64,000 bases of DNA from Nitrosopumilus sp. (GCA_965238275.1 OZ250186.1:32001-96000); one strand, 5' to 3'. Shown: positions 1 to 64,000, counted from the first letter of the stretch. Notes: generated by a model from the sequence alone, not told the origin. Numbers and translations: made by a program.

Positions 1-1559
1 TACCCGATAAGCCGTCCGTCGACAAACACGCGGGTTCCGTCCTTCTTAAGGTCGTCTTGTGCCTCAAAGAAGTGGACAGTGCCCAGATCGTACAGCTTTT
101 CGATTATCTCCTCAGACGGAATGTTTACAGATATGATTCCAGACAGTGCCAGGTTCTTTACAAGTCCGCAGTTGGAGCCCTCTGGCGTCTCGCTGGGACA
201 GATCCTTCCAAAGTGGGTGGCATGCAGATCCCTGGCCTCAAAGTTTGGCTGCGTCCTGCTGAGTGGCGACTGGATTCTTCTAAGATGGCTTATGGTGGAT
301 AGATAATTGGTTCTGTCAAGCAGCTGGGTCACGCCGACGCGGCCCCTGCCCCAGTTTCCAGTTGCAATGGCGTTGTTGAGCTTGTCTGTGATTATTCCAG
401 GGCGTATTGCAGCTGCGACTGCGTTGATTCCGCGCTTCTGTCCGGACCGCTCCAGCTGGTACTTCATGTCCCGGATAAGATTCCTAAAGGCGGTTCTGAA
501 CAGGTCTGCCAGCATCTGGCCTGCAAACTTGATTATCTTGTTACCGTAGTGATCCTTGTCGTCAGGGGAGATCCAGCCAAGCCTCAGCTCAAGCAGCTTG
601 CATGCCGCCTCGCCTAGAAACTGTGCCTTCTCCTTCCTGTTCTCAGGATGCTTGCCCAGATGCGGCAACAGCCCCCAGTCAAGCAGGGTCTCTGTACGTT
701 TTATCTGAAACTCTTCAAGCATCCCCGGCGCAATCCTCTTGCTGATGTAGACTATTGCATCCTTGGATGTCAGGACATCGTTTGCCTTCTCAAAGGAGCC
801 CTCCAGCTGATCCTGAAGCTCGTCTACCAATGAGACCACTCCTGCAATCTCCTTGTCAGATTCCAGCCCGAGCGCCCGCATCAGGGTGATTACGGGTATG
901 TCGACGGGGGATCCTGGAATTCTGGCCACGAGCAGTCCGTCATTCTTCATGACAAGTTCCAGCTTTGCCCTGTATCCTATTATTGAAGAGTATACCTTGG
1001 CCTTGAAGACCGTGTTTCCGCCTACAGTCTCCCTGTCCACGATTATCTTGTTGTATGAGAGATCCTCAAGCCCGACTATCACCCGCTCAGAGCCGTTGAT
1101 GATAAAGTAGCCGCCGGGATCGTTTGGATCCTCGCCGTGTTCTACCAGCTTCTGGGTGGAGAAGTTGTGCAGGATGCAGGCATGTGACTTTGCCATGACT
1201 GGAACATCGCCAATATGGACAAACTTTGATTCCAGTACCTTTCCGTCCTCAACGACGCTGGCCTCCATCATTACCGGTGCAGCGTACGAGACGTTTCTCA
1301 GTCTTGCCTCGGCAGGGGTGATGTGCGTGATGGAGCCGTCAAGCTCCATCATTCTTGGCTTTTGAAGCCTTACCTTCTCCAGTTGAATCTTGTACGGATA
1401 CTCGGCATTCTCTATGTCTATCTGGGATACCTCGTCGATTATACTCTGAAGGCCCCGCTCCAGAAACTCGTCAAACGAGTTGAGGTGCTGTCTGGCGATA
1501 CCCTCCCGCTTCAGGATGTCCTGGATTATCGGCCAGCGCTTGGTTGACGGGTCCACCAT
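1..1559 (-). CDS. rpoB: DNA-directed RNA polymerase subunit B, N-terminal part (runs off window start)
   Basis: Minus strand reads MVDPSTKRWPIIQDILKREGIARQHLNSFDEF...ARLRNVSYAAP...DPGGYFIINGSERVIV, the conserved RpoB N-terminus. The start overlaps the rpoH stop (TAATG). Confidence 0.96.
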   Translation of the reverse strand, partial: MVDPSTKRWPIIQDILKREGIARQHLNSFDEFLERGLQSIIDEVSQIDIENAEYPYKIQLEKVRLQKPRMMELDGSITHITPAEARLRNVSYAAPVMMEASVVEDGKVLESKFVHIGDVPVMAKSHACILHNFSTQKLVEHGEDPNDPGGYFIINGSERVIVGLEDLSYNKIIVDRETVGGNTVFKAKVYSSIIGYRAKLELVMKNDGLLVARIPGSPVDIPVITLMRALGLESDKEIAGVVSLVDELQDQLEGSFEKANDVLTSKDAIVYISKRIAPGMLEEFQIKRTETLLDWGLLPHLGKHPENRKEKAQFLGEAACKLLELRLGWISPDDKDHYGNKIIKFAGQMLADLFRTAFRNLIRDMKYQLERSGQKRGINAVAAAIRPGIITDKLNNAIATGNWGRGRVGVTQLLDRTNYLSTISHLRRIQSPLSRTQPNFEARDLHATHFGRICPSETPEGSNCGLVKNLALSGIISVNIPSEEIIEKLYDLGTVHFFEAQDDLKKDGTRVFVDGRLIG

Positions 1560-1810
1560 TATGGCTCCACCACGTATCTGTAATAGAAACTTTGACCGGC
1601 AGTGTGACTCTTTCTGGTGATCTTTATCACGTCGCCTGGCTTTACGCCCAATCCCAGGATTGCAGGATCGTTGACTAAGATTAGCGGCAGTTCTGTGGGC
1701 TTGCAGTTGTACTTTCTTAGAATCTCCTCGGCCTCCTGCTTTGAGATGATCTCATGCTTTGGGACATAGATGTGATCGGGAACCAGGATCGGATTCTTCT
1801 TAGACACCAA
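1559..1810 (-). CDS. rpoH: DNA-directed RNA polymerase subunit H (Rpo5)
   Basis: HIYVPKHEII...LPLILVNDPAI...PGDVIKITRKSHTAG...YYRYVV motif; directly upstream of rpoB. Confidence 0.97.
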   Translation of the reverse strand: MVSKKNPILVPDHIYVPKHEIISKQEAEEILRKYNCKPTELPLILVNDPAILGLGVKPGDVIKITRKSHTAGQSFYYRYVVEP

Positions 1811-1911
1811 CTGTAAAATCCCCCATACGTAACACTAAAGATGGCAACAATACACACAAACTGTCAGCTTTCGGTTTTCTGATCAATATATATCTAATCT
1901 GAGGTGCAGAC

Positions 1912-1967
1912 GCAAGCGGCTAGGTTTACGTCTAATTCCAATGTTGCAGACATCGAACTGAGACAGT
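1912..1967 (+). repeat. ~55-bp dispersed repeat, inverted copy at 4822-4879 (probable mobile-element end)
   Basis: gcaagcggctaggtttacgtctaattcca--atgttgcagacatcgaact aligns with the reverse complement of 4822-4879 (gcaggcggttaggctcacgtctaattccacaatgctgcagacatcgaact). Confidence 0.75.
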
Positions 1968-2281
1968 TGCGTGGCAGATTGTGAGATACATATGAAAATC
2001 CTGCTCAGAAGGCATGCCAGGTCGCACGGCAGGGCATGTGGCCACCATGTGCAGGTATGGATTGACGATCCCGTCTCCATTCCCCCAGATGGGGTCAGGC
2101 GGGCTGATGCCAAGACAGAGCATGCCAGACACAACAGGAGACACGGCAACTCGTAACGGCCACAAGCAGATTGCAGTTGTCGTATGGAGCCGGAGGGTGT
2201 GGTTTGTATGAAAAAAATTTTTACCTTTTGTCAATAATATTTTTTGTAACTTTAAATAGTGTGAATTTACGCCTTAAATTG

Positions 2282-3115
2282 ATGAAAACTCATCTATCGG
2301 TGTTTGCCTTATCTGCAATTTTAGTTGTGAGTATTGGTATGGCACCAGCATTTGGACAAGTTCAGAGTGCAATTGTGGTTGCCACAGACAAGGAAGCCTA
2401 TATGGGCGGCGAGGTAATCATGATATCAGGCACGGTCAGGGATCAGTTTCCAACAGACGTATCTGTAACAGTGAAGGCACCCAACGGAAACGTTGTGTAT
2501 GTTGACCAGGTACCTGTAGGTTTAGACAGAACTTTCAGCGCCGAGTTTACTGCAAGCGGACTGACTAATAGCAATGGCACATACACAATAACTGTCCAGT
2601 ACACAGACGTTCACTCAGCATCAGCATCATTCGAGTTGACCGATGTCATGGTTGAGGTCGAAGGCGTAACAGTTGGGCCCAGCGAAGGAACGGTTCCGGT
2701 CACAGGCAATGAAGAGCTTTTGGTCGGATACGAGCTTAGCACAGGCGACATACTAAGCATCACGCCCAACCCGGAAGACAGTGCACTGGAAATAGCCATT
2801 GATACAATAGAGGACGGTACGCTGACAATCACCATACCCAGAACGGTGGCAGATGCCAAGAACGCTGACGACACAGACGCCCAATACTTCGTCCTAATTG
2901 ACGGATCCGAGGTGGACGAATTTGAGGAGACAGTAACGGACGAGTCAAGGACGCTTACTATCGAGTTCTATGCAGGAGCCGAGTTGATTGGGATATACGG
3001 CACCTTCGTAATTCCGGAGTTCGGTACGATTGCAGCCATGATTCTGGCAGTTGCAGTAGTGGCCATCATTGCAGTATCTGCAAGGTCAAGACTCAGCATC
3101 ATTCCAAGATACTAG
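2282..3115 (+). CDS. PEFG-CTERM sorting-domain surface protein 1
   Basis: Signal peptide MKTHLSVFALSAIL...PAFG; acidic Ig-like body; C-terminal VIPEFG + TM + basic tail. Start taken at ATG 2282 downstream of a TTTAAATA box. Confidence 0.9.
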   Translation: MKTHLSVFALSAILVVSIGMAPAFGQVQSAIVVATDKEAYMGGEVIMISGTVRDQFPTDVSVTVKAPNGNVVYVDQVPVGLDRTFSAEFTASGLTNSNGTYTITVQYTDVHSASASFELTDVMVEVEGVTVGPSEGTVPVTGNEELLVGYELSTGDILSITPNPEDSALEIAIDTIEDGTLTITIPRTVADAKNADDTDAQYFVLIDGSEVDEFEETVTDESRTLTIEFYAGAELIGIYGTFVIPEFGTIAAMILAVAVVAIIAVSARSRLSIIPRY

Positions 3116-3116
3116 A

Positions 3117-3137
3117 TTTTATCTTCTTCTTTTTATT
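3117..3137 (+). terminator. T-rich archaeal terminator
   Basis: ttttatcttcttctttttatt immediately after the stop; similar T tracts follow PEFG genes 2 (4526-4544) and 3 (5786-5802). Confidence 0.5.
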
Positions 3138-3580
3138 TATAGCAGCGAGCGAAAGTTCGTGCAAACAGATCTCTCTGTAGCATGTCCTGATGCTCTTTCC
3201 GGCGCTCTGTCAGACCTTCCAATATTGTAGTCGTTGCCGGGTCCAAGCCGACCTGTCGAATTGTTCATTCCAGAACCATCCGATCCGTGATCCTCGCGCC
3301 TTGTGACGACCTTGACACCCGCAATGGTGCCTCCACAATTCCCGTGGGCTTGGCCGCCAGTCTCCTCCGTATGGAGACAGTCATTATCCAAAATGTTTTT
3401 TGCCGCGTTCTTGTCGGCATGGTGGCACCATCCGCATGAGATGCAGACCAATGATTCGCCGTTCCTGGACTTCTTGTCCACTACCCCAGCACAGTAGGTG
3501 CAGGGACGCCCACTTCCGCATTGGTAATGCAGTGCCCCAAAAGCCGGTTTGAGCGTCATTACGCGCCGGACCGTCATCAC
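3137..3580 (-). pseudogene. tnpB: TnpB (IS200/IS605-type) C-terminal fragment
   Basis: CTYCAG...RNGESLVCISCGWCHHADKNAAKNIL matches the zinc ribbon plus RuvC-III (DxNAAxNI) motif. The N-terminal part is missing. Confidence 0.8.
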
Positions 3581-3642
3581 GTGATGGCTGTACTAGGAAG
3601 CATGCCTGGCTGCAAGCCGGTTTTGCAGGATCGGGGAGTGTG

Positions 3643-3653
3643 ATACATAAATA
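3643..3653 (+). promoter_or_regulatory. Shared TATA-like promoter motif ATACATAAATA (also 4896-4906 + and 17144-17154 -)
   Basis: Identical 11-mer lies 24-25 nt upstream of an AAG-ATG start in three surface-protein genes. Confidence 0.6.
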
Positions 3654-3677
3654 CCAATACAGAAATATAAAATCAAG

Positions 3678-4520
3678 ATGAATTTCAGACCCTCAACAAG
3701 ATCGGCTGCAGTAGTCATACTGACGCTGTCGCTGATTTCGATGACCTTGGTTCAGCAGAATGCATTTGCCCAAAACGACGGAATGTCCATTTCTGTAATG
3801 GCAGACAACGGAGCAGAATCGTTTACAGTCAATGGCATGACGACTTTAGACACCACGGATGTGACCATCAAGGTAACATCACCAAACCGCAATTTGGTTG
3901 GCGCCGCACAGATTACGCCAGATTCTAATGGAGAGTTTGCAGAAGAATTCAGAATCGGTCCTTCATGGAATGAGGACGGATTCTATAAGATTCTCGTCAC
4001 GCAAAAATCCCCGACGTACGAACTGGACACAGTCATCGAGATAAGAGACGGAGTGGCGCTGAAGACGCTGGAAAACGAGTCCAACATAGTACCCCTGTTT
4101 GAACCAGGCATGATCGATACAATGCCGGCCGGGATAACACTCAGCGCAGAGGCAGATGTCGGATCCACTGAGATCGTGATTACGGGAACAACTGACAGGC
4201 TAAGTCAGGACGTTTCCCTGACAGTCACTGCGCCAAACGGAAACGTGGTTACAGCTGATCAGGCATCGCCCACACTGGACGGAAAGTTCAGTGCGATGCT
4301 GATTACCGGCGGACCGTTATGGACACAGGATGGCATGTACACAGTAACAGCACAACAGTTCAATGACGAAGCATACACTGACACAGTCATGGTGGATATC
4401 CTAGACGGAGTCATAGTGCCTGAGTTTGGTACCATTGCAGCCATGATCCTGGCAGTCTCGATAGTGGCCATCATTGCAGTATCTGCAAGGTCAAGACTCA
4501 GCATCATTTCAAGATACTGA
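3678..4520 (+). CDS. PEFG-CTERM sorting-domain surface protein 2 (two repeated Ig-like domains)
   Basis: Signal peptide ...NAFAQ; duplicated 'VTxPNxNxVxxxQxxPxxxGxF...GPxWxxDGxY' units; C-terminal IVPEFG-TM-RY. Confidence 0.92.
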   Translation: MNFRPSTRSAAVVILTLSLISMTLVQQNAFAQNDGMSISVMADNGAESFTVNGMTTLDTTDVTIKVTSPNRNLVGAAQITPDSNGEFAEEFRIGPSWNEDGFYKILVTQKSPTYELDTVIEIRDGVALKTLENESNIVPLFEPGMIDTMPAGITLSAEADVGSTEIVITGTTDRLSQDVSLTVTAPNGNVVTADQASPTLDGKFSAMLITGGPLWTQDGMYTVTAQQFNDEAYTDTVMVDILDGVIVPEFGTIAAMILAVSIVAIIAVSARSRLSIISRY

Positions 4521-4821
4521 TTCATATTTTTTTATTATTTTTTTAGTATTGGCCAGCTGGATGCTGCCACACCGCAGGGCATACTACGGGTTGATGGATC
4601 CGCCTTCGGCCCATCAGGCGTAAGCAGAGACCACAAGTAACGCTCTTGCTGGCACAATGCCACTTCAAGCAACATGATGCCATCAAGAGACGCGGTGAGC
4701 CGACAGAGATTCCATCATGCCTCAAAAGGAATGGGATAAAGGCCAACCCCGGAGGGAACCGCAGCTGCATCAGAAAGGACAATGGAGTACAGTCCATTCT
4801 GGCGGCGTACTCGACACATGG

Positions 4822-4879
4822 CGTCTGTAAGTTCGATGTCTGCAGCATTGTGGAATTAGACGTGAGCCTAACCGCCTGC
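4822..4879 (-). repeat. Inverted copy of the 1912-1967 repeat
   Basis: See 1912-1967; contains the imperfect palindrome atgtctgcagcat. Confidence 0.75.
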
Positions 4880-4930
4880 CATAATTTCCCTTTAAATACA
4901 TAAATAGGGATAACAGTATCGCAAAATAAG

Positions 4931-5782
4931 ATGAACAGCCGCACACCATTTATGCTATTAGCGATTTTAGCTGTAGTTGGTACCTTAACCATATCATCGG
5001 CATATGCCCAAGAAGGCTCACAGGCATGTGTAGATTGTGAAGAGGATCTAAACGAGGCCATACTGATAGTCAACACGGCAGTATCAATCCATACAGACAA
5101 GACAGAGTACGACACAGGTGACATTATACAGGTATATGGCGGGGTAGCAAACATATCTCCGGATTTCGAGATCACGGTCCAAGTCAAAAACCCGCTCAAT
5201 TCCGTAGTCGGTGTTGCACAGCTTAAGGTGGCAGAGGATGCTACATATGAGACATCATTCAACACAGCAGGCAGTATATGGCAGTATGAAGGGACATACA
5301 CCATCGACGTATACTACGGAAGCGAGGTAAAGAACAACAGTGTACGGATTGAACTGGGAGGAGACAGTATGATGATGGAAGTAGAGGACTGTTCTGCTGA
5401 AGAGGTGATGATTGTCGGGTATTGTATGACAGGCAGCATCTCCGGCGGAGCCATAACAGACTCTTCTATCAATCAGGAGGACAATTCCATCATAATCAAC
5501 ATCGATGCAGAAGAAGACGGAACACTGATGCTAGTCATCCCAAATGAAGTTCAGGAAGGCATATTCCTGATATCTGTTGATGGAGAAGAGTGGGATGATG
5601 TCAGCATAGACGACGGCAGCATAACAGTCGAGTTCTTGGCAGGCGCAGAGATGATTGAGATATTTGGATCCCACGTAATTCCAGAGTTTGGTACGATTGC
5701 AGGCATGGTTCTAGCAGTGGCAGTAGTTGCCATAATTGCAGTATCTGCAAGGTCAAAACTCAGTATCATGCCAAAATACTAA
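4931..5782 (+). CDS. PEFG-CTERM sorting-domain surface protein 3
   Basis: Signal peptide ...SAYAQ; TDKTEYDTGD Ig-like domain; C-terminal VIPEFG-TM-KY. Confidence 0.92.
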   Translation: MNSRTPFMLLAILAVVGTLTISSAYAQEGSQACVDCEEDLNEAILIVNTAVSIHTDKTEYDTGDIIQVYGGVANISPDFEITVQVKNPLNSVVGVAQLKVAEDATYETSFNTAGSIWQYEGTYTIDVYYGSEVKNNSVRIELGGDSMMMEVEDCSAEEVMIVGYCMTGSISGGAITDSSINQEDNSIIINIDAEEDGTLMLVIPNEVQEGIFLISVDGEEWDDVSIDDGSITVEFLAGAEMIEIFGSHVIPEFGTIAGMVLAVAVVAIIAVSARSKLSIMPKY

Positions 5783-5974
5783 CTCTTTATTTTTTCATTT
5801 TTACATTCCCCGATACGAGATGTTGTATCGTCATGCCATAGGCTGATATGCATCATCACCCAGGATAGCCGCCCCAAATACAGGTCTGTTCAGTCGGGAT
5901 TCAGCAAATCGCAGCAGCAGCAGCAGCTGCTGCTTGACAGTAAAAGAGATATACAAACATGCCCTGTAAACCAT

Positions 5975-6826
5975 GTGAAAAGTAACGTGTTTTATGTCGT
6001 AGCAATACTGCTGCTTGCAGTATCAGTAGTACTGCTTACAGCCTCAGCAGGCAGTGCCGAGGCACAAGAGCGACAAGTTACAGTAAAGACAGATACCGGC
6101 CACTACGACGAGGGCGATACCATAGTAATCTCCGGAAGTGTCGGAACCGTCATACCAGACACGCCTGTCATATTACAGATATTCGCAAGGGGCAACGTCC
6201 TGATAGACGTTGCACAGGTTCTGGTGGCACAGGAGGACAAGAGCTACTCGCACATCATCATCGCAGAAGGCGACAAGTGGAACAGGGGAGGAGATTATAC
6301 AATCAGGGCCTCATACGGAAAGGAAGGAATTGCAGAGACCACGTTTAGGTACTCCCCGGAATCAATACCAGAGTCTACTACGGGTATCTTTGAAGTAGAT
6401 GCCGGAAGCTACGGAACCTTTGATGTAGAGTATACCATCAGGGGCGGCACGCTCAGCGACATAACTGTGGATTCGCAAAATCTTGGCATAGTGATACGGA
6501 TAGAGACGATTGACGAGGGCTCCATCACCATGAATCTGCCAAGGGAGTTCATAGGGGCTGAAAAGCAGAGCGGGAGGGACGAGGCGTTTATCGTCCTAGT
6601 CGATGAAGTGGACACCAAGCCTGATGAAACCATAGTGGAGGAGGATTCAAGGACGATAACAGTCGACTTTGTGCAGGGCAATTCAAGGATTGACGTGATC
6701 GGAACATACGTGGTTCCGGAGTTCGGGGCCGCAGTCATGATGATGATGATTGCCTTGGGCGCAGGCATGGCAGTTACAGTCCTGGCCGTAAGGGGCAGGA
6801 CGGCACTACTGCAGTTTAGCCGGTAA
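5975..6826 (+). CDS. PEFG-CTERM sorting-domain surface protein 4
   Basis: Signal peptide; TDTGHYDEGD domain; C-terminal VVPEFG + TM (more divergent tail). Confidence 0.9.
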   Translation: MKSNVFYVVAILLLAVSVVLLTASAGSAEAQERQVTVKTDTGHYDEGDTIVISGSVGTVIPDTPVILQIFARGNVLIDVAQVLVAQEDKSYSHIIIAEGDKWNRGGDYTIRASYGKEGIAETTFRYSPESIPESTTGIFEVDAGSYGTFDVEYTIRGGTLSDITVDSQNLGIVIRIETIDEGSITMNLPREFIGAEKQSGRDEAFIVLVDEVDTKPDETIVEEDSRTITVDFVQGNSRIDVIGTYVVPEFGAAVMMMMIALGAGMAVTVLAVRGRTALLQFSR

Positions 6827-7979
6827 AGGAGTATTTTTCCTTGAACGGTGAGACTGCACGCAGCTCCCTGACGACTCTTTTGAGAATCTCTATTGCCTGC
6901 GCCATCTCGTCCATGGTGTTAAAGATCCCCACAGTCAGCCGCAGGGAACCGGCGATCTGCTCGCGGGAGAATCCCATCGCCTGCAACACGTGCGAGGCCT
7001 TTTGGACGTTGACAGAGCAGGCAGAACCAGTCGATGCTGCAACCCCGTACTCGTCAAGCTTGATTATCATGTCCTCCCCGTTTACGCCAAGAAACGTAAA
7101 ATGGGCATTGCTTGCCAGTCTTGACGCGGGATCCCCGTTCAAGGTGACGGCAGGAATTTCATCCAGAACCCCCCCGACCAGGGCGTCCCGGAGTCCCTTC
7201 AGATATGCGATGTTGTCATGCAGGTTCTCCCGGGCAATCTCGCACGCCCTGCCAAACCCCGCGATTCCTGCCACATTCTCGGTGCCGGAACGGAGTCCGT
7301 GTTCCTGTCCCCCTCCCAGAAGCAGAGGATCGATCCGGATGCCGTCCCTTATGAACAGCGCACCGACCCCCTTGGGGCCGTGGATCTTGTGAGAGGAGAT
7401 TGACATCAGATCAACGCCAAGCGCCCGGACGTCTATCGGGGTCTTGCCGACTGCCTGGACGGCATCGGTGTGGAACAGAATTCCGCAGTCGTGGCAAATC
7501 CGGACAAGTTCGGATATTGGCTGAATGGTTCCGACCTCGTTGTTTCCAAACATGACAGAGACCAGGCGCGTCCTGTCAGTTATCCGATCCCGGAGATCAG
7601 ACGGGCTGATCACGCCGAACCTGTCCACCGGAAGGTATTCCACATCAAAGCCCTCATTCAGGAGCATTCTGCACGGCTCCAGAACAGCGTCATGTTCGAC
7701 TGAGGATGTTATGATGTGGCAGGAGGGTTCCCGTGCGGCCACGCCCCTTATGGCAGTATTGTTTGATTCGGTACCGCCAGACGTGATTAGGATCTCGGAT
7801 GGCTTGGCGTTAATCAGCGCTGCAATCTGTCCCTTTGCCTTTCTGACTGCCCTGCGGGCAGTCCTTCCGTGCCGGTGTATCGATGACGGGTTGCCGTACT
7901 GTTCTGCCAGGTACGGCATCATCGAGTCCAGTACGTCCCGGTGGACCATGGTCGATGCTGCGTTATCCAGATAGATCAA
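6816..7979 (-). CDS. iscS: Cysteine desulfurase (IscS/NifS)
   Basis: IYLDNAAST, YGNPSS, TSGGTESNN, HTDAVQ, SSHKIHGPKG (PLP Lys), STGSAC (catalytic Cys). Confidence 0.96.
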   Translation of the reverse strand: MIYLDNAASTMVHRDVLDSMMPYLAEQYGNPSSIHRHGRTARRAVRKAKGQIAALINAKPSEILITSGGTESNNTAIRGVAAREPSCHIITSSVEHDAVLEPCRMLLNEGFDVEYLPVDRFGVISPSDLRDRITDRTRLVSVMFGNNEVGTIQPISELVRICHDCGILFHTDAVQAVGKTPIDVRALGVDLMSISSHKIHGPKGVGALFIRDGIRIDPLLLGGGQEHGLRSGTENVAGIAGFGRACEIARENLHDNIAYLKGLRDALVGGVLDEIPAVTLNGDPASRLASNAHFTFLGVNGEDMIIKLDEYGVAASTGSACSVNVQKASHVLQAMGFSREQIAGSLRLTVGIFNTMDEMAQAIEILKRVVRELRAVSPFKEKYSFTG

Positions 7980-8773
7980 TCCGCAATCACGTTGATCTTC
8001 CCAGGCGCGTACCCATCCGGATCAACTGCGACCCGTGTAAATCCAATCATCATCAGTCTTTTGGTGATCTGCCTCAGGACTTCCCCCTGAAATACAGGCA
8101 CCATGGTCTTGTCCACCTCGATCATTGCAGAGCCGCCAAGATCGCGAACCCTGACCTGTCTTGCCACCGTCATCTGCCGGATGATAGTCTCAGCAAACTC
8201 AATCCGGGTCAGCCTCTCGGCAGTCACCCTCTGACCCCAGGGTATGCGTGAGGCAAGGCACGAGTTTGAAGGTTTGTCGTGTATGGACAGCCCTACAGAC
8301 GCTGCCGCCTTGCGTATCTGCAGCTTGGAGATGCCAAGATCCGCAAGCGGGCTCAATATGCCGTTCTGCCTCAGTGCCTTGATTCCGGGTCGGTATTCCC
8401 CCATGTCGCCTGCATGGGTCCCGTCAACGATGGTCGTGATATGGTGCTGCCTGGCCAGTGCGCCCAGACGCGTCCCCAGATCCATCCTGCAGTGAAAGCA
8501 TCGGGAGGAGTCGTTCCGGACAAAGTCCTCGTTTTCAAGCTCGTCATACTCCAAAATAACATGCCGAATTCCAATCTCAGAACAGACCCGCCTGGCATCT
8601 TCCAGCTCGTCCCTTGGGAGTGTCTTGTAGTCGGCAGTCACGGCAAGCGCCATGCTGCCAAGCCGTTGGTGTGCAGCATACGCAACAAGGGCGCTGTCAA
8701 CTCCTCCGGACAGCGCAACCATTGTCCCGGACCTGCCCCCAAACCACCCAACAAGATCATCAAGATGTGTCAT
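7976..8773 (-). CDS. larE: ATP-dependent sulfur transferase LarE
   Basis: PP-loop SGGVDS, RCFHC, YRPGIKA, DKPSNSCLASRIP, QVRVR. Confidence 0.93.
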   Translation of the reverse strand: MTHLDDLVGWFGGRSGTMVALSGGVDSALVAYAAHQRLGSMALAVTADYKTLPRDELEDARRVCSEIGIRHVILEYDELENEDFVRNDSSRCFHCRMDLGTRLGALARQHHITTIVDGTHAGDMGEYRPGIKALRQNGILSPLADLGISKLQIRKAAASVGLSIHDKPSNSCLASRIPWGQRVTAERLTRIEFAETIIRQMTVARQVRVRDLGGSAMIEVDKTMVPVFQGEVLRQITKRLMMIGFTRVAVDPDGYAPGKINVIAD

Positions 8774-10005
8774 GCCCCGGCTCCCTCAATCTCCCTTCGT
8801 ACTAACGACTCGGTCTCTTTAATTGGTTTGCCGACTGCCTCAGATATCCGCTTCAGATCATCAAACTCTATCTTAAAGTCGGTTCTTCCCTTGAACGTGG
8901 ATCTTTTGAAGACTACCTGGAATGAGCGTCCCTCCACGGATACGTGTGTGTTGTGGATCGTGCGGGAAACTACAAACCGGGCGGATTCAGAGATCCGCAC
9001 TCCCAGGGTGCCAGTCTCCAGCACCATTGTATCGACAATCCGCTCAACGTCCTCATCCCTGCATATGACAGATATCAGGTTTGTTGGCCGGCCCTTCTTG
9101 GTTGTTCCAGGGCAGATGGATGCATCCAGCGCCCCGTCCTTCATGACCCTTTCAATCATGTTTCCCAGAACCTCTCCGGAGACATCATCTACGTTTGTCT
9201 CAAGAATCTTTACAGTGTCCATGCCAAGGCTGCCTGTCGTGCCCCTGACAACCTTCAGGACGTTTGCAAATCCTGCAAAGTCCTTCTGGCCTGCACCATA
9301 ACCTACGGATGCAACCTTCATCGGGGGGTAAAACTCTGCGGATCTGTCTGCCAGGCTTGCCAGTATGCAAGCACCTGTGGGAGTGGTGGTTTCGCCACCG
9401 GCAGTATTTCCCATGATTGTAAGATCCGAGCCCCTGAAAATCTCAAGTATGGCACCTGCCGGATTGGACGTGGTTCCGTGCGAAAACGTCACAGAGCCTC
9501 CACCTACTGCTATCGGAAGGCATACAATCTCCTCATCGAACATGCCCAGGCTCTCCAAGGCTACTGCCACCCCCACTATGTCAGCCACGGTGTCAAAGCT
9601 GGATGCCTCGTGAAGATGGACAGAGTCCCCCCCGGTCCCGTGTATGCCGGATTCTGCCCGTATCAGGGCGTCTATGCAGGATACTGCAAATGACTGCGCA
9701 TCACTGGAGATTTCCAGTGTGTCGACTGAATTGGCCACGGCCGTCCTCATGTCAGCGCCGGTTCTCTCCTGCACATTCTCGTCCACATCCAGAACAAGGC
9801 CCACTGCCTGAATCCCGTTCTTTTTAATGCGACGGAACCGAATCTCCCGAATCGACGAGCCGGGCAGAAACCCCTCGGATCTTCTTATCGCGTCAATTAT
9901 GCGATCCTCGTCTGCCCCAAGATCCACCAGGGAACAGAGCATCATGTCGCCGGATACGCCGGCAATCTGGGGATCAATTACGACTACCATAGTAGAGACC
10001 GCCAA
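8770..10005 (-). CDS. larC: Nickel insertase LarC (start may be ATG 9990)
   Basis: AGVSGDM, HLHE...DTVADIVG, TTPTGA, GYGAG, LETNVDD, KKGRP, ETGTLGVR. Confidence 0.95.
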   Translation of the reverse strand: MAVSTMVVVIDPQIAGVSGDMMLCSLVDLGADEDRIIDAIRRSEGFLPGSSIREIRFRRIKKNGIQAVGLVLDVDENVQERTGADMRTAVANSVDTLEISSDAQSFAVSCIDALIRAESGIHGTGGDSVHLHEASSFDTVADIVGVAVALESLGMFDEEIVCLPIAVGGGSVTFSHGTTSNPAGAILEIFRGSDLTIMGNTAGGETTTPTGACILASLADRSAEFYPPMKVASVGYGAGQKDFAGFANVLKVVRGTTGSLGMDTVKILETNVDDVSGEVLGNMIERVMKDGALDASICPGTTKKGRPTNLISVICRDEDVERIVDTMVLETGTLGVRISESARFVVSRTIHNTHVSVEGRSFQVVFKRSTFKGRTDFKIEFDDLKRISEAVGKPIKETESLVRREIEGAGA

Positions 10006-10204
10006 AAATGATTATTAAACCCGTCTGATACAGGACCGCTCCCACCACAGGCATGCGGCATCAGACAGCCACCATTGGTCTGAATCCTGCATGGGGGAAT
10101 CGTGCAGGGACACGGATCGTGCTGCCTGAACGGGGCTGCAAGGAATGCTGCTGATGCTGATGGATGTCATTAGGTTTAATTACGCATGCCTGAATGACAA
10201 TTCC

Positions 10205-11122
10205 ATGATTACCATTATTGGCTCCGGAAAGGTTGGCGGAGACGCGGCAATGTTTTCTGCATTGAAGCGTCTGGATGATCAAATCCTGCTGCTGGATCTA
10301 GTCAAGGGGCTTCCGCAGGGGGAGGCCATGGACATAAACCATATGCTCTCAGAGCAGGGAATCGACGTGGAGGTAAAAGGCTCCAACGACTTTGCAGACA
10401 TGAAGGGCTCAGACATTGTAGTCGTGGTTGCAGGCTCTGGAAGAAAACCCGGAATGACAAGAATGGATCTGCTAAAGATTAACGCATCGGTGGTAAGGAG
10501 CGTGGTAGGCGAGATCAAAAGGCATGCACAGGACGCCATGATAATCCCGGTGACCAACCCCTTGGACCCAATGGCATACATTGCATACAAGAATTCCGGA
10601 CTCGACAGGAGCAGGGTGATTGGAATGGGCGGAATGCTTGACCTGTCCAGATTCAAGCAGTTCATACACGAGGCCACAGGATACTCCCGCGACTCCATAA
10701 GGGCGCTGGTAATAGGGGAACACGGCGAGAACATGCTTCCCCTGCCAAGGTTCTCATCAGTGTCAGGAATTCCGCTCTCAGACATACTCTCAAAAGAGGA
10801 GATGGACGGCCTGGTCCTCGATACAAGGCAGGTTGCAGCAGAGGTCATATCACTCAAGGGCGCCACGGTGCACGCTCCGGGAAACGCCATATCCACCATA
10901 ATCGAGTCAGTCAAAAATGACGCAAGGCGGGTAATTCCGGTTGCAGCATACCTTGACGGAGAGTACGGCCACTCGGATGTCACAATCGGGGTGCCGGCAG
11001 TAATAGGAAGGGACGGCATCAACAAGATTATCGAGCTTGACCTGAATGACGAGGAGAGGCGGGTCTTTGATAACGGGGTCGGGAGCGTCAAGGACGCCAT
11101 CCAGGCAGTAGTAGGAGACTAA
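10205..11122 (+). CDS. mdh: Malate dehydrogenase (LDH-like)
   Basis: [11 protein letters not shown] Rossmann motif, [27 protein letters not shown]. Confidence 0.95.
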
Positions 11123-11155
11123 GCCTTTTTTTACCAATACAGGACAAGACCAACG

Positions 11156-11965
11156 TTGGATCTGTACGAGATTCTTGAATCACTCAAGGCGGGAAACATG
11201 TCAGTGGACGAGGCAGTCAGGATGATCTCGCTGCACTCCATAGAAGAGATCGAGGGGTTTGCAAAGATCGACATAGGCAGACAGGCCAGGAGAGGCGTCC
11301 CGGAGGTGATCCTTGCAGAGACAAAGGAGCCGGACCAGACAGAGGAGATCATCAGGAGGACCCTGGAAAAGACCGACTCGGTACTGGTATCAAGGATTAG
11401 GAAGGAGGATCGCCCAAGGATCATCGCGCTGGCAGAGGAGCTCAAGGTCATGACAAACATCGGAAGAAGCTCGTCTGCCATACTGCTATTCAAGAGGCCC
11501 ATAATGCCCGGCAACGGAAAGGTCGGAATAATCACTGCAGGTACTTCTGACATCGGGGTTGCAGAGGAGTCCAGGCTCATGTGCGAGGCAATGGGGTGCA
11601 GGTACATTACAAGCTATGACGTGGGGGTTGCAGGAATCCAGAGGATCTTTCCGGTCCTCAAAGAGATGGTCAGGGAGGACGTGGACTGCATCATAGTGGC
11701 TGCAGGAATGGAAGGCGCGCTGGCCACGCTTGTCTCGTCCATGGTGGACATACCTGTTATCGGGGTTCCGACCTCCGTGGGATACGGATACGGCCAGAAG
11801 GGGATGGCTGCCCTGGCCTCGATGCTTCAAAGCTGCTCATCAGGGCTGTCCGTGGTAAACATAGACAACGGAATTGCAGCAGGCGGAATAGCTGCAAACA
11901 TTGCAAACAGGGCCGCAAGAAGAGGCACAAGACAAGAAGAGGGGGACGGGACCGATGCACCGTAG
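11156..11965 (+). CDS. larB: NAAD carboxylase/hydrolase LarB
   Basis: RRGVPEVI, TAGTSD, DVGVAG, AGMEGAL, VPTSVGYG, VVNIDNG. Confidence 0.95.
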   Translation: MDLYEILESLKAGNMSVDEAVRMISLHSIEEIEGFAKIDIGRQARRGVPEVILAETKEPDQTEEIIRRTLEKTDSVLVSRIRKEDRPRIIALAEELKVMTNIGRSSSAILLFKRPIMPGNGKVGIITAGTSDIGVAEESRLMCEAMGCRYITSYDVGVAGIQRIFPVLKEMVREDVDCIIVAAGMEGALATLVSSMVDIPVIGVPTSVGYGYGQKGMAALASMLQSCSSGLSVVNIDNGIAAGGIAANIANRAARRGTRQEEGDGTDAP

Positions 11966-12172
11966 TAACAGGCATGGGGGCATTCTGCACTGCACGCACA
12001 TTGTCTGACCGGACTGCCTCAAGGACGTCCGTACATCATTTGCATCCCGTCCCGTTCCACGCAACAGTGTGTTTTTGAGCGGATTGGCATCCGGATTCAC
12101 AGGCGTGGAGGAACCGCCGGGATTCCGGCATCCTCGTAAATGATATATATCATCTTCAACGAATTGTGATAG

Positions 12173-13753
12173 TTGTCTGGAAAACGCATCGTTCTTACTG
12201 CTGATCGTAGTCTCATGACAAACTACCGCGGAAACTTTCTGTACGGATTTATCGCATGCGGCCCATACGAGGTTCTCCCGGAATGGGTCTTTGACAAGGT
12301 CTTCTGCCCATCAGTCGAGACAGACAAGGTCACCGGCCAGGTCAAGGTCGCCCAGGTGGGACTGAGAAGGGTGGAGAGCTCGCTGATTCAGGGAGGATAC
12401 AAGAGGGAGGACGTCTTTATGGCACACCCCGAGATGCTGCACAAGTCAGTGGGGCCAGACACCAAGGTTCTTGGAATCAACGTCATGGATCCGCTTGGAA
12501 TGGCTCCGGTTACCACCACGATGTCCCCGGAGAAGCTCTCCTATGTCGCAATGAAGTTCAAGAAGATGTGTGCCGAGATCATCCAGCTGAAGAAAAAGTA
12601 CGACTTCAAGGTGGTGGTAGGAGGGAACGGCGCATGGGAGCTTGCAAAGTCAGACAGGATGAAGATTCACGGGATTGACACGGTAGTCGTAGGGGAGGCC
12701 GACGAGCTTGCAGTGGATCTGTTTCAGGATCTGGAAAAAGACGATGCCCCCGAGCTCATGCACTGCTTTGTAAGAAATCTTGAAAACATACCCACAATCG
12801 AGGGCCCCACAATCAATTCGCTTATCGAGGCGATGAGGGGCTGCGGGAGGGGATGCGACTTTTGTGATGTAAACAAGAGATCAAAGAAGGATCTCCCGCT
12901 GGACAGGCTGCAGCACGAGGCCAAGATCAACCTTGATTACGGATTTGACTCAATCTGGCTGCACTCAGACGAGATGCTGCTTTATGGATGCGACAACAGG
13001 GACTTTATTCCAAACCGGGACGCAATAACTGACCTGTGGAAGGGACTCAAGTCGCTCGGGGCAAACTTTATCGGAACCACCCACATGACGTTTTCGGCAG
13101 TTGCAGCAGACCCCACCCTGATGCACGATATCGCACACATCAACAAACAGCACGAGACGGGAAGATGGCTTGCAACCAACCTCGGAATAGAGACAGTCTC
13201 CCCTGCAATGGTAAAGAAGCATCTTGGAGTCAAGACAAGGCCGTTTTCTCCAGACGAATGGGGGAGCGTTGTAAGGGAGGGGGCAAACATTCTCAACAAA
13301 AACCACTGGTTTCCGGCAGCCACCATAATCATAGGCTGGCCTGACGAGACTCCAGACGACATCCAGTACACCATAGACATGATGAGAGACTTTAGGGAGA
13401 TGGACTTTAGGGGGCTTGTCGCTCCGCTGCTCTATCAGGACTTTAGCGAGAAGAATTCGATGCACTTTGGAAACCTCAACGGGGCACAGTTTACGCTGTT
13501 TTGGAAGTGCTGGGAGAACAACCTGAGGGTAATCAACGACATCATTCCAATCATCCTCAGAAACAAGACGTACGGGCCCCCAATGAAGGTATTCATGTAT
13601 GGGATCCTCAAGGCAGGCACATGGGCGATAATGAGATACCTCAGGGGCCTGTGCAAGGATCTCTTCAACGGCAGAACCCCTGATGAGATTGTCAACAAGT
13701 ACGCAAGGAGCCTCTCCGTATCTGCGCCCAAAATCCAGACAAAGAAATTATAG
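12173..13753 (+). CDS. Radical SAM protein (B12-binding-like N-terminal domain)
   Basis: RGCGRGCDFC (CxxxCxxC); N-terminal IVLTADRSLM and GGNGAW motifs seen in archaeal radical SAM proteins. Confidence 0.88.
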   Translation: MSGKRIVLTADRSLMTNYRGNFLYGFIACGPYEVLPEWVFDKVFCPSVETDKVTGQVKVAQVGLRRVESSLIQGGYKREDVFMAHPEMLHKSVGPDTKVLGINVMDPLGMAPVTTTMSPEKLSYVAMKFKKMCAEIIQLKKKYDFKVVVGGNGAWELAKSDRMKIHGIDTVVVGEADELAVDLFQDLEKDDAPELMHCFVRNLENIPTIEGPTINSLIEAMRGCGRGCDFCDVNKRSKKDLPLDRLQHEAKINLDYGFDSIWLHSDEMLLYGCDNRDFIPNRDAITDLWKGLKSLGANFIGTTHMTFSAVAADPTLMHDIAHINKQHETGRWLATNLGIETVSPAMVKKHLGVKTRPFSPDEWGSVVREGANILNKNHWFPAATIIIGWPDETPDDIQYTIDMMRDFREMDFRGLVAPLLYQDFSEKNSMHFGNLNGAQFTLFWKCWENNLRVINDIIPIILRNKTYGPPMKVFMYGILKAGTWAIMRYLRGLCKDLFNGRTPDEIVNKYARSLSVSAPKIQTKKL

Positions 13754-14071
13754 GCTGGCCAGTGCCGCGTCTGCTATCGTGTTTCGTTTCGGAGTCAGGC
13801 ACACAAAATAGATCTTGTCTGCACGCTCGATTGAGGTGACCTTCTTGTAGGATTTTGTGGATACGGAAAACTCGTATATTCCGGGCTCAAGGGAGCCGCT
13901 TGCATATATCATCAGATAGGTATCCACGGTGGAAGAGCTGATCGGGATAAACGACATGACGTATCCCTTGTATGAGTTGATTGGCATCGTATTCTTCATT
14001 GGCGGTGCGGCCGAGGCCATGTACATAAAGATGTCCTCAAGTGTTTCAAATTCCTCGTATTCAATATGCAT
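13748..14071 (-). CDS. Hypothetical protein
   Basis: MHIEYEEFETLEDIFMYMAS... has a plausible protein composition and an AT-rich promoter at ~14093-14100. The upstream extension in the ORF track lies inside IS66. Confidence 0.7.
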   Translation of the reverse strand: MHIEYEEFETLEDIFMYMASAAPPMKNTMPINSYKGYVMSFIPISSSTVDTYLMIYASGSLEPGIYEFSVSTKSYKKVTSIERADKIYFVCLTPKRNTIADAALASL

Positions 14072-14106
14072 GGTATGCGATAAGCGGTCTGAATATAATA
14101 ACCTAG

Positions 14107-15886
14107 GTAACAGTTTCGCTTTTTGAAGTGGCCTGCCTAACAGTGGAGCGGGTGCAGCCTTTCCCTTACCGTGAAATCTTTTTTCCCGTGATGCACCGCG
14201 CGTGTCGTAAGACGATGCCTCAACTGTCTCCAGAGGACGAGTGGACCAAGTGATTAAAGAAGCTGTTTCCGCTGATCCTGTCAGTTGCCAGCAGCGTGAA
14301 CAGGATCGAGTTGGCATCCATGCCCTTCTGGGAGCGGTTTCCGCCCCCGTCGCTCCTTATGGCCACGAACCTCCGGTTGACCCTCTCCACTGCGTTGTTG
14401 TCAGGCTCGATGCCGTCCACGTGCAGGCAGGTGGTCATAAAGTATCCCTCCCGGGGGTTCCTCTTCTTGTGTCTGGCGATGGTGCCGTGCCCATCGTCTG
14501 CAAACGGTTCGTTCATCAGCCCGCGCAGCTCCGCGTCTATGCAGTGGGCCGCGACGATCCTCGTGTGCCCGTCTTTGATCCTGGATGCGCGATAAATCTT
14601 ATCGTGGATTGCCGACAGCCTGTCCAGAAACTTTGGAACGTCACCTTTGGGGTTGGTCAGGACGTCCTTTTGCACCAGGCGTTCCTGATGCCACACGCAC
14701 ATCTGGCGGCACGATCCCACGTGGAGCCATCCTGCATACGAGTCCTGCGTTATGGTTCCGCCGTAGTCCGGGAGTGTGTGGCAAAGCGTCTTGATGTCCC
14801 GAGAGCCGGTCACCTCCACGAGGCAGGCGTCTTTTGCCAGGGCCACTATCCCGTAGCCGCGTTTGCCGCCCAACGGCCAGTGGAATTCGTCTGCGTTCAG
14901 GTGTGGCGCCTCTAACACGCGCTTTCTTACAGAATCACGCTCCGGTGCCATGCGCTCTGCCTGCCTGATCTTGCCGCGGTATGCAGACGGGCGCGAGATT
15001 TTGTGCCCCCACGCGTCACTGCCAAATTCTGCGGCCCTGGCATGCGACAAACCGTTCATGTTCAGGGACGTCATGGCCGCATCAAAGTTTGATGAACGGC
15101 GCGCGTGTTTTGCCACGCCGGGAACCCTTCCAGAGACCTGTTTTTTGCACCCGCGGCACCAGCGCCGCTTGATGACGTACCTGACGTTTTCCAGTATGAC
15201 GCGCATGACAGTCACGATGCGATCGTACCTGTCAGTCACGTCCGAAAGATTGTCGTTGCCACAGTCGGGACATTCCTTGCAGTCGATCTCCTCGACGCGG
15301 TCGACGCGTTTTGGCCTGCAGTTGATGGTGGGTTTTTGCCCCTTGGGCCTGCCGGCCTTCCTTGGGCCTGCCTTTTTCTTGGCCACGGTGGGGATGTTGA
15401 TCCTGTTGGCCTTGGCGTTAAGCTCCCTGTTGGCCTTGGCGTACCTCTTGTTGTCCTCTGTGAGGGATGAGACGAGTGCCTGCAGTCCCTCGATCTCCTT
15501 GCAGCCGGTACATGGTCTGCCTGCAACTTCGGCAGCAGCAGCAGCAGCAGCCTTCGGGATCTTGCCTGCCAAACCGATCGTATCGCCAAGCACCCTTGCC
15601 CAGAACCGGCAGCACCTGCATCCTGATTTCATGCACGCCCCTGCATCCGGTGGGATTTGTGGTAAGGGCAAGGAGGGCTCGTGCGTTGCCTTAAATTCTT
15701 CCACCTCCAAGCATGTCTGGCGTGCCGATTCCTTCATTTGCAATTCTCGAAGGGATTGGCACCCACTCATATTTGGATCGCGACGGCCTAACTTTGTCGT
15801 CCCGAGCACGAAATCATTAGATTCATTCCCGGCACCATGGATGTCCGCTAGGCCATCGGGGGCACTTCAAAAAGCGAAACAATTAC
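14107..15886 (-). mobile_element. IS66-family element (single-ORF type), complete
   Basis: 24-bp TIRs gtaacagtttcgctttttgaagtg / cacttcaaaaagcgaaacaattac (22/24) and an 8-bp TSD TAACCTAG at 14099-14106 and 15887-15894. Confidence 0.93.
14220..15809 (-). CDS. tnpC: IS66-family transposase
   Basis: Coiled coil, GRPKG, CPDCG...CRGC zinc finger, LNADE, TQDSY, QMCVWH, DNNAVER motifs; start uncertain. Confidence 0.9.
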   Translation of the reverse strand: MLGTTKLGRRDPNMSGCQSLRELQMKESARQTCLEVEEFKATHEPSLPLPQIPPDAGACMKSGCRCCRFWARVLGDTIGLAGKIPKAAAAAAAEVAGRPCTGCKEIEGLQALVSSLTEDNKRYAKANRELNAKANRINIPTVAKKKAGPRKAGRPKGQKPTINCRPKRVDRVEEIDCKECPDCGNDNLSDVTDRYDRIVTVMRVILENVRYVIKRRWCRGCKKQVSGRVPGVAKHARRSSNFDAAMTSLNMNGLSHARAAEFGSDAWGHKISRPSAYRGKIRQAERMAPERDSVRKRVLEAPHLNADEFHWPLGGKRGYGIVALAKDACLVEVTGSRDIKTLCHTLPDYGGTITQDSYAGWLHVGSCRQMCVWHQERLVQKDVLTNPKGDVPKFLDRLSAIHDKIYRASRIKDGHTRIVAAHCIDAELRGLMNEPFADDGHGTIARHKKRNPREGYFMTTCLHVDGIEPDNNAVERVNRRFVAIRSDGGGNRSQKGMDANSILFTLLATDRISGNSFFNHLVHSSSGDS

Positions 15887-16110
15887 TAACCTAGGGCGTA
15901 TTTGCCCGCCGGCATGTCCTGAGTCCCACCCCATGAATCTACATGCGGCGCAGGCATCATTCCTCCCGACAGACCCAGTGCAGTCTCTTCCCCCCCCCCG
16001 TGTCTGCTCCCCTTCGGTCATGGGTGTGGGACACGGCATGTCTAGAAACGGTGCAAGGGCCAGGCAGGCGTCATGCAGAATAATCGTTCACGCGCAGAAG
16101 GCTGCCTGAT

Positions 16111-17118
16111 TTACAGCCTAGATCTTACCTTCTTGTGAATAGTAAATCCCACCATCGCAGGTGCTGCAACATACATGGCCAGATTCAGCGCAATCACAGA
16201 TATGCCCAGTCCCAGCACTTGGGCCTCAGAGCCGCCGTCGGCAAGAGTCATGATTGACAGCGTGGAGACCATCGGAGTGATAAACGCCCGAACCGCATCC
16301 CGGAAGAGCGGGTTCTCTCTTTCCAAGTCAGCTATGGTTGGCGAGAAGGAATAGTACAACTGGTTGAAACCCGCCATGAATGATGCGCCAGAGGCAGTAC
16401 CCATCACGGTGTTATCCCTTATCTCCCTCAGGATCTGAACCTGTGGTGCAAGTTCGGTGCCGTACGCTGCAGTCGCAATCAGGCATCCGCCGGGAGGATC
16501 ATCATCTGGAATTTTTTCACAGACTCCATCTACAAGTTGAGTGCCGGTTCCGCATATGTTCTCTGGTGGTGGTGGGGGTGGTGGGGGAGGTGGAGGTGGG
16601 GGAGGTGGCGGAGTTGGTTCTGGGTCTGGGTCAGTCACAGGCGGGGGTGCAACCACTGGTGGCTCTGGCGGGGGTGCAACCACTGGTGGCTCTGGCGGGG
16701 GTGCAACCTTTGTTGGGGGAGGTGGCTGGTCGGATGCAGAGTATGCAATTGTCGCCTCACCGGCAGCTGCGCGGCCAAATGTTACCAAAATTTGATAATC
16801 GCCACTCTTCCATTTGTCGCCTTGTGCGACAAGGCGGTCTGTAAAGGTGCCGTCAGATTCCAGCTCGGTCTGCGCAATATGTACAAGATTATTGGTGTCG
16901 ACGTTCCTTATCTGAATGGTAATAGCATCGCCTCTATCATTGTCACTATCTTTAATGGAACCGCTAATTACAATCGTATCACCTGTACCGTACCCAGACG
17001 AGTCGGTGGTGACTGTCAGAGGCGGGATGTCGTGTTCGTCAGCAAGCACTCCCACGGGGATACCGTATGAAAGTATCGACACGGCCAACAATACAACGAA
17101 AAACATGCCGGACTTCAT
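16111..17118 (-). CDS. CFI-box-CTERM surface protein with proline-rich linker
   Basis: Signal peptide, Ig-like domain, poly-Pro linker with 27-bp repeats, CGTGTQLVDGVC, GGCLIATAAYGTELAPQVQILREIRD, C-terminal TM. Confidence 0.92.
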   Translation of the reverse strand: MKSGMFFVVLLAVSILSYGIPVGVLADEHDIPPLTVTTDSSGYGTGDTIVISGSIKDSDNDRGDAITIQIRNVDTNNLVHIAQTELESDGTFTDRLVAQGDKWKSGDYQILVTFGRAAAGEATIAYSASDQPPPPTKVAPPPEPPVVAPPPEPPVVAPPPVTDPDPEPTPPPPPPPPPPPPPPPPENICGTGTQLVDGVCEKIPDDDPPGGCLIATAAYGTELAPQVQILREIRDNTVMGTASGASFMAGFNQLYYSFSPTIADLERENPLFRDAVRAFITPMVSTLSIMTLADGGSEAQVLGLGISVIALNLAMYVAAPAMVGFTIHKKVRSRL

Positions 17119-17173
17119 CTTGGAATTACTGACGCTACGAGGTTATTTATGTATTTAATGGGTCGGTTCACGC

Positions 17174-18229
17174 TGTATTGTAACGAAATTATGTCCGCCC
17201 CCCTTTGGTGGCTGTTTATCCATGGACATCCGCCTCCATCCAGTTTGGGTTGGTAGCTCTTGTGGATTCGTCTGCTGCCTTGTCATGGAACGCCTTGAGA
17301 GGCGTCTGGCAATTATCTATGTCAAGTGACCAGTGCAATCGTCTCTCGTTGTAGAATGTGATGAAATCTTCCAAGCTGTCGTGCCGTCCTACCTCGTCCT
17401 CAATGGTTCGGTGGAACCGCTCTAGCTTGCCGTTGGTCTGGGGGTGGTATGGCCTGGAGTTGATTAGGTGTATGTCAAGATCCAACAGCTCGTTTTCAAA
17501 GATGGTGGGTCTCCAGGATCCCTTTGGCGTGCCCCTTCGAACTCCCACAAAACACGAACCGTTATCGGACAGGATGGATGACGGGACGCCAAATGCTTGG
17601 ACGGCCTGCCTGAGCACCTGCACGGCGTTCTGGCCGGTAGCCTCATCAAACAGGCCAAACCCTGTCACGCATCTTGAGGCGTCGTCCAAGTACGTGATCA
17701 GGTTCAGATCCTTCATGCGGTAGTCTTTCATCACGTGCCAGTCCGTGTGCCACATGGAGTTTGAGTGAAGGCGTTCGTACCTTACCCACTTGCGTTTCTT
17801 TGATTTGGTGGGGCACGGTTCCACCAACCCGTGTTCCTTCATCACCTTGTATACGGTCCGCCCGCTTATGTTTTGATGCCTCAGTGCCTTGGCAACACGT
17901 CCCACACCAGCACCCTCGTTCCCATACGCATCCAGCACCCGCCTGACATCCTCATCGGATATCTTGGCAGCTGGTCTGCCTGCGCTCTTGATGACAGGTA
18001 ATGATCCTGTCGCCTCGTACAGGGACCAGAGGCGGCGCACATGACGGGTGCTTATCCCCACACCGTCTGCTATCTTTGTGTTGGATGTCCCTTTCTTCTT
18101 CTCGCGGATGACGTACTTGATTTTGGCATCATCAAGTTTGGTCGGCATTGGTCGTCCTGATCGGTGCAGCCTAATGAAGTCATGCAGGGTGCGTCGAAGA
18201 ATAGGTGGACATAATTTCGTTACAATACA
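17174..18229 (-). mobile_element. IS481-family element A, complete
   Basis: TIRs tgtattgtaacgaaattatgtcc / ggacataatttcgttacaataca; 15-bp TSD TGGGTCGGTTCACGC (17159-17173, 18230-18244). Confidence 0.92.
17216..18148 (-). CDS. IS481-family transposase
   Basis: N-terminal HTH; WHTDW, LDDASR, LSDNG, HPQTNGKLERFH rve/DDE core. Confidence 0.93.
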   Translation of the reverse strand: MPTKLDDAKIKYVIREKKKGTSNTKIADGVGISTRHVRRLWSLYEATGSLPVIKSAGRPAAKISDEDVRRVLDAYGNEGAGVGRVAKALRHQNISGRTVYKVMKEHGLVEPCPTKSKKRKWVRYERLHSNSMWHTDWHVMKDYRMKDLNLITYLDDASRCVTGFGLFDEATGQNAVQVLRQAVQAFGVPSSILSDNGSCFVGVRRGTPKGSWRPTIFENELLDLDIHLINSRPYHPQTNGKLERFHRTIEDEVGRHDSLEDFITFYNERRLHWSLDIDNCQTPLKAFHDKAADESTRATNPNWMEADVHG

Positions 18230-18246
18230 TGGGTCGGTTCACGCCC

Positions 18247-19320
18247 TCTATTGTACCGAAATTAGGTCGTCCTAATTTTAGACGTACTGCAAAGGAATAC
18301 TTTGTCCTTTATCGGTCAAGAAAACCGTTGATAAAACGCCTGACTGCAAAGACAATCAGATACGCAGTCACACAGTGCAGGAAAGGCCAAAAGACGTCCC
18401 AGATTGCCAAAGAGATAGGAGTCTCACAAAGGCACGTTCAGCGACTGTACGCCCGGTTCTGCAGGACAGAATCCCACCACGTTCCAATGCCAGCGGGAAG
18501 AAAGCCCATACGGGCCACCGAAGACGAGATACGGCGGGTTCTGGACATGCACGCACGGGAACCGGTAGGCGTGCTGCGCACGGTAGGAAATCTCAAAACA
18601 GACTGCGATATAAGCTACAGACGGGCATACAGGATCATGAAAGAGCATGGTTTGGTAACGCCCTCGGCTGCAAAGTCAAAGAAGAGAAAGTGGGTCCGTT
18701 TTGAGAGGAAATACTCGAACGCAATGTGGCATGTGGACTGGCACGTCATGAAGGATCCGCGCTTCAGGGGCCTCAACCTGATAACGTACCTGGATGACTC
18801 ATCCAGATGCATAGCAGCAGCACAGATGTTCACCGAGGCCACCTCTGAGAACGCGGTGGCCGTGCTGCGAAAGGCGATCGAGACGTTTGGAACACCTGCC
18901 ACCATACTGTCTGACAACGGCTCATGCTTTGTAGGCGCGGCAGGCAGGCACAAGAAAGGAAAAGATGGCCGGAGAAGGAAGGCAGCTGCAGGATCATGGC
19001 AGCCCACCGCCTTTGAGGCCGAGCTGCTGGACCGCGGAATTGAACTGATAAACACCCGGCCGTACCATCCACAGACCAACGGAAAGCTGGAGCGGTTCCA
19101 CCGCAGCATAGAGGAAGAGATTTACCATTACGAGTCGCTGTCCGACTATGTCCAATACTATAATGAGCGAAGGCTGCACTTTTCACTTGACATGGCAAAC
19201 CGTGAGACACCGCTCAGAGCGTTTTCCGCAAGAAAGGCCACAGATGAGATCAGAAAAGACAACCCCCAATGGATGGAGGTAGACACTGATGAGTAGGCGA
19301 CATTATTTCGGTATACTACA
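18247..19320 (+). mobile_element. IS481-family element B
   Basis: Imperfect TIRs tctattgtaccgaaattaggtcg / cgacattatttcggtatactaca; 15-bp TSD GGTCGGTTCACGCCC (18232-18246, 19321-19335). Confidence 0.9.
18328..19296 (+). CDS. IS481-family transposase
   Basis: WHVDW, LDDSSR, LSDNG, HPQTNGKLERFH; paralog of 17216..18148. Start taken at TTG 18328. Confidence 0.9.
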   Translation: MIKRLTAKTIRYAVTQCRKGQKTSQIAKEIGVSQRHVQRLYARFCRTESHHVPMPAGRKPIRATEDEIRRVLDMHAREPVGVLRTVGNLKTDCDISYRRAYRIMKEHGLVTPSAAKSKKRKWVRFERKYSNAMWHVDWHVMKDPRFRGLNLITYLDDSSRCIAAAQMFTEATSENAVAVLRKAIETFGTPATILSDNGSCFVGAAGRHKKGKDGRRRKAAAGSWQPTAFEAELLDRGIELINTRPYHPQTNGKLERFHRSIEEEIYHYESLSDYVQYYNERRLHFSLDMANRETPLRAFSARKATDEIRKDNPQWMEVDTDE

Positions 19321-19586
19321 GGTCGGTTCACGCCCGGATCCGTGCCTGAAAATTGACCAGAACACGTATCTGTTCATACCGTTACAAGCTGAATCGTAGT
19401 GCTCTAAAACCACCCCATTGAAGAATCCTAGCACGTGCGAGAAGACCAGAAAGACATGGGTTGGGCGTGTTCAAATTGGGACGAGCCCACATTGGCCGTA
19501 GTCATGTGGGATTACCGGTTTTGAAGGATGCGGGCCGGTCCTGCCGGCTGCATCAGGCAGGAGATGCCGGCTGCATGAGGGACAGA

Positions 19587-22500
19587 TCATATCCGGATTA
19601 TGCCGTTTCTAATCATATACTGGACTGACTGCACAAACTCCTCGTCAGATATCTGGCCGCCTGCCCACAGCCCGGCAGTGTGTCTGACCCAGTCAGGAAC
19701 AACAGTCTCTGATGCTCCGGTGCCAGGTTCGTCAATAATTCCCATGGCAATCATGTGTCGTACCCCGTCAACAAACCCGTCGTGGGATGAGGCCCCCGAT
19801 GACCAGCCTAAGACGCCGTCTCGTACCCAGTCCGGAATCACGTCAGATATTACGGAAAGCAGCAGGGTTCCAACATCATCGCCCCCATACGAGAGGCTGA
19901 TGGTGTACTGTCCTGACAGTGAATTTGTAGTCACGGTGATGACTGAGCGGTAGTTTCCGTTCTCGGTCGTGGGTATTCTAAAGGTATCAACTGTCTTGTC
20001 AGGATTTGTGACCGTTATGGACAGGGGTGCGCCGCCATTGCTGCCTCCGACGCTTCCGGACATGACCACCTTGTAGACTGAATTTCCATCCTGCAGCGAT
20101 ACGCGGTCATGGCTCAGCATCGGAGGAACCGGAATAGAGTCCGGACGTGCGGCGGCGGGAGGAACCGGAGTGGCGGATGCCGGCGGCCGATCCAGACTAA
20201 AGATGTTTTGGTTTCCAGAGGCGTCCTGTGAGTCGTGGTATATGAGGTCAATGCTGCCTCCGCCAGGAGATATCAGTTTTGAACCGGTCTTGTCGCATAT
20301 CCAAGAGGGCATCGCAAAGGAGCCCTCAAAGACTCCCGTGCTGGGGCCTGTCTCGGACAGGACAAATCCGGTGGATGCCAGTCCTCCATGCTCCACACCA
20401 TCCACCATGCAACGCTGGTAGCGGACGTTCTTGATCTTGACTTCCAACAGGGTGTGACCGTTTAGCCCGACCGTATCCACGCCGGGCGAGGCAGGATCAT
20501 CAATGACACGGTATGCATCCCTTCGGTCACTGGATGTGTTCAGATCAGGATCCACCAGCCTGACTGTAACAGGGTGGCCAAACCTCAAGGATTGTGGCGA
20601 ATAGGAGACTTCTCCGTTGTGCGTCTGTATGCCAACCTCCGAGGACAGTATCGTTATCTCCACCAGGGCCAGATCAGAGTAGTTGATGACAATCCTGTCA
20701 TTTCCGGATACGGCAAGCACCACGTCGCTGCCGGTCGGAACTATCCTGTCTGCGATTTTGGCACCCAGTCCGGCAGGATCTGCAATCACGTATTCAAGGG
20801 AACCGCCAAAGCTGCCGGGATTATTCCGGTCCTCTTCCAGCTCCATCCTATACACGGCATTGCCGATTACATCGTTCCTGACAACTCCAAATGAAAAAAA
20901 GTCCAGAACTATAGGTTGGCTGGAGGACGCAGGGGTAATCCTGCCGCCGGCAGACGGACCAAGATCAATTACGGCAAAGACGGCATCACCACCACCACTC
21001 CTTGAGGAGATCTGCTGTATCACAGAAGGGTCGATCAGGAGAAGCTGCTGCGGTGATGACATGTCCCCCGGACTTACCACGGGTATGGGGCTTGTATCCG
21101 AAAGGCTTCCGAAGGACAGACTGATGCCGGTGTTTGAAAAGTCACCAACGCCCAGTTCTTCAAGCGATCTCAGGTCAAGGTTTATCCAGCTGGAGCCGTC
21201 CTCGGATACGGCCAGCAGGCTGTTTAGCGAATCAGCAGAGAATCCAAGATTTACAGATATCTTTTCAAACTCACGTATTGCATTTGGGGCATCCAGGTAA
21301 AGCCGGGCAGAGAACGGATCAGGGACAGATGATGGAACCGCGTCTCCCCCGACAACGGGGGCGCTGCTGGATTCATACAGTCTGAGATTGCCGGCATTCT
21401 CAAGGGTCAGCGGCGAGCCAGTCTTTATGGTGGGAATGGCGGCAGATGCCCGGGATACCAGAAGATCGTCGCTGGCAGCGGTACTGAGATTCTGGTCAGA
21501 GTCGATCAAAAGTACTGGTATCTTGGTTCCAGGCCTTGACTCCCCGACCTCTATGGTAATAGGAGGCTTGGTGGAAAGCAAGGCAGTGGATGAGCCGGTC
21601 AGCACAGAGATGGTATCGTCATTGTATTGGATGTATCCTGGATGGCCTCTGGGCGCAGTATCGGACACGCCCAGGTTTGAGATCTTGTCCCGGTCATAGT
21701 TGACAAACATGCCGGAGTTGGGCTTGTCTTCTACAAGCGTAATGATATCAGGGGATGCAAAGACTGATGGCTGAATCCCATTGGGTTTGAACTCCAGTAT
21801 CCTTCCGGGATCAATCTCCATGAATCCATTGTCCTCAAATCCCAGCCTTTTCAGGGAAGGATAGAGATCTTTCGGGTCGTCGGCAGCGCTGCCGCCCCTC
21901 CGGTCAAAGGCATGATAGAATACCATTGGGGACGAGTCGACCTGGAAGGTCCACGAGTCCCAGTCGGTAGGATCCTGGTTCAGCTGGATGTCAGAGACGA
22001 ATACAAACACCTCGGAGCCTGCCGGATGCAGCTCCCTGTCAACCTCAGCTGTGATGCCGGGAATCTCGTCGTACCGCAGGGTCACCTGCTGCTGGCTGCC
22101 TGCCGGCTCGTACCGTATGGTTACATCTTTTGAAAATGAGAACAGCTGTATGACCGGCCATGCATCAGGGTCTAGGCCGGTCTGGCCGGTAGGAACATTA
22201 TCATTCTGGTTTATTGCAGGAGGCCTGCGCACCACGTTAATATCGTTTGAGCCGGTAGGAGGCCCGGTGCACTTGGAGGTAATGGAGCCGGTTGTAGAGC
22301 CAAGCCCGCCTGAACTGGGCACAAAGAATCCTTCAGAGTCAGAAAAGGATACCCCAAACACGTCACTGTCAGTGGAACTGCTACAGAGCACCCCGAAATC
22401 CAGGCCTGTCCCTGCACTCTCAATAGGCACAGTCCGGTCTGCTGCCATCGCGCCTTGTGTGTTTGCAAAATACGCATGCCAGGCCCCGTTGGATGCCTGC

Positions 22501-22724
22501 GTCATCTGCAGCCTGTCGCCGTTGACAGTCACGTTGGGCACCACTTCAGGCTCACTGGTCCCATGCAGGTTTGGGTCAGACACAACCACCTCGACTACCA
22601 TGGATCCGGCAAAATGATTATCAAATGCAGGATTCTCAGCAGAGACTGACAGGTATGGATTCGAGTCCGCATACGCGTCTGCAACAAACGGCACAAGCAA
22701 CAGAACCGCAAGGTACGCCCACAT
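19587..22724 (-). CDS. Large secreted S-layer-like protein with C-terminal IPDWVR repeats
   Basis: Signal peptide; VVEVVVSDPNL, LVDPDLN...ETGPSTGVFEG motifs resembling thaumarchaeal S-layer domains; duplicated IPDWVR...W...SD..FV..VQYMI tail. Confidence 0.75.
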   Translation of the reverse strand: MWAYLAVLLLVPFVADAYADSNPYLSVSAENPAFDNHFAGSMVVEVVVSDPNLHGTSEPEVVPNVTVNGDRLQMTQASNGAWHAYFANTQGAMAADRTVPIESAGTGLDFGVLCSSSTDSDVFGVSFSDSEGFFVPSSGGLGSTTGSITSKCTGPPTGSNDINVVRRPPAINQNDNVPTGQTGLDPDAWPVIQLFSFSKDVTIRYEPAGSQQQVTLRYDEIPGITAEVDRELHPAGSEVFVFVSDIQLNQDPTDWDSWTFQVDSSPMVFYHAFDRRGGSAADDPKDLYPSLKRLGFEDNGFMEIDPGRILEFKPNGIQPSVFASPDIITLVEDKPNSGMFVNYDRDKISNLGVSDTAPRGHPGYIQYNDDTISVLTGSSTALLSTKPPITIEVGESRPGTKIPVLLIDSDQNLSTAASDDLLVSRASAAIPTIKTGSPLTLENAGNLRLYESSSAPVVGGDAVPSSVPDPFSARLYLDAPNAIREFEKISVNLGFSADSLNSLLAVSEDGSSWINLDLRSLEELGVGDFSNTGISLSFGSLSDTSPIPVVSPGDMSSPQQLLLIDPSVIQQISSRSGGGDAVFAVIDLGPSAGGRITPASSSQPIVLDFFSFGVVRNDVIGNAVYRMELEEDRNNPGSFGGSLEYVIADPAGLGAKIADRIVPTGSDVVLAVSGNDRIVINYSDLALVEITILSSEVGIQTHNGEVSYSPQSLRFGHPVTVRLVDPDLNTSSDRRDAYRVIDDPASPGVDTVGLNGHTLLEVKIKNVRYQRCMVDGVEHGGLASTGFVLSETGPSTGVFEGSFAMPSWICDKTGSKLISPGGGSIDLIYHDSQDASGNQNIFSLDRPPASATPVPPAAARPDSIPVPPMLSHDRVSLQDGNSVYKVVMSGSVGGSNGGAPLSITVTNPDKTVDTFRIPTTENGNYRSVITVTTNSLSGQYTISLSYGGDDVGTLLLSVISDVIPDWVRDGVLGWSSGASSHDGFVDGVRHMIAMGIIDEPGTGASETVVPDWVRHTAGLWAGGQISDEEFVQSVQYMIRNGIIRI

Positions 22725-22878
22725 GGGTGCAATTTACATCACGCCACAAATAACGGTATCGTGAATTCAGGGCACGCGGATATGGCCCGCACGTGAGACA
22801 GTAACCATACATGTGCAGGGCGTATGTCAGGGCCTCAAAAATCAGAGTCAGGCAGCACGAATCTTGGAATTCTCAAAT

Positions 22879-24255
22879 ATGTCTTATGACCTTGAAACAC
22901 AGATGTCTGTCAAAAGGATCAGGGTTCTGCAAATCTCGTTTCTGGCCATATTCTCGGCGTTCCTGGTGGAACTGGTCCTTGGCCTGATATCCAACAGCCT
23001 GGCATTCATAACAGACAGCATCCACGCGCTGCTTGACGCCGTGGTCACGGTAATACTGCTTCTTGCCGCAAGAATGGCGCTCAGGCCTCCTGATGCCGAA
23101 CACACCTACGGACACGGAAAGATAGAGTCTCTCGGGGGGCTGTTTGGCGGAATAGCCATACTCCTGATAGCCTGCTTCTTCATATACGAGTCACTCAACC
23201 GCCTGCAGCGTCCCCCTCCGGAGATCCTGCCGGGCATCCTTGCAATAGCTGCCGGGGTCTACACGGTTGGAATCGACCTGTTTCGAATATTCCTGCTCAG
23301 AAGATCCATCAGGGAGACTGGGGGCTCGACTGTCAAGGCAGACTACTACCACGCAGTCATGGATCTCGGCTCCACTACAGTCGCAATAATCGGAATAGTC
23401 CTGGTGTCATACGGACTGTACCAGGGAGACTTTGTGGCAGCACTCATCCTGGGCTGCCTGCTGGCAGCACTGAGCATAAAGCTGATCCACAAAACCGCAA
23501 TGGAGCTGACAGATGCAATCTCGCCTGAGATGGTAGGGGATGCCAGGAGAATCGCCTCAGGGACAGACGGGGTAGTCAGCGTGGGCCAGGTGCTCATGAG
23601 AAGATCCGGGGATGTGATATTTGCCGACATAACCGTATCGCTGAGGGGCGATACAAGCTTTGAGAAGGCCCACGAGATAAGCAGCAACGTGGAGAGAAAC
23701 GTAAAGGAGAGGATACCGACTGCCTCCACAACGGTCCACTTTGAGCCAAACTGGAGCGGGGTGCCCATGAACGCAAAAATTCTTGATGTTGCAGGCAACG
23801 CGAACGGGGTAATGGGGGTGCACAACATCAGCACATACAAGACAGGCCAGGGAATATTCTCCGACCTGCACGTAATGGTGGACAGCAAGATCAGCCTCTC
23901 AGAGGCGCACAGGATATCGGAGATTGTTGAGGAGGACATCTGCCGGGCCGTCCCGGGGATCAGGCACGCGACCATCCATCTTGAACCGTTTGTGAAGGTA
24001 CCCGAGGACTTCAACTTGGAGGACACAGGAACTGCAGAGCAGATCAGGGGCATTCTGGAAGGATACCCCCAGGTAACGGGAATAGGCAGGATTGTATCGC
24101 TCAAGTTCGGGGGAACCCTCAGGATAGACATAGACTGCTCCTTTGACGGGGGGCTGTCAATTGAGAGCGTGCACGACGTCACAACGGAGATTGAGCACAG
24201 GATAAGGACGGGGATCAAAAACTCCGTAATAACCATCCACCCGGAACCGGGTTAG
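22879..24255 (+). CDS. Cation diffusion facilitator (CDF) with repeated C-terminal ZT_dimer domains
   Basis: SLAFITDSIHALLD, PPDAEHTYGHGKIESL, ADYYH, three H(x)EP-ending cytoplasmic domains; start uncertain. Confidence 0.92.
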   Translation: MSYDLETQMSVKRIRVLQISFLAIFSAFLVELVLGLISNSLAFITDSIHALLDAVVTVILLLAARMALRPPDAEHTYGHGKIESLGGLFGGIAILLIACFFIYESLNRLQRPPPEILPGILAIAAGVYTVGIDLFRIFLLRRSIRETGGSTVKADYYHAVMDLGSTTVAIIGIVLVSYGLYQGDFVAALILGCLLAALSIKLIHKTAMELTDAISPEMVGDARRIASGTDGVVSVGQVLMRRSGDVIFADITVSLRGDTSFEKAHEISSNVERNVKERIPTASTTVHFEPNWSGVPMNAKILDVAGNANGVMGVHNISTYKTGQGIFSDLHVMVDSKISLSEAHRISEIVEEDICRAVPGIRHATIHLEPFVKVPEDFNLEDTGTAEQIRGILEGYPQVTGIGRIVSLKFGGTLRIDIDCSFDGGLSIESVHDVTTEIEHRIRTGIKNSVITIHPEPG

Positions 24256-24325
24256 CAGATAACCCAACATCATCTCGTACCCTTGCCTGCCCAAACCCCG
24301 GATGACATCTGTCGGATTTGAATTC

Positions 24326-25378
24326 CTATGAATCGTTTGTCAGCAGGCGGACATTCTGCACCACTTGGGAGTATGTGGACCGAACATCCTCCTCGTCCTT
24401 TGCGCCCACAATTATTGCGGATCCTCCTTCCATGATCTGTATTGTGACTGAGTTTAACAGTATGGTGGCTCCCATCTCGCTTTGGGATTGTATCGTGGCA
24501 GGCTGCTCCAGGCCGGCAAGTACGTCACTCAGCTGGATGGCATGGGGCGGCGCCACTGCATACGTTCGCTTGCCCATATCACGGCCGCACAGCTCCTCGA
24601 CTGAGATCTCTTTGATGGCATCTGCTGCCCTGTGTCTCTTGTCCCCGCATACGCCGCATTCCTGCACACGCTCCACATTGGTGTGGGTAAATGCCATCGA
24701 TGACATATCCACATGCAGTATTCTGTTGCTCAACGCAGGGGAATTCCCAGTCATTACCGATATTGCCTCTGCCACCTCAATGCTGCTTATCATGCCCAGT
24801 ATCGCCGGATGCACCCCCTCAATACCACACGAGGGCACCATCTCGTCTGAGAGCCCTGGAAACACGCAGTTGTAGCACGCAGAGTCAGGCATCACGCTGA
24901 ATACCTGTCCGGAAACCCCGACGGCACCACCCGTGACAAACGGAATGGACTGATCCACACATGCCACGTTCAGTGCGTAACGTGCGGATACGGAATCAAG
25001 TGCGTCTATAACCACATCGGACCCCTTTACTATGCTAGGCGCCGAGGCATGGTTCACGGATGCCGGTATGGCCTGAACCTTGCAGGAGGCATTCATCTCG
25101 CGCAGCCGCTTGGCGGCCACTTCGACTTTTGGCTCCCCCACATCCTCATCCCGATACAATACCTGCCTGTGCAGGTTTGTCAGGTCTATCGTGTCCCTGT
25201 CCACCACACGGATATTCCCCACGCCCATGGAGACCAGTCTCTGCAGTATTGGGGTGCCAAGGCCGCCTGCGCCCACGACTGTCGCCGTGGAATGCTTTAG
25301 CTTGATCTGCCCCTCATATCCTATCTCGTCTAGCATGATCTGGCGGGAATACCTCTGGGTGTCGGTCTGGTTTAACAT
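24326..25378 (-). CDS. moeB: MoeB/ThiF-family adenylyltransferase (E1-like)
   Basis: RYSRQ, GAGGLG, DRDTIDLTNLHRQ, CYNC...SC...CGVC. Confidence 0.9.
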   Translation of the reverse strand: MLNQTDTQRYSRQIMLDEIGYEGQIKLKHSTATVVGAGGLGTPILQRLVSMGVGNIRVVDRDTIDLTNLHRQVLYRDEDVGEPKVEVAAKRLREMNASCKVQAIPASVNHASAPSIVKGSDVVIDALDSVSARYALNVACVDQSIPFVTGGAVGVSGQVFSVMPDSACYNCVFPGLSDEMVPSCGIEGVHPAILGMISSIEVAEAISVMTGNSPALSNRILHVDMSSMAFTHTNVERVQECGVCGDKRHRAADAIKEISVEELCGRDMGKRTYAVAPPHAIQLSDVLAGLEQPATIQSQSEMGATILLNSVTIQIMEGGSAIIVGAKDEEDVRSTYSQVVQNVRLLTNDS

Positions 25379-25551
25379 CAGTGATTCATGGCACGATAGT
25401 TATTATAAATATAATGCCCACGCCGAAAACAGACAATTCTGCAGAGGGTTCGGATGGCAGTAGGCCTCTTAGCCATGCGATGGCAAACCGTCCCGACTGC
25501 CAGCGCAATCCCGAACCAGAATATACGATGTTTGGCTTTTGGGTCAGATGA

Positions 25552-26761
<1,210 letters not shown>

Positions 26762-26772
<11 letters not shown>

Positions 26773-27829
26773 AGGTCTTCTCCTGGGAGTCGGGAGGAAC
26801 ATCTTCCTCCTCCTCTGGGACGTCCCTTACAAGAAAGAGCCCCACCCAGCCCTTCTCGGAGAACTCTACCTTGTGTGCGTGAAACAGGTACGGCCCCGGA
26901 TAGTCGTACTCGAACTCCATTATCCCCCGCTCAGTCTGCGACAGCGTTATCATGTCAGTGTAAAACGACGGGACGGTATCGGTTCCGGTGGGGTAGTAGT
27001 GGTACAGGTTTCCGTGCAGGTGGAAGTTGTTTATCGGATCAAACTCCACCATATTAACCACATACACCCGGATCAGCTGGCCTGCATCAATCTGGATTGG
27101 GTGGTGCTGGTAGTAGAACGGGATGGTGTTTGCAGCATAAAAGTTGTTCTCGCCGTCAAAGTCGGTGTCCATGCCGTTTAGCACCATCACCATCTCGTCT
27201 GCAGGCTCCCTTGCCTCCTTGGGATCCACTATGAACACGCCGTACAGGCCGTGTATGATGTGCTCCTCTAGCGGCATCACGTGACAGTGGTACGGATGGA
27301 CCCCGACTGGGCCTGCCTCAAACTCGTAGGTGAACTGTCCCCCGCCCCGTCCCACGATCTCAAAGACGCCGTCCATCACACTTGGATGGATTCCGTGGAA
27401 GTGTATGGTGTGCTCCCGGGAACCGTTGTTGATAAAGTGGATCCGCACCAGATCGCCCTCGGTGGCCCTTATCGTCGGGCCCGGCACGGTTCCGTTAAAC
27501 GTCCACACGTTATAGAATACGCCCGGCGAGATCTCCTGGATTTGATCGTCGCGGGCTACTATGGTGTACTCCCTGACTGTCTGCCCGTCTGCAGACACGG
27601 AGACATCCCCGTACTCAAAGTTGCGCAGGAACTCGTCCGGGTCAAACTCCACGGTGGAGACAGTGTAGACCGGATCCAGCACCTCCCCGGTAGTCTTGAT
27701 TACCGCGCCCTGGTGTGTCACAAACGTCTTTTGCGGCGTACTTGCCTCGCCGATCATCGGGAGCAGTGTCGCTGCGGCAACTCCTGCAATCACAACCAGT
27801 GACAGCATCATGGCAGTGGAGCGGCGCAT
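26762..27829 (-). CDS. Two-domain multicopper oxidase
   Basis: HTIHFHG, YHCH...HIIHGL, FHLHG, FHAH copper motifs; N-terminal RR/TM; overlaps the ZIP gene. Confidence 0.92.
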
Positions 27830-27861
27830 CACGGTATGGAGGACAAATTCTTTATTTAAAT

Positions 27862-27894
27862 TTAACACAAGCTAATTTTTTTAGACTGGGCTAA
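27862..27894. promoter_or_regulatory. Two tandem TTAR-N6-CTAA palindromes (candidate DtxR/MntR-type operators)
   Basis: TTAACACAAGCTAA (27862-27875) and TTAGACTGGGCTAA (27881-27894) lie just upstream of the MCO-ZIP TATA box. Confidence 0.5.
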
Positions 27895-27963
27895 CTTTTT
27901 GCAAAACTACGTTTACCTCGGGATTTTCATGGGGGTTTTTAAGGAAAGTGTGCTTGCAGGACG

Positions 27964-29325
27964 ATGACCTCGCGCAAAAAACCCAAAAAAACGGACTACA
28001 TGCTCAAGTTTGCCACCGTGGTGTACTGGCTGGGGCAGCTCAACGAGAGCGGCTTCAGGAACCACGCCGACGCGCGCTCTAGTACCAAAAGCGTGTACCT
28101 GTCGTACCTGACGCAGTTCGACGGATGGGTGGCAGGACGCGTGTTCGACGTGCGCGCCCAGACCGTCGCGGGCGGCAGCATAATCCACGAGACCGTCCAA
28201 AAGTCATTCGCCGACGTGGAGAAACTGTTGCGCTTCGGGGAGGAAGGCAACGAGAAGGAGGTAAGGAAGATCATCAGCCAGTACCTGGCAGAATTGCGGC
28301 GCACGAACCTGGCACGTTCCACCATATCCGGCAAGTGCGCGGCGATAAAGTCGTACTTTGACGTGCACGACGTGATTACCAACGTCAGGCTCAACGGGCG
28401 CAAGAACAAGAAATACGAAGTCACGCGGGGGCCGGAGCTGGAGCTGGTCGAGTTCTACAAGATAATGACTGTCGCCAAGATGAATCCCATGATGCGCGCC
28501 ATGCTGCTGGTAAAGTTCCAGGCGGGGCTGGACTCGTCGACCCTTGCAGACAGGTTCAACTTTTACGCGTACAAGCAGATAGCCGGGTGGTGCGGAACCG
28601 CGGACCACAAAAAGTGGGATCTTGGCAAGTGCCCGATCCCGATAGAACTGGTGCGCGTGAAGACGGGCATCGAGTTCACCACATTCATAGACCGGGACGC
28701 GCTGGCGGCGCTCAAGTATTACCTGGCATGGAGGGAAGAGCGCCACGGTCCGCACGATCCCAAGGAACCGATATTCGTCACCACCAAAAACAGGCCGATA
28801 CACCCGGAAGGGGTTTCGGACGCGTTTGGGAGGATGGCCGCCTCTTCCGGAACGCAGAAGCGGCTGGCGCGCGGAATACTCAAGCTAAAGTCGCACGGGG
28901 TTCGCCGCCTGCTCAAGAGCCTGCTCATGGCATGCGGGTGCGCCGCGTGGGCGGCCGACCACGTCATTGGACACGCGCCCAAGGACGCGTATGAAGGTCC
29001 GGCGGACCTGTTCCCGAAGGACCTGAGGAGGGAATACGCCAAGGCGTCGCACAGGATCAACGTGCTCTCCAAGGCCGCCTCGAACATAGACGATCCCGAA
29101 CCGGCAGACGCCGCGGAGAAGGCGCTGAAGGCAAGCGAGGCCAGGGTGGAGGAATTGGAAAAGAGGGTCAACGAACTGACGGAGGCAAACGCCAAAAAGG
29201 ACGCCAGAAGCGCCGATGCCGAGTCCAAGCTCGACATGGTGGTAAGGGCGATAATCGACGCGTCAAGCGAGCACGACGGAGACTTCCGCCAGAACCTCAA
29301 GGACAGGCTCGGCGGGCTGCCTTAG
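27964..29325 (+). CDS. Tyrosine recombinase/integrase, atypical box I
   Basis: LVRVKTG, HGVRR, VIGH...DAY, C-terminal coiled coil; box I reads FQAGLDSST. Confidence 0.82.
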   Translation: MTSRKKPKKTDYMLKFATVVYWLGQLNESGFRNHADARSSTKSVYLSYLTQFDGWVAGRVFDVRAQTVAGGSIIHETVQKSFADVEKLLRFGEEGNEKEVRKIISQYLAELRRTNLARSTISGKCAAIKSYFDVHDVITNVRLNGRKNKKYEVTRGPELELVEFYKIMTVAKMNPMMRAMLLVKFQAGLDSSTLADRFNFYAYKQIAGWCGTADHKKWDLGKCPIPIELVRVKTGIEFTTFIDRDALAALKYYLAWREERHGPHDPKEPIFVTTKNRPIHPEGVSDAFGRMAASSGTQKRLARGILKLKSHGVRRLLKSLLMACGCAAWAADHVIGHAPKDAYEGPADLFPKDLRREYAKASHRINVLSKAASNIDDPEPADAAEKALKASEARVEELEKRVNELTEANAKKDARSADAESKLDMVVRAIIDASSEHDGDFRQNLKDRLGGLP

Positions 29326-29761
29326 CGTGCCTCGACTCCAACGCGGCTCTCAATCTGCAAGAGACGTGATAATTGCGGGTTATTCTGCGCGAACGCGATG
29401 CTTGCCCGATGTCGCCGGACACGCGCAGGAAGTCCCGCATGGAATGCCGAAACAAATACCTGAAGATCTATTTCACGGATCTATATTTAGCCCACTCGTA
29501 TCATTCTGTCACAATTGTAACAACGATATCTTGGCGGTACGTTTGCAAACATCTGGTACGTGTCGCAATCACTACAGTATAGTCGAATCATGTAGTATTA
29601 TGCATGTATGGAGTTAATAATGATTTAGGGCATTTTAACAAAATTGATCCGGATGTATTTGTTCAACCAAAGCATCCCCTCAAAATTTGGCTACGTCCCC
29701 ACAAATCAACAGAACCCGCATCTTGGATCTAGAATATTACACAGGACCAAATTCCAGGTTC

Positions 29762-29899
29762 TGTTAACTTGTCGGCACTTGGGCAGCGGATGTTAACCGT
29801 TGGCACCTGAACGCAGACTGTTAACCGTTGGCACCTGCTCAGGCACGCCGTACGTTGGTTGGGTGATGCCAGAATATGGGTGTTAACCGTCGGTACCTG
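29762..29899 (+). repeat. Array of four ~19-bp TGTTAAC...GGCACCTG motifs
   Basis: Copies at 29762, 29791, 29819 and 29881; 29791 and 29819 are identical (tgttaaccgttggcacctg). Confidence 0.85.
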
Positions 29900-30193
29900 T
29901 CGGCATGATGGCGGCGCAGGCGCGGAGCATGGCCGGAAAGTGGCACTCTTGTGAGGTCTTGATCTGCAAGCCTGTCCAGACTTGGCATGACAGCAGAGCA
30001 TACCTGGAAAATGGCAATCCGCTAGCAAACAGATGCTGGGCGTGCATGGGGTACTCAAAGCGCGATGTCAGGCCATGTGTCGCACGCAGACATGCGTGGA
30101 CATCACCAGAATGATTCCGTCCCCTGTCTGGATGCACTTGTCTTACCGGTGTCGATTCAGAGACGCTGCATCTGGATCAGATTCAACACGCTG

Positions 30194-31075
30194 CTAAAAA
30201 TTGTAAAACGATTTTACCGAATCAACCATGGTGTCAAAACTAAAGTCACCCCCAAACGCGGTCTCTTCCAAACTTGTCCTCTTTCCTGTGTTCTTGAGCA
30301 TTGCGTCGAGCTGACTTATGCATTCGGCAGCATGGGATCGCGGATTTGAGTTGGGTTTTGTGCATTGTTTCTTAAACAATCCACGCACCTTTTTCATGTC
30401 CGGGTCGTTGTTCTTGAGCATCCTGAACGCGTCATACGCGTCAAAGTGGTTTCTCTGCCTCCCGCTTGAACCTATGATGAATAATTTCGTGGCAAGTTGT
30501 TCCTCCAAGGAGAGGTGTGTTACTTTGGGCTGCTCAAGCCCCAGCAACTCCAGATCGACGATCGTGTCTATCGGACCATATACCGGCTCATCAAAGACGC
30601 GGCATGTCTTGCACACTTCGATCTTTGGGATTTCTTTTATCTTGTACCGGCCCAGCGACTCTCGGTATCCCATTTTGATAAAACGCCACCTCTGGCTGTC
30701 CTGGGTGATTTTGATCGGCGTCGTGCATCCCCTCGACAACCCATACTGTATAATGTCGTCCTTCAGGCCACGCACGTGTCTAAAGGTGAACCCACCACGG
30801 CTATTGGGATCAAAATCCGCGTCAAACGAGAACCTGTGATCTGCCAGCGGCACGGCGCTCCTGACAGACAGCCCGCCCTTCAAGCTGAGTCTTTCTTTGT
30901 AATATCCGTCTTTCATGGCAGTGATCATGTACAGCATATCCAGCACGCACACTTCGGACAGGATGAATGGCGCGAATTCTTGCCTTGCAAACCGCTCATG
31001 GTACTCGTCTTTGACAATAGACAACGGATCGTCCAAGTTGATCAGTCTGTCATCAATAAAGAAAAAAATTCCCAA
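30194..31075 (-). CDS. abiEii: AbiEii/AbiGii-family nucleotidyltransferase toxin
   Basis: LKGGLSV...HRFSFDADF NTase motif, LEEQLATKL, RNHFDAY. Confidence 0.85.
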   Translation of the reverse strand: MGIFFFIDDRLINLDDPLSIVKDEYHERFARQEFAPFILSEVCVLDMLYMITAMKDGYYKERLSLKGGLSVRSAVPLADHRFSFDADFDPNSRGGFTFRHVRGLKDDIIQYGLSRGCTTPIKITQDSQRWRFIKMGYRESLGRYKIKEIPKIEVCKTCRVFDEPVYGPIDTIVDLELLGLEQPKVTHLSLEEQLATKLFIIGSSGRQRNHFDAYDAFRMLKNNDPDMKKVRGLFKKQCTKPNSNPRSHAAECISQLDAMLKNTGKRTSLEETAFGGDFSFDTMVDSVKSFYNF

Positions 31076-31078
31076 CTC

Positions 31079-31852
31079 TCAATTGCCGACAGCGCGGACC
31101 TCCTGTCTGTATGGCACTCCGTCCACCCACCGTGCCCGACAATCGTCTGCTTGCATGACAGACACGCGTCCAGGGCGCCTTTCAAAATACTTGCTCTTTT
31201 GCACGATGGCACCCATCAGGCCCACCAGCGGCGCGTGCGTGAATATGTGCATCTCTGCAGGACCCACCGGCGACCCGGACTCGTAGTGCTGTAGCCGACG
31301 AGCGTGCGGGCCACCCACGTACGAGGGTATCATTCTGAACAGGGCAGCGACGTCTCCGCTGGCGTCGATCCATGCCTTGACGGACTCCATGTATTCTTCA
31401 AGCCACGCGCGCGCCGATCCATCTTCTGCCGTTGCCGTAAAGTCTGTGACATTCACGAGACCAACATGCTCCATCCTCTTCAGTGCCAAGTATACCGCCT
31501 TCCTGCTAAAGTGCATGTCCTTTGCCAAATCTGCGGCCCTTCTGGGCGGACCGGTGGCAAGCACCAAGAAGAGGGCGTATGGGATTCTGTTTCCAAGTAC
31601 CTTAATCTGCGTACGGTTCACGCGCAACGGCATCGTTGACACGTGCAGGTTCGGGGGGCTCTCCACAAACGTACCGCGACTGCCTATGGTGCCTTCGTCT
31701 CTGAGCTTTGATTTAATTTGGTAGAAATACTTGCTGTATTTGGCATACCCCATCTTCGTGCCCATTTCTGGCGGCTTCTTCTGGGTCAGCAGGTGCCTCA
31801 TCTTGTAGATTCTTCGGATGGTATCGGCGTGCCGTATCTGTTCGTATAACAT
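31079..31852 (-). CDS. HTH-containing putative antitoxin (AbiEi-like)
   Basis: Winged HTH (AADLAKDMHFSRKAVYLALKRME..GLV); YVGGPHA; 3 nt upstream of the toxin. Confidence 0.6.
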   Translation of the reverse strand: MLYEQIRHADTIRRIYKMRHLLTQKKPPEMGTKMGYAKYSKYFYQIKSKLRDEGTIGSRGTFVESPPNLHVSTMPLRVNRTQIKVLGNRIPYALFLVLATGPPRRAADLAKDMHFSRKAVYLALKRMEHVGLVNVTDFTATAEDGSARAWLEEYMESVKAWIDASGDVAALFRMIPSYVGGPHARRLQHYESGSPVGPAEMHIFTHAPLVGLMGAIVQKSKYFERRPGRVSVMQADDCRARWVDGVPYRQEVRAVGN

Positions 31853-32139
31853 ATGTGTAATAAGTAGACCGAACTAATATAAAGATTCGGTACAGAAAAG
31901 AAACATACGTGATCCTGAAAGTAGCATGCACTTTCTTGGCCCCCGAATGAGTGGCGTAGAATCGCGATACGCGATCAGTCAGCACTGACGTTAGATATGT
32001 TCAAACATGACGAACAGCATGCACAATTCGGACGGATTTTGGCAAATCTCATAGTTTTGAACAGAGTCGCCAAACATGTCCGGACACTGGCAGTTTCAAG
32101 ACATTTGTAGGCGTTTCCGATACCTTGGACGCTCAATCT

Positions 32140-32158
32140 CAGGTGCCGACGGTTAACA
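32140..32158 (-). repeat. Inverted consensus copy of the TGTTAAC motif
   Basis: caggtgccgacggttaaca is the reverse complement of tgttaaccgtcggcacctg. Confidence 0.8.
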
Positions 32159-32325
32159 CGCACACTCCGACATCAATCAATCAATGAATATCCCTCCAAG
32201 CATAGCGATGTCTCCGCTATTCCGATGACCAGCCTAAATATACCAAGCATGCCGTTTGGTTCCCTGCCTGTCCGGCCTATGCCCCAAGGGGAGATTCTGA
32301 GGATCATCGCCTGTCTAGGGTAGAA

Positions 32326-32880
32326 ATGCGTAAACTGAAAAACGACCAAGTCTTGAACTCGGGTAGTCCGATGTCCGAAGAGGTTGCAGGGATGCTCAGT
32401 GTCAGTCTTGCAGGTTCTCCATTCCACGACTATTTTCACAAAGACGTAACCTTGGTTCCCATACCAGGCAGCTCACGACTGAAGAAGGACACTCTCTGGG
32501 TACCAGAGCGCATAACCTCGGCGTTGGAAAAGCATGATCTGGGGACAAGCATCCAGATTCTTTATCGGGATGTGCCACTGCGACGTTCGTCTACCAGCTT
32601 GGCTAAAGACAGACCCAAGGCACATCAGCATTACGGCTCCATGGCAATACAGAAACCGCTACATGACCCCAAAGAGATTGTTCTTGTGGACGATGTGGTA
32701 ACGCGGGGCGCCACGTTGTTGGGAGCGGCAAACAAACTTGCCGATGCCTTTCCCGGTGTACGCATACGCGCGTTTGCAGTAATGAGGACAATCAGCAATC
32801 CTGATTGTTTTGAGGGGATCTGCAACCCTTGTACGGGGAACATATCATTACGGGGCAAAGATACGTTTAGATCTCCCTGA
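32326..32880 (+). CDS. ComF-like phosphoribosyltransferase (N-terminus possibly frameshifted)
   Basis: LVPIPGS, IVLVDDVVTRGATL PRPP-binding motif. The frame stays open upstream (AYAPRG...) with no in-frame start. Confidence 0.8.
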   Translation: MRKLKNDQVLNSGSPMSEEVAGMLSVSLAGSPFHDYFHKDVTLVPIPGSSRLKKDTLWVPERITSALEKHDLGTSIQILYRDVPLRRSSTSLAKDRPKAHQHYGSMAIQKPLHDPKEIVLVDDVVTRGATLLGAANKLADAFPGVRIRAFAVMRTISNPDCFEGICNPCTGNISLRGKDTFRSP

Positions 32881-33247
32881 GCCTATGCGCAGTCGCGCAT
32901 AGTCTATTATATCATCGCGCCTAAAACGTCATGTGTGACAGCTTTGTCTGCATCGTCAACATTCTGCACGTCCTGATGCCCCTCTACCCATCGGCCTTGC
33001 CCAACGCGTGAGTCGTAATTCAGGTCTGCATAGAGGGTATGCCCAAGGAACACAGCCAAACTGGTCTGTGCGAGGCTGCCATCATATCCATGATGGTAAA
33101 GTCTGGGCTGAGACTTGGGATGATGGGCAACCACAACGGGACCGATGGGCTTCGGATGCACGATTTGTTTGCGGGATTTCGCAAGGATCTCAAGGACAGG
33201 TTCAGTGGGCTCGTTTAGGGCTTTTATACTAACTTGCCATCGGTTGC

Positions 33248-33520
33248 ATGCAAGACCTAGAACATGCGATGGAGATCAGGGACATTCTTGACAGGATCAA
33301 GACGATACGATCGTGTGAGCACGAGCCTGAGGTCGAGGCAAGATACGGGGATCACGAGGGTTTCAGGTTCCAGATGTGCAGGGAGTGCTGGAACCGCGAG
33401 ACGCTCCACAGGATAAGCGAGGACTACGTGCAGGTCGTCAGGCCCAACCAGTTGGACGCGGTGTCGGCAAAGTGCCTCAAGTGCGGTTCCGGCATGGATT
33501 CGTGCGGGTGCGGGACATGA
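33248..33520 (+). CDS. Small Cys-rich (zinc-binding) hypothetical protein
   Basis: CEH...CRECW...CLKCG...CGC; TTTTATA box ~22 nt upstream. Confidence 0.55.
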   Translation: MQDLEHAMEIRDILDRIKTIRSCEHEPEVEARYGDHEGFRFQMCRECWNRETLHRISEDYVQVVRPNQLDAVSAKCLKCGSGMDSCGCGT

Positions 33521-33665
33521 TACTTTTCCCTCGTCGCCCGACTACGGAATGGTTAAGGGTTTTGAAGGCGTGATTGTGGCAGACGGTTGCCGCATGGTGA
33601 ACATGCTGCCATTTCCGAAAAAATTTATCTAAAAATGGAATGGATGAAGACAGTCATAGGAGAAC

Positions 33666-35726
33666 TTACGAGTCCATCATTTCGTTTATTTTTCTAAAAA
33701 TTGTTTCAAAGTTTTTGACTAATTCGTTTGGAAGTGATCCAATATCTGCTCTGCCCAGTTCGTCTAAAATTGCACGATCTGGTCTATTCTTGTGAAAATC
33801 GCCCAAATCGTTTTCTTTGAAAAAGTCTTCAATTTGCTTTACAATCATAGGTTCGTGAGAATCAAGAGTTATGTCTGTTATTTTTTTTGACTCTAACTCT
33901 TCTTGATAAGTAGATTTAACGAACTTTAGATAATAATCTGGTGGAAATATGTCTTCAATAGACATATTTTTTGTTTTATCAAAAATCTCATTTATCATAC
34001 AAACTTTTTTATCTCTTAAAATTTTATTCTTCACTATCGATTTGTATGCATGTTTGCCGTCATTATCTGCATCTAGAAGCACCGCAACGTCTAGTTTTTG
34101 TGAGTTATACGTGCTTGCAAAAAGAATAGATCTTGTTGCACCTCCTGCCGGAACAAACACAAAGTCGTTTTTTAGATGGGTCTTTCCAGCTGACTCCAAC
34201 AAACTCGAAGCACCATCCAGGAGCCAAAAATCGGTCATTCCCTCTACTATCAGGTTTTTCTTTCCTACAAACATGGATTGCGCCATAGTGTAATGAAGCG
34301 CAGATTGCAATGGAAATAAAGCATCACGATCACTGTCCCAAACTTCGTCTGATATGTGAGATATTTTTTGAGTTGTTTCTCCTTCTAATTTTGTTTCTTT
34401 TAGGGTAACTGTATGAATAGAGTCGGGTTTTGTTAGGTCTACCATGAATGGAGAATGCGTTGAATACAGAATCTGGTTTTTCTTTGCAAGTATGGGCAGT
34501 ACATTTTTGAGAAAATCTTTTTGTCCGATAGCATGTAAAAATAATGCAGGTTCGTCAAGTAAAATTATTGTGTCTTTGTGTCTTCCCTCAGACTCTACGC
34601 TAAATACAGTATAAAAAGAGAAATACCATTGATACCCCCTGCTTCTTTCTTCAAGCTGTAGTTTTATCCTATCTTTTTTATTAATCACCCAGACTCTAAG
34701 ATCAGCCCCATTTACAGAAAATTCTATATCGTGATCATTTTGTGTCCATATGCTATCAATTTGTTCCGAAACCTTCTTTGATGCAAGACTCAAAATTCTA
34801 TCTAGTCTATCCTTGTTTTTTCGTACCCGCTCACGATTTTTTCCTTCTTGACCTAGTTTTAACAATTCATGTGCATCCAAACCTCCAAGATCTAGCAAAG
34901 CTTTTGCAGTTTTTTCATCATCATCCAAATTGTTTTCGTCAAGTTTTGTCACAAAAGTTGGCAAATGAATTCTGCTATCAATGATTCCAATATTTTCAAA
35001 GTAAATGAATCTTGGTAGATTGTTTATGAGATAATTCTTAACATTTTCAGTTGAATCCTCTGTTATTTCAGAATTAACTTTATCAAGAATAGAATAAATT
35101 TTGCTTTTTTCAGATAATACATCATCAGGAATTGAAGTTAAAATTGCTTTGAAATTTTCTATGTTTAGCTTAATTTGATTAAGAATATCATGCTGCCTAA
35201 TATTTAATTCATCTTTATTCCCAGTTCCAATTATATTTAACATAGTTATCGCATCATTCCTATATGTTTGTCCGTTTTCATGCAATGCTGGGTCGATAGA
35301 ATCAAGAATTTCAAGTATTGGTTGCAGGTAGTTTTTATGAAATACAGCAAAATGAATTGCCTCTTGGCCGGCGTCAAGATGGCAGATTAGCTTCATGTTT
35401 TTCTTTTTACTGAATTTGATTTCATTTATTGCCATTTGTCCGTTACTAATTTCTTTTATTTGCCGCCTTTCTTCATTGGTAAGTTTGAAAGTAGCAGTAA
35501 CAAAAATATCTTCAGGATCATAATCATCATAGTACCATGCCGGATTTTCTGTTAAATCATCAAAATCTGTATCTTTAACATGATTGATTTTTTTTAAAGC
35601 ACGCATCAGATTTGTCTTTCCACTTTCGTTAATCCCTACAAAAGTTGTAATGTTTTCGTCTACTTTGATCTCTTTAGAGTCTTCTATAGAGCGATATTTT
35701 TTAATGTGAAAACTAGTAAGGCGCAC
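33666..35726 (-). CDS. OLD-family ABC-ATPase + TOPRIM nuclease
   Basis: YRSI, GINESGKT (Walker A), SRGYQW, LLDEP, STHSP, IVEGMTD and LLDAD TOPRIM motifs; AT-rich. Confidence 0.85.
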   Translation of the reverse strand: MRLTSFHIKKYRSIEDSKEIKVDENITTFVGINESGKTNLMRALKKINHVKDTDFDDLTENPAWYYDDYDPEDIFVTATFKLTNEERRQIKEISNGQMAINEIKFSKKKNMKLICHLDAGQEAIHFAVFHKNYLQPILEILDSIDPALHENGQTYRNDAITMLNIIGTGNKDELNIRQHDILNQIKLNIENFKAILTSIPDDVLSEKSKIYSILDKVNSEITEDSTENVKNYLINNLPRFIYFENIGIIDSRIHLPTFVTKLDENNLDDDEKTAKALLDLGGLDAHELLKLGQEGKNRERVRKNKDRLDRILSLASKKVSEQIDSIWTQNDHDIEFSVNGADLRVWVINKKDRIKLQLEERSRGYQWYFSFYTVFSVESEGRHKDTIILLDEPALFLHAIGQKDFLKNVLPILAKKNQILYSTHSPFMVDLTKPDSIHTVTLKETKLEGETTQKISHISDEVWDSDRDALFPLQSALHYTMAQSMFVGKKNLIVEGMTDFWLLDGASSLLESAGKTHLKNDFVFVPAGGATRSILFASTYNSQKLDVAVLLDADNDGKHAYKSIVKNKILRDKKVCMINEIFDKTKNMSIEDIFPPDYYLKFVKSTYQEELESKKITDITLDSHEPMIVKQIEDFFKENDLGDFHKNRPDRAILDELGRADIGSLPNELVKNFETIFRKINEMMDS

Positions 35727-35809
35727 AGGCTCTGACTGAGTCCGATCTTTATAAATTTCTCTATGATGTTGGATGTGTTGTAGTAATAAGAAACACCCTC
35801 ACGCATACC

Positions 35810-36070
35810 TATATCGACGCGCAAAAGTCCGTGTGCGAGTAATCGAAGAGTTTGTAGATCAGATCTCATTCCAGCAATACATGGATGACACCAAACTGGA
35901 GGAACTCGAAAAGGCATACAAAAAGGAAAAGGACCACAATGTCTAGGTCAGGATGGTCGCGGTACACATGGTGCGCGTGCGCAACATGCCTGTGGAATAG
36001 GCTGCTGACATCTTGGACGGTGCCCCACTTGTCCACAATCGGCTGCGCCGCTACGACGGAGGAGACCTCA
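35810..36070 (+). pseudogene. IS630-family remnant (left end + degenerate N-terminal HTH)
   Basis: TATATCGACGCGCAAAAGTCCGTG end; MDDTKLEELEKAYKKEKDHNV*VRMVAVHMVRV with stops; homologous to 62287 (-) and 49718 (-). Confidence 0.75.
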
Positions 36071-37236
36071 TGCTGTATAGTGAAAGATGCAATGTATGAT
36101 CTTTTTGGACCGTCGAACCGCCTCAAGATGTTAATTACGAATCAAGTTTCCATATTCGTAGTTTAGATTATTTATGCGGCCTGCTTGATCAAGCGTACGA
36201 TATGGACAGCAACTGGGATTGCGTTATTGAACGGATCAGAAGCATGGACAAAATTAGCGAGAACCGCAGAAAGCGACTTGTCAGTTCTGTTACGGTGTTA
36301 AGGGACAATCTGGGAAAGGACTGGTGGCCGGATGCCGGCCATCCGCTATTGTTTGGCATCCAAAACACCCTCAATACTTATGCAGACTGGCTTGTTTCTA
36401 GACTGGCAAATGACATTATCAGCATGAAGAGCGCAGGGATTGGGGACATCGTGAAGAGAATCCGTAATTCCACAGAATATTTCGGTGTCGCCGCGGAGCT
36501 TGAGGTGGGCGGCGTGTTGGCCAGAAATGGTTACGGATTGGCAATCGGACCCAAGGCGGGAAAGAAGCAACCGGATTTTCTCTGTAAAAAGAACGGTGAT
36601 GAGTTTCTTGCAGAGGTAAAGATGCTAGAGACAAGCGAAAAGGCCAGGGAGGCTACCCGAACCAGCGAACAGATAATGGCAACATGCCGTCCGATTTTTC
36701 CCGTAGGGACCATCACCAGATCGTTGCCATCCCATGAACTTGAGGATGTCACATGCAGATTGAAGGATGTGGTCAATCGTGTCAGTGTTGGCTCTCCACG
36801 GGAGGCTGATATCCCTGGCACTCTGAAGCTATACCTGGTGCATCCTGATGATCCTGACAAAGTCCGCATGTATGACAAGTGGTGCCGAGCACCGGAAAAT
36901 TCTGGCATTCCAGGCGGTCACGGCCTGTCATGCCCGCCTGTAGACAGGACGGATCTTGATCGCATAATATCCAAAATCAATCGATTTTCGGCAAAACAAC
37001 AGATTCCAAAAGAGAGAATGGGCATTCTGTTCATGACCGGCTGCTTCACGATTATGGATGGGGATGTAGAGGCAATGGTTGCCAGTCTTCTCCCGCACGT
37101 AAAGAAACTGCCCCATGTTCCTGCTGTGGTGCTGGTCGCCATCAGAACATTCACGCTTTCGCCTAATAGAAGATATGCGTAATCCGGAACTTTTTCAAAC
37201 TCCGCGCTGACATGTTAGCCCTGCTGTCAAAAATTT

Positions 37237-37920
37237 ATGATCCATCCAATTAAAACCAGAATATGCCGGTTCATACTGTTGTCGAATCAGGAAACAAGTG
37301 ACCTGCAAAAAGAGAACAAGGCTCTCAGAGACATGATCAAGCGCCAGGACGCTGACATCAAGCGCTTGGAGGCAGCCGCCAAGCACGAGCAAAGCCTGTG
37401 GGGTACGCGAGACGGCTCCGAGTCTGGAGCCGCAGGAGAGCCCGCCCTGCTGCATCGCGTGGAGGTCTTTGATGAGATCATCAGAGTCGAGAAAAATCTT
37501 CATGACGCGACGCTGAAGTGCAGGGAACAGTTCCAATACATGCTTGACAGGGTCGAGGCATGGATAAGGCAAAGCGGCAAATCCCCGCTCTTCAGGAACG
37601 ACGAGACGAGGGCGTCGGATCCCGGGAACCGCTGCAAGCTGTACCCCAGGCACGCGCTGCTCATGGCGCTGATGTACAAAAAGGGCAACCCCACGCAGGG
37701 CGCACTTGCGGCATTCTTTGGAATAGACCAGGCAACCGTGTCCCGGTATATCGATGTACTAGACGGGGTGCTTGAGGCGGTGCTGCCCACCGCTGCCAAC
37801 ATCTCAAAGGAGATAGCAGGCACGGAGACAAAAGAGGATCTCAAAAAAATAATTTCCGGGCCGGACGGGGGCATCATGATGATCGACGGCACGCACTGCC
37901 CCATAAGAAAATATGCGTAA
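37237..37920 (+). pseudogene. Truncated IS5-like transposase (copy A)
   Basis: FFGIDQATVSRY HTH, IDGTHCPI, then cut by the copy B left end. Confidence 0.85.
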
Positions 37921-37974
37921 TCCCCCTGTTCACATCGATAAATTTAGATCAGGCACGATCGCGTCTCACATCAA

Positions 37975-39346
37975 ATGCCAGACTCGCCTGATCAGATCAT
38001 GCACAGATTGGAACAGGAAAACAGAAGCCTAAAAAATATTCTAAAGCAGAAAGACAAAAAGCTGGAACAGAAAGACAAAAAGCTGGAACAGAAAGACAAA
38101 AAGCTGGAACAGAAAGACAAAACCCTAAAAAATATTCTAAAGCAGAAAGACAAAAAGCTGGAACAGAAAGACAGAAGCCTAAAAAATATTCTAAAGCAGA
38201 AAGACAAAAAGCTGGAACAGAAAGACAGGGAGTTGGGCCTTGAACGCGGCCTGTGGAAGAGCAGGAACGATGGCTGGAACCCCGGCAAGGGGCCCGCGTT
38301 GCACCTGCTAGAGGTGCTAGACGGCATAATACGCGACGGGGACAAGCTCCGCCATGTCACGCTGGCAGACGGGGAACAGTTCCGGTACATGCTGGAGCGG
38401 GCCAAGGTGTTTCTGACGCATTCGGGCCAGATGCCGCTGTTCCGCGATAACGCATCCCGGGTCTCCGATCCCGGAAACCGGTGCAAACTGTACCTGAGAC
38501 ACGCACTGCTCCTAGCACTTATCCGCAAAAAGGACAACCCCGCCCAAGGCGTGCTTGCCGCATTCTTCGGGATAGACCAGACCACCGTGTCCCGGTACAT
38601 TCCGGTGATGGATGCGATGCTGACAGGAATACTTCCGACGGCAGACAACATATCCGAGGAGGTAGCTGCTGCCCCGACCAAGGAGGATTTCAAGAAGATC
38701 GTGCCCGGGTCCGACGGGGGCGAGATATTCATAGACGGCACGCACTGCCCCGTGCAGCGCCCGTCTGTAAAGTCAGTCCGGCGCATGGGATACTCCGGCA
38801 AGAAGAAAAAGTTCACCAACAATACCAACGTGTACACCAACCGGGACGGGGTGGTGATCGGCATATCAAAAAGCACCGTCGGGTCAGTCGGCGACATCAC
38901 GTTGCTCAAGGAACGCCCCATGCCGTTTGGAAAGTGGGAGGAGGCGATGCACGATCCGGACCTGCCAGAATCAGACAGGTGCCACCCCTTCGTCGACCGC
39001 GGCTACCAGGGAATCGCAGATCACCTGCCCGGCACCACGCCGGAGATCCCGTACAAGAAGACCAGGGACACGCCGCTGACGCCGGAGCAAAAAAAGCACA
39101 ACCACAGGATCAACTCCACCAGGGTGTTGGTGGAGCACACGATAGGCAGGCTCAAGCGCTACGCGCGTCTTGCCGACCCGTACGACGGCAACGCGGCCCC
39201 AGTTCAACAGGGAGTTCAACGTGATCACCGGGCTGGTAAACCTGAACCTTTTGTGGGACTGCATGGAAAAGGGTCCGCCACCACCGGGGCAGTGGAAGAC
39301 GTCAGTAGACTGGGACAGGGCCTGCTCCGAAGCTCCGGTCAAGTAG
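37975..39346 (+). pseudogene. IS5-like (DDE_Tnp_4) transposase, +1 frameshift near C-terminus
   Basis: IDGTH, YSGKKK, VDRGY, RVLVEHTIGRLK. An extra C at ~39197-39200 shifts out QFNREFNVITGLVN, which aligns to the paralog at 55101. Confidence 0.8.
38016..38228 (+). repeat. 21-bp/54-bp coding tandem repeat (QKDKKLE heptads)
   Basis: Repeated cagaaagacaaaaagctggaa and ctaaaaaatattctaaag blocks. Confidence 0.9.
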
Positions 39347-40078
39347 AATTCAGGGCACGATGAAGTGCTGCAAGGCTGCGCACGTCATTTTGGATTTTGG
39401 GGTGAACAGACTTGCCACATACACGACACGAGCAGTTTTAGGCCGTATTTTTCCGGTTTTTTATGGCCGGGTTGGCAAAATGGGTGGATTACGCATATCT
39501 TCTAATCGACGCCGAGTCAAGGACGAGGACGATTATATTGATGTTGATTACCGCCTTGCTCCATACATTATGGAAAGAGTGCTGATCATAAAGAACAGAT
39601 CATGTCAGTTTTCCTTTGATTGCGGCGTGCTGGCAGACATGTATGCTGAGCGGAACAAGTTCGCATACAGATAGGACAAACTGCAAGATCAATAAATGGG
39701 GAAAACATTTTGGACAGATACCATTTATGAGCAGACTACACAAAAAAGACAAGGGCACCACAACTTGGACAAGATAGTGCTGAGCATGTTCATTATTTGG
39801 AATAGAATGCCCATGGCAGGAGTAGCGTGTAGACTGGGAATAGCCTGTCATGACGGACTTCGAGACAACGGGACTCTTGTGACCAGAATGGTAAACTTGT
39901 CGTTCCAGCCGCCGTTGCCGCCGCTGCTGTCGTAGCGGGTGCGCGCCAGCGCCTCGTGTCTCCCCCCGCCGGGTCCAATCTCGATGCAGTCTTGCCAAGT
40001 CCGTTTGACTCGCACGTGGCTGAACCGGGATCCAAGAACCTGAAAAAACCCCTTTTAAGCCACGCTCGCTCCGTCTGC

Positions 40079-40315
40079 ATGGAATCCACATGTCCCATTT
40101 GCGGGCAAGAACTCGAGGTCCACGTCGACCCGCAGATGGCAGAATGCGGTCTCGCCCTGATGCAGAGGGACTACGGCCACAATTACACCGAGGATTTCAC
40201 GTGGATGTGCCCGGGGTGCGACGGTAAGATGGACGACCACGACGACGCGATGCTGGCACAATGCTCCCGGCTGCTGGTGTTGGGAGACTATGTCAATGGA
40301 GTCTATGCTGGATGA
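40079..40315 (+). CDS. Small protein with two CPxC-x5-H-x6/7-C motifs
   Basis: CPICGQELEVH...EC and CPGCDGKMDDH...QC; TTTTAAG box upstream. Confidence 0.6.
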   Translation: MESTCPICGQELEVHVDPQMAECGLALMQRDYGHNYTEDFTWMCPGCDGKMDDHDDAMLAQCSRLLVLGDYVNGVYAG

Positions 40316-40369
40316 GAGGCTGGAGCGTCGCAGGCACGGAACTCGATAAAATTATTTTGTCTTGATATA

Positions 40370-40395
40370 CATGATAATAATCTACTAGTATCATG
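40370..40395. promoter_or_regulatory. Palindrome with 10-bp arms and 6-bp spacer (dif/core-site-like or operator)
   Basis: catgataata-atctac-tagtatcatg (9/10 arm match), directly upstream of the integrase TATA box (ttataaat 40403). Confidence 0.45.
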
Positions 40396-40432
40396 GATAA
40401 TGTTATAAATCCATTTGACGACATACTATTCC

Positions 40433-41815
40433 ATGAGACTGAACCCCGATGACATTGACATGCCAGACGACAAGAAGCCGTTGAACCTGTTCACGCAGTC
40501 AACAAAGTCGGAACGGACGCGTTACGTGTACGCGTGCAAGCTGCGCCAGATACTCTGCGAGTACATGGCAGGGGTACTGTCCGGGACGTTTGAAGAGAGG
40601 GCCTCCGAACTGCTGGACAGGGGCCGAAAGAATCCCAAATGGACGTGCGGCCTGATGCTGAACCTGGCCCACAGACTGCGCGAGAGGACCGCGCTCGAGA
40701 AAGATGATCCGGAATACCTGAGCCCGACGTCAGTCAACGCCAATTTCGCCCCGCTCCAGAAGTTGTTCGAGACCAACGACGTGGCGCTGCCTTGGAAACG
40801 CGTCCGTTCCACGCTTCCGGAGGTGGAGACGTACGAGACGCGCGGCTGGACGCGCGACGAGATACGCAGGATGCTCAGGCACGCGCGCGGGACGATGGAC
40901 CGCGCCATCATACTCATCATGGCAAGTTCGGGCGTGCGGATCGGCGGGATGGAGTTGAAGTGGGGCCACATCGTTCCGTTTTACGGCGACGGCGGGGATC
41001 TCCGCGAAGGCAAGGGTATTCTAGAAGGAGAAGACGCTTCCAGGCCCGTCGCGTGCGCCATGCTGCGCGTGTACGGCAACACTTCTGCCGAGTATGCCGC
41101 GTTCATCACGCCGGAGGCGTACGAGGCGGTGCAAGACTACCGGGCAGTCTGGGCGCGGGAGGCCGGGCGCGAGCCGGAACCTGGAGATCCGTTCCTCAAG
41201 AGGGCGGGGCCGTCAGTCGCGGGCCTTACAAGCAACGGCATCAAGCAGCGCGCGTACAAGGCAATATGGAGCGCCGGGCTGCGCGGAAGCCAGACGAAGG
41301 AGGGGAGGCGGTACAACGTCCCGGGGATGAACGGCTTTCGGCGTTTTTGCAACAAGGCCATGAAAGACGCGACTTCTGCCGACTCGCCCATATCGTCGCT
41401 GATCAAAAAAGAACGCATGCTGGGGCACTCCGGGCTCGTCAGGCTGGACAAGAACTACTTCAAGACCACCCCGTCGGAACTTGCAAAGGAGTACCTGGAC
41501 GCGGTGCCGGGCCTCACCATCCACGAGACCGGGATCCGGAGGCCCGCCGCTGGCGGCAGCAGCAGCAGCAGCAGCGGCGGCGGCGGCGGCGGCACAAAAG
41601 ACGCCAATGTCGGCGAAACCTACACGAAGCCGGACCCGGTGCCGGATCCCGGCATGGCCGCATCTGATGCCGGCGTCGCTCCCGTGACAGACGACGCGGT
41701 ATGCCCGGCATGCGGCCGCGTGAACCGCGCGCACAGCGGCGAAGAGTACGCCGAATGCATCGCCAGGGTCGCAAAAAAAGCCCTGCCCAGCCAACAGCCA
41801 GATTCGGGCGCGTGA
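40433..41815 (+). CDS. Tyrosine recombinase/integrase with C-terminal CPAC-H-C motif
   Basis: SSGVR, NGFRR, MLGH, NYF; S/G linker; CPACGRVNRAH...EC. Confidence 0.88.
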   Translation: MRLNPDDIDMPDDKKPLNLFTQSTKSERTRYVYACKLRQILCEYMAGVLSGTFEERASELLDRGRKNPKWTCGLMLNLAHRLRERTALEKDDPEYLSPTSVNANFAPLQKLFETNDVALPWKRVRSTLPEVETYETRGWTRDEIRRMLRHARGTMDRAIILIMASSGVRIGGMELKWGHIVPFYGDGGDLREGKGILEGEDASRPVACAMLRVYGNTSAEYAAFITPEAYEAVQDYRAVWAREAGREPEPGDPFLKRAGPSVAGLTSNGIKQRAYKAIWSAGLRGSQTKEGRRYNVPGMNGFRRFCNKAMKDATSADSPISSLIKKERMLGHSGLVRLDKNYFKTTPSELAKEYLDAVPGLTIHETGIRRPAAGGSSSSSSGGGGGGTKDANVGETYTKPDPVPDPGMAASDAGVAPVTDDAVCPACGRVNRAHSGEEYAECIARVAKKALPSQQPDSGA

Positions 41816-41876
41816 ATGCCTGCCTGCCTTCCCGCGCAAGGCGCGCGTCGTCACGAACGAAGATCCTGTCACCGCT

Positions 41877-43148
41877 TCAGGCGGAATTGGCCGATCCCGC
41901 GAACTTTTTGTTGCGGCCGTAGGCCAGCATCCCTTCCAGCAGTCCAAGGCATTCGGTCCGATCCATTTCGTCCAGCAGTCGGATCCTGTCGTCCGGCCTG
42001 CCCAGTTCGGGCATTGCCGCCTCGTCGCGCCTGTCGGCCTGCTCGGGGCGTTCCGGCTCGTTTATGGTCAGGTTTGGGATGGCGTTCACGTACAGGCTTG
42101 CCAATTCCTGCGGGTTGGTCTTGTAGTAGTTGGGGTCGAGTTGCAGGAAGCCCTTGTGCCCCATCATGAACTCTATCTTCGTTAATACCGCCACCGGTGA
42201 CTCGCGCGACACGGTGTCCTTTAGCGTCTTGTTAAAGAACCGCCTGAACCCGTTTGATGCGGGAGTCTTCCCCAGGCGGGGGTTGTCCGGATGCCGCACC
42301 CATACCCCGGCAGACAAGGCCGCCTTTCGTATGACGGTGCTGATGCTTTCCTTGCTCAGCCCGCCCGGTAATTTTCCCTTCTTCTTGAAGATGGGATCGC
42401 CGCCTGTCGGCTTCCTTCCGACTTCTGCCTCCCATTGCACCGCGTAGTCCATGACGGCCCGGTACGTTTCCGGCGTGATGAACGTGACGTACGCGTAGAC
42501 CGACCTCCGGTACACGGCCACGGCCACGCATGCCGGCTCTCCGGGCACGCGTCCTTCCAGGTCTTCCTCTTTTACCATCCTGCCGCCCACGTCGTATATC
42601 CGCGTCAGGTCGCCCCACCGCAACAGCAAGCCGGCGCGACGCATGCCGGAGCTTGCTATGGTCAGTATGATCGCCTTGTCCCTCGGGTTGGTTGCATGCT
42701 CCGCCATGAGGCGTATCTCACCGCGCGTCCAACCTTGCGTTTCGTTCACGTTGTCAAGTTCCGGAAAACTGCCGTCCACGCGCGCCCAGTTCACCGGGAC
42801 GTCGTTGGCATTTAGCAACCCCTTGAGGGAGCTAAAGTAGTTTGGAATGGCAGACGGGTTCAGGTAGTCTGAGTCTTTCTTGTCCTTCTTGGTCCTCTCG
42901 CGCATGATCCTGGACAATCCCAACAAGATGCCCATCATCCTCTCCGGCTTGTTCCTGCCAATTTCCACGAATTCCCTGGCGCGTTCCTCGAAGGTGCCGT
43001 GCAGCACCTCATTCATTACCTTGCCCAGAAACATGCGCAGCTTCTGCGTGTATTCCTTGTCAGTTTCAGGGGACTTGTTGGATGCATGGAACAGCGCCAA
43101 CGGATCTTCCTCGGATATTGGACGCACGTCTGCAAGCTTTAACTCCAT
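41877..43148 (-). CDS. Tyrosine recombinase/integrase, paralog of 40433
   Basis: SSGMR, NGFRR, MMGH, NYY; shared GTFEERA and TxGWTRxEIR blocks. Confidence 0.88.
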   Translation of the reverse strand: MELKLADVRPISEEDPLALFHASNKSPETDKEYTQKLRMFLGKVMNEVLHGTFEERAREFVEIGRNKPERMMGILLGLSRIMRERTKKDKKDSDYLNPSAIPNYFSSLKGLLNANDVPVNWARVDGSFPELDNVNETQGWTRGEIRLMAEHATNPRDKAIILTIASSGMRRAGLLLRWGDLTRIYDVGGRMVKEEDLEGRVPGEPACVAVAVYRRSVYAYVTFITPETYRAVMDYAVQWEAEVGRKPTGGDPIFKKKGKLPGGLSKESISTVIRKAALSAGVWVRHPDNPRLGKTPASNGFRRFFNKTLKDTVSRESPVAVLTKIEFMMGHKGFLQLDPNYYKTNPQELASLYVNAIPNLTINEPERPEQADRRDEAAMPELGRPDDRIRLLDEMDRTECLGLLEGMLAYGRNKKFAGSANSA

Positions 43149-43338
43149 GAAACCCACGCGCGTCCTTTTGTTAAAAAACCTCCCCCGTGAAGACGTCGGC
43201 GGCAAAACGATCCGCCGGATGCCACGCGCGCAAGGCCGCCACCCTTGGAAGTTTAATAAATCAAGTGAGCACATGCGTCGGTAGGATGACGATTGCAGGA
43301 AACCGAATCACGCCAAGGCCAGTCCCGGCCTCGCGCGT

Positions 43339-44268
43339 TTGGGGGGCCTCTACATGAACCGGCACGAGCCCCGGCCAGACGAGTCGGCGCACGCCAAGGC
43401 CGTCGCGTTAGTGGATCGGGGGCTGGCACTGCACAGACTCAAAAAGCACGCCGATTCGTTGGAGTGCTTTGACGCGGCGATCGACGCGGAACCTGACCTT
43501 GCCGACGCGCACTACGGGAAGGGCTTCGAGCTGTCAGTTTTGGAACGGCACGATGAGGCGATCCCGTGCTTCGAGGACGCCTTGGGAATAAACCCCGACC
43601 TTGCCGCGGCGCACTACGAGAAGGGGTGCTCGCTGTCCAGACTGAGAAAATACGACGCGGCCGCAGAGTGCCTCAGCGAGGCGATACGGCTGGATCCAGA
43701 TCACGCCATGGCGCACTACGAGAAGGGCTTCGCGCTGGCCAGGCTCAAGAGACACGACGAGGCCGCGTGGTGCTTTGACGGCGCCATATCCCTGAAGCCC
43801 GACGACGCCGCCTCGCGCATAGGCAAGGGAATCGCACTTAGATCCTTAAAAAAACATGACGAGGCGATACGATGCCTTGACGTGGCGATAAGCCTGAAGC
43901 CGGACGTAGCCGCCACGCACCGGGAGAAGGGAATCACGCTTGCCCAGATTGGAAGGTACGGTGAGGCGGCAGAATGCCTTGAAAAGGCCGTGTCCCTGAA
44001 GCCCGACGACGTCGGCATGCGCATAGGCAAGGGCATAATGCTGATCAACTTGGGGGAATGCGGAGAGGCGGTAAAATGCCTCGACGAGGTCATAGCAATG
44101 AAACCGCACGACCCCGACGCGCACGTCCAGAAGGCACGCGCGCTGGAACAAATGGGGAACCGCGCGGAAGCCGTCGAGTGCTGCAAAAAAATGCTGGGTT
44201 GGAAAAAATTGGGTAACTACCACGCGAGACGGGTCAGGGCCACAATCGACCGCCTGTCTGCCAGATAA
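43339..44268 (+). CDS. Tetratricopeptide repeat protein
   Basis: About eight 34-aa repeats AHYxKGxxLxxLxxxxEAxxCFxxAxxLxP. Confidence 0.92.
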   Translation: MGGLYMNRHEPRPDESAHAKAVALVDRGLALHRLKKHADSLECFDAAIDAEPDLADAHYGKGFELSVLERHDEAIPCFEDALGINPDLAAAHYEKGCSLSRLRKYDAAAECLSEAIRLDPDHAMAHYEKGFALARLKRHDEAAWCFDGAISLKPDDAASRIGKGIALRSLKKHDEAIRCLDVAISLKPDVAATHREKGITLAQIGRYGEAAECLEKAVSLKPDDVGMRIGKGIMLINLGECGEAVKCLDEVIAMKPHDPDAHVQKARALEQMGNRAEAVECCKKMLGWKKLGNYHARRVRATIDRLSAR

Positions 44269-44316
44269 CGCGGCACGCGACGAAGAAACGCGGGTACGGA
44301 TGACGATAACCCTGCC

Positions 44317-45384
44317 TCACGGCCTGATCACGTACTCCAGCATGGCGACCATCAGGGACCGCAGTTCCTGCCGGTCAGGATGGCGCAGCATCGCCGACTT
44401 GCAGATATCCAGCGCCTTCTTCCTGTCGCCTTCTTGGAGCGTCACGTACGCCATATAGCAGCACGTCATCGGGCTGGTGGCGTCTTTCTCGTATGCCGAA
44501 CGTACCATCTCGTCGCCCTCGTCAAGACGGCCTTCCTTGTACAGGCAGAACCCGTTGAGCGCCCGCGCCTCCTGGTCGTCGGGATCCAGCGACAGCGACT
44601 CTTCTACCTCCTTGCGGCATTCCGACGCCCTGCCGAGCATGCGCAGCACGTCGGCCTTGATGTAATGGTATCTGGCGTTGAGCGGGTTGAGGCTTAGGGC
44701 CTCGGTTATGGCTTCCAACGCGTCCCGGTATTTTTCCATGTCAAACAGAATCTCCGCCCGCGCGGCGTGGTTGCCGGCCTCGTCGCCGTGGATGCCGACG
44801 GCCCAGTCCGCCGCCCTGAGCATTTCTCTGAGCATTTCCCCGTATACCTCGTGGTATCTCCAAATGTCTTGGAACATCGCGCCGTGCATGTGCACTGTTG
44901 ACGTTCCGCCTTTCGATCCCGCATCTTCCACGTGGCACATCTCGCCCAGGATCATCATCAGGACATGGTGCTTGTCCGGATCGTCCGGATCCAGTTGCAT
45001 CTCGAAGTTGATCTCGTGAATCGCATCGTCCAGCATCCCCACCCGAAACAGCGCCTTTGCCCTCACGTATGCTGCCTTCAGGATGATCTCGTCCATTAAG
45101 GCCGCCAAGAGTCGGTATTCTAATGCCTCGTCGTGCATTTTCGCTTCTTCATACAAGTGCCACAGCTCTTCGTATTTCTCTGAAAGATCGCCGCCATAAT
45201 TCATTGCCACGCGGCAGGCCTCCAGTGCCTCCGGATATCGGCCCAGAGCGTACAGTGCCAGCCCTTTCAAGATGTTTGCCTCAGGATCGTTTGTCTTGCT
45301 CGTCGCGATCCTTGAGAGGTGCAGGACCGCCTTCTCGTATTCGCCCCGCCGGATCATGTCGGCGCACTCGTCGATTTCAACCAC
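44317..45384 (-). CDS. Tetratricopeptide repeat protein
   Basis: KGLALYALGRYPEAL, ALSLNP, SLSLDPDD TPR patterns. Confidence 0.85.
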   Translation of the reverse strand: MVEIDECADMIRRGEYEKAVLHLSRIATSKTNDPEANILKGLALYALGRYPEALEACRVAMNYGGDLSEKYEELWHLYEEAKMHDEALEYRLLAALMDEIILKAAYVRAKALFRVGMLDDAIHEINFEMQLDPDDPDKHHVLMMILGEMCHVEDAGSKGGTSTVHMHGAMFQDIWRYHEVYGEMLREMLRAADWAVGIHGDEAGNHAARAEILFDMEKYRDALEAITEALSLNPLNARYHYIKADVLRMLGRASECRKEVEESLSLDPDDQEARALNGFCLYKEGRLDEGDEMVRSAYEKDATSPMTCCYMAYVTLQEGDRKKALDICKSAMLRHPDRQELRSLMVAMLEYVIRP

Positions 45385-46190
45385 GGGTGCCGACCCCGTT
45401 ACAGTGCTCCGCCCTGGTGTACCGGGCCACGTGCCGGTACACGTGCATGGTATCGTTCTCCAGCAGGATCATGTATCCGGTGCAGCGCCTGCCAGCCACG
45501 ACGCGGGCCCGCATGGTACCGGGATATGGAACGCCAACCAGGTAGTCCATAACGACTCCGGCCAGCATGTCCGGCACCTCTGCTAGCTTGCATGTGATAT
45601 GTACGCGATGGATCGGATCCGGCTGGCCGGCGGCGAAGAGCCGGACTGCGTATCTGGGCATTACTCTCCGCCCTCCCGGCACCGGCACGCTCCTAACGCC
45701 GTTCTACCATGCATGACGTGGCCGAATGCGGCCTTTAGCGTGGTGTACGTGCCCATGCCATCATCGGCACCGGCTTGGGCACGACCCAAGATGACGGACT
45801 GTATGATCCCGTCGTTGGATACCACCTGCGCCTGTCGGCCGTCAAGACTGGCAGGGCCTAGCGCCCCCCAGAAACAGGGCGACATCTTGATCCATGAGGA
45901 AGGTGGCAAGGATGTCAGGTGTCTGCTCTCGTTGCGGATAGCCTCGCTGCCATCCCGGCCGACGCATTCACCGGCTTGAATTTGAGCGTCCAGTCCACCG
46001 ATTCCCAGATGGGAAATCCTCTCGGTGGAGGTTTGGACACTTTTGTTTTGTGTTTGCATGCATATATCTTCCGTATGGATTATATTAATATTATCCCTTT
46101 GGAATAGTATAATCCGAACATTCTGACGGTCCAAGCACGACAAAGCACGATTGCCTACAGAATCGGATCCGGGAAAGGCCAGACGGTTGC

Positions 46191-46436
46191 ATGGTATACA
46201 TATATGGATACAGGCCAACGTACACCGTGAAAGAGTACGTGGTGACCAGGATGCTCCGGTGTACGTGCGAACGATGCGGCTACACTTGGATGTGCAAGGA
46301 CGAATCGGAGGCTCCCATCCAGTGCAGGAACCGCAGATGCCGCTCCCCGTACTGGGACAAGCCAGTATCCAGGGAACATGTCAGCGATGTGGCCAAGGCT
46401 GTGAGGGCAGGAACGTACATAAAGGAAAACACATGA
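46191..46436 (+). CDS. Small zinc-finger protein of MGE type
   Basis: CERCGYTW...PIQC...CRSPYWD pattern, typical of archaeal virus/plasmid zinc fingers. Confidence 0.65.
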   Translation: MVYIYGYRPTYTVKEYVVTRMLRCTCERCGYTWMCKDESEAPIQCRNRRCRSPYWDKPVSREHVSDVAKAVRAGTYIKENT

Positions 46437-47317
46437 GCCTGCACGTGGCGGGATCGTCGATCCGGGCTACCCTGAAGTGGCTTGTTTGATCATCTCTCCC
46501 TGCTAGTCTTGGCAACAGTGATTTTGATGGCATTATGGTCTCGTGGCAGTGGGTTGGCCGCGTGGCGGTGGCTCATTTACTTGATGAATGCAGCTCGACA
46601 TGACCAAATGGTACTATCTCCGCGGCGAGTTTGAGGTGCTTGCATATTCTCCTTGATCGCAATGGCGCCCATTCCCACGTCATGGATAGCTGTCTCAGGT
46701 TCAGCGGCTATTTTCATGACCACAAAGGCAGCCTTTTGTTTGTAGGTGGGTAAACGTCTCCCCTTTCCAGATCCTGCCGATCTCCCCCCCTGTTGGACAG
46801 GCCCATAACCCGGCAGCGGACCAGCGATTCTGCCAAGGCTGCACGGCCGAGGGATTGGGAGGCCCGGCGGGCACGCGGCTGGAAGCATCCGTCCGCAAAA
46901 TCTTAACGACCTAGATATTGGCGCAGGCAACGGGCCCGATGCGCGTGGCGACCGTCTGGATCCGCGGTGATATTGGTCGGTCATCTGATCTTGATGCCCG
47001 AGTCGTGAAGCAACACGATGTATGCCCGCACCTTGTTCCCGCATATCAGTCTGCGAAGGCCTTTTACCGTTTCCGTGCAGCCACGCGCGTTGCACCTTTC
47101 GGCCATCCGGTCCAGCCTTTCGACTGCCTTGAGCAACTCGCTACTCCACATCAGGGTGTGGCGAACGGCGCGGCTTTTATCCATTGTGCGGTCTGAACGC
47201 AAAAACGATGATTAGCCATAATCTAACAACGTGTTGGTGGGGGTGATCCTGATAATTTTGACATCCACCAAACATGCCTGTCAAACCTTTTATTCAATTT
47301 CCCTTATTTCATGTCTG

Positions 47318-48073
47318 ATGAATGATGGCTTCGAACGCTACGAGCGCGAATACCTGAAAAGTGTCGCCAAGGAAGACGGGTCCGCGTCCGGGGAATCACT
47401 CAAGCAACTGAAGGCAAGGCGGCGCATGGAACTCTTGGACGGCGCGAAAAAGGCAGGAACCAAATCCGAGCTTGACTCGTGGGACTACGCCGTCTTGGAC
47501 ACGATCCGGCGCGGGGATCTGCACGGCCAGATGAAGTTCGGAACGCTGAGGACATGCGAATCGCTGTTGAAACTGCACTACCACGACCTCATGCGCAAGT
47601 CAGACCGCGAGCCCACGTTCGACGAGACGGAGCGGATCCAAGCGTTTCTTGATTCTGCCGCGTACAAACAGTACGAAAGCAGGCTGAAAAAAATAATGAC
47701 GAAAAAAGTGGCCGAACGGCTTGGGTTGGTATCAGAGATACTTGGAACGAAGAAGGCGACTGATTTGCTGGATCTTACAGACAAGGGCAGGGACGCGCTC
47801 AAGGCAAAGCGCGTCGAGATTGCCGCGCGATATGAGCAAATGAACCGGCTGTACTCCGCGAACAGGACTGGTTTTTACGAGGAAGCACCGTCGTTTGAAT
47901 GGGCGTTGCCTATGCTGGTGGTCATGGGTTTTTCAGGACCAATGATGGGGTACATGCTGGCGTCGTCTGACGCGCAATACGGCAGCCTTGCTCACAACCA
48001 TGGATCGGGCTTTGGTACGGATTTTGATGCCGATTTTGGCGCAGACGGATTCGATTTTGGAACGGGGTCATGA
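47318..48073 (+). CDS. Hypothetical protein with C-terminal TM and acidic Gly/Phe tail
   Basis: Long ORF; LTDKG winged-helix-like segment; GFGTDFDADFGADGFDF tail. Confidence 0.6.
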   Translation: MNDGFERYEREYLKSVAKEDGSASGESLKQLKARRRMELLDGAKKAGTKSELDSWDYAVLDTIRRGDLHGQMKFGTLRTCESLLKLHYHDLMRKSDREPTFDETERIQAFLDSAAYKQYESRLKKIMTKKVAERLGLVSEILGTKKATDLLDLTDKGRDALKAKRVEIAARYEQMNRLYSANRTGFYEEAPSFEWALPMLVVMGFSGPMMGYMLASSDAQYGSLAHNHGSGFGTDFDADFGADGFDFGTGS

Positions 48074-48560
48074 TGATAGACGGGGTGAATCCACAACCAG
48101 TTTGAGTGCGCCCGCCGGCTGAACATATCAATATCGTCCTACGGTGGCCCAGCTTGCACGTAGTGCGTCTGATGATCCGACTCGTTTGTATCTGACCCAC
48201 CCATGAGAATGTGGCGGAAAATATTCAGATTGGGACATATCAGAATTATGCACAACCCCTCTGAAAGTAAAACACTTACAAATTTGGCGATACCGATCTG
48301 GCATCGTTGCTGTATGTGGATGGGAACAGCCTAGATTGTCCCTGCACGACGTACCCTTGGGTTTTGCCAAACCGTGTCAGAGAAGGTTGCGCACAGAGCA
48401 CCGATCTGCTCTAGCGCGTGCCGCCGTGCCGCCAATCTTGAGTAGCGTGCGTGTTGTCCGCGCTCCTGATTCCTCCGGTATTAATGAGGCCTGACTGGTT
48501 GCCATCAAAACCAGCAACAGCAAATTCATAAATAGATAATACGAACACTAAAAGATCATA

Positions 48561-49424
48561 ATGGTTGAGAACATAGTATCGAGAGAAAAGAAAATTCAGA
48601 TATCCCCCAAAAAGGATTATCTCGTACCCACAGATAGTGAAAAGGGATTTCCATTACTGCGCATAAGTGATCATTATTTTAGCTTTAACGACCTGATAAT
48701 AGACTATGAAACTAGAGAAAGATTGGAGTATGTCATTTCGGAAAACCAGAACCTTAAGAAACTGAGAGCATATGGACTTAAACCCAAGCAAAGGATCCTG
48801 TTTTGTGGTCCTCCTGGAACCGGCAAAACTCTGACTGCCAAAATAATGAGCAGTGTCATAGGATACCCGTTTGTGTATGTCTTGTTTGATTCCATTATTT
48901 CGTCATTCCTAGGACAGACGGCTACGAATCTTAGAAAAATCTTTGATTTTATCGAGCAGGACAACTTTGTGGTTCTTTTTGACGAGTTTGACATCATAGG
49001 AAAGAAGCGGGATGACCCCCAAGAACATGGGGAGGTGAAAAGAGTCGTGAACAACTTCATGCAGATGATGGACAGCTATGACGGTAGCAGTGTCCTGATT
49101 GCGGCTACAAACCACCCCCAGCTGTTGGACACTGCCGTATGGAGGCGTTTTGACGAAATGATTGGGTTTGGACTTCCAAACAAGCAACAAAGAAAGAAAC
49201 TATTCTCAAAATACCTTGGGGTTTTAAAGAAGAGTGTAGATGTGGACTTGGAGGATCTTGCAGGCAAGACCTCAAAATATTCTGCAGCAGACATATCTAC
49301 TATCTGCGAGGACGCATTAAGAAGAAATGTCATTTACGGCAAATCTGAAATAAAAAACGAGGATGTCATCTGGGCCATAAGAGAACAAACACGTAGAAAA
49401 GGTGTTATGCTAAAAAAACTATGA
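48561..49424 (+). CDS. AAA+ ATPase (IetA-like)
   Basis: GPPGTGKT, SSFLGQTATNL, LFDEFD, GEVKRVVN, AATNH, WRRFD. Confidence 0.9.
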   Translation: MVENIVSREKKIQISPKKDYLVPTDSEKGFPLLRISDHYFSFNDLIIDYETRERLEYVISENQNLKKLRAYGLKPKQRILFCGPPGTGKTLTAKIMSSVIGYPFVYVLFDSIISSFLGQTATNLRKIFDFIEQDNFVVLFDEFDIIGKKRDDPQEHGEVKRVVNNFMQMMDSYDGSSVLIAATNHPQLLDTAVWRRFDEMIGFGLPNKQQRKKLFSKYLGVLKKSVDVDLEDLAGKTSKYSAADISTICEDALRRNVIYGKSEIKNEDVIWAIREQTRRKGVMLKKL

Positions 49425-49524
49425 TTGACTTTAGTCTGTTGAACACATGATCACATGGAAATCTCTAAAGCCCACAGTACTGCCGGCTTACCCCTAGGTT
49501 AGTATGTGTTCACATCTGACAGAA

Positions 49525-49794
49525 AATAACCCTCCGAAATCAAAACGCCTCAACCAATCGCGAACCCATCTGGAAGATCGCATGAGATTCTTGGCGGTTT
49601 CGTCTATGCCTTTTTTGCGAACATAGACCATGTAGGCGACAAGCATTCTTGCGACTACCCTGTATTCTTTTTCATTTTTGCATGCATTCTCAAATTCTTC
49701 TCATTTGGTTTTTTCCATGAGTAGCATGAGGCGTCAAGATCTGCATGCCTACCGTTGACACTGTCGTTGGAACGAACCTTTGATCGTCAGTATA
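49525..49794 (-). pseudogene. IS630-family remnant between ATPase and protease
   Basis: TATACTGACGATCAAAGGTTCG end; MEKTK*EEFENACKNEKEYRVVARMLVAYMV...WVRDWLRRF. Confidence 0.72.
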
Positions 49795-50156
49795 GATCAT
49801 GAGAATCAAGACATCTGATTGAATACAGACAACGAGAAATACATCAGACGCGGTCAGGTGTTAATCATCCACAACGACCCGCCACCACGCGCGTATATTC
49901 CTTGACTGAGGAACCAGAGATTCTGGCCCAGACGTTTGTCAGAAGGCGCTCCCCAAAGATCAAATCGTGATGGACGAGTAGGCCGACGAAGAGGACAACA
50001 TTGAGTAGACTCTGGTCACTAGTCTTCCGTCAAGTGCAGACTTGTCTAAGGACTCTGGTGCATGCGCCCAGATGCGCAAAAACAATCTTCATAACACGCA
50101 CAAGACAAAGAAATTGTATAGTTCATATATACACAAACAACTTTCAAGATCACACA

Positions 50157-52457
50157 ATGACTGACAGCCACAAACATCTGGATCTTCCCACCACAAATGA
50201 AAAAGTCCAAAGAAAAATGTACGGAGGTGGCATGTATGATAAAAATAAAAACATCAAAAAGTTTGAAGAAGGTCAGATCAAGCGGCTGACTGCAATCAGC
50301 AAGGAGTTTGAGGGGACAGAACAAGAATTTCCAAGCTATGATCAGGAACTGGTATTCAAGGTAAAGACATCTCAAAGAGTAAGTGACAAAGAGTTTAGAC
50401 AAAGGTTGAAGGGAGTCGATTGTGAAACTATTGCTTCCGCTTTGGGTAAAAATGCAGAATGGGTCGTTTCCGCGATAGATCCAAGTTTTAAAAAACTGAA
50501 GGAAAGGATCTCTACAAGGGCGACAAAAGATAAAGCAAACTTTATTGACGGGATTTTAGAATTTTTGAGAATTCGATTTGAAGACAAGCTTGGGGAGAGT
50601 CTTAAAAACAATCCTCTTGGCCTAGATGAAAAGACACGGCTTGTGGTGAGTCTGACCAAAAAAGAATCAGATTCAAATAATGAGAAGCTAAACTCCGCAT
50701 TGGATTTGATAAGAAATTTGTCCAAGGAAAATGGCCTTGAAATACATGATAGTCTGGTCACGGAAAATGTTTGCCTGTTATTGCTTGATGGGACTCTTGA
50801 TTTTGCAAAACAAATTTCAGGCATAGACATCGTTGAGAGCATTGATAGGCCCCCAAGATTCGCACTGGAAAAAATCGTTGACAGTACAATTCTCGACGTG
50901 GGCAAAAACATACCTCCAAATGAAAAAGATCATGGGATACTGGTCATGGATTCAGGTATAATTTTACATCCACTGCTGGAAGATGCTGTGGATGAAGATG
51001 AGGGTATCGTGGGGCTACCAGACATAAACGAACACGATGATCGCCGTCACGGAACGATGGTCAGCGGTATAGCGTTGCACGGGGACATCGAGGACAGCAT
51101 TACAAACAAAAAATTTAAATCCAACATGTGGATCTATTCTGCCAAAATTTTTTACGAAGATAACGGCGCAATTAAAATTCCGAATGAAACACTCATTGAA
51201 AGTGAAATTAAAAATAATTTTGAAAAGATAAAACAAAAATTTCCTAGATGCAGAGTAGTTAACTTATCGTTTGGCAATCCGGAAAAAATAATGTCAGATG
51301 GACAAAGACAGTTTGATCTGGCTGTGTTGATTGATGACTTAGCAAACCAGTACAGAGACACAGTCTTTGTCATCTCTGTAGGCAATGTAAAAAAAATTTA
51401 TTATGATGATCACCATTATCCAGACTATCTCTTATCATCGGATCTCGACGTAAAGATCATGGATCCAGCAGCATCCATTCACGCATTATCCGTTGGTGCC
51501 GTCCAAAAATTTGGCCACCTGATAGATCAGCCCTCGAACATAACCAGAGTTGGTCCGGGGCTAAACGGAATGATAAAACCTGATCTGGTTGAAAACGGAG
51601 GCGGATTTGACAGCGAAATAGTTGTTCTAAATTCAGACTACAGAGACAGATTGTTTACACTCACTATGGGAACAAGCTTTAGCTCACCAAAAATTGCAAA
51701 CTTTGTAGCTAGGCTCTTCAACCGTTTTCCCAATGCGAGCAGAAATCTGGTCATGGCATTGTTACTATCCTCGGCAAATCTTCCACAGGTCATTCCGGAC
51801 GGTTTCCCTAAAAGAAACTCAAAGACAAAAAATGAGAACTGGTTAAAACTGATGAGTATCTATGGGTTCGGAAGGCCCGTCCTGAACAACGCGTTATCTT
51901 CTGATGATGACAGGGTTGTCTTTAAGCACGAGGGCAAAATTGGCATGAATCAAGTACAGTATTTTACAATAAATTTGCCGGATGAATTTGTCAGCATAAA
52001 AGGCAAAAGACATATCTCGGTTTCACTAGTCTATGATCCCCCTATCAGAAAAACTAGGGCCGATTATTTTGGAGTAAGAATGGAATTTCATTTGTTTAGA
52101 AACAAGTCATTGGACGAGATTAGGGAAAAATACGATTTGATTAATTTGACGGAATCAGAAGATAGAGAAAACAACGTGCCTGAAAAGTTATCAAAATTTG
52201 AAATTGTTCTACATCCTAAACCCTCTCTTAGGAAAAGAAGCAACCATCAGAAAGGCGTTAGAACCTTGACAACAAGGACTAGATTAAACAGTAAGCAGCC
52301 TCTTGTATTGGCCATATTATCGCAAAAAATATGGGATCTTGATGACAATTTCAAGCAGGATTTTGCAGTTGTCATGACCATAAAACATGAGCAGTCCATT
52401 GATTTGTATAACAAGATAAAAATAGCCAACCAGATTCAAACACGTGTACAAGTTTAG
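50157..52457 (+). CDS. S8 subtilase (IetS/Y4bN-like)
   Basis: Catalytic triad VMDSG, HGTMVSG, GTSFSSP; IKPDLV; YGFG; no signal peptide; AT-rich. Confidence 0.9.
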   Translation: MTDSHKHLDLPTTNEKVQRKMYGGGMYDKNKNIKKFEEGQIKRLTAISKEFEGTEQEFPSYDQELVFKVKTSQRVSDKEFRQRLKGVDCETIASALGKNAEWVVSAIDPSFKKLKERISTRATKDKANFIDGILEFLRIRFEDKLGESLKNNPLGLDEKTRLVVSLTKKESDSNNEKLNSALDLIRNLSKENGLEIHDSLVTENVCLLLLDGTLDFAKQISGIDIVESIDRPPRFALEKIVDSTILDVGKNIPPNEKDHGILVMDSGIILHPLLEDAVDEDEGIVGLPDINEHDDRRHGTMVSGIALHGDIEDSITNKKFKSNMWIYSAKIFYEDNGAIKIPNETLIESEIKNNFEKIKQKFPRCRVVNLSFGNPEKIMSDGQRQFDLAVLIDDLANQYRDTVFVISVGNVKKIYYDDHHYPDYLLSSDLDVKIMDPAASIHALSVGAVQKFGHLIDQPSNITRVGPGLNGMIKPDLVENGGGFDSEIVVLNSDYRDRLFTLTMGTSFSSPKIANFVARLFNRFPNASRNLVMALLLSSANLPQVIPDGFPKRNSKTKNENWLKLMSIYGFGRPVLNNALSSDDDRVVFKHEGKIGMNQVQYFTINLPDEFVSIKGKRHISVSLVYDPPIRKTRADYFGVRMEFHLFRNKSLDEIREKYDLINLTESEDRENNVPEKLSKFEIVLHPKPSLRKRSNHQKGVRTLTTRTRLNSKQPLVLAILSQKIWDLDDNFKQDFAVVMTIKHEQSIDLYNKIKIANQIQTRVQV

Positions 52458-52600
52458 GATAAAAATTGTTTGAACTTCCAGTGTTTACAATTCTGTATTC
52501 ATTCTGGTTCGACGGCAGCACACCAAATTTGGTCCGGTCCCCGCTAGAATAGGAACGATCAGCATTGCACACTTTTTAGATGTACCAAGGGAGGAACCAC

Positions 52601-52900
52601 ATGGCTGACAAAAAACCAGGTGGAGCACGAACGAGAAGATCCGCATCGTGCTGCAGACATTCAACCCGGAGACCAAGGTTACAGAACTGTGCCGCGAGCA
52701 CAACCTGTCCCCAAGAACCGTGTATACGTAGAAGGAAAAGTTCCTAGAGGGCGGCAAGGATGCGGTGGCAAGATCCGGCACAACCCGGGCCACCAAAAAG
52801 CACGTCCGGGAAGTGGAGACCCTCAAGAGGATCATCGGAGAGTACACCGTGGGCAACGAGGCTTTAAAAAACACTGGAGGGAGGCAGAGGATGACGGCTG
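52601..52900 (+). pseudogene. IS3-family OrfA remnant
   Basis: RWSTNEKIRIVLQ...ELCREHNLSPRTVYT*KEKFLEGG...LKRIIGEYTVGNEALK with an internal TAG; OrfB absent. Confidence 0.75.
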
Positions 52901-53089
52901 CAAGGGAGACATGCAAGAGCATAGTATGGGCCAGAACAATCCGCTCACCTTTGGCTAAATTATTCATACAATCCTGCATCTCGTCAAACCTGGCGTGGTT
53001 GAAACCACGGCTTGCACAGAAATCAGGCGACAGGCAAACAAAGATTCGTATTATTCCACACGCCAGAATAAATTTTCACAATAATGTGG

Positions 53090-54094
53090 CTAATTTACCA
53101 GATAACCCACAAGTCGGTTGCCCATCTCTTTTTCAAGGATTATCGCTATTGCCGCCTTTAGCTCCTCCGGTGACTCAAAGTACCGGCCTGCCAGCCGTCT
53201 CTTGAGATCCCTCCAGACGTTTTCGATCTGGTTCAGCTGCGGCGTGCGGGGCGGGAGAAATTCCAGCTCGACGTCACCGCCCGTGCCGGCCACGTATTCT
53301 CTGACCTTGTGCGACTTGTGGTACGACGCGTTGTCCAGGACCATGTAGAATTTTGGGTGGCTCTTGCGGACATCCTCGAGGAATTCCTTGAACGTCTCCG
53401 AGTTTGCAGAATCCGCCATGCGGACGTAGAGGGTGTCTGTGCCCATGATGCCAAGCAGGCTGACGGCCTTTTTCGAGAACCCGGTCTGGATCTCGTCGCG
53501 TCCTCCCGTGGGCCTCCACCCGTAGCCCGGTTCCTGTGACATGCCGACTGCAGCCTCGTCTTCGACGAACACGGCATACCCTTCATTGGCCAGATCCCCC
53601 GCCTTCCTGCCGGCCCTTGCCTTGAACTCTTCTTGCTCGCTTTTGGAGGCGGATTTGGGCGGAACGGGCCGGGTTTTTCTGTAAGAGAACCCGATCTTTT
53701 TGAGCATCCTTCGCAACGTGCGCGCCTTGCAGCAATCCAGTCCAAACGTCCGCCGGATCATCTCCAGTATCAAGTTGAGCTGCCAGGAGCCTGACTCGAA
53801 TCCGTACTTTTTCGGCTTGTTGCCAAGCCACGCCCTGACCGTCCTGGAAAATGATTTGGGCATCTTGCTTTTCCTGCCCCCGCGCGTTCGGTTGAACCGG
53901 GCTTTCAACCCCCGTCCCTGCATCCGCACCAGCCAGTCGCGCACTGTGGAATACGGCATGACCAGTTCCTTGCATATATTCCGGATGCTGCGTCCCTGCT
54001 TTCTCAGGATGCACGCAAGCAGCCTGATCTTGGCCAGCTTGTTCTTCTCTTTTGCGCACGCCCGCACCAGCTTCTTTTTGCTCACGTTCGGCAT
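53090..54094 (-). CDS. IS630-family transposase
   Basis: N-terminal HTHs, GFSYRK, VEDE, VLDNASYH, PPRTPQLNQIENVW. Confidence 0.92.
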   Translation of the reverse strand: MPNVSKKKLVRACAKEKNKLAKIRLLACILRKQGRSIRNICKELVMPYSTVRDWLVRMQGRGLKARFNRTRGGRKSKMPKSFSRTVRAWLGNKPKKYGFESGSWQLNLILEMIRRTFGLDCCKARTLRRMLKKIGFSYRKTRPVPPKSASKSEQEEFKARAGRKAGDLANEGYAVFVEDEAAVGMSQEPGYGWRPTGGRDEIQTGFSKKAVSLLGIMGTDTLYVRMADSANSETFKEFLEDVRKSHPKFYMVLDNASYHKSHKVREYVAGTGGDVELEFLPPRTPQLNQIENVWRDLKRRLAGRYFESPEELKAAIAIILEKEMGNRLVGYLVN

Positions 54095-54319
54095 GAACCG
54101 GGATCCAACCTCGAGCTTCTTTTGCCTGGAATCCGGTACTGAACTTGCCTTTGCGTGATGGACTGATTCGGCAACGCCTTGCTTTCCGTCGGCTGCAATC
54201 ATCATAAGCACGTGGGCGTGTGCCTGTGATCTGAATGTATCTCGGCGGCAATCTGACTGTAGTAATGACGGGTAGATTATCCCATGAGACATGGTAATTT
54301 GTGGAATTAATGACCCACG

Positions 54320-54859
54320 GTGATCGGATTGCTCTGGCCCCTACTAAGCACATCAAAAACGCCATCAAGCCTTAACTTGGCAGGAGTGGCACAACTCTAT
54401 GGCACCGACGGGTTCTCCAACCCCAACAACAATGTCTCGTACAGAGACAGGGTTTACCCCGATGGTTCCAATCCATCGCCGGAACCGAGCACGGTGCCGC
54501 CCCCGGCACAGAGCAGCCCGGCATGTGAGCGCACCGATTTCACGTACGACTGGACCATAAACGAGTTCGAGTTGGAATCCGGGTGGTACCAATGGTACAC
54601 CATATGTGGCAGCCCGATATCCTACTCCTTTTCAACCAGTAGCAGTTACGACGGGTTCAACATTTACGTGCTTCCGCCGGAGACTGACGTTGAGGATTTC
54701 GTAAACAATGGCGGAGCATATTACACATGTGAGGATCCTGATGAGCAATGGCACAGAAAATCAAACACGTGCAACATCGAACCTGGCTCCAACATAGTCC
54801 TAGACAACACGATGGACAACTCGATATACATAAGCGGATGGATCAGGACGCCAACGTAG
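54320..54859 (+). CDS. Hypothetical extracellular-type protein, probably an N-truncated fragment next to IS630
   Basis: Pro-rich linker then a Cys-containing beta-rich domain; no clear N-terminus. Confidence 0.45.
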   Translation: MIGLLWPLLSTSKTPSSLNLAGVAQLYGTDGFSNPNNNVSYRDRVYPDGSNPSPEPSTVPPPAQSSPACERTDFTYDWTINEFELESGWYQWYTICGSPISYSFSTSSSYDGFNIYVLPPETDVEDFVNNGGAYYTCEDPDEQWHRKSNTCNIEPGSNIVLDNTMDNSIYISGWIRTPT

Positions 54860-54942
54860 TTTGACGCAACGCAACGGGTGGATCGAGTTTATCAGATTTA
54901 TGCTACGGCAAGCAACACCGCATCCTAAATTCGGGGCATATT

Positions 54943-56624
54943 AGATCTCATGCAGAATGTGCCTGATTTAAAAAACTGAATTAAATTGGGTTATTCCCAC
55001 GTGCGGCACCACATGCGGCCGAATATCCACAGAATCGTAAAGCATGCCAATCCAAGAAGGATAACCGAAACGTTAAGATCGGTGATTTTTACGCCACACC
55101 GTGATGGCAATGCTAGTCGATCCAACGGTGCAGAGATTACGGCAGGAAAACGAGGCGCTCAGGGAGTCGGATGAATCCTGCCGGCAGAGGATCAGGGCCC
55201 TCAGGGAAGCACGCAGGACAGACCGACAGAAGTGCGAGGCGCTCAAGGAACGCCTGACTGATCACTGGACCGTCACGTCGAGGGTTCTCGACGACATCAT
55301 AAAATATCCGGAATTACTGCACGCCATGACGCTGCGCACCCCGGAAAAGTTTGGCCACACGCTGAACCGCCTCGAGGAGCTTTTGGAGCGGAACGGGGAG
55401 ACTGCGCTCTTCCGGGAAATCGAGAACAGATCGAAAAACTCCGGGAGCAGGCGCATCCTGCCCCTGAGGCACGCGTACCTGCTGTGGCTGTTTCGGACAA
55501 GGCTGAGCATACCGCAGGAAGCCCTTGCCGCGATGTTTGGCGTCGACCAGGCCACCGTCTCCAGGTATCTCCCGTTGATGACCAGGCTGCTCGGCGAGAC
55601 AGGCACGGCGCCGCACAAAATCAGTGAGGCTGTACAAAAGACCAAGACACTCGAGGAGAGCAAGAAGATAATACCCGGCAGGAGGGGAGGAGAACTGATG
55701 GTGGACGGCACGCACAACCGGGTCAGAAGGTCCGCGGACAAGGAGAGACGCAAAAAGACGTACTCTGGCAAGAAGAAGGCGCACACGTACAATACCAACA
55801 TCGTGATCAACAAGCGCCGCGTGATAGTGGCGATAAGCAAGACCGTTCCGGGCAGCGTCCACGACAAGACCCTGCTCAACGAGGATCCGCCAAACCTTGG
55901 AATCATTACGGCAAGGATGGGCCAGAAGGACGTGCCCGAAAAAGAAAAGCCTGACGTCCTGATGGACAAGGGCTACCAAGGGACAAGAGAGGAATATCCC
56001 GGATGGCACATCAGGCACCCGCACAAGAAAAAGCGTGGAGCCGACAAAAAGACCGGCGGCCTGACAAAGAAGCAGCGCGCCTACAACAAGAGGGTAAACA
56101 GCTCCCGTGTGGCCATAGAGCACGTCATCGGAAGCCTGAAACAGTACAAGAGGCTGACTGACCCGTACGACGGCACCGAGGAGGAGTACAACGACGAGCT
56201 CAACGCGATTGCGGGAATGGTAAACCAGGATCTGATGTGGGACGAAATAAAACTCAGGGACGCGGACCTTCTCAAAAGGCTGGCCGAAAAAAGGGCGCGC
56301 CTCTGAGACAGGGCGGCACGAGCCGCCTGACGGAGTGAAAGGCAGGTGGCATCAGGCAGTGCAGGAATGTCGCGCACGGCATCCAATATTTGTGCAAATT
56401 CCCCCACCATTCCCCATGAAACAACCTGCCGCCCCGGGGACGGATGCCGCACATCCACAGGACGTGCCTTATTTTCCAATACTGGAAACTGGATTTTTCA
56501 CATGGACGTGCAAGACAAATTTGTAAAATATACGGCAGACGAGATTTTCAAATATGGCCACGGCTAGCGCAGTTCTGACATGATTTTATGATTTGCCACG
56601 TCAGGCACATTCTGCATAGGATCT
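54943..56624 (+). mobile_element. IS5/ISL2-like element, complete
   Basis: 24-bp TIRs agatctcatgcagaatgtgcctga / tcaggcacattctgcataggatct (22/24); 3-bp TSD ATT. Confidence 0.9.
55101..56306 (+). CDS. IS5-like (DDE_Tnp_4) transposase
   Basis: FGVDQATVSRY, VDGTH, YSGKKK, GSVHD, MDKGY, RVAIEHVIGSLK. Confidence 0.92.
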   Translation: MMAMLVDPTVQRLRQENEALRESDESCRQRIRALREARRTDRQKCEALKERLTDHWTVTSRVLDDIIKYPELLHAMTLRTPEKFGHTLNRLEELLERNGETALFREIENRSKNSGSRRILPLRHAYLLWLFRTRLSIPQEALAAMFGVDQATVSRYLPLMTRLLGETGTAPHKISEAVQKTKTLEESKKIIPGRRGGELMVDGTHNRVRRSADKERRKKTYSGKKKAHTYNTNIVINKRRVIVAISKTVPGSVHDKTLLNEDPPNLGIITARMGQKDVPEKEKPDVLMDKGYQGTREEYPGWHIRHPHKKKRGADKKTGGLTKKQRAYNKRVNSSRVAIEHVIGSLKQYKRLTDPYDGTEEEYNDELNAIAGMVNQDLMWDEIKLRDADLLKRLAEKRARL

Positions 56625-56645
56625 ATTAGTGTTCATTAGTGACTT

Positions 56646-56716
56646 TGTTAAGTTATCGGCACTTGGCCAATATTGTTAACTCTCGACATCTGATGGGTGT
56701 TAACTTACGGCATCTA
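56646..56716 (+). repeat. Array of three TGTTAA-motif copies
   Basis: tgttaagttatcggcacttg (56646), tgttaactctcgacatctg (56674), tgttaacttacggcatcta (56698). Confidence 0.75.
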
Positions 56717-56755
56717 ATATGCATGGATCTAAGCTGCCTGTAACTGGATGCAACC

Positions 56756-57364
56756 TTATGGGTCAAAGTCGTCAATATGCTTCTGTGCCCGTCCGTTTTT
56801 GGGTTTGCCGTTTTTTACCATGTCTGCCAGCTCCTTTTTGTACGATTCACGCGCAGGAAGGGTGCCAGATTCTCCCATAGCATTGAGCCGTTGTTTTTCC
56901 TTCTGGAACAGTCCGATTCGCTCCAGCGGTCTCTGTTTTCTCTTCAGCATGCGGTAATGCGTGAACGGCACCGAGTCCTCTATTTCCTCGGCATCAAACG
57001 ACTTTGCTATCGCGAGCAGATCCGTTATGTAGCCTTGGCTAAGACCAAAGTCCTTGGACAGCGCTGCGGTGTAGTTTGTTACCTCAAATCTGTCTTGGAC
57101 GGATACGGCAAAGTCCAAGAACAGCTTGCCTGCCCCGAAATACGCGGAGCTTGGTACCGTTTTCTTGGGATTGCCGAGTTCGTCACGGAACCGGCTTTTT
57201 GCGGATTCCACCATGTAGGAATACTGTGCGTTCAATTCGGCTACCTTCTTGGCTGCATCCTGGCCAAGATCCGCGTAGTACGCCATGTCGATCATGGCAC
57301 TTGTCTTGTGCCCTCCGGCAACGGATACCCGTACCATACGCACCGGGATGGCGTTCAAAGCCAC
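56756..57364 (-). CDS. Hypothetical DNA-binding protein, DUF1016-N/YhcG-N-like
   Basis: YFGAGKLF...ALSKDFGLSQGYI...VPFTHYRML resembles the HTH and SWSHY motif of the DUF1016 N-terminus; overlaps the ATPase stop. Confidence 0.5.
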   Translation of the reverse strand: MALNAIPVRMVRVSVAGGHKTSAMIDMAYYADLGQDAAKKVAELNAQYSYMVESAKSRFRDELGNPKKTVPSSAYFGAGKLFLDFAVSVQDRFEVTNYTAALSKDFGLSQGYITDLLAIAKSFDAEEIEDSVPFTHYRMLKRKQRPLERIGLFQKEKQRLNAMGESGTLPARESYKKELADMVKNGKPKNGRAQKHIDDFDP

Positions 57365-58881
57365 ACCTTGTGCAGTATATCCTCAAAATGTGCGAACGTG
57401 GTGACTGCATCCATCTCAATTTCGTCGTTTTTGGCCTTGATGAGCGACGAAATGACCACGCGGGTGAGGTTGTAATCGTGCAGCGTGCGGTTGTTTTCGA
57501 CGCGCTTGTGGAATGGGTGTCCTACGTTGTACACCACGGCTCCGCTGGACGGATCCAGCCACCCCTCGCGCCCGTCTTGCGGAGCGTCAAGCGGTATGAT
57601 GCATATGCCCCGGCTTTTGCGGGGTTTGGCTTTTCCCGATTGTTCGGACTTCTCGTCTTCGAAGTGACTGGTTCCGTTCTGGTTGTCGCCGGGGGCATCC
57701 TCATGGTGGCCGGACGCCCCGTTTTCCGAATGCATTGAAGTCTGGGAGCCTTGCATTTCGCCTATTTTGATGTCGCCGTCATCGGATCGGACCAGCAGGT
57801 CTTGCTTGACTATCTTGGCAAACGGGTTGAATTGCTTCAATTCCGGCATGCGCAACGCCTTGTTGAGGCGTTCCGTGAGCTCGTTCACCACCACCTGCGT
57901 GTCGTTTATCTCCTTTGACACGTCGCGCAGGTAGCCGTTGGATTTGAGAATTTCATAAAAGTTATTCTTGACGCTGGCGAGTATCTTGTTGGTATGAAAG
58001 TTCCGTTCAAAGTTTTCCTTGTTGGTCGTGAGATGATCCGCCAAGACCGTCACGTCGGCCATGCAGAATATGCGCTTTTCATGCTGTGGCCTTACTTGCG
58101 CGATCCAATCGACCTGTTCGTTCTTTATCCTCTTACCGTGGACGTAATACGTTACGTGTCGCAGGTCGGCAGATATCTCGTCGTCTGCCACCCAAACGCG
58201 ACACGGCATGTGGTAGCGTTTGTGTTTTGACGTTTTTTGGAACGACTTGCCTTTCGGCTTCCATGGCAGCACCGGTATGTCCCCTATTATCAGCGAAAGC
58301 CGCTTCGAGATGAGCGCCGCGTTGAACCAGAACCGCAGGCTTCCTTCCATGTTCTTTATCAGCCACGCGTATCCGGTTTCCGGCACCCTTACAGTATATG
58401 TGGTGCCGGATGCGTGGTCGGAAACGGCATGCCCTGTTATGGTCTCCATGCTCACCCCGTTGCCGTTAGTTTCCCACACGATCTTGTCCGCCCCATCTCT
58501 TGATCTTTCCCGCCACATCCTTGAGGCGAGCACGTCGCTACCTTTTCCGGTAACGGTTGTGATTTCGGCGTCTGGCCATGCAGCCATGAATATCTTTGCG
58601 CCGACGCCTGCAAACCCTATACCTTTCCCCTTCTCTTTTGTGGACACCGCCACCGTATGATAGTTCACGAAATCAACCTCGTTCATCGGAACGCCGTTGT
58701 TATGGAACGTTACGTGACAGCCGCTTGGGTAGCGTTTAAGGTCGATGTTGATCGTGTCAGCCCCGGCGTCCATGCCGTTGGCTACCGCTTCGAGCACGAG
58801 CACTTCTATGTCCTCGTATTCGTACATACCAAGCAGGTTTTGTAGCATGTTGAGCAAGTTGACGGTCATCGGTTGCTTCAT
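57355..58881 (-). CDS. GHKL (MORC/Hsp90-like) ATPase
   Basis: EAVANGMDA, HNNGVPM, GKGIGFAGVGAK, SGTT motifs; S5-like ADHLTTNKENF; YNVGHPF C-terminal motif. Confidence 0.85.
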   Translation of the reverse strand: MKQPMTVNLLNMLQNLLGMYEYEDIEVLVLEAVANGMDAGADTINIDLKRYPSGCHVTFHNNGVPMNEVDFVNYHTVAVSTKEKGKGIGFAGVGAKIFMAAWPDAEITTVTGKGSDVLASRMWRERSRDGADKIVWETNGNGVSMETITGHAVSDHASGTTYTVRVPETGYAWLIKNMEGSLRFWFNAALISKRLSLIIGDIPVLPWKPKGKSFQKTSKHKRYHMPCRVWVADDEISADLRHVTYYVHGKRIKNEQVDWIAQVRPQHEKRIFCMADVTVLADHLTTNKENFERNFHTNKILASVKNNFYEILKSNGYLRDVSKEINDTQVVVNELTERLNKALRMPELKQFNPFAKIVKQDLLVRSDDGDIKIGEMQGSQTSMHSENGASGHHEDAPGDNQNGTSHFEDEKSEQSGKAKPRKSRGICIIPLDAPQDGREGWLDPSSGAVVYNVGHPFHKRVENNRTLHDYNLTRVVISSLIKAKNDEIEMDAVTTFAHFEDILHKVWL

Positions 58882-58932
58882 GTTTCATTGAATTGTTGTG
58901 ACCTTGTTAAAAAGTTAAGTTACTCTGGATTC

Positions 58933-58979
58933 TGCTACGTTATCGTCACCTGAGCGCGACTGTTAACCATCGTCATCCA
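58933..58979 (+). repeat. Two more TGTTAAC-motif copies, 28 bp apart
   Basis: tgctacgttatcgtcacctg (58933) and tgttaaccatcgtcatcca (58961); a further tgttaa at 58905. Confidence 0.6.
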
Positions 58980-59080
58980 ATAAACAAATGTACTGTCCCC
59001 TGACGGATGCGATACATGAGACCACATTGACAGCAAACCTCGTAGTATGCAAGATTCGGGATTTCGATGGTTGACTACAG

Positions 59081-59971
59081 TTACTCGTCAAAACTGACGG
59101 AAAACTTGGATGAATCAAACCCAAGCGTGTCCAACAGTTTGATTGTGTATTGCTTGACTCCGGTTTGGCTTAGGTTGCTATTGATATACAGTGTATGCAC
59201 AAGCTTGCTACTCTTAAACGGAATACCGGTTCTGTGTTCACCTCTGGAATTGATAATGGTACTCTTTGGGGTGTACTGAATGGGGCAGTTCATTATATTC
59301 AGATGTCTGTTATCCATCAGCCACTTTACCGTGCTGGCAAGTATGTCAATCCATTTATTGAGTTTGGCAGATGAGGCATCTGGGAAGTAAAGCCTTGTAG
59401 GAGGATGCTTCAATGGATTGGGTATCTCGGAAATTGGTATCTTTCCATGTAGATCACTTTCCTGAATGAGTTCAGGTTCTTTGGTTGATTTGACTTCCTC
59501 AGTTTCCTCTACACCTTCGCTCGCAATTATCTGGTGCAGATTTATCGCGTTGGATATGAAGCTTTTCGGATCGTCGTTCAGGTTGAATGCGTACTCTGGG
59601 GTTATCTTTGACCTGACGTAGACGTTCCATTGTATGCCGTCGGTGACAACGCCGTACTGTACATCTGAATCATCCAGATACTTCTCCACCATGCTTCTTT
59701 TTGGCGTCTTGCCTACACGCTTTGCTTCGATAATCATCGTCTTCCCCATCCTGTAGTCTACCCTGTTTTTGCTGGCCAAGGATTCCTCCATTACAACGGC
59801 ATCCGGATTGGTCAGATCCCAGCCGAGCTCCACTAACAATGGATCAATCAACACGTACCGGGTCATGGTCTCGTTGTTGGCAAGCACTGCATTGTGGTCC
59901 TTGGCTTTCATTCTCAATGTCTTTACCAATTCATTTAGTTGTTTCAACAAAAATACACAGTAAATACACAC
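59081..59971 (-). CDS. HsdR_N-like restriction endonuclease domain + C-terminal putative DNA-binding domain
   Basis: NETMTRYVLIDPLLVELGWD, RVDY...IIEAKR, VVTDGIQW; C-terminal KWIDIL...LYINSNLS segment; start uncertain. Confidence 0.8.
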   Translation of the reverse strand: MCIYCVFLLKQLNELVKTLRMKAKDHNAVLANNETMTRYVLIDPLLVELGWDLTNPDAVVMEESLASKNRVDYRMGKTMIIEAKRVGKTPKRSMVEKYLDDSDVQYGVVTDGIQWNVYVRSKITPEYAFNLNDDPKSFISNAINLHQIIASEGVEETEEVKSTKEPELIQESDLHGKIPISEIPNPLKHPPTRLYFPDASSAKLNKWIDILASTVKWLMDNRHLNIMNCPIQYTPKSTIINSRGEHRTGIPFKSSKLVHTLYINSNLSQTGVKQYTIKLLDTLGFDSSKFSVSFDE

Positions 59972-60181
59972 ATACTTACATTATTAAGCCTGTCTATGTT
60001 CACTTGTCGTGTGGTTTCCACAAATCGAGATAGTTCTGATAGATTTTGGTGATCAAACCACTAAAATTTACCAGAGCCAGTCCAGCTGCACGCCAATGGA
60101 AATGATCCAACCGACCGAGGCATATTTCCTGAGATGCAAAAGCGCGCTTGGGCGGGTTCATCCCGTCAATCACGGCAGGCG

Positions 60182-60376
60182 TCAGGTCCCGTCATCGGGC
60201 ACGTAGATGCGCTCGAAGAAGGCCCGTCTGATGACCACGGTCATGCCGCCACAGACGGCCAGGTAGTCGCCCCTGCGGGCCTTGACCGGGCCGTTGTCCG
60301 TGTCTACCGTGGAGGCCTCGCCTATCCTGCGCGCCAGGATTGTCACGCCGGTATTGGTGTTGCGGTACATCCTCAT
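60182..60376 (-). CDS. Small phage-like protein (T..G...A..GDY...FF..Y motif)
   Basis: VDTDNGPVKARRGDYLAV...FFERIY. Confidence 0.5.
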   Translation of the reverse strand: MRMYRNTNTGVTILARRIGEASTVDTDNGPVKARRGDYLAVCGGMTVVIRRAFFERIYVPDDGT

Positions 60377-60460
60377 GGAGTGCCCACCCCTACATGGAAT
60401 TTGCAGCGGATTTGCTCCAACAGTATTGGTCTCACGTGACCAATTCCAACGCATGCGTGC

Positions 60461-60712
60461 ATGCCAACCATGCCCGGCAGATGCAAATATACAGTTCCCC
60501 GCATGCGCAACCTGTCAGGGGAGGTTTCGGTTCAGACGCTTGGGATATGCCACAAGTGCGGCTTGGTTGCCCTGACACCACAGGAGGTGGAGACGATGAT
60601 AGGATACAGGCGTGCAAACGGGAAGTGGATAACCCTGCCCAACTGCCACAAATGCAGGACAAGGCTGTCCAAAAGCCCCAAAAAATGCACGGGGCAAACC
60701 GCAAGAAGATGA
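60461..60712 (+). CDS. Small zinc-finger hypothetical protein
   Basis: CHKCG...GYRR...PNCHKCR. Confidence 0.45.
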   Translation: MPTMPGRCKYTVPRMRNLSGEVSVQTLGICHKCGLVALTPQEVETMIGYRRANGKWITLPNCHKCRTRLSKSPKKCTGQTARR

Positions 60713-61152
60713 CAAAGAAATCGATTCTCATGGGCACGATCCAGAAAAGAAGACTGAGATCACCAAAATTTACCACCAAGGTACAGGCATGGCTTAACTC
60801 ACTTTTGAACAGCCTTGCAGAGTGCACCATACTTTTGAACACCGTGTTGAACTGCGGCGGAATCGAATCTGGAGAAGATCCAAAAACACACTTTTGAACA
60901 GGGAACGTTAGAGATCACCAAAATTTACCAGAGCCTGACAACCGGCCCTTTCGGCAGATCATCAGCATCCGTGACGGTATCGGCGCGAAGCGTAACCCAA
61001 AAATCCGCGGTGGGCAAGTCCCACATTCGCGGTGATGGCGTGGATACAACCAGAGGATTCTTGGGAGATTCCGGGTTGACGCCCCCAACCGACGCCGCGC
61101 GGGGATCATTGGTTCACACGTTTTATAATCAATCCAAGCGAACCAGAAACCG

Positions 61153-61776
61153 ATGGGCGCGCCGAAAGCCAACGTGTTTGACTACTTTGGTTCCAGTTTG
61201 GAGGAAACGTTCATGATCGGCCAGAAAGGCGCCGAAGCGCTGGCCGACGCGTACAACGAGTCCGGTTGCTGCACGTCGATCAAGCAATTCATCAAAGTCA
61301 CCAAACGCCACGTCGATCCCGACTTGGCAGAACTGCACAGGTTTCCATTGGAGGCAGTGGCAATCGAATGCCGCCTGGACTGGGAAGAGACGCGACGCGG
61401 GTTGAAAGACTCAAGCCTCAAACCCGAAACCAAAAAGGCAATACATGCCTTTTTCTCAAGGCTCGACGGGCGCGGACTGCGCGGGCTGCAAATCCAATAC
61501 CACATTACAGACAAACTATCCGAACTGCCCGCCCTAGACGACGTCACAGACAGCGGGGAACTCATAGAGGTCGGCGGCTGCGGGGGCGAACCCGCGTGTT
61601 ACCTGCCCGCGACCAGAATCAGTTTTGCCTTCAGCGGCAGGCAAAAAATGTCCGCCGTCTTCTCCCAAGACGGCCTGTCACGACTCATTTCCAGGTTACA
61701 GGGAATTTACGACGAAAGATCCAAGTCAGCCGCGAGGCATGGTGGGATAATAAGCAACCTGCCGGTTATCTGGTGA
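61153..61776 (+). CDS. Hypothetical protein
   Basis: 207-aa ORF with a TTTTATAA box ~25 nt upstream. Confidence 0.6.
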   Translation: MGAPKANVFDYFGSSLEETFMIGQKGAEALADAYNESGCCTSIKQFIKVTKRHVDPDLAELHRFPLEAVAIECRLDWEETRRGLKDSSLKPETKKAIHAFFSRLDGRGLRGLQIQYHITDKLSELPALDDVTDSGELIEVGGCGGEPACYLPATRISFAFSGRQKMSAVFSQDGLSRLISRLQGIYDERSKSAARHGGIISNLPVIW

Positions 61777-61886
61777 GGATTCTGCCTGAAAATTAGGAAT
61801 CCCATTTACCATGAAATAACCTGCCACCCCTGACAAATGCCGCACATCCACCGAATGCGTCTTATTTTCCGGTCCCATGGCAAGGA

Positions 61887-62358
61887 TCATAAGTCCGTGT
61901 GGATCAGCACAGTTTTTTTTTTGTTCACATAATTGATCAATTCCAGGCGGAACCGTGCCGTTCGATAATAGGTAGAGACGGCCCGGCACATGTCAGAAAA
62001 TGTCCTACAATATTTGGAAACCAGCAGCCGGCGCTTTCCCTGACGCCAGCACTCTTCCATGGTGTTCAGGTATGGCAAACTCTTGAAGAAATGCATGATC
62101 TTCCATCGTCGTAACGGCATAGCCGGTCACGAACCCAGTTCGGACTACGTCCTTGGATGTCGGCAGCCTCTCCCACGGGCATGTCGAGCACGCGCACCAT
62201 GCGTACCGCGATCATCCTGGTTTGGATCTTGTGGCTCTTTTCTTTTTTGCACACTTTTTTGAATTCTTCCCGTTTAGTGTTGTCCATGCATCGCTGGAAT
62301 GAGTTCTGATCTACAAACTTTTCGATTATTCGCACACGAACTTTGGCGCGTTAGTATA
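61887..62358 (-). mobile_element. Internally deleted IS630 derivative
   Basis: Left end TATACTAACGCGCCAAAGTTCGTG; N-terminal HTH fragment joined to the C-terminal PYLNTMEECW fragment. Confidence 0.75.
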
Positions 62359-62399
62359 GGATTAACAGAGACAGAAAACGAAACTATTACTAACCACCC

Positions 62400-63065
62400 A
62401 TGCTAGTTTATAAACAGAATATGAAATCATCAAAGTTTATCATAGTCAACATCACTTGGAATCGTGATAAGTGGCGTAGTTCCGCTTACATCAATCCGAA
62501 AGCTGGTCACAGATATGTTCGAGAATCTCCTGGCCACGAATCATTAAACTTTGACTTTAACAAAAAAGGATTGAATGATGAAAAACATGTGTTTGGTTAT
62601 GCACAATTGAGGGGATACCCACGACGATTCGAAGAGCCGGGAGTGATTTTCTTTTTTACCAAAAATCTTGATAAAAATCAAAATGAGATAGTTGGTGTTT
62701 ATGGCAACGCCGAAATGGTAAAGTCAGAGAGATTGATAAAACGGAAAGAATCTGGAAATGGCAGTCTGTCCGCATTAATAAAAGCTGAAAAGGAGAAATC
62801 AATTTTATTTCCAATTTATTTGGATGCAGACATGTATTCAGAAGGGAAAAGACTGGTACCTCAATCTGGTTTAGTGTACATATCGCAGGAATTAGCTACC
62901 AAAATGATAACTGACGAAATTGAGATTCTTAAAAAAACTGGCAAAATGACGAAAGAGGAAGATAAATTGTATTTAATTTTTGAATTAATAACTGGAAACA
63001 ACCATGTCGATTATGACAATAGGTATTCAAGAGAGCACAGTGCCGGTTTAGAAAATGATGAATAG
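62400..63065 (+). pseudogene. AT-rich hypothetical gene (nuclease-associated N-terminus?), probably truncated by IS
   Basis: NITWN..W...GHESLNF...IVGVY pattern; the stop TAG is formed at the IS left-end junction (63063-63065). Confidence 0.5.
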
Positions 63066-64000
63066 AAAATATGCGTAATCCCCCTGTTCACATCGATAAA
63101 TTTAGATCAGGCACGATCGCGTCTCACATCAAATGCCAGACTCGCCTGATCAGATCATGCACAGATTGGAACAGGAAAACAGAAGCCTAAAAAATATTCT
63201 AAAGCAGAAAGACAAAAAGCTGGAACAGAAAGACAAAAAGCTGGAACAGAAAGACAAAAAGCTGGAACAGAAAGACAAAACCCTAAAAAATATTCTAAAG
63301 CAGAAAGACAAAAAGCTGGAACAGAAAGACAGGGAGTTGGGCCTTGAACGCGGCCTGTGGAAGAGCAGGAACGATGGCTGGAACCCCGGCAAGGGGCCAG
63401 CGTTGCACCTGCTAGAGGTGCTAGACGGCATAATACGCGACGGGGACAAGCTCCGCCATGTCACGCTGGCAGACGGGGAACAGTTCCGGTACATGCTGGA
63501 GCGGGCCAAGGTGTTTCTGACGCATTCGGGCCAGATGCCGCTGTTCCGCGATAACGCATCCCGGGTCTCCGATCCCGGAAACCGGTGCAAACTGTACCTG
63601 AGACACGCACTGCTCCTAGCACTTATCCGCAAAAAGGACAACCCCGCCCAAGGCGTGCTTGCCGCATTCTTCGGGATAGACCAGACCACCGTGTCCCGGT
63701 ACATTCCGGTGATGGATGCGATGCTGGCAGGAATACTTCCGACGGCAGACAACATATCCGAGGAGGTAGCTGCTGCCCCGACCAAGGAGGATTTCAAGAA
63801 GATCGTGCCCGGGTCCGACGGGGGCGAGATATTCATAGACGGCACGCACTGCCCCGTGCAGCGCCCGTCCGTAAAGTCAGTCCGGCGCATGAAATACTCC
63901 GGCAAGAAGAAAAAGTTCACCAACAATACCAACGTGTACGCCAACCGGGACGGGGTGGTGATCGGCATATCAAAAAGCACCGTCGGGTCAGTCGGCGACA
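63064..64000 (+). mobile_element. Second copy of IS5-like element B (partial; transposase from 63133)
   Basis: Near-identical to 37906 onward; preceded by AAT; heptad repeat 54 bp shorter. Confidence 0.93.

Follow-up and report, generated by a model that had tools for sequence, protein, structure and literature searches.

A periodic repeat bordering two small operons of a Nitrosopumilus defence island derives from the terminal coding part of an IS1595-family transposase gene

Two unrelated two-gene operons in a defence island of Nitrosopumilus sp., one coding for an AbiE system and the other for a GHKL ATPase and its partner, are bordered by short repeats that begin with TGTTAAC and follow each other at regular distances. 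Are these repeats the sites of a machinery that moves the operons around, as a first-pass annotation had proposed, or do they have a more ordinary origin? We address this question over the whole 64,000-nucleotide stretch of DNA that was analysed (hereafter, the window), considering the repeats themselves, their relatives in another genome and the genes that surround them.

The annotation had listed ten copies of the motif, and all ten (10/10) are found where it placed them (Table 1). As had also been described, array 1 lies on one side of the AbiE operon and a single inverted unit on the other, and there are arrays on both sides of the GHKL operon. These last two, arrays 3 and 4, have the same orientation. 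When the window is scanned with the pattern TGTTAAC-N2/3-TCGGCACCTG, which has 17 specified positions, 8 sites with at most 3 mismatches are recovered, for 0.35 expected from 100 block shuffles of the window. By class, the sites with 0, 1, 2, 3, 4 and 5 mismatches number 1, 4, 2, 1, 5 and 18, the corresponding shuffle means being 0.00, 0.00, 0.01, 0.34, 2.81 and 21.95. The 19-mer consensus of the first-pass annotation gives, at up to 3 mismatches, 5 matches for 0.02 expected, and none of 100 shuffles reaches 5 or more. The sites at 58933 and 58961 are not significant taken singly, because the 4-mismatch class to which they belong is close to the shuffle expectation; they are validated by their 28-bp spacing, their common strand and their alignment to the other arrays. 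Indeed, array 4 aligns to array 1 with a score of 39 (null 18.8 +/- 3.3, null maximum 33) and to array 3 with a score of 40 (null 20.0 +/- 3.1), and arrays 1 and 3 align to each other with a score of 47 (null 19.5 +/- 2.9). The periodicity of about 28 bp also holds, with spacings of 29, 28 and 62 bp in array 1, 28 and 24 bp in array 3, and 28 bp in array 4. The core region is free of the motif, as had been noted: positions 1-29000 hold 5-mismatch matches only, ten in all, which is the chance level. When a consensus of the repeats is slid along the window, four loci only rise above the background, with scores of 40-67, and the next best scores 30. The copies are effectively intergenic, the sole overlapping ORFs being a 109-aa antisense one over array 1, for which a homologue search returned none, and a 62-aa one over motif sites that has no Pfam match. 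The motif is a real, non-random repeat restricted to the island. An Rfam search gave no match, and the arrays do not figure in the output of Tandem Repeats Finder.

Table 1. Repeat sites, arrays and neighbouring features in the window
Feature	Position	Strand	Details
Tyrosine-recombinase-like gene, 453 aa	27964..29325	+	island left border; ~430 bp upstream of array 1
Inverted copy of array-1 left edge, GGTTCTGTTRAYTTRT	29701..29716	-	14/16; 40 bp left of array 1
Array 1	29757..29899	+	edge GGTTC; A unit 29762-29781; B units 29791-29809, 29819-29837, 29881-29899
Motif site	29762	+	1 mismatch, 3-nt linker
Motif site	29791	+	1 mismatch
Motif site	29819	+	1 mismatch
Array-1 degenerate unit	about 29851-29880	+	part of array 1
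Motif site	29881	+	1 mismatch
IS1595-family transposase 3'-end pseudogene remnant	29900..29970	+	directly after last B unit of array 1
AbiEii	30194-31075	-	operon 30194..31852, between array 1 and inverted B unit
AbiEi-like	31079-31852	-	operon 30194..31852, between array 1 and inverted B unit
Motif site	32140	-	0 mismatches
Solo inverted B unit and 26-nt spacer	32140..32184	-	perfect B unit at 32140-32158
Unrelated IS, DDE_Tnp_4 transposase	54939..56628	+	28-nt terminal inverted repeats; inserted 18 bp left of array 3
Array 3, decayed	56641..56716	+	A unit 56646-56665; B units 56674-56692, 56698-56716
Motif site	56646	+	2 mismatches, 3-nt linker
Motif site	56674	+	2 mismatches
Motif site	56698	+	3 mismatches
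GHKL-operon partner gene	56756-57364	-	operon 56756..58881, between arrays 3 and 4
GHKL ATPase	57355-58881	-	operon 56756..58881, between arrays 3 and 4
Array 4, most decayed	58927..58979	+	edge GGATTC; A unit 58933-58952; B unit 58961-58979
Motif site	58933	+	4 mismatches, 3-nt linker
Motif site	58961	+	4 mismatches

The motif exists in two forms that always come in the same order: an A unit, in which the linker is 3 nt long (TGTTAAC-TTR-TCGGCACYTG), stands first, and the B units behind it have a linker of 2 nt (TGTTAAC-NN-TCGGCACCTG). An array is built of a GG(A)TTCTG edge, one A unit and one to four B units about 28 bp apart, so that the number of units varies from 2 to 5. The left edge is common to every array, and the DNA upstream of it is unrelated from one array to the other (4-9 identities out of 25). 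The 26 nt beside the inverted B unit correspond to the spacer that precedes the last B unit of array 1, and the segments 32140-32184 and 29855-29899 form a 45-nt inverted repeat of 80% identity around the AbiE operon (score 54, null 20.5 +/- 3.0); no further significant inverted unit was found to the right of 32184. The facing edge copies left of array 1 do not fold into a hairpin more stable than those of shuffled sequences (29676-29797, z = -0.11), nor is an extended palindrome at this place significant. We also considered arrays 3 and 4 as full five-unit copies of array 1, and this was rejected, their tails not being significantly similar (p = 0.06 and 0.65).

The same structure is found elsewhere. 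A genome collection, outside of which the window's own genome lies, was scanned once with the strict 19-mer, and 18 of the 20 loci recovered are lone chance matches in unrelated organisms. The A-B structure recurs at the two others, L008 and L011, which belong to one other thaumarchaeal chromosome of 2.46 Mb. The copy number is low, with four loci in the 64-kb window and two strict-pattern loci in that chromosome. The surroundings of both are rich in insertion sequences (IS630, IS110, IS481-like, IS4/5). A GHKL two-gene operon adjoins the L008 array, with 28-30% amino acid identity to the pair of the window, and in both GHKL operons examined (2/2, from two genomes) the array is found 3' of the partner gene, in the same orientation. 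At L011, the array stands between core genes and an island rich in insertion sequences. The only integrase sequence near L008 is a fragment of 70 aa at a distance of 3 kb, and no integrase was found within 10 kb of L011.

These additional copies show where the units come from. A stretch of 28 nt near the 3' end of the coding sequence of an IS1595-family transposase has been duplicated in tandem, and it spans the codons of a conserved block of the family (..T-Y-x-H-L-S-A-K-H-L-x-R-Y..). In the three best-kept copies (array 1, L008 and L011), the reading frame of the last B unit carries on into a transposase pseudogene, of which it covers the final ~45 codons. The sequence after this unit translates in L008 and L011 as VNRRHLPRY(I/V)(D/N)EFAG(K/R)HN..ALARGM.G. 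The remnant that follows array 1 matches L008 10075-10146 with a score of 62 (null 21.7 +/- 3.7) and L011 10075-10120 with a score of 56, neither being reached in 500 shuffles (0/500 each), and is devoid of 55 bp found in both. At the protein level, homologues are plentiful (421 matches with E <= 1e-3). A search for longer proteins left 7 of 12 candidates with E <= 0.01, all of which (7/7) carry PF12762 (DDE_Tnp_IS1595) and two also PF12760; the E values of these matches range from 1e-17 to 5e-5. The full-length ones (310-331 aa) end with ..YHHISAKHLPRYVDEFAGRHNIRSMD..ARGMVGRRLTYGDLIGKEPR, and relatives borne on plasmids are annotated as "IS1595 family transposase". One bacterial IS1595 copy on a plasmid (L021) is too distant to inform on the ends of the element.

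The A unit belongs to the same reading frame. In L011, the A unit and its spacer encode TYRHLSA, in frame and four codons before KHLPRY, and tblastn aligns this peptide to the TYFHLSA/THHHISA of transposases. A regular expression for the T-Y-x-H-L-S-A block has a single match in the six frames of the window, L008 and L011 together (104 kb), and it falls on the L011 A unit. The four-codon A-B insertion is present in none of the 14 fetched database proteins other than P0012 (n=15 including it), a 75-aa fragment and sense ORF whose own search returns itself only; across protein databases the A-B junction is very rare, with 1 cluster. Of the transposase, no more than about the final 45-52 codons are present, the first ~250 being gone: tblastn with residues 1-250 of four full-length relatives gave no match to the window, L008 or L011, these contain no intact IS1595 transposase gene, and 0 window ORFs match PF12762. 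No transposase remnant is detectable after array 3. The undescribed cassette-mobilising system of the first-pass annotation is thus not supported, the arrays deriving from a transposase gene with which they are physically continuous in three copies. The possibility by which that annotation said it would be refuted, that the motif is the end of a known MITE or IS, is borne out in spirit, even if the limits of a complete IS or MITE cannot be drawn.

Within this shared sequence, the units and their surroundings have fared differently. When four copies from two genomes are compared in pairs, the last B unit agrees at 18-19 of 19 positions in each of the 6 pairs, and among the young copies the A units agree at 22-24 of 25. 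Identity between copies thus reaches 95-100% in the units, as compared with 51-59% for the adjoining spacer and 60-76% for the pseudogene remnant. The remnant has 6/7/11 differences at codon positions 1/2/3, a distribution that a pseudogene should show. Conservation of the units above their surroundings is what would be expected of protein-binding cis-sites, and a cis-acting function of the units is plausible.

We lean, by a little more than an even chance, towards an explanation in which a dispersed element present in few copies, an IS1595-type relic or transposase-less derivative, contains the ten sites as its internal repeats, and in which these are or were recognition repeats for a transposase acting in trans. 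Each array would then mark one such relic, and the units may have remained nearly identical while the adjoining pseudogene drifted because they are, or recently were, recognised by an IS1595 transposase supplied in trans. Copies may have spread through the IS-rich island by transposition or by IS-mediated rearrangement, and the position of the arrays at the borders of cassettes would follow from the way insertion sequences land between these and recombine around them. No new cassette-mobilising machinery would be needed. The inverted 45-nt pair could still mediate, through homology, the inversion of the AbiE segment, and the direct arrays the deletion or excision of the GHKL segment. Against this explanation, random IS debris would not lead one to expect an array to recur 3' of a distantly related GHKL operon in a second genome. 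Should this ordinary reading hold, the locus would show a thaumarchaeal defence island being structured by IS1595-type debris, and would warn that "periodic binding-site arrays" may be duplicated coding fragments.

How does this compare with known elements? IS1595/Merlin elements have a terminal 5'-GG and 8-bp target duplications, and Merlin elements can carry internal tandem repeats (PMC8101967). The arrays resemble them by their continuity with the 3' coding end of a transposase, their GG left edge and their tandem repeats. They differ by the lack of a transposase body, of a matching inverted end and of a clear 8-bp duplication, by their low copy number, and because the repeated unit is here a coding sequence rather than a terminal repeat. 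Against the explanation given above, no inverted copy of the left edge occurs within 1.5 kb to the right of any array, the one near array 1 sits on the left, which is the wrong side for a terminal inverted repeat, and no right-hand block is conserved beyond the remnant in any pair of copies. There is also very little room for a genuine terminal repeat, because only ~10 nt separate the left edge from the start of the transposase-derived part. Four of the five copies show no 8-bp target duplication; at array 4, the 8-bp sequence AGTTACTC occurs twice in direct orientation (58918 and 59079, 153 bp apart), for which we estimate a chance probability of ~0.1. The homology to the family transposase is significant at the protein level, and no complete transposase with Zn_Tnp_IS1595 and DDE_Tnp_IS1595 domains, as an autonomous IS1595 would have, was found. 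Like MITEs, the arrays are short, non-coding, IS-derived and dispersed, with a conserved edge and a divergent interior; unlike MITEs, they are a handful of copies, and terminal inverted repeats and clear target duplications were sought and not found. To our knowledge, multiple subterminal transposase sites are not an established feature of IS1595. Subgroups of IS1595 with passenger genes reportedly exist.

The best of the alternatives, which we nonetheless find unlikely, is that the arrays are pseudogene fragments with a 28-bp minisatellite and no cis function at all, spread by segmental duplication, the identity of the units reflecting recent copying or short-tract gene conversion. The clear decay of arrays 3 and 4 (2-4 mismatches per unit), the minisatellite-like variation in unit number, the failure to find ends or target duplications, the neutral evolution of the remnant and the near absence of the A-B junction from databases would all fit. 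However, units keep 18-19 of 19 positions across two genomes and several loci between contiguous flanks that retain 51-76% on both sides, and this contrast counts against it because contiguous neutral DNA should decay together. Duplication of whole segments also fails to explain the spread, because the left flanks differ completely in every copy.

A bolder possibility comes next, and we hold it to be improbable: the A and B units would be live binding sites, forming one end of transposase-less cargo elements that ferry defence operons, here AbiE and, across the two genomes, two GHKL pairs with 28% identity, around thaumarchaeal islands, mobilised by an IS1595 transposase in trans or by the tyrosine recombinases of the island, with the coding fragment exapted. 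Should selection really act on the units, as their conservation relative to the flanks suggests, a transposase-gene fragment would have been put to an unusual new use as a cis-acting site, which could explain the shuffling of small defence operons in the Nitrososphaerota, whose mobile-element biology is poorly known.

It is more doubtful that the units are core or arm sites of the island tyrosine recombinases. The recombination site would then mimic and target the 3' part of IS1595 transposase genes, successive integrations would leave arrays between cassettes, and inverted pairs would allow a shufflon-like inversion of the AbiE segment. In Thaumarchaeota, att sites have a median length of only 17 bp, protein-coding genes can serve as integration targets, and elements with tyrosine recombinases occur in tandem arrays (PMC6563490). 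The position of array 1, which at the island border comes after an intact integrase-like gene, the direct arrays around the GHKL operon, the inverted pair around AbiE, the L011 array at an island boundary and the conservation of the units would suit such sites. However, an intact integrase-like gene adjoins one of the six array loci only, two further ones in the window (40415-43274) have no arrays, and the units, as read from the sequence, lack the dyad symmetry of core sites. With respect to lambda-type att sites, which combine an adjacent tyrosine integrase, an identical core at both element junctions and direct arm-type repeats, direct repeats are present and no second junction was identified: the 5' half of the transposase gene that it would contain was not found in the window, L008 or L011. 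The integrase assignment itself is weak and under all curated cut-offs, with E values of 5e-4 for Phage_integrase (below cut-off) and 8.5e-7 for the archaeal XerA model (far below cut-off). PDB sequence searches with this protein and with the GHKL protein gave nothing useful.

The annotation had also put forward the GHKL ATPase and its partner as possible actors. Part of this link stands, in that the array lies 3' of the partner gene in both operons; array 1, the inverted site and L011, however, have no GHKL gene nearby. That the GHKL system or another host factor binds the units, their transposase-gene origin being an exaptation, is very unlikely: the conservation of the units and the shared placement and orientation in the window and L008 would agree with it, but the arrays beside the window's GHKL operon are the most decayed and the partner has no recognisable DNA-binding domain. 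The nearest atlas clusters of the partner are unnamed Nitrososphaerota families, and its AlphaFold model (pLDDT 56) is too low in confidence to use.

Of the layouts that had been suggested (TnsB-type ends, integrase arms, iterons, parS), none showed its full set of expected features where these were tested. Tn7, Tn402 and Mu ends carry several direct transposase-binding repeats of ~19-22 bp that start with TGT, and the 2-5 direct 19-20-bp units, with the inverted one beyond AbiE, recall them, but this reading is refuted for practical purposes: no TnsB/TniA-type transposase or AAA+ partner lies between the arrays or in their neighbourhood, the rve genes, which are small and of IS type, being 10 kb away at 17216-19296, the GHKL arrays are direct rather than inverted, there is no 5-bp duplication (GGTTC vs CGCAC), and the units are coding sequence of a different transposase family. 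In pdif, attC and sfx systems, short conserved sites bracket small modules, including toxin-antitoxin ones, with a tyrosine recombinase nearby. The present sites likewise bracket unrelated small operons close to a tyrosine-recombinase-like gene, but as direct tandem arrays, around two island cassettes only. Integron attC sites were rejected in particular for this direct arrangement and small number, and for GTTAAC(C/T), which violates GTTRRRY by a pyrimidine at the third R; 29676-29797 folds no better than shuffles. Xer/dif (pdif) sites were rejected as well, the 19-20-bp unit having GTTAAC and CCGTCGG mini-palindromes only and no 11-6-11 dyad, and so were iterons of a plasmid origin, the island having no Rep-like gene and the units being coding-derived and followed by a transposase remnant.

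The insertion sequence content of the window comprises an IS630, two DDE_Tnp_4 IS, an IS66 and rve genes. Finally, the last 42 bp of the tyrosine-recombinase-like gene at 27964 recur at 33177-33218 with 76% identity.

All ten copies of the motif listed in the first-pass annotation were found in place (10/10) when the window was scored for TGTTAAC followed by a 2- or 3-nt linker and TCGGCACCTG. Sites with at most 3 mismatches number 8 against 0.35 expected (100 block shuffles), and the 4- and 5-mismatch classes are at chance level, since the same shuffles give 2.8 for the 5 sites observed in the former and 22 for the 18 observed in the latter. The 4-mismatch copies of array 4 were accepted on other grounds: they share a strand, are 28 bp from each other, and give alignment scores with the other arrays that clearly exceed those of shuffled controls. 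The motif had also been described as missing from the core region, and indeed 1-29000 contains zero sites with 4 mismatches or fewer. A sliding alignment of the A-B consensus picked out only four loci in the window. In every array the order is the same, that is, the edge GG(A)TTCTG, then one A unit (the form with the 3-nt linker), then B units (2-nt linker), and the units are spaced by 29, 28 and 62 bp in array 1, by 28 and 24 bp in array 3 and by 28 bp in array 4.

The core part of the window carries genes for RNA polymerase B, lar functions, a CDF transporter, ThiF and a multicopper oxidase, and it is broken up by IS66 and rve-type IS genes. It is followed by a defence and mobile-element island, in which the proposed bracketing of two operons was confirmed: array 1 lies 3' of abiEii with an inverted B unit upstream of abiEi, and arrays 3 and 4 stand in direct orientation on both sides of the GHKL pair (a GHKL ATPase and its partner). 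Attached to the inverted B unit are 26 nt of the spacer found ahead of the last B unit in array 1, and with its counterpart there this gives a 45-nt inverted repeat (80%) around AbiE; array-like sequence was looked for beyond 32184 and not found.

Positions of the arrays, the island genes and the accessory features (L008 and L011 are two array loci of one other thaumarchaeal chromosome)
Feature	Sequence	Position	Detail
Core genes	window	1-27900	
Island	window	27964 to window end	
Array 1	window	29757	copies 29762, 29791, 29819, 29881; 0-1 mismatches
Inverted B unit with 26 nt of spacer	window	32140-32184 (-)	copy 32140; 0-1 mismatches
Array 3	window	56641	copies 56646, 56674, 56698; 2-3 mismatches
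Array 4	window	58927	copies 58933, 58961; 4 mismatches
L008 array	L008	9934	
L011 array	L011	9968	
Transposase remnant	window	29901-29970	minus 55 bp
Isolated motif copy	L008	1093-1111 (-)	2 mismatches
Weak tyrosine-recombinase-like gene	window	from 27964	
Integrase-like gene, last 42 bp	window	29284-29325	
Recurrence of the 42 bp	window	33177-33218	
AbiEii/AbiEi	window		
ShosT-like phosphoribosyltransferase	window	32326-32880	PADLOC E 2.4e-20
OLD/GajA-like ATPase-TOPRIM protein	window	33666-35726	686 aa
DDE_Tnp_4 IS, two copies	window	37160-39511; 63064-64000	
Internal tandem repeat	window	38047-38228	54 bp
Another DDE_Tnp_4 IS	window		
Two XerA-like paralogues	window	40415-41815 (+); 41877-43274 (-)	465 aa
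XerA-like N-terminal fragment	L008	13013-13222	
IetA/IetS	window	48561-52457	AAA+ ATPase, E 7e-87; S8 peptidase, E 5e-86
IS630	window		
IS630-type fragments	window	35808-36012; 61877-62360	
IS630-type fragments	L008; L011	12873-13006; 8640-9630	
IS with 28-nt inverted repeats	window	54939-56628	18 bp left of array 3
GHKL pair	window	57355, 56756	
Microsatellite	L011	10100-10165	GGCAGGCA-type
lar-type cluster	window	7976-11965	
Short ORF	window	3137-3580	

A strict 19-mer query of one genome collection, which lacks the genome of the window itself, returned 20 loci, and 18 of these are solitary matches in unrelated organisms, where no further unit lies close by. L008 and L011 are on a single 2.46-Mb chromosome titled Nitrosopumilus sp. 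(GC 0.55), near CdvA, proteasome and ThyX genes, and in both of them GGTTC is followed by an A unit and then a perfect B unit. The A-B distance is 28 bp in L011 and 62 bp in L008, where a degenerate unit lies between. L008 also carries an isolated motif copy within a 680-aa ORF, 8.8 kb from its array, which could be a chance match or else a solo inverted unit of the kind seen at 32140. IS630-type transposase fragments are common to the window and to this second genome at 79-88% nucleotide identity, and thus the same IS debris is found in both islands.

The DNA after the last B unit discloses where the arrays come from. In L008 and L011 it translates to VNRRHLPRY(I/V)(D/N)EFAG(K/R)HN(I/V)R.MD....AALARGM.G.., and of the 12 candidates from a search for longer proteins with this translation, 7 match at E <= 0.01. 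PF12762 (DDE_Tnp_IS1595) is present in all 7 and PF12760 in 2 of them; those of full length (310-331 aa) terminate in ..YHHISAKHLPRYVDEFAGRHNIRSMDTADMMVALARGMVGRRLTYGDLIGKEPR, and plasmid-borne relatives of the matched proteins are annotated as IS1595 family transposase. Array 1 is also followed by this remnant, a pseudogene of the gene's 3' end, whose alignment score is reached by 0/500 shuffles against either locus. The A unit of L011 encodes TYRHLSA in frame, four codons ahead of KHLPRY, which tblastn aligns to TYFHLSA/THHHISA of the transposases, and a regular expression for the T-Y-x-H-L-S-A block, built from 117 database sequences, matches the six-frame translation of 104 kb (window, L008 and L011) at a single place, which is precisely the A unit. 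Judged from these comparisons, the origin of the units in an IS1595-family transposase gene is established, and the remnant together with the A unit identifies the array as what is, on sequence grounds, a tandem duplication of a 28-nt stretch from the 3' end of that gene, with B as the inserted duplicate. An exhaustive profile-free search gave 421 matches at E <= 1e-3; among the 15 compared, from the 150 listed, the A-B insertion is present only in P0012, a 75-aa database fragment 98% identical to L011, while the remaining 14 lack it and have ..S.KHL.RY.. instead. A word search started from P0012 matched nothing besides P0012 itself. P0012 and L011 differ in the repeat number of a microsatellite, which in L011 is expanded within the remnant, and in the sequence upstream of the GG edge. 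By tblastn, the first ~250 residues of the transposase have no counterpart in the window, L008 or L011.

Of the readings considered, the one with the best support makes the arrays part of a transposase-less derivative of an IS1595-type element. According to PMC8101967, the terminal repeats of IS1595/Merlin elements start with GG and their target duplications are of 8 bp. In the arrays (GGTTCTGTTAAC..CGGCACCTG) the GG edge is present, and the upstream DNA is unrelated between copies (4-9/25 identities). No inverted partner of the edge is found to the right of the arrays, nor any conserved block past the remnant between copies. An inverted edge copy (14/16) sits 40 bp left of array 1, where a folding test does not favour a hairpin, and array 4 alone is associated with a direct repeat of 8 bp (AGTTACTC, 153 bp apart), possibly a chance occurrence.

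The last B unit is identical at 18-19 of 19 positions in 6/6 pairs (array 1, the inverted copy, L008 and L011), whereas identity is 51-59% in the preceding spacer and 60-76% in the remnant that follows. Between L008 and L011, 43/44 unit positions are identical versus 75/99 in the remnant, whose differences are distributed evenly among the codon positions (6/7/11), the pattern of a pseudogene. Since contiguous neutral DNA should decay together, the units appear to be constrained or homogenised. Inert debris with a minisatellite would agree with the lack of ends and with the decay of arrays 3 and 4, in which no remnant was detected and whose tails show no significant similarity to array 1; this conservation contrast, however, does not fit it, and plain debris accounts neither for the contrast nor for the GHKL array of L008. 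We hold this explanation to be unlikely. For the transposase-less IS1595 derivative, the units are most likely repeats recognised by a transposase provided in trans, a function that we infer and that would account for their conservation; it is compatible with the internal tandem repeats which PMC8101967 reports in the wider Merlin/IS1595 superfamily. The motif had been taken for the cis-sites of an undescribed system mobilising defence cassettes. In that form the proposal lacks support, given that the motif derives from an IS, and what stays plausible is the narrower idea that the units are cis-acting sites. We rate the finding as an IS-derived non-autonomous repeat of unusual construction.

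That the units are tyrosine-recombinase sites targeting IS1595 genes would suit the position of array 1 after an integrase-like gene, the direct (GHKL) and inverted (AbiE) bracketing, and the short thaumarchaeal att sites and tandem integration described in PMC6563490, but an intact integrase lies beside only one of the six array loci and a second junction was looked for and not found, and we consider this quite unlikely. A second copy of the final 42 bp of the integrase-like gene lies 3.9 kb downstream (76% identity; encoding FRQNLKDRLGGLP versus FRKDLKDRFSGLV). It is either what is left of another integrase gene or an old att-like duplication with array 1, AbiE and the PRTase between its two copies. 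The XerA-like paralogues are convergent, 43% identical and in a segment of GC 0.61, and a fragment of their family lies beside the GHKL operon of L008.

The GHKL pair of the window has a homologous two-gene operon in L008 (ATPases, 28% identity over 481 aa, E 7e-51; partners, 30% identity, E 4e-19; relative orientation alike), and the L008 array lies on the 3' side of this operon; thus both GHKL operons examined (2/2) have an array. No GHKL gene is present at array 1, which adjoins AbiE, or at L011, whose array separates IS-rich DNA from core genes (TrmI, NAD(P)H-hydrate dehydratase, proteasome), and a binding array for a GHKL system is, in our judgement, improbable. A Tn7/Tn402-type transposon end is highly improbable, as genes, orientation and duplication all fail. 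Integron attC, iteron and dif-type sites were rejected, their defining features being absent. The features of Tn7, Tn402, lambda att, pdif and shufflons that served for comparison, like the end consensus of the ISfinder subgroup, are general background.

If the arrays belong to a transposase-less IS1595 derivative, IS insertion and IS-mediated rearrangement would have brought them to the cassette borders, a position that would follow from such events in an IS-rich island; the island holds at least five other IS families. Dispersed repeats could still promote rearrangement, with the AbiE pair leading to inversion and the direct GHKL pair of arrays to deletion or excision. The DDE_Tnp_4 IS, which contains an internal tandem repeat, was recently active, since its two copies are 99-100% identical. 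Among the defence genes, IetA and IetS form a complete anti-phage pair in a segment of low GC (0.40-0.45) of this archaeal island. The OLD/GajA-like gene lies in the lowest-GC stretch of the window (0.36-0.41), with no GajB-like neighbour recognised, and no ShosA partner of the ShosT-like gene was found in the scans. In the core, a short ORF matches a Cas12f/TnpB-type C-terminal domain (E 6e-5, below cut-off) and is probably a TnpB fragment, and the lar-type cluster (PP-loop LarE-like, LarC nickel-insertion protein and AIR-carboxylase-like LarB) surrounds an Ldh/Mdh-family dehydrogenase.
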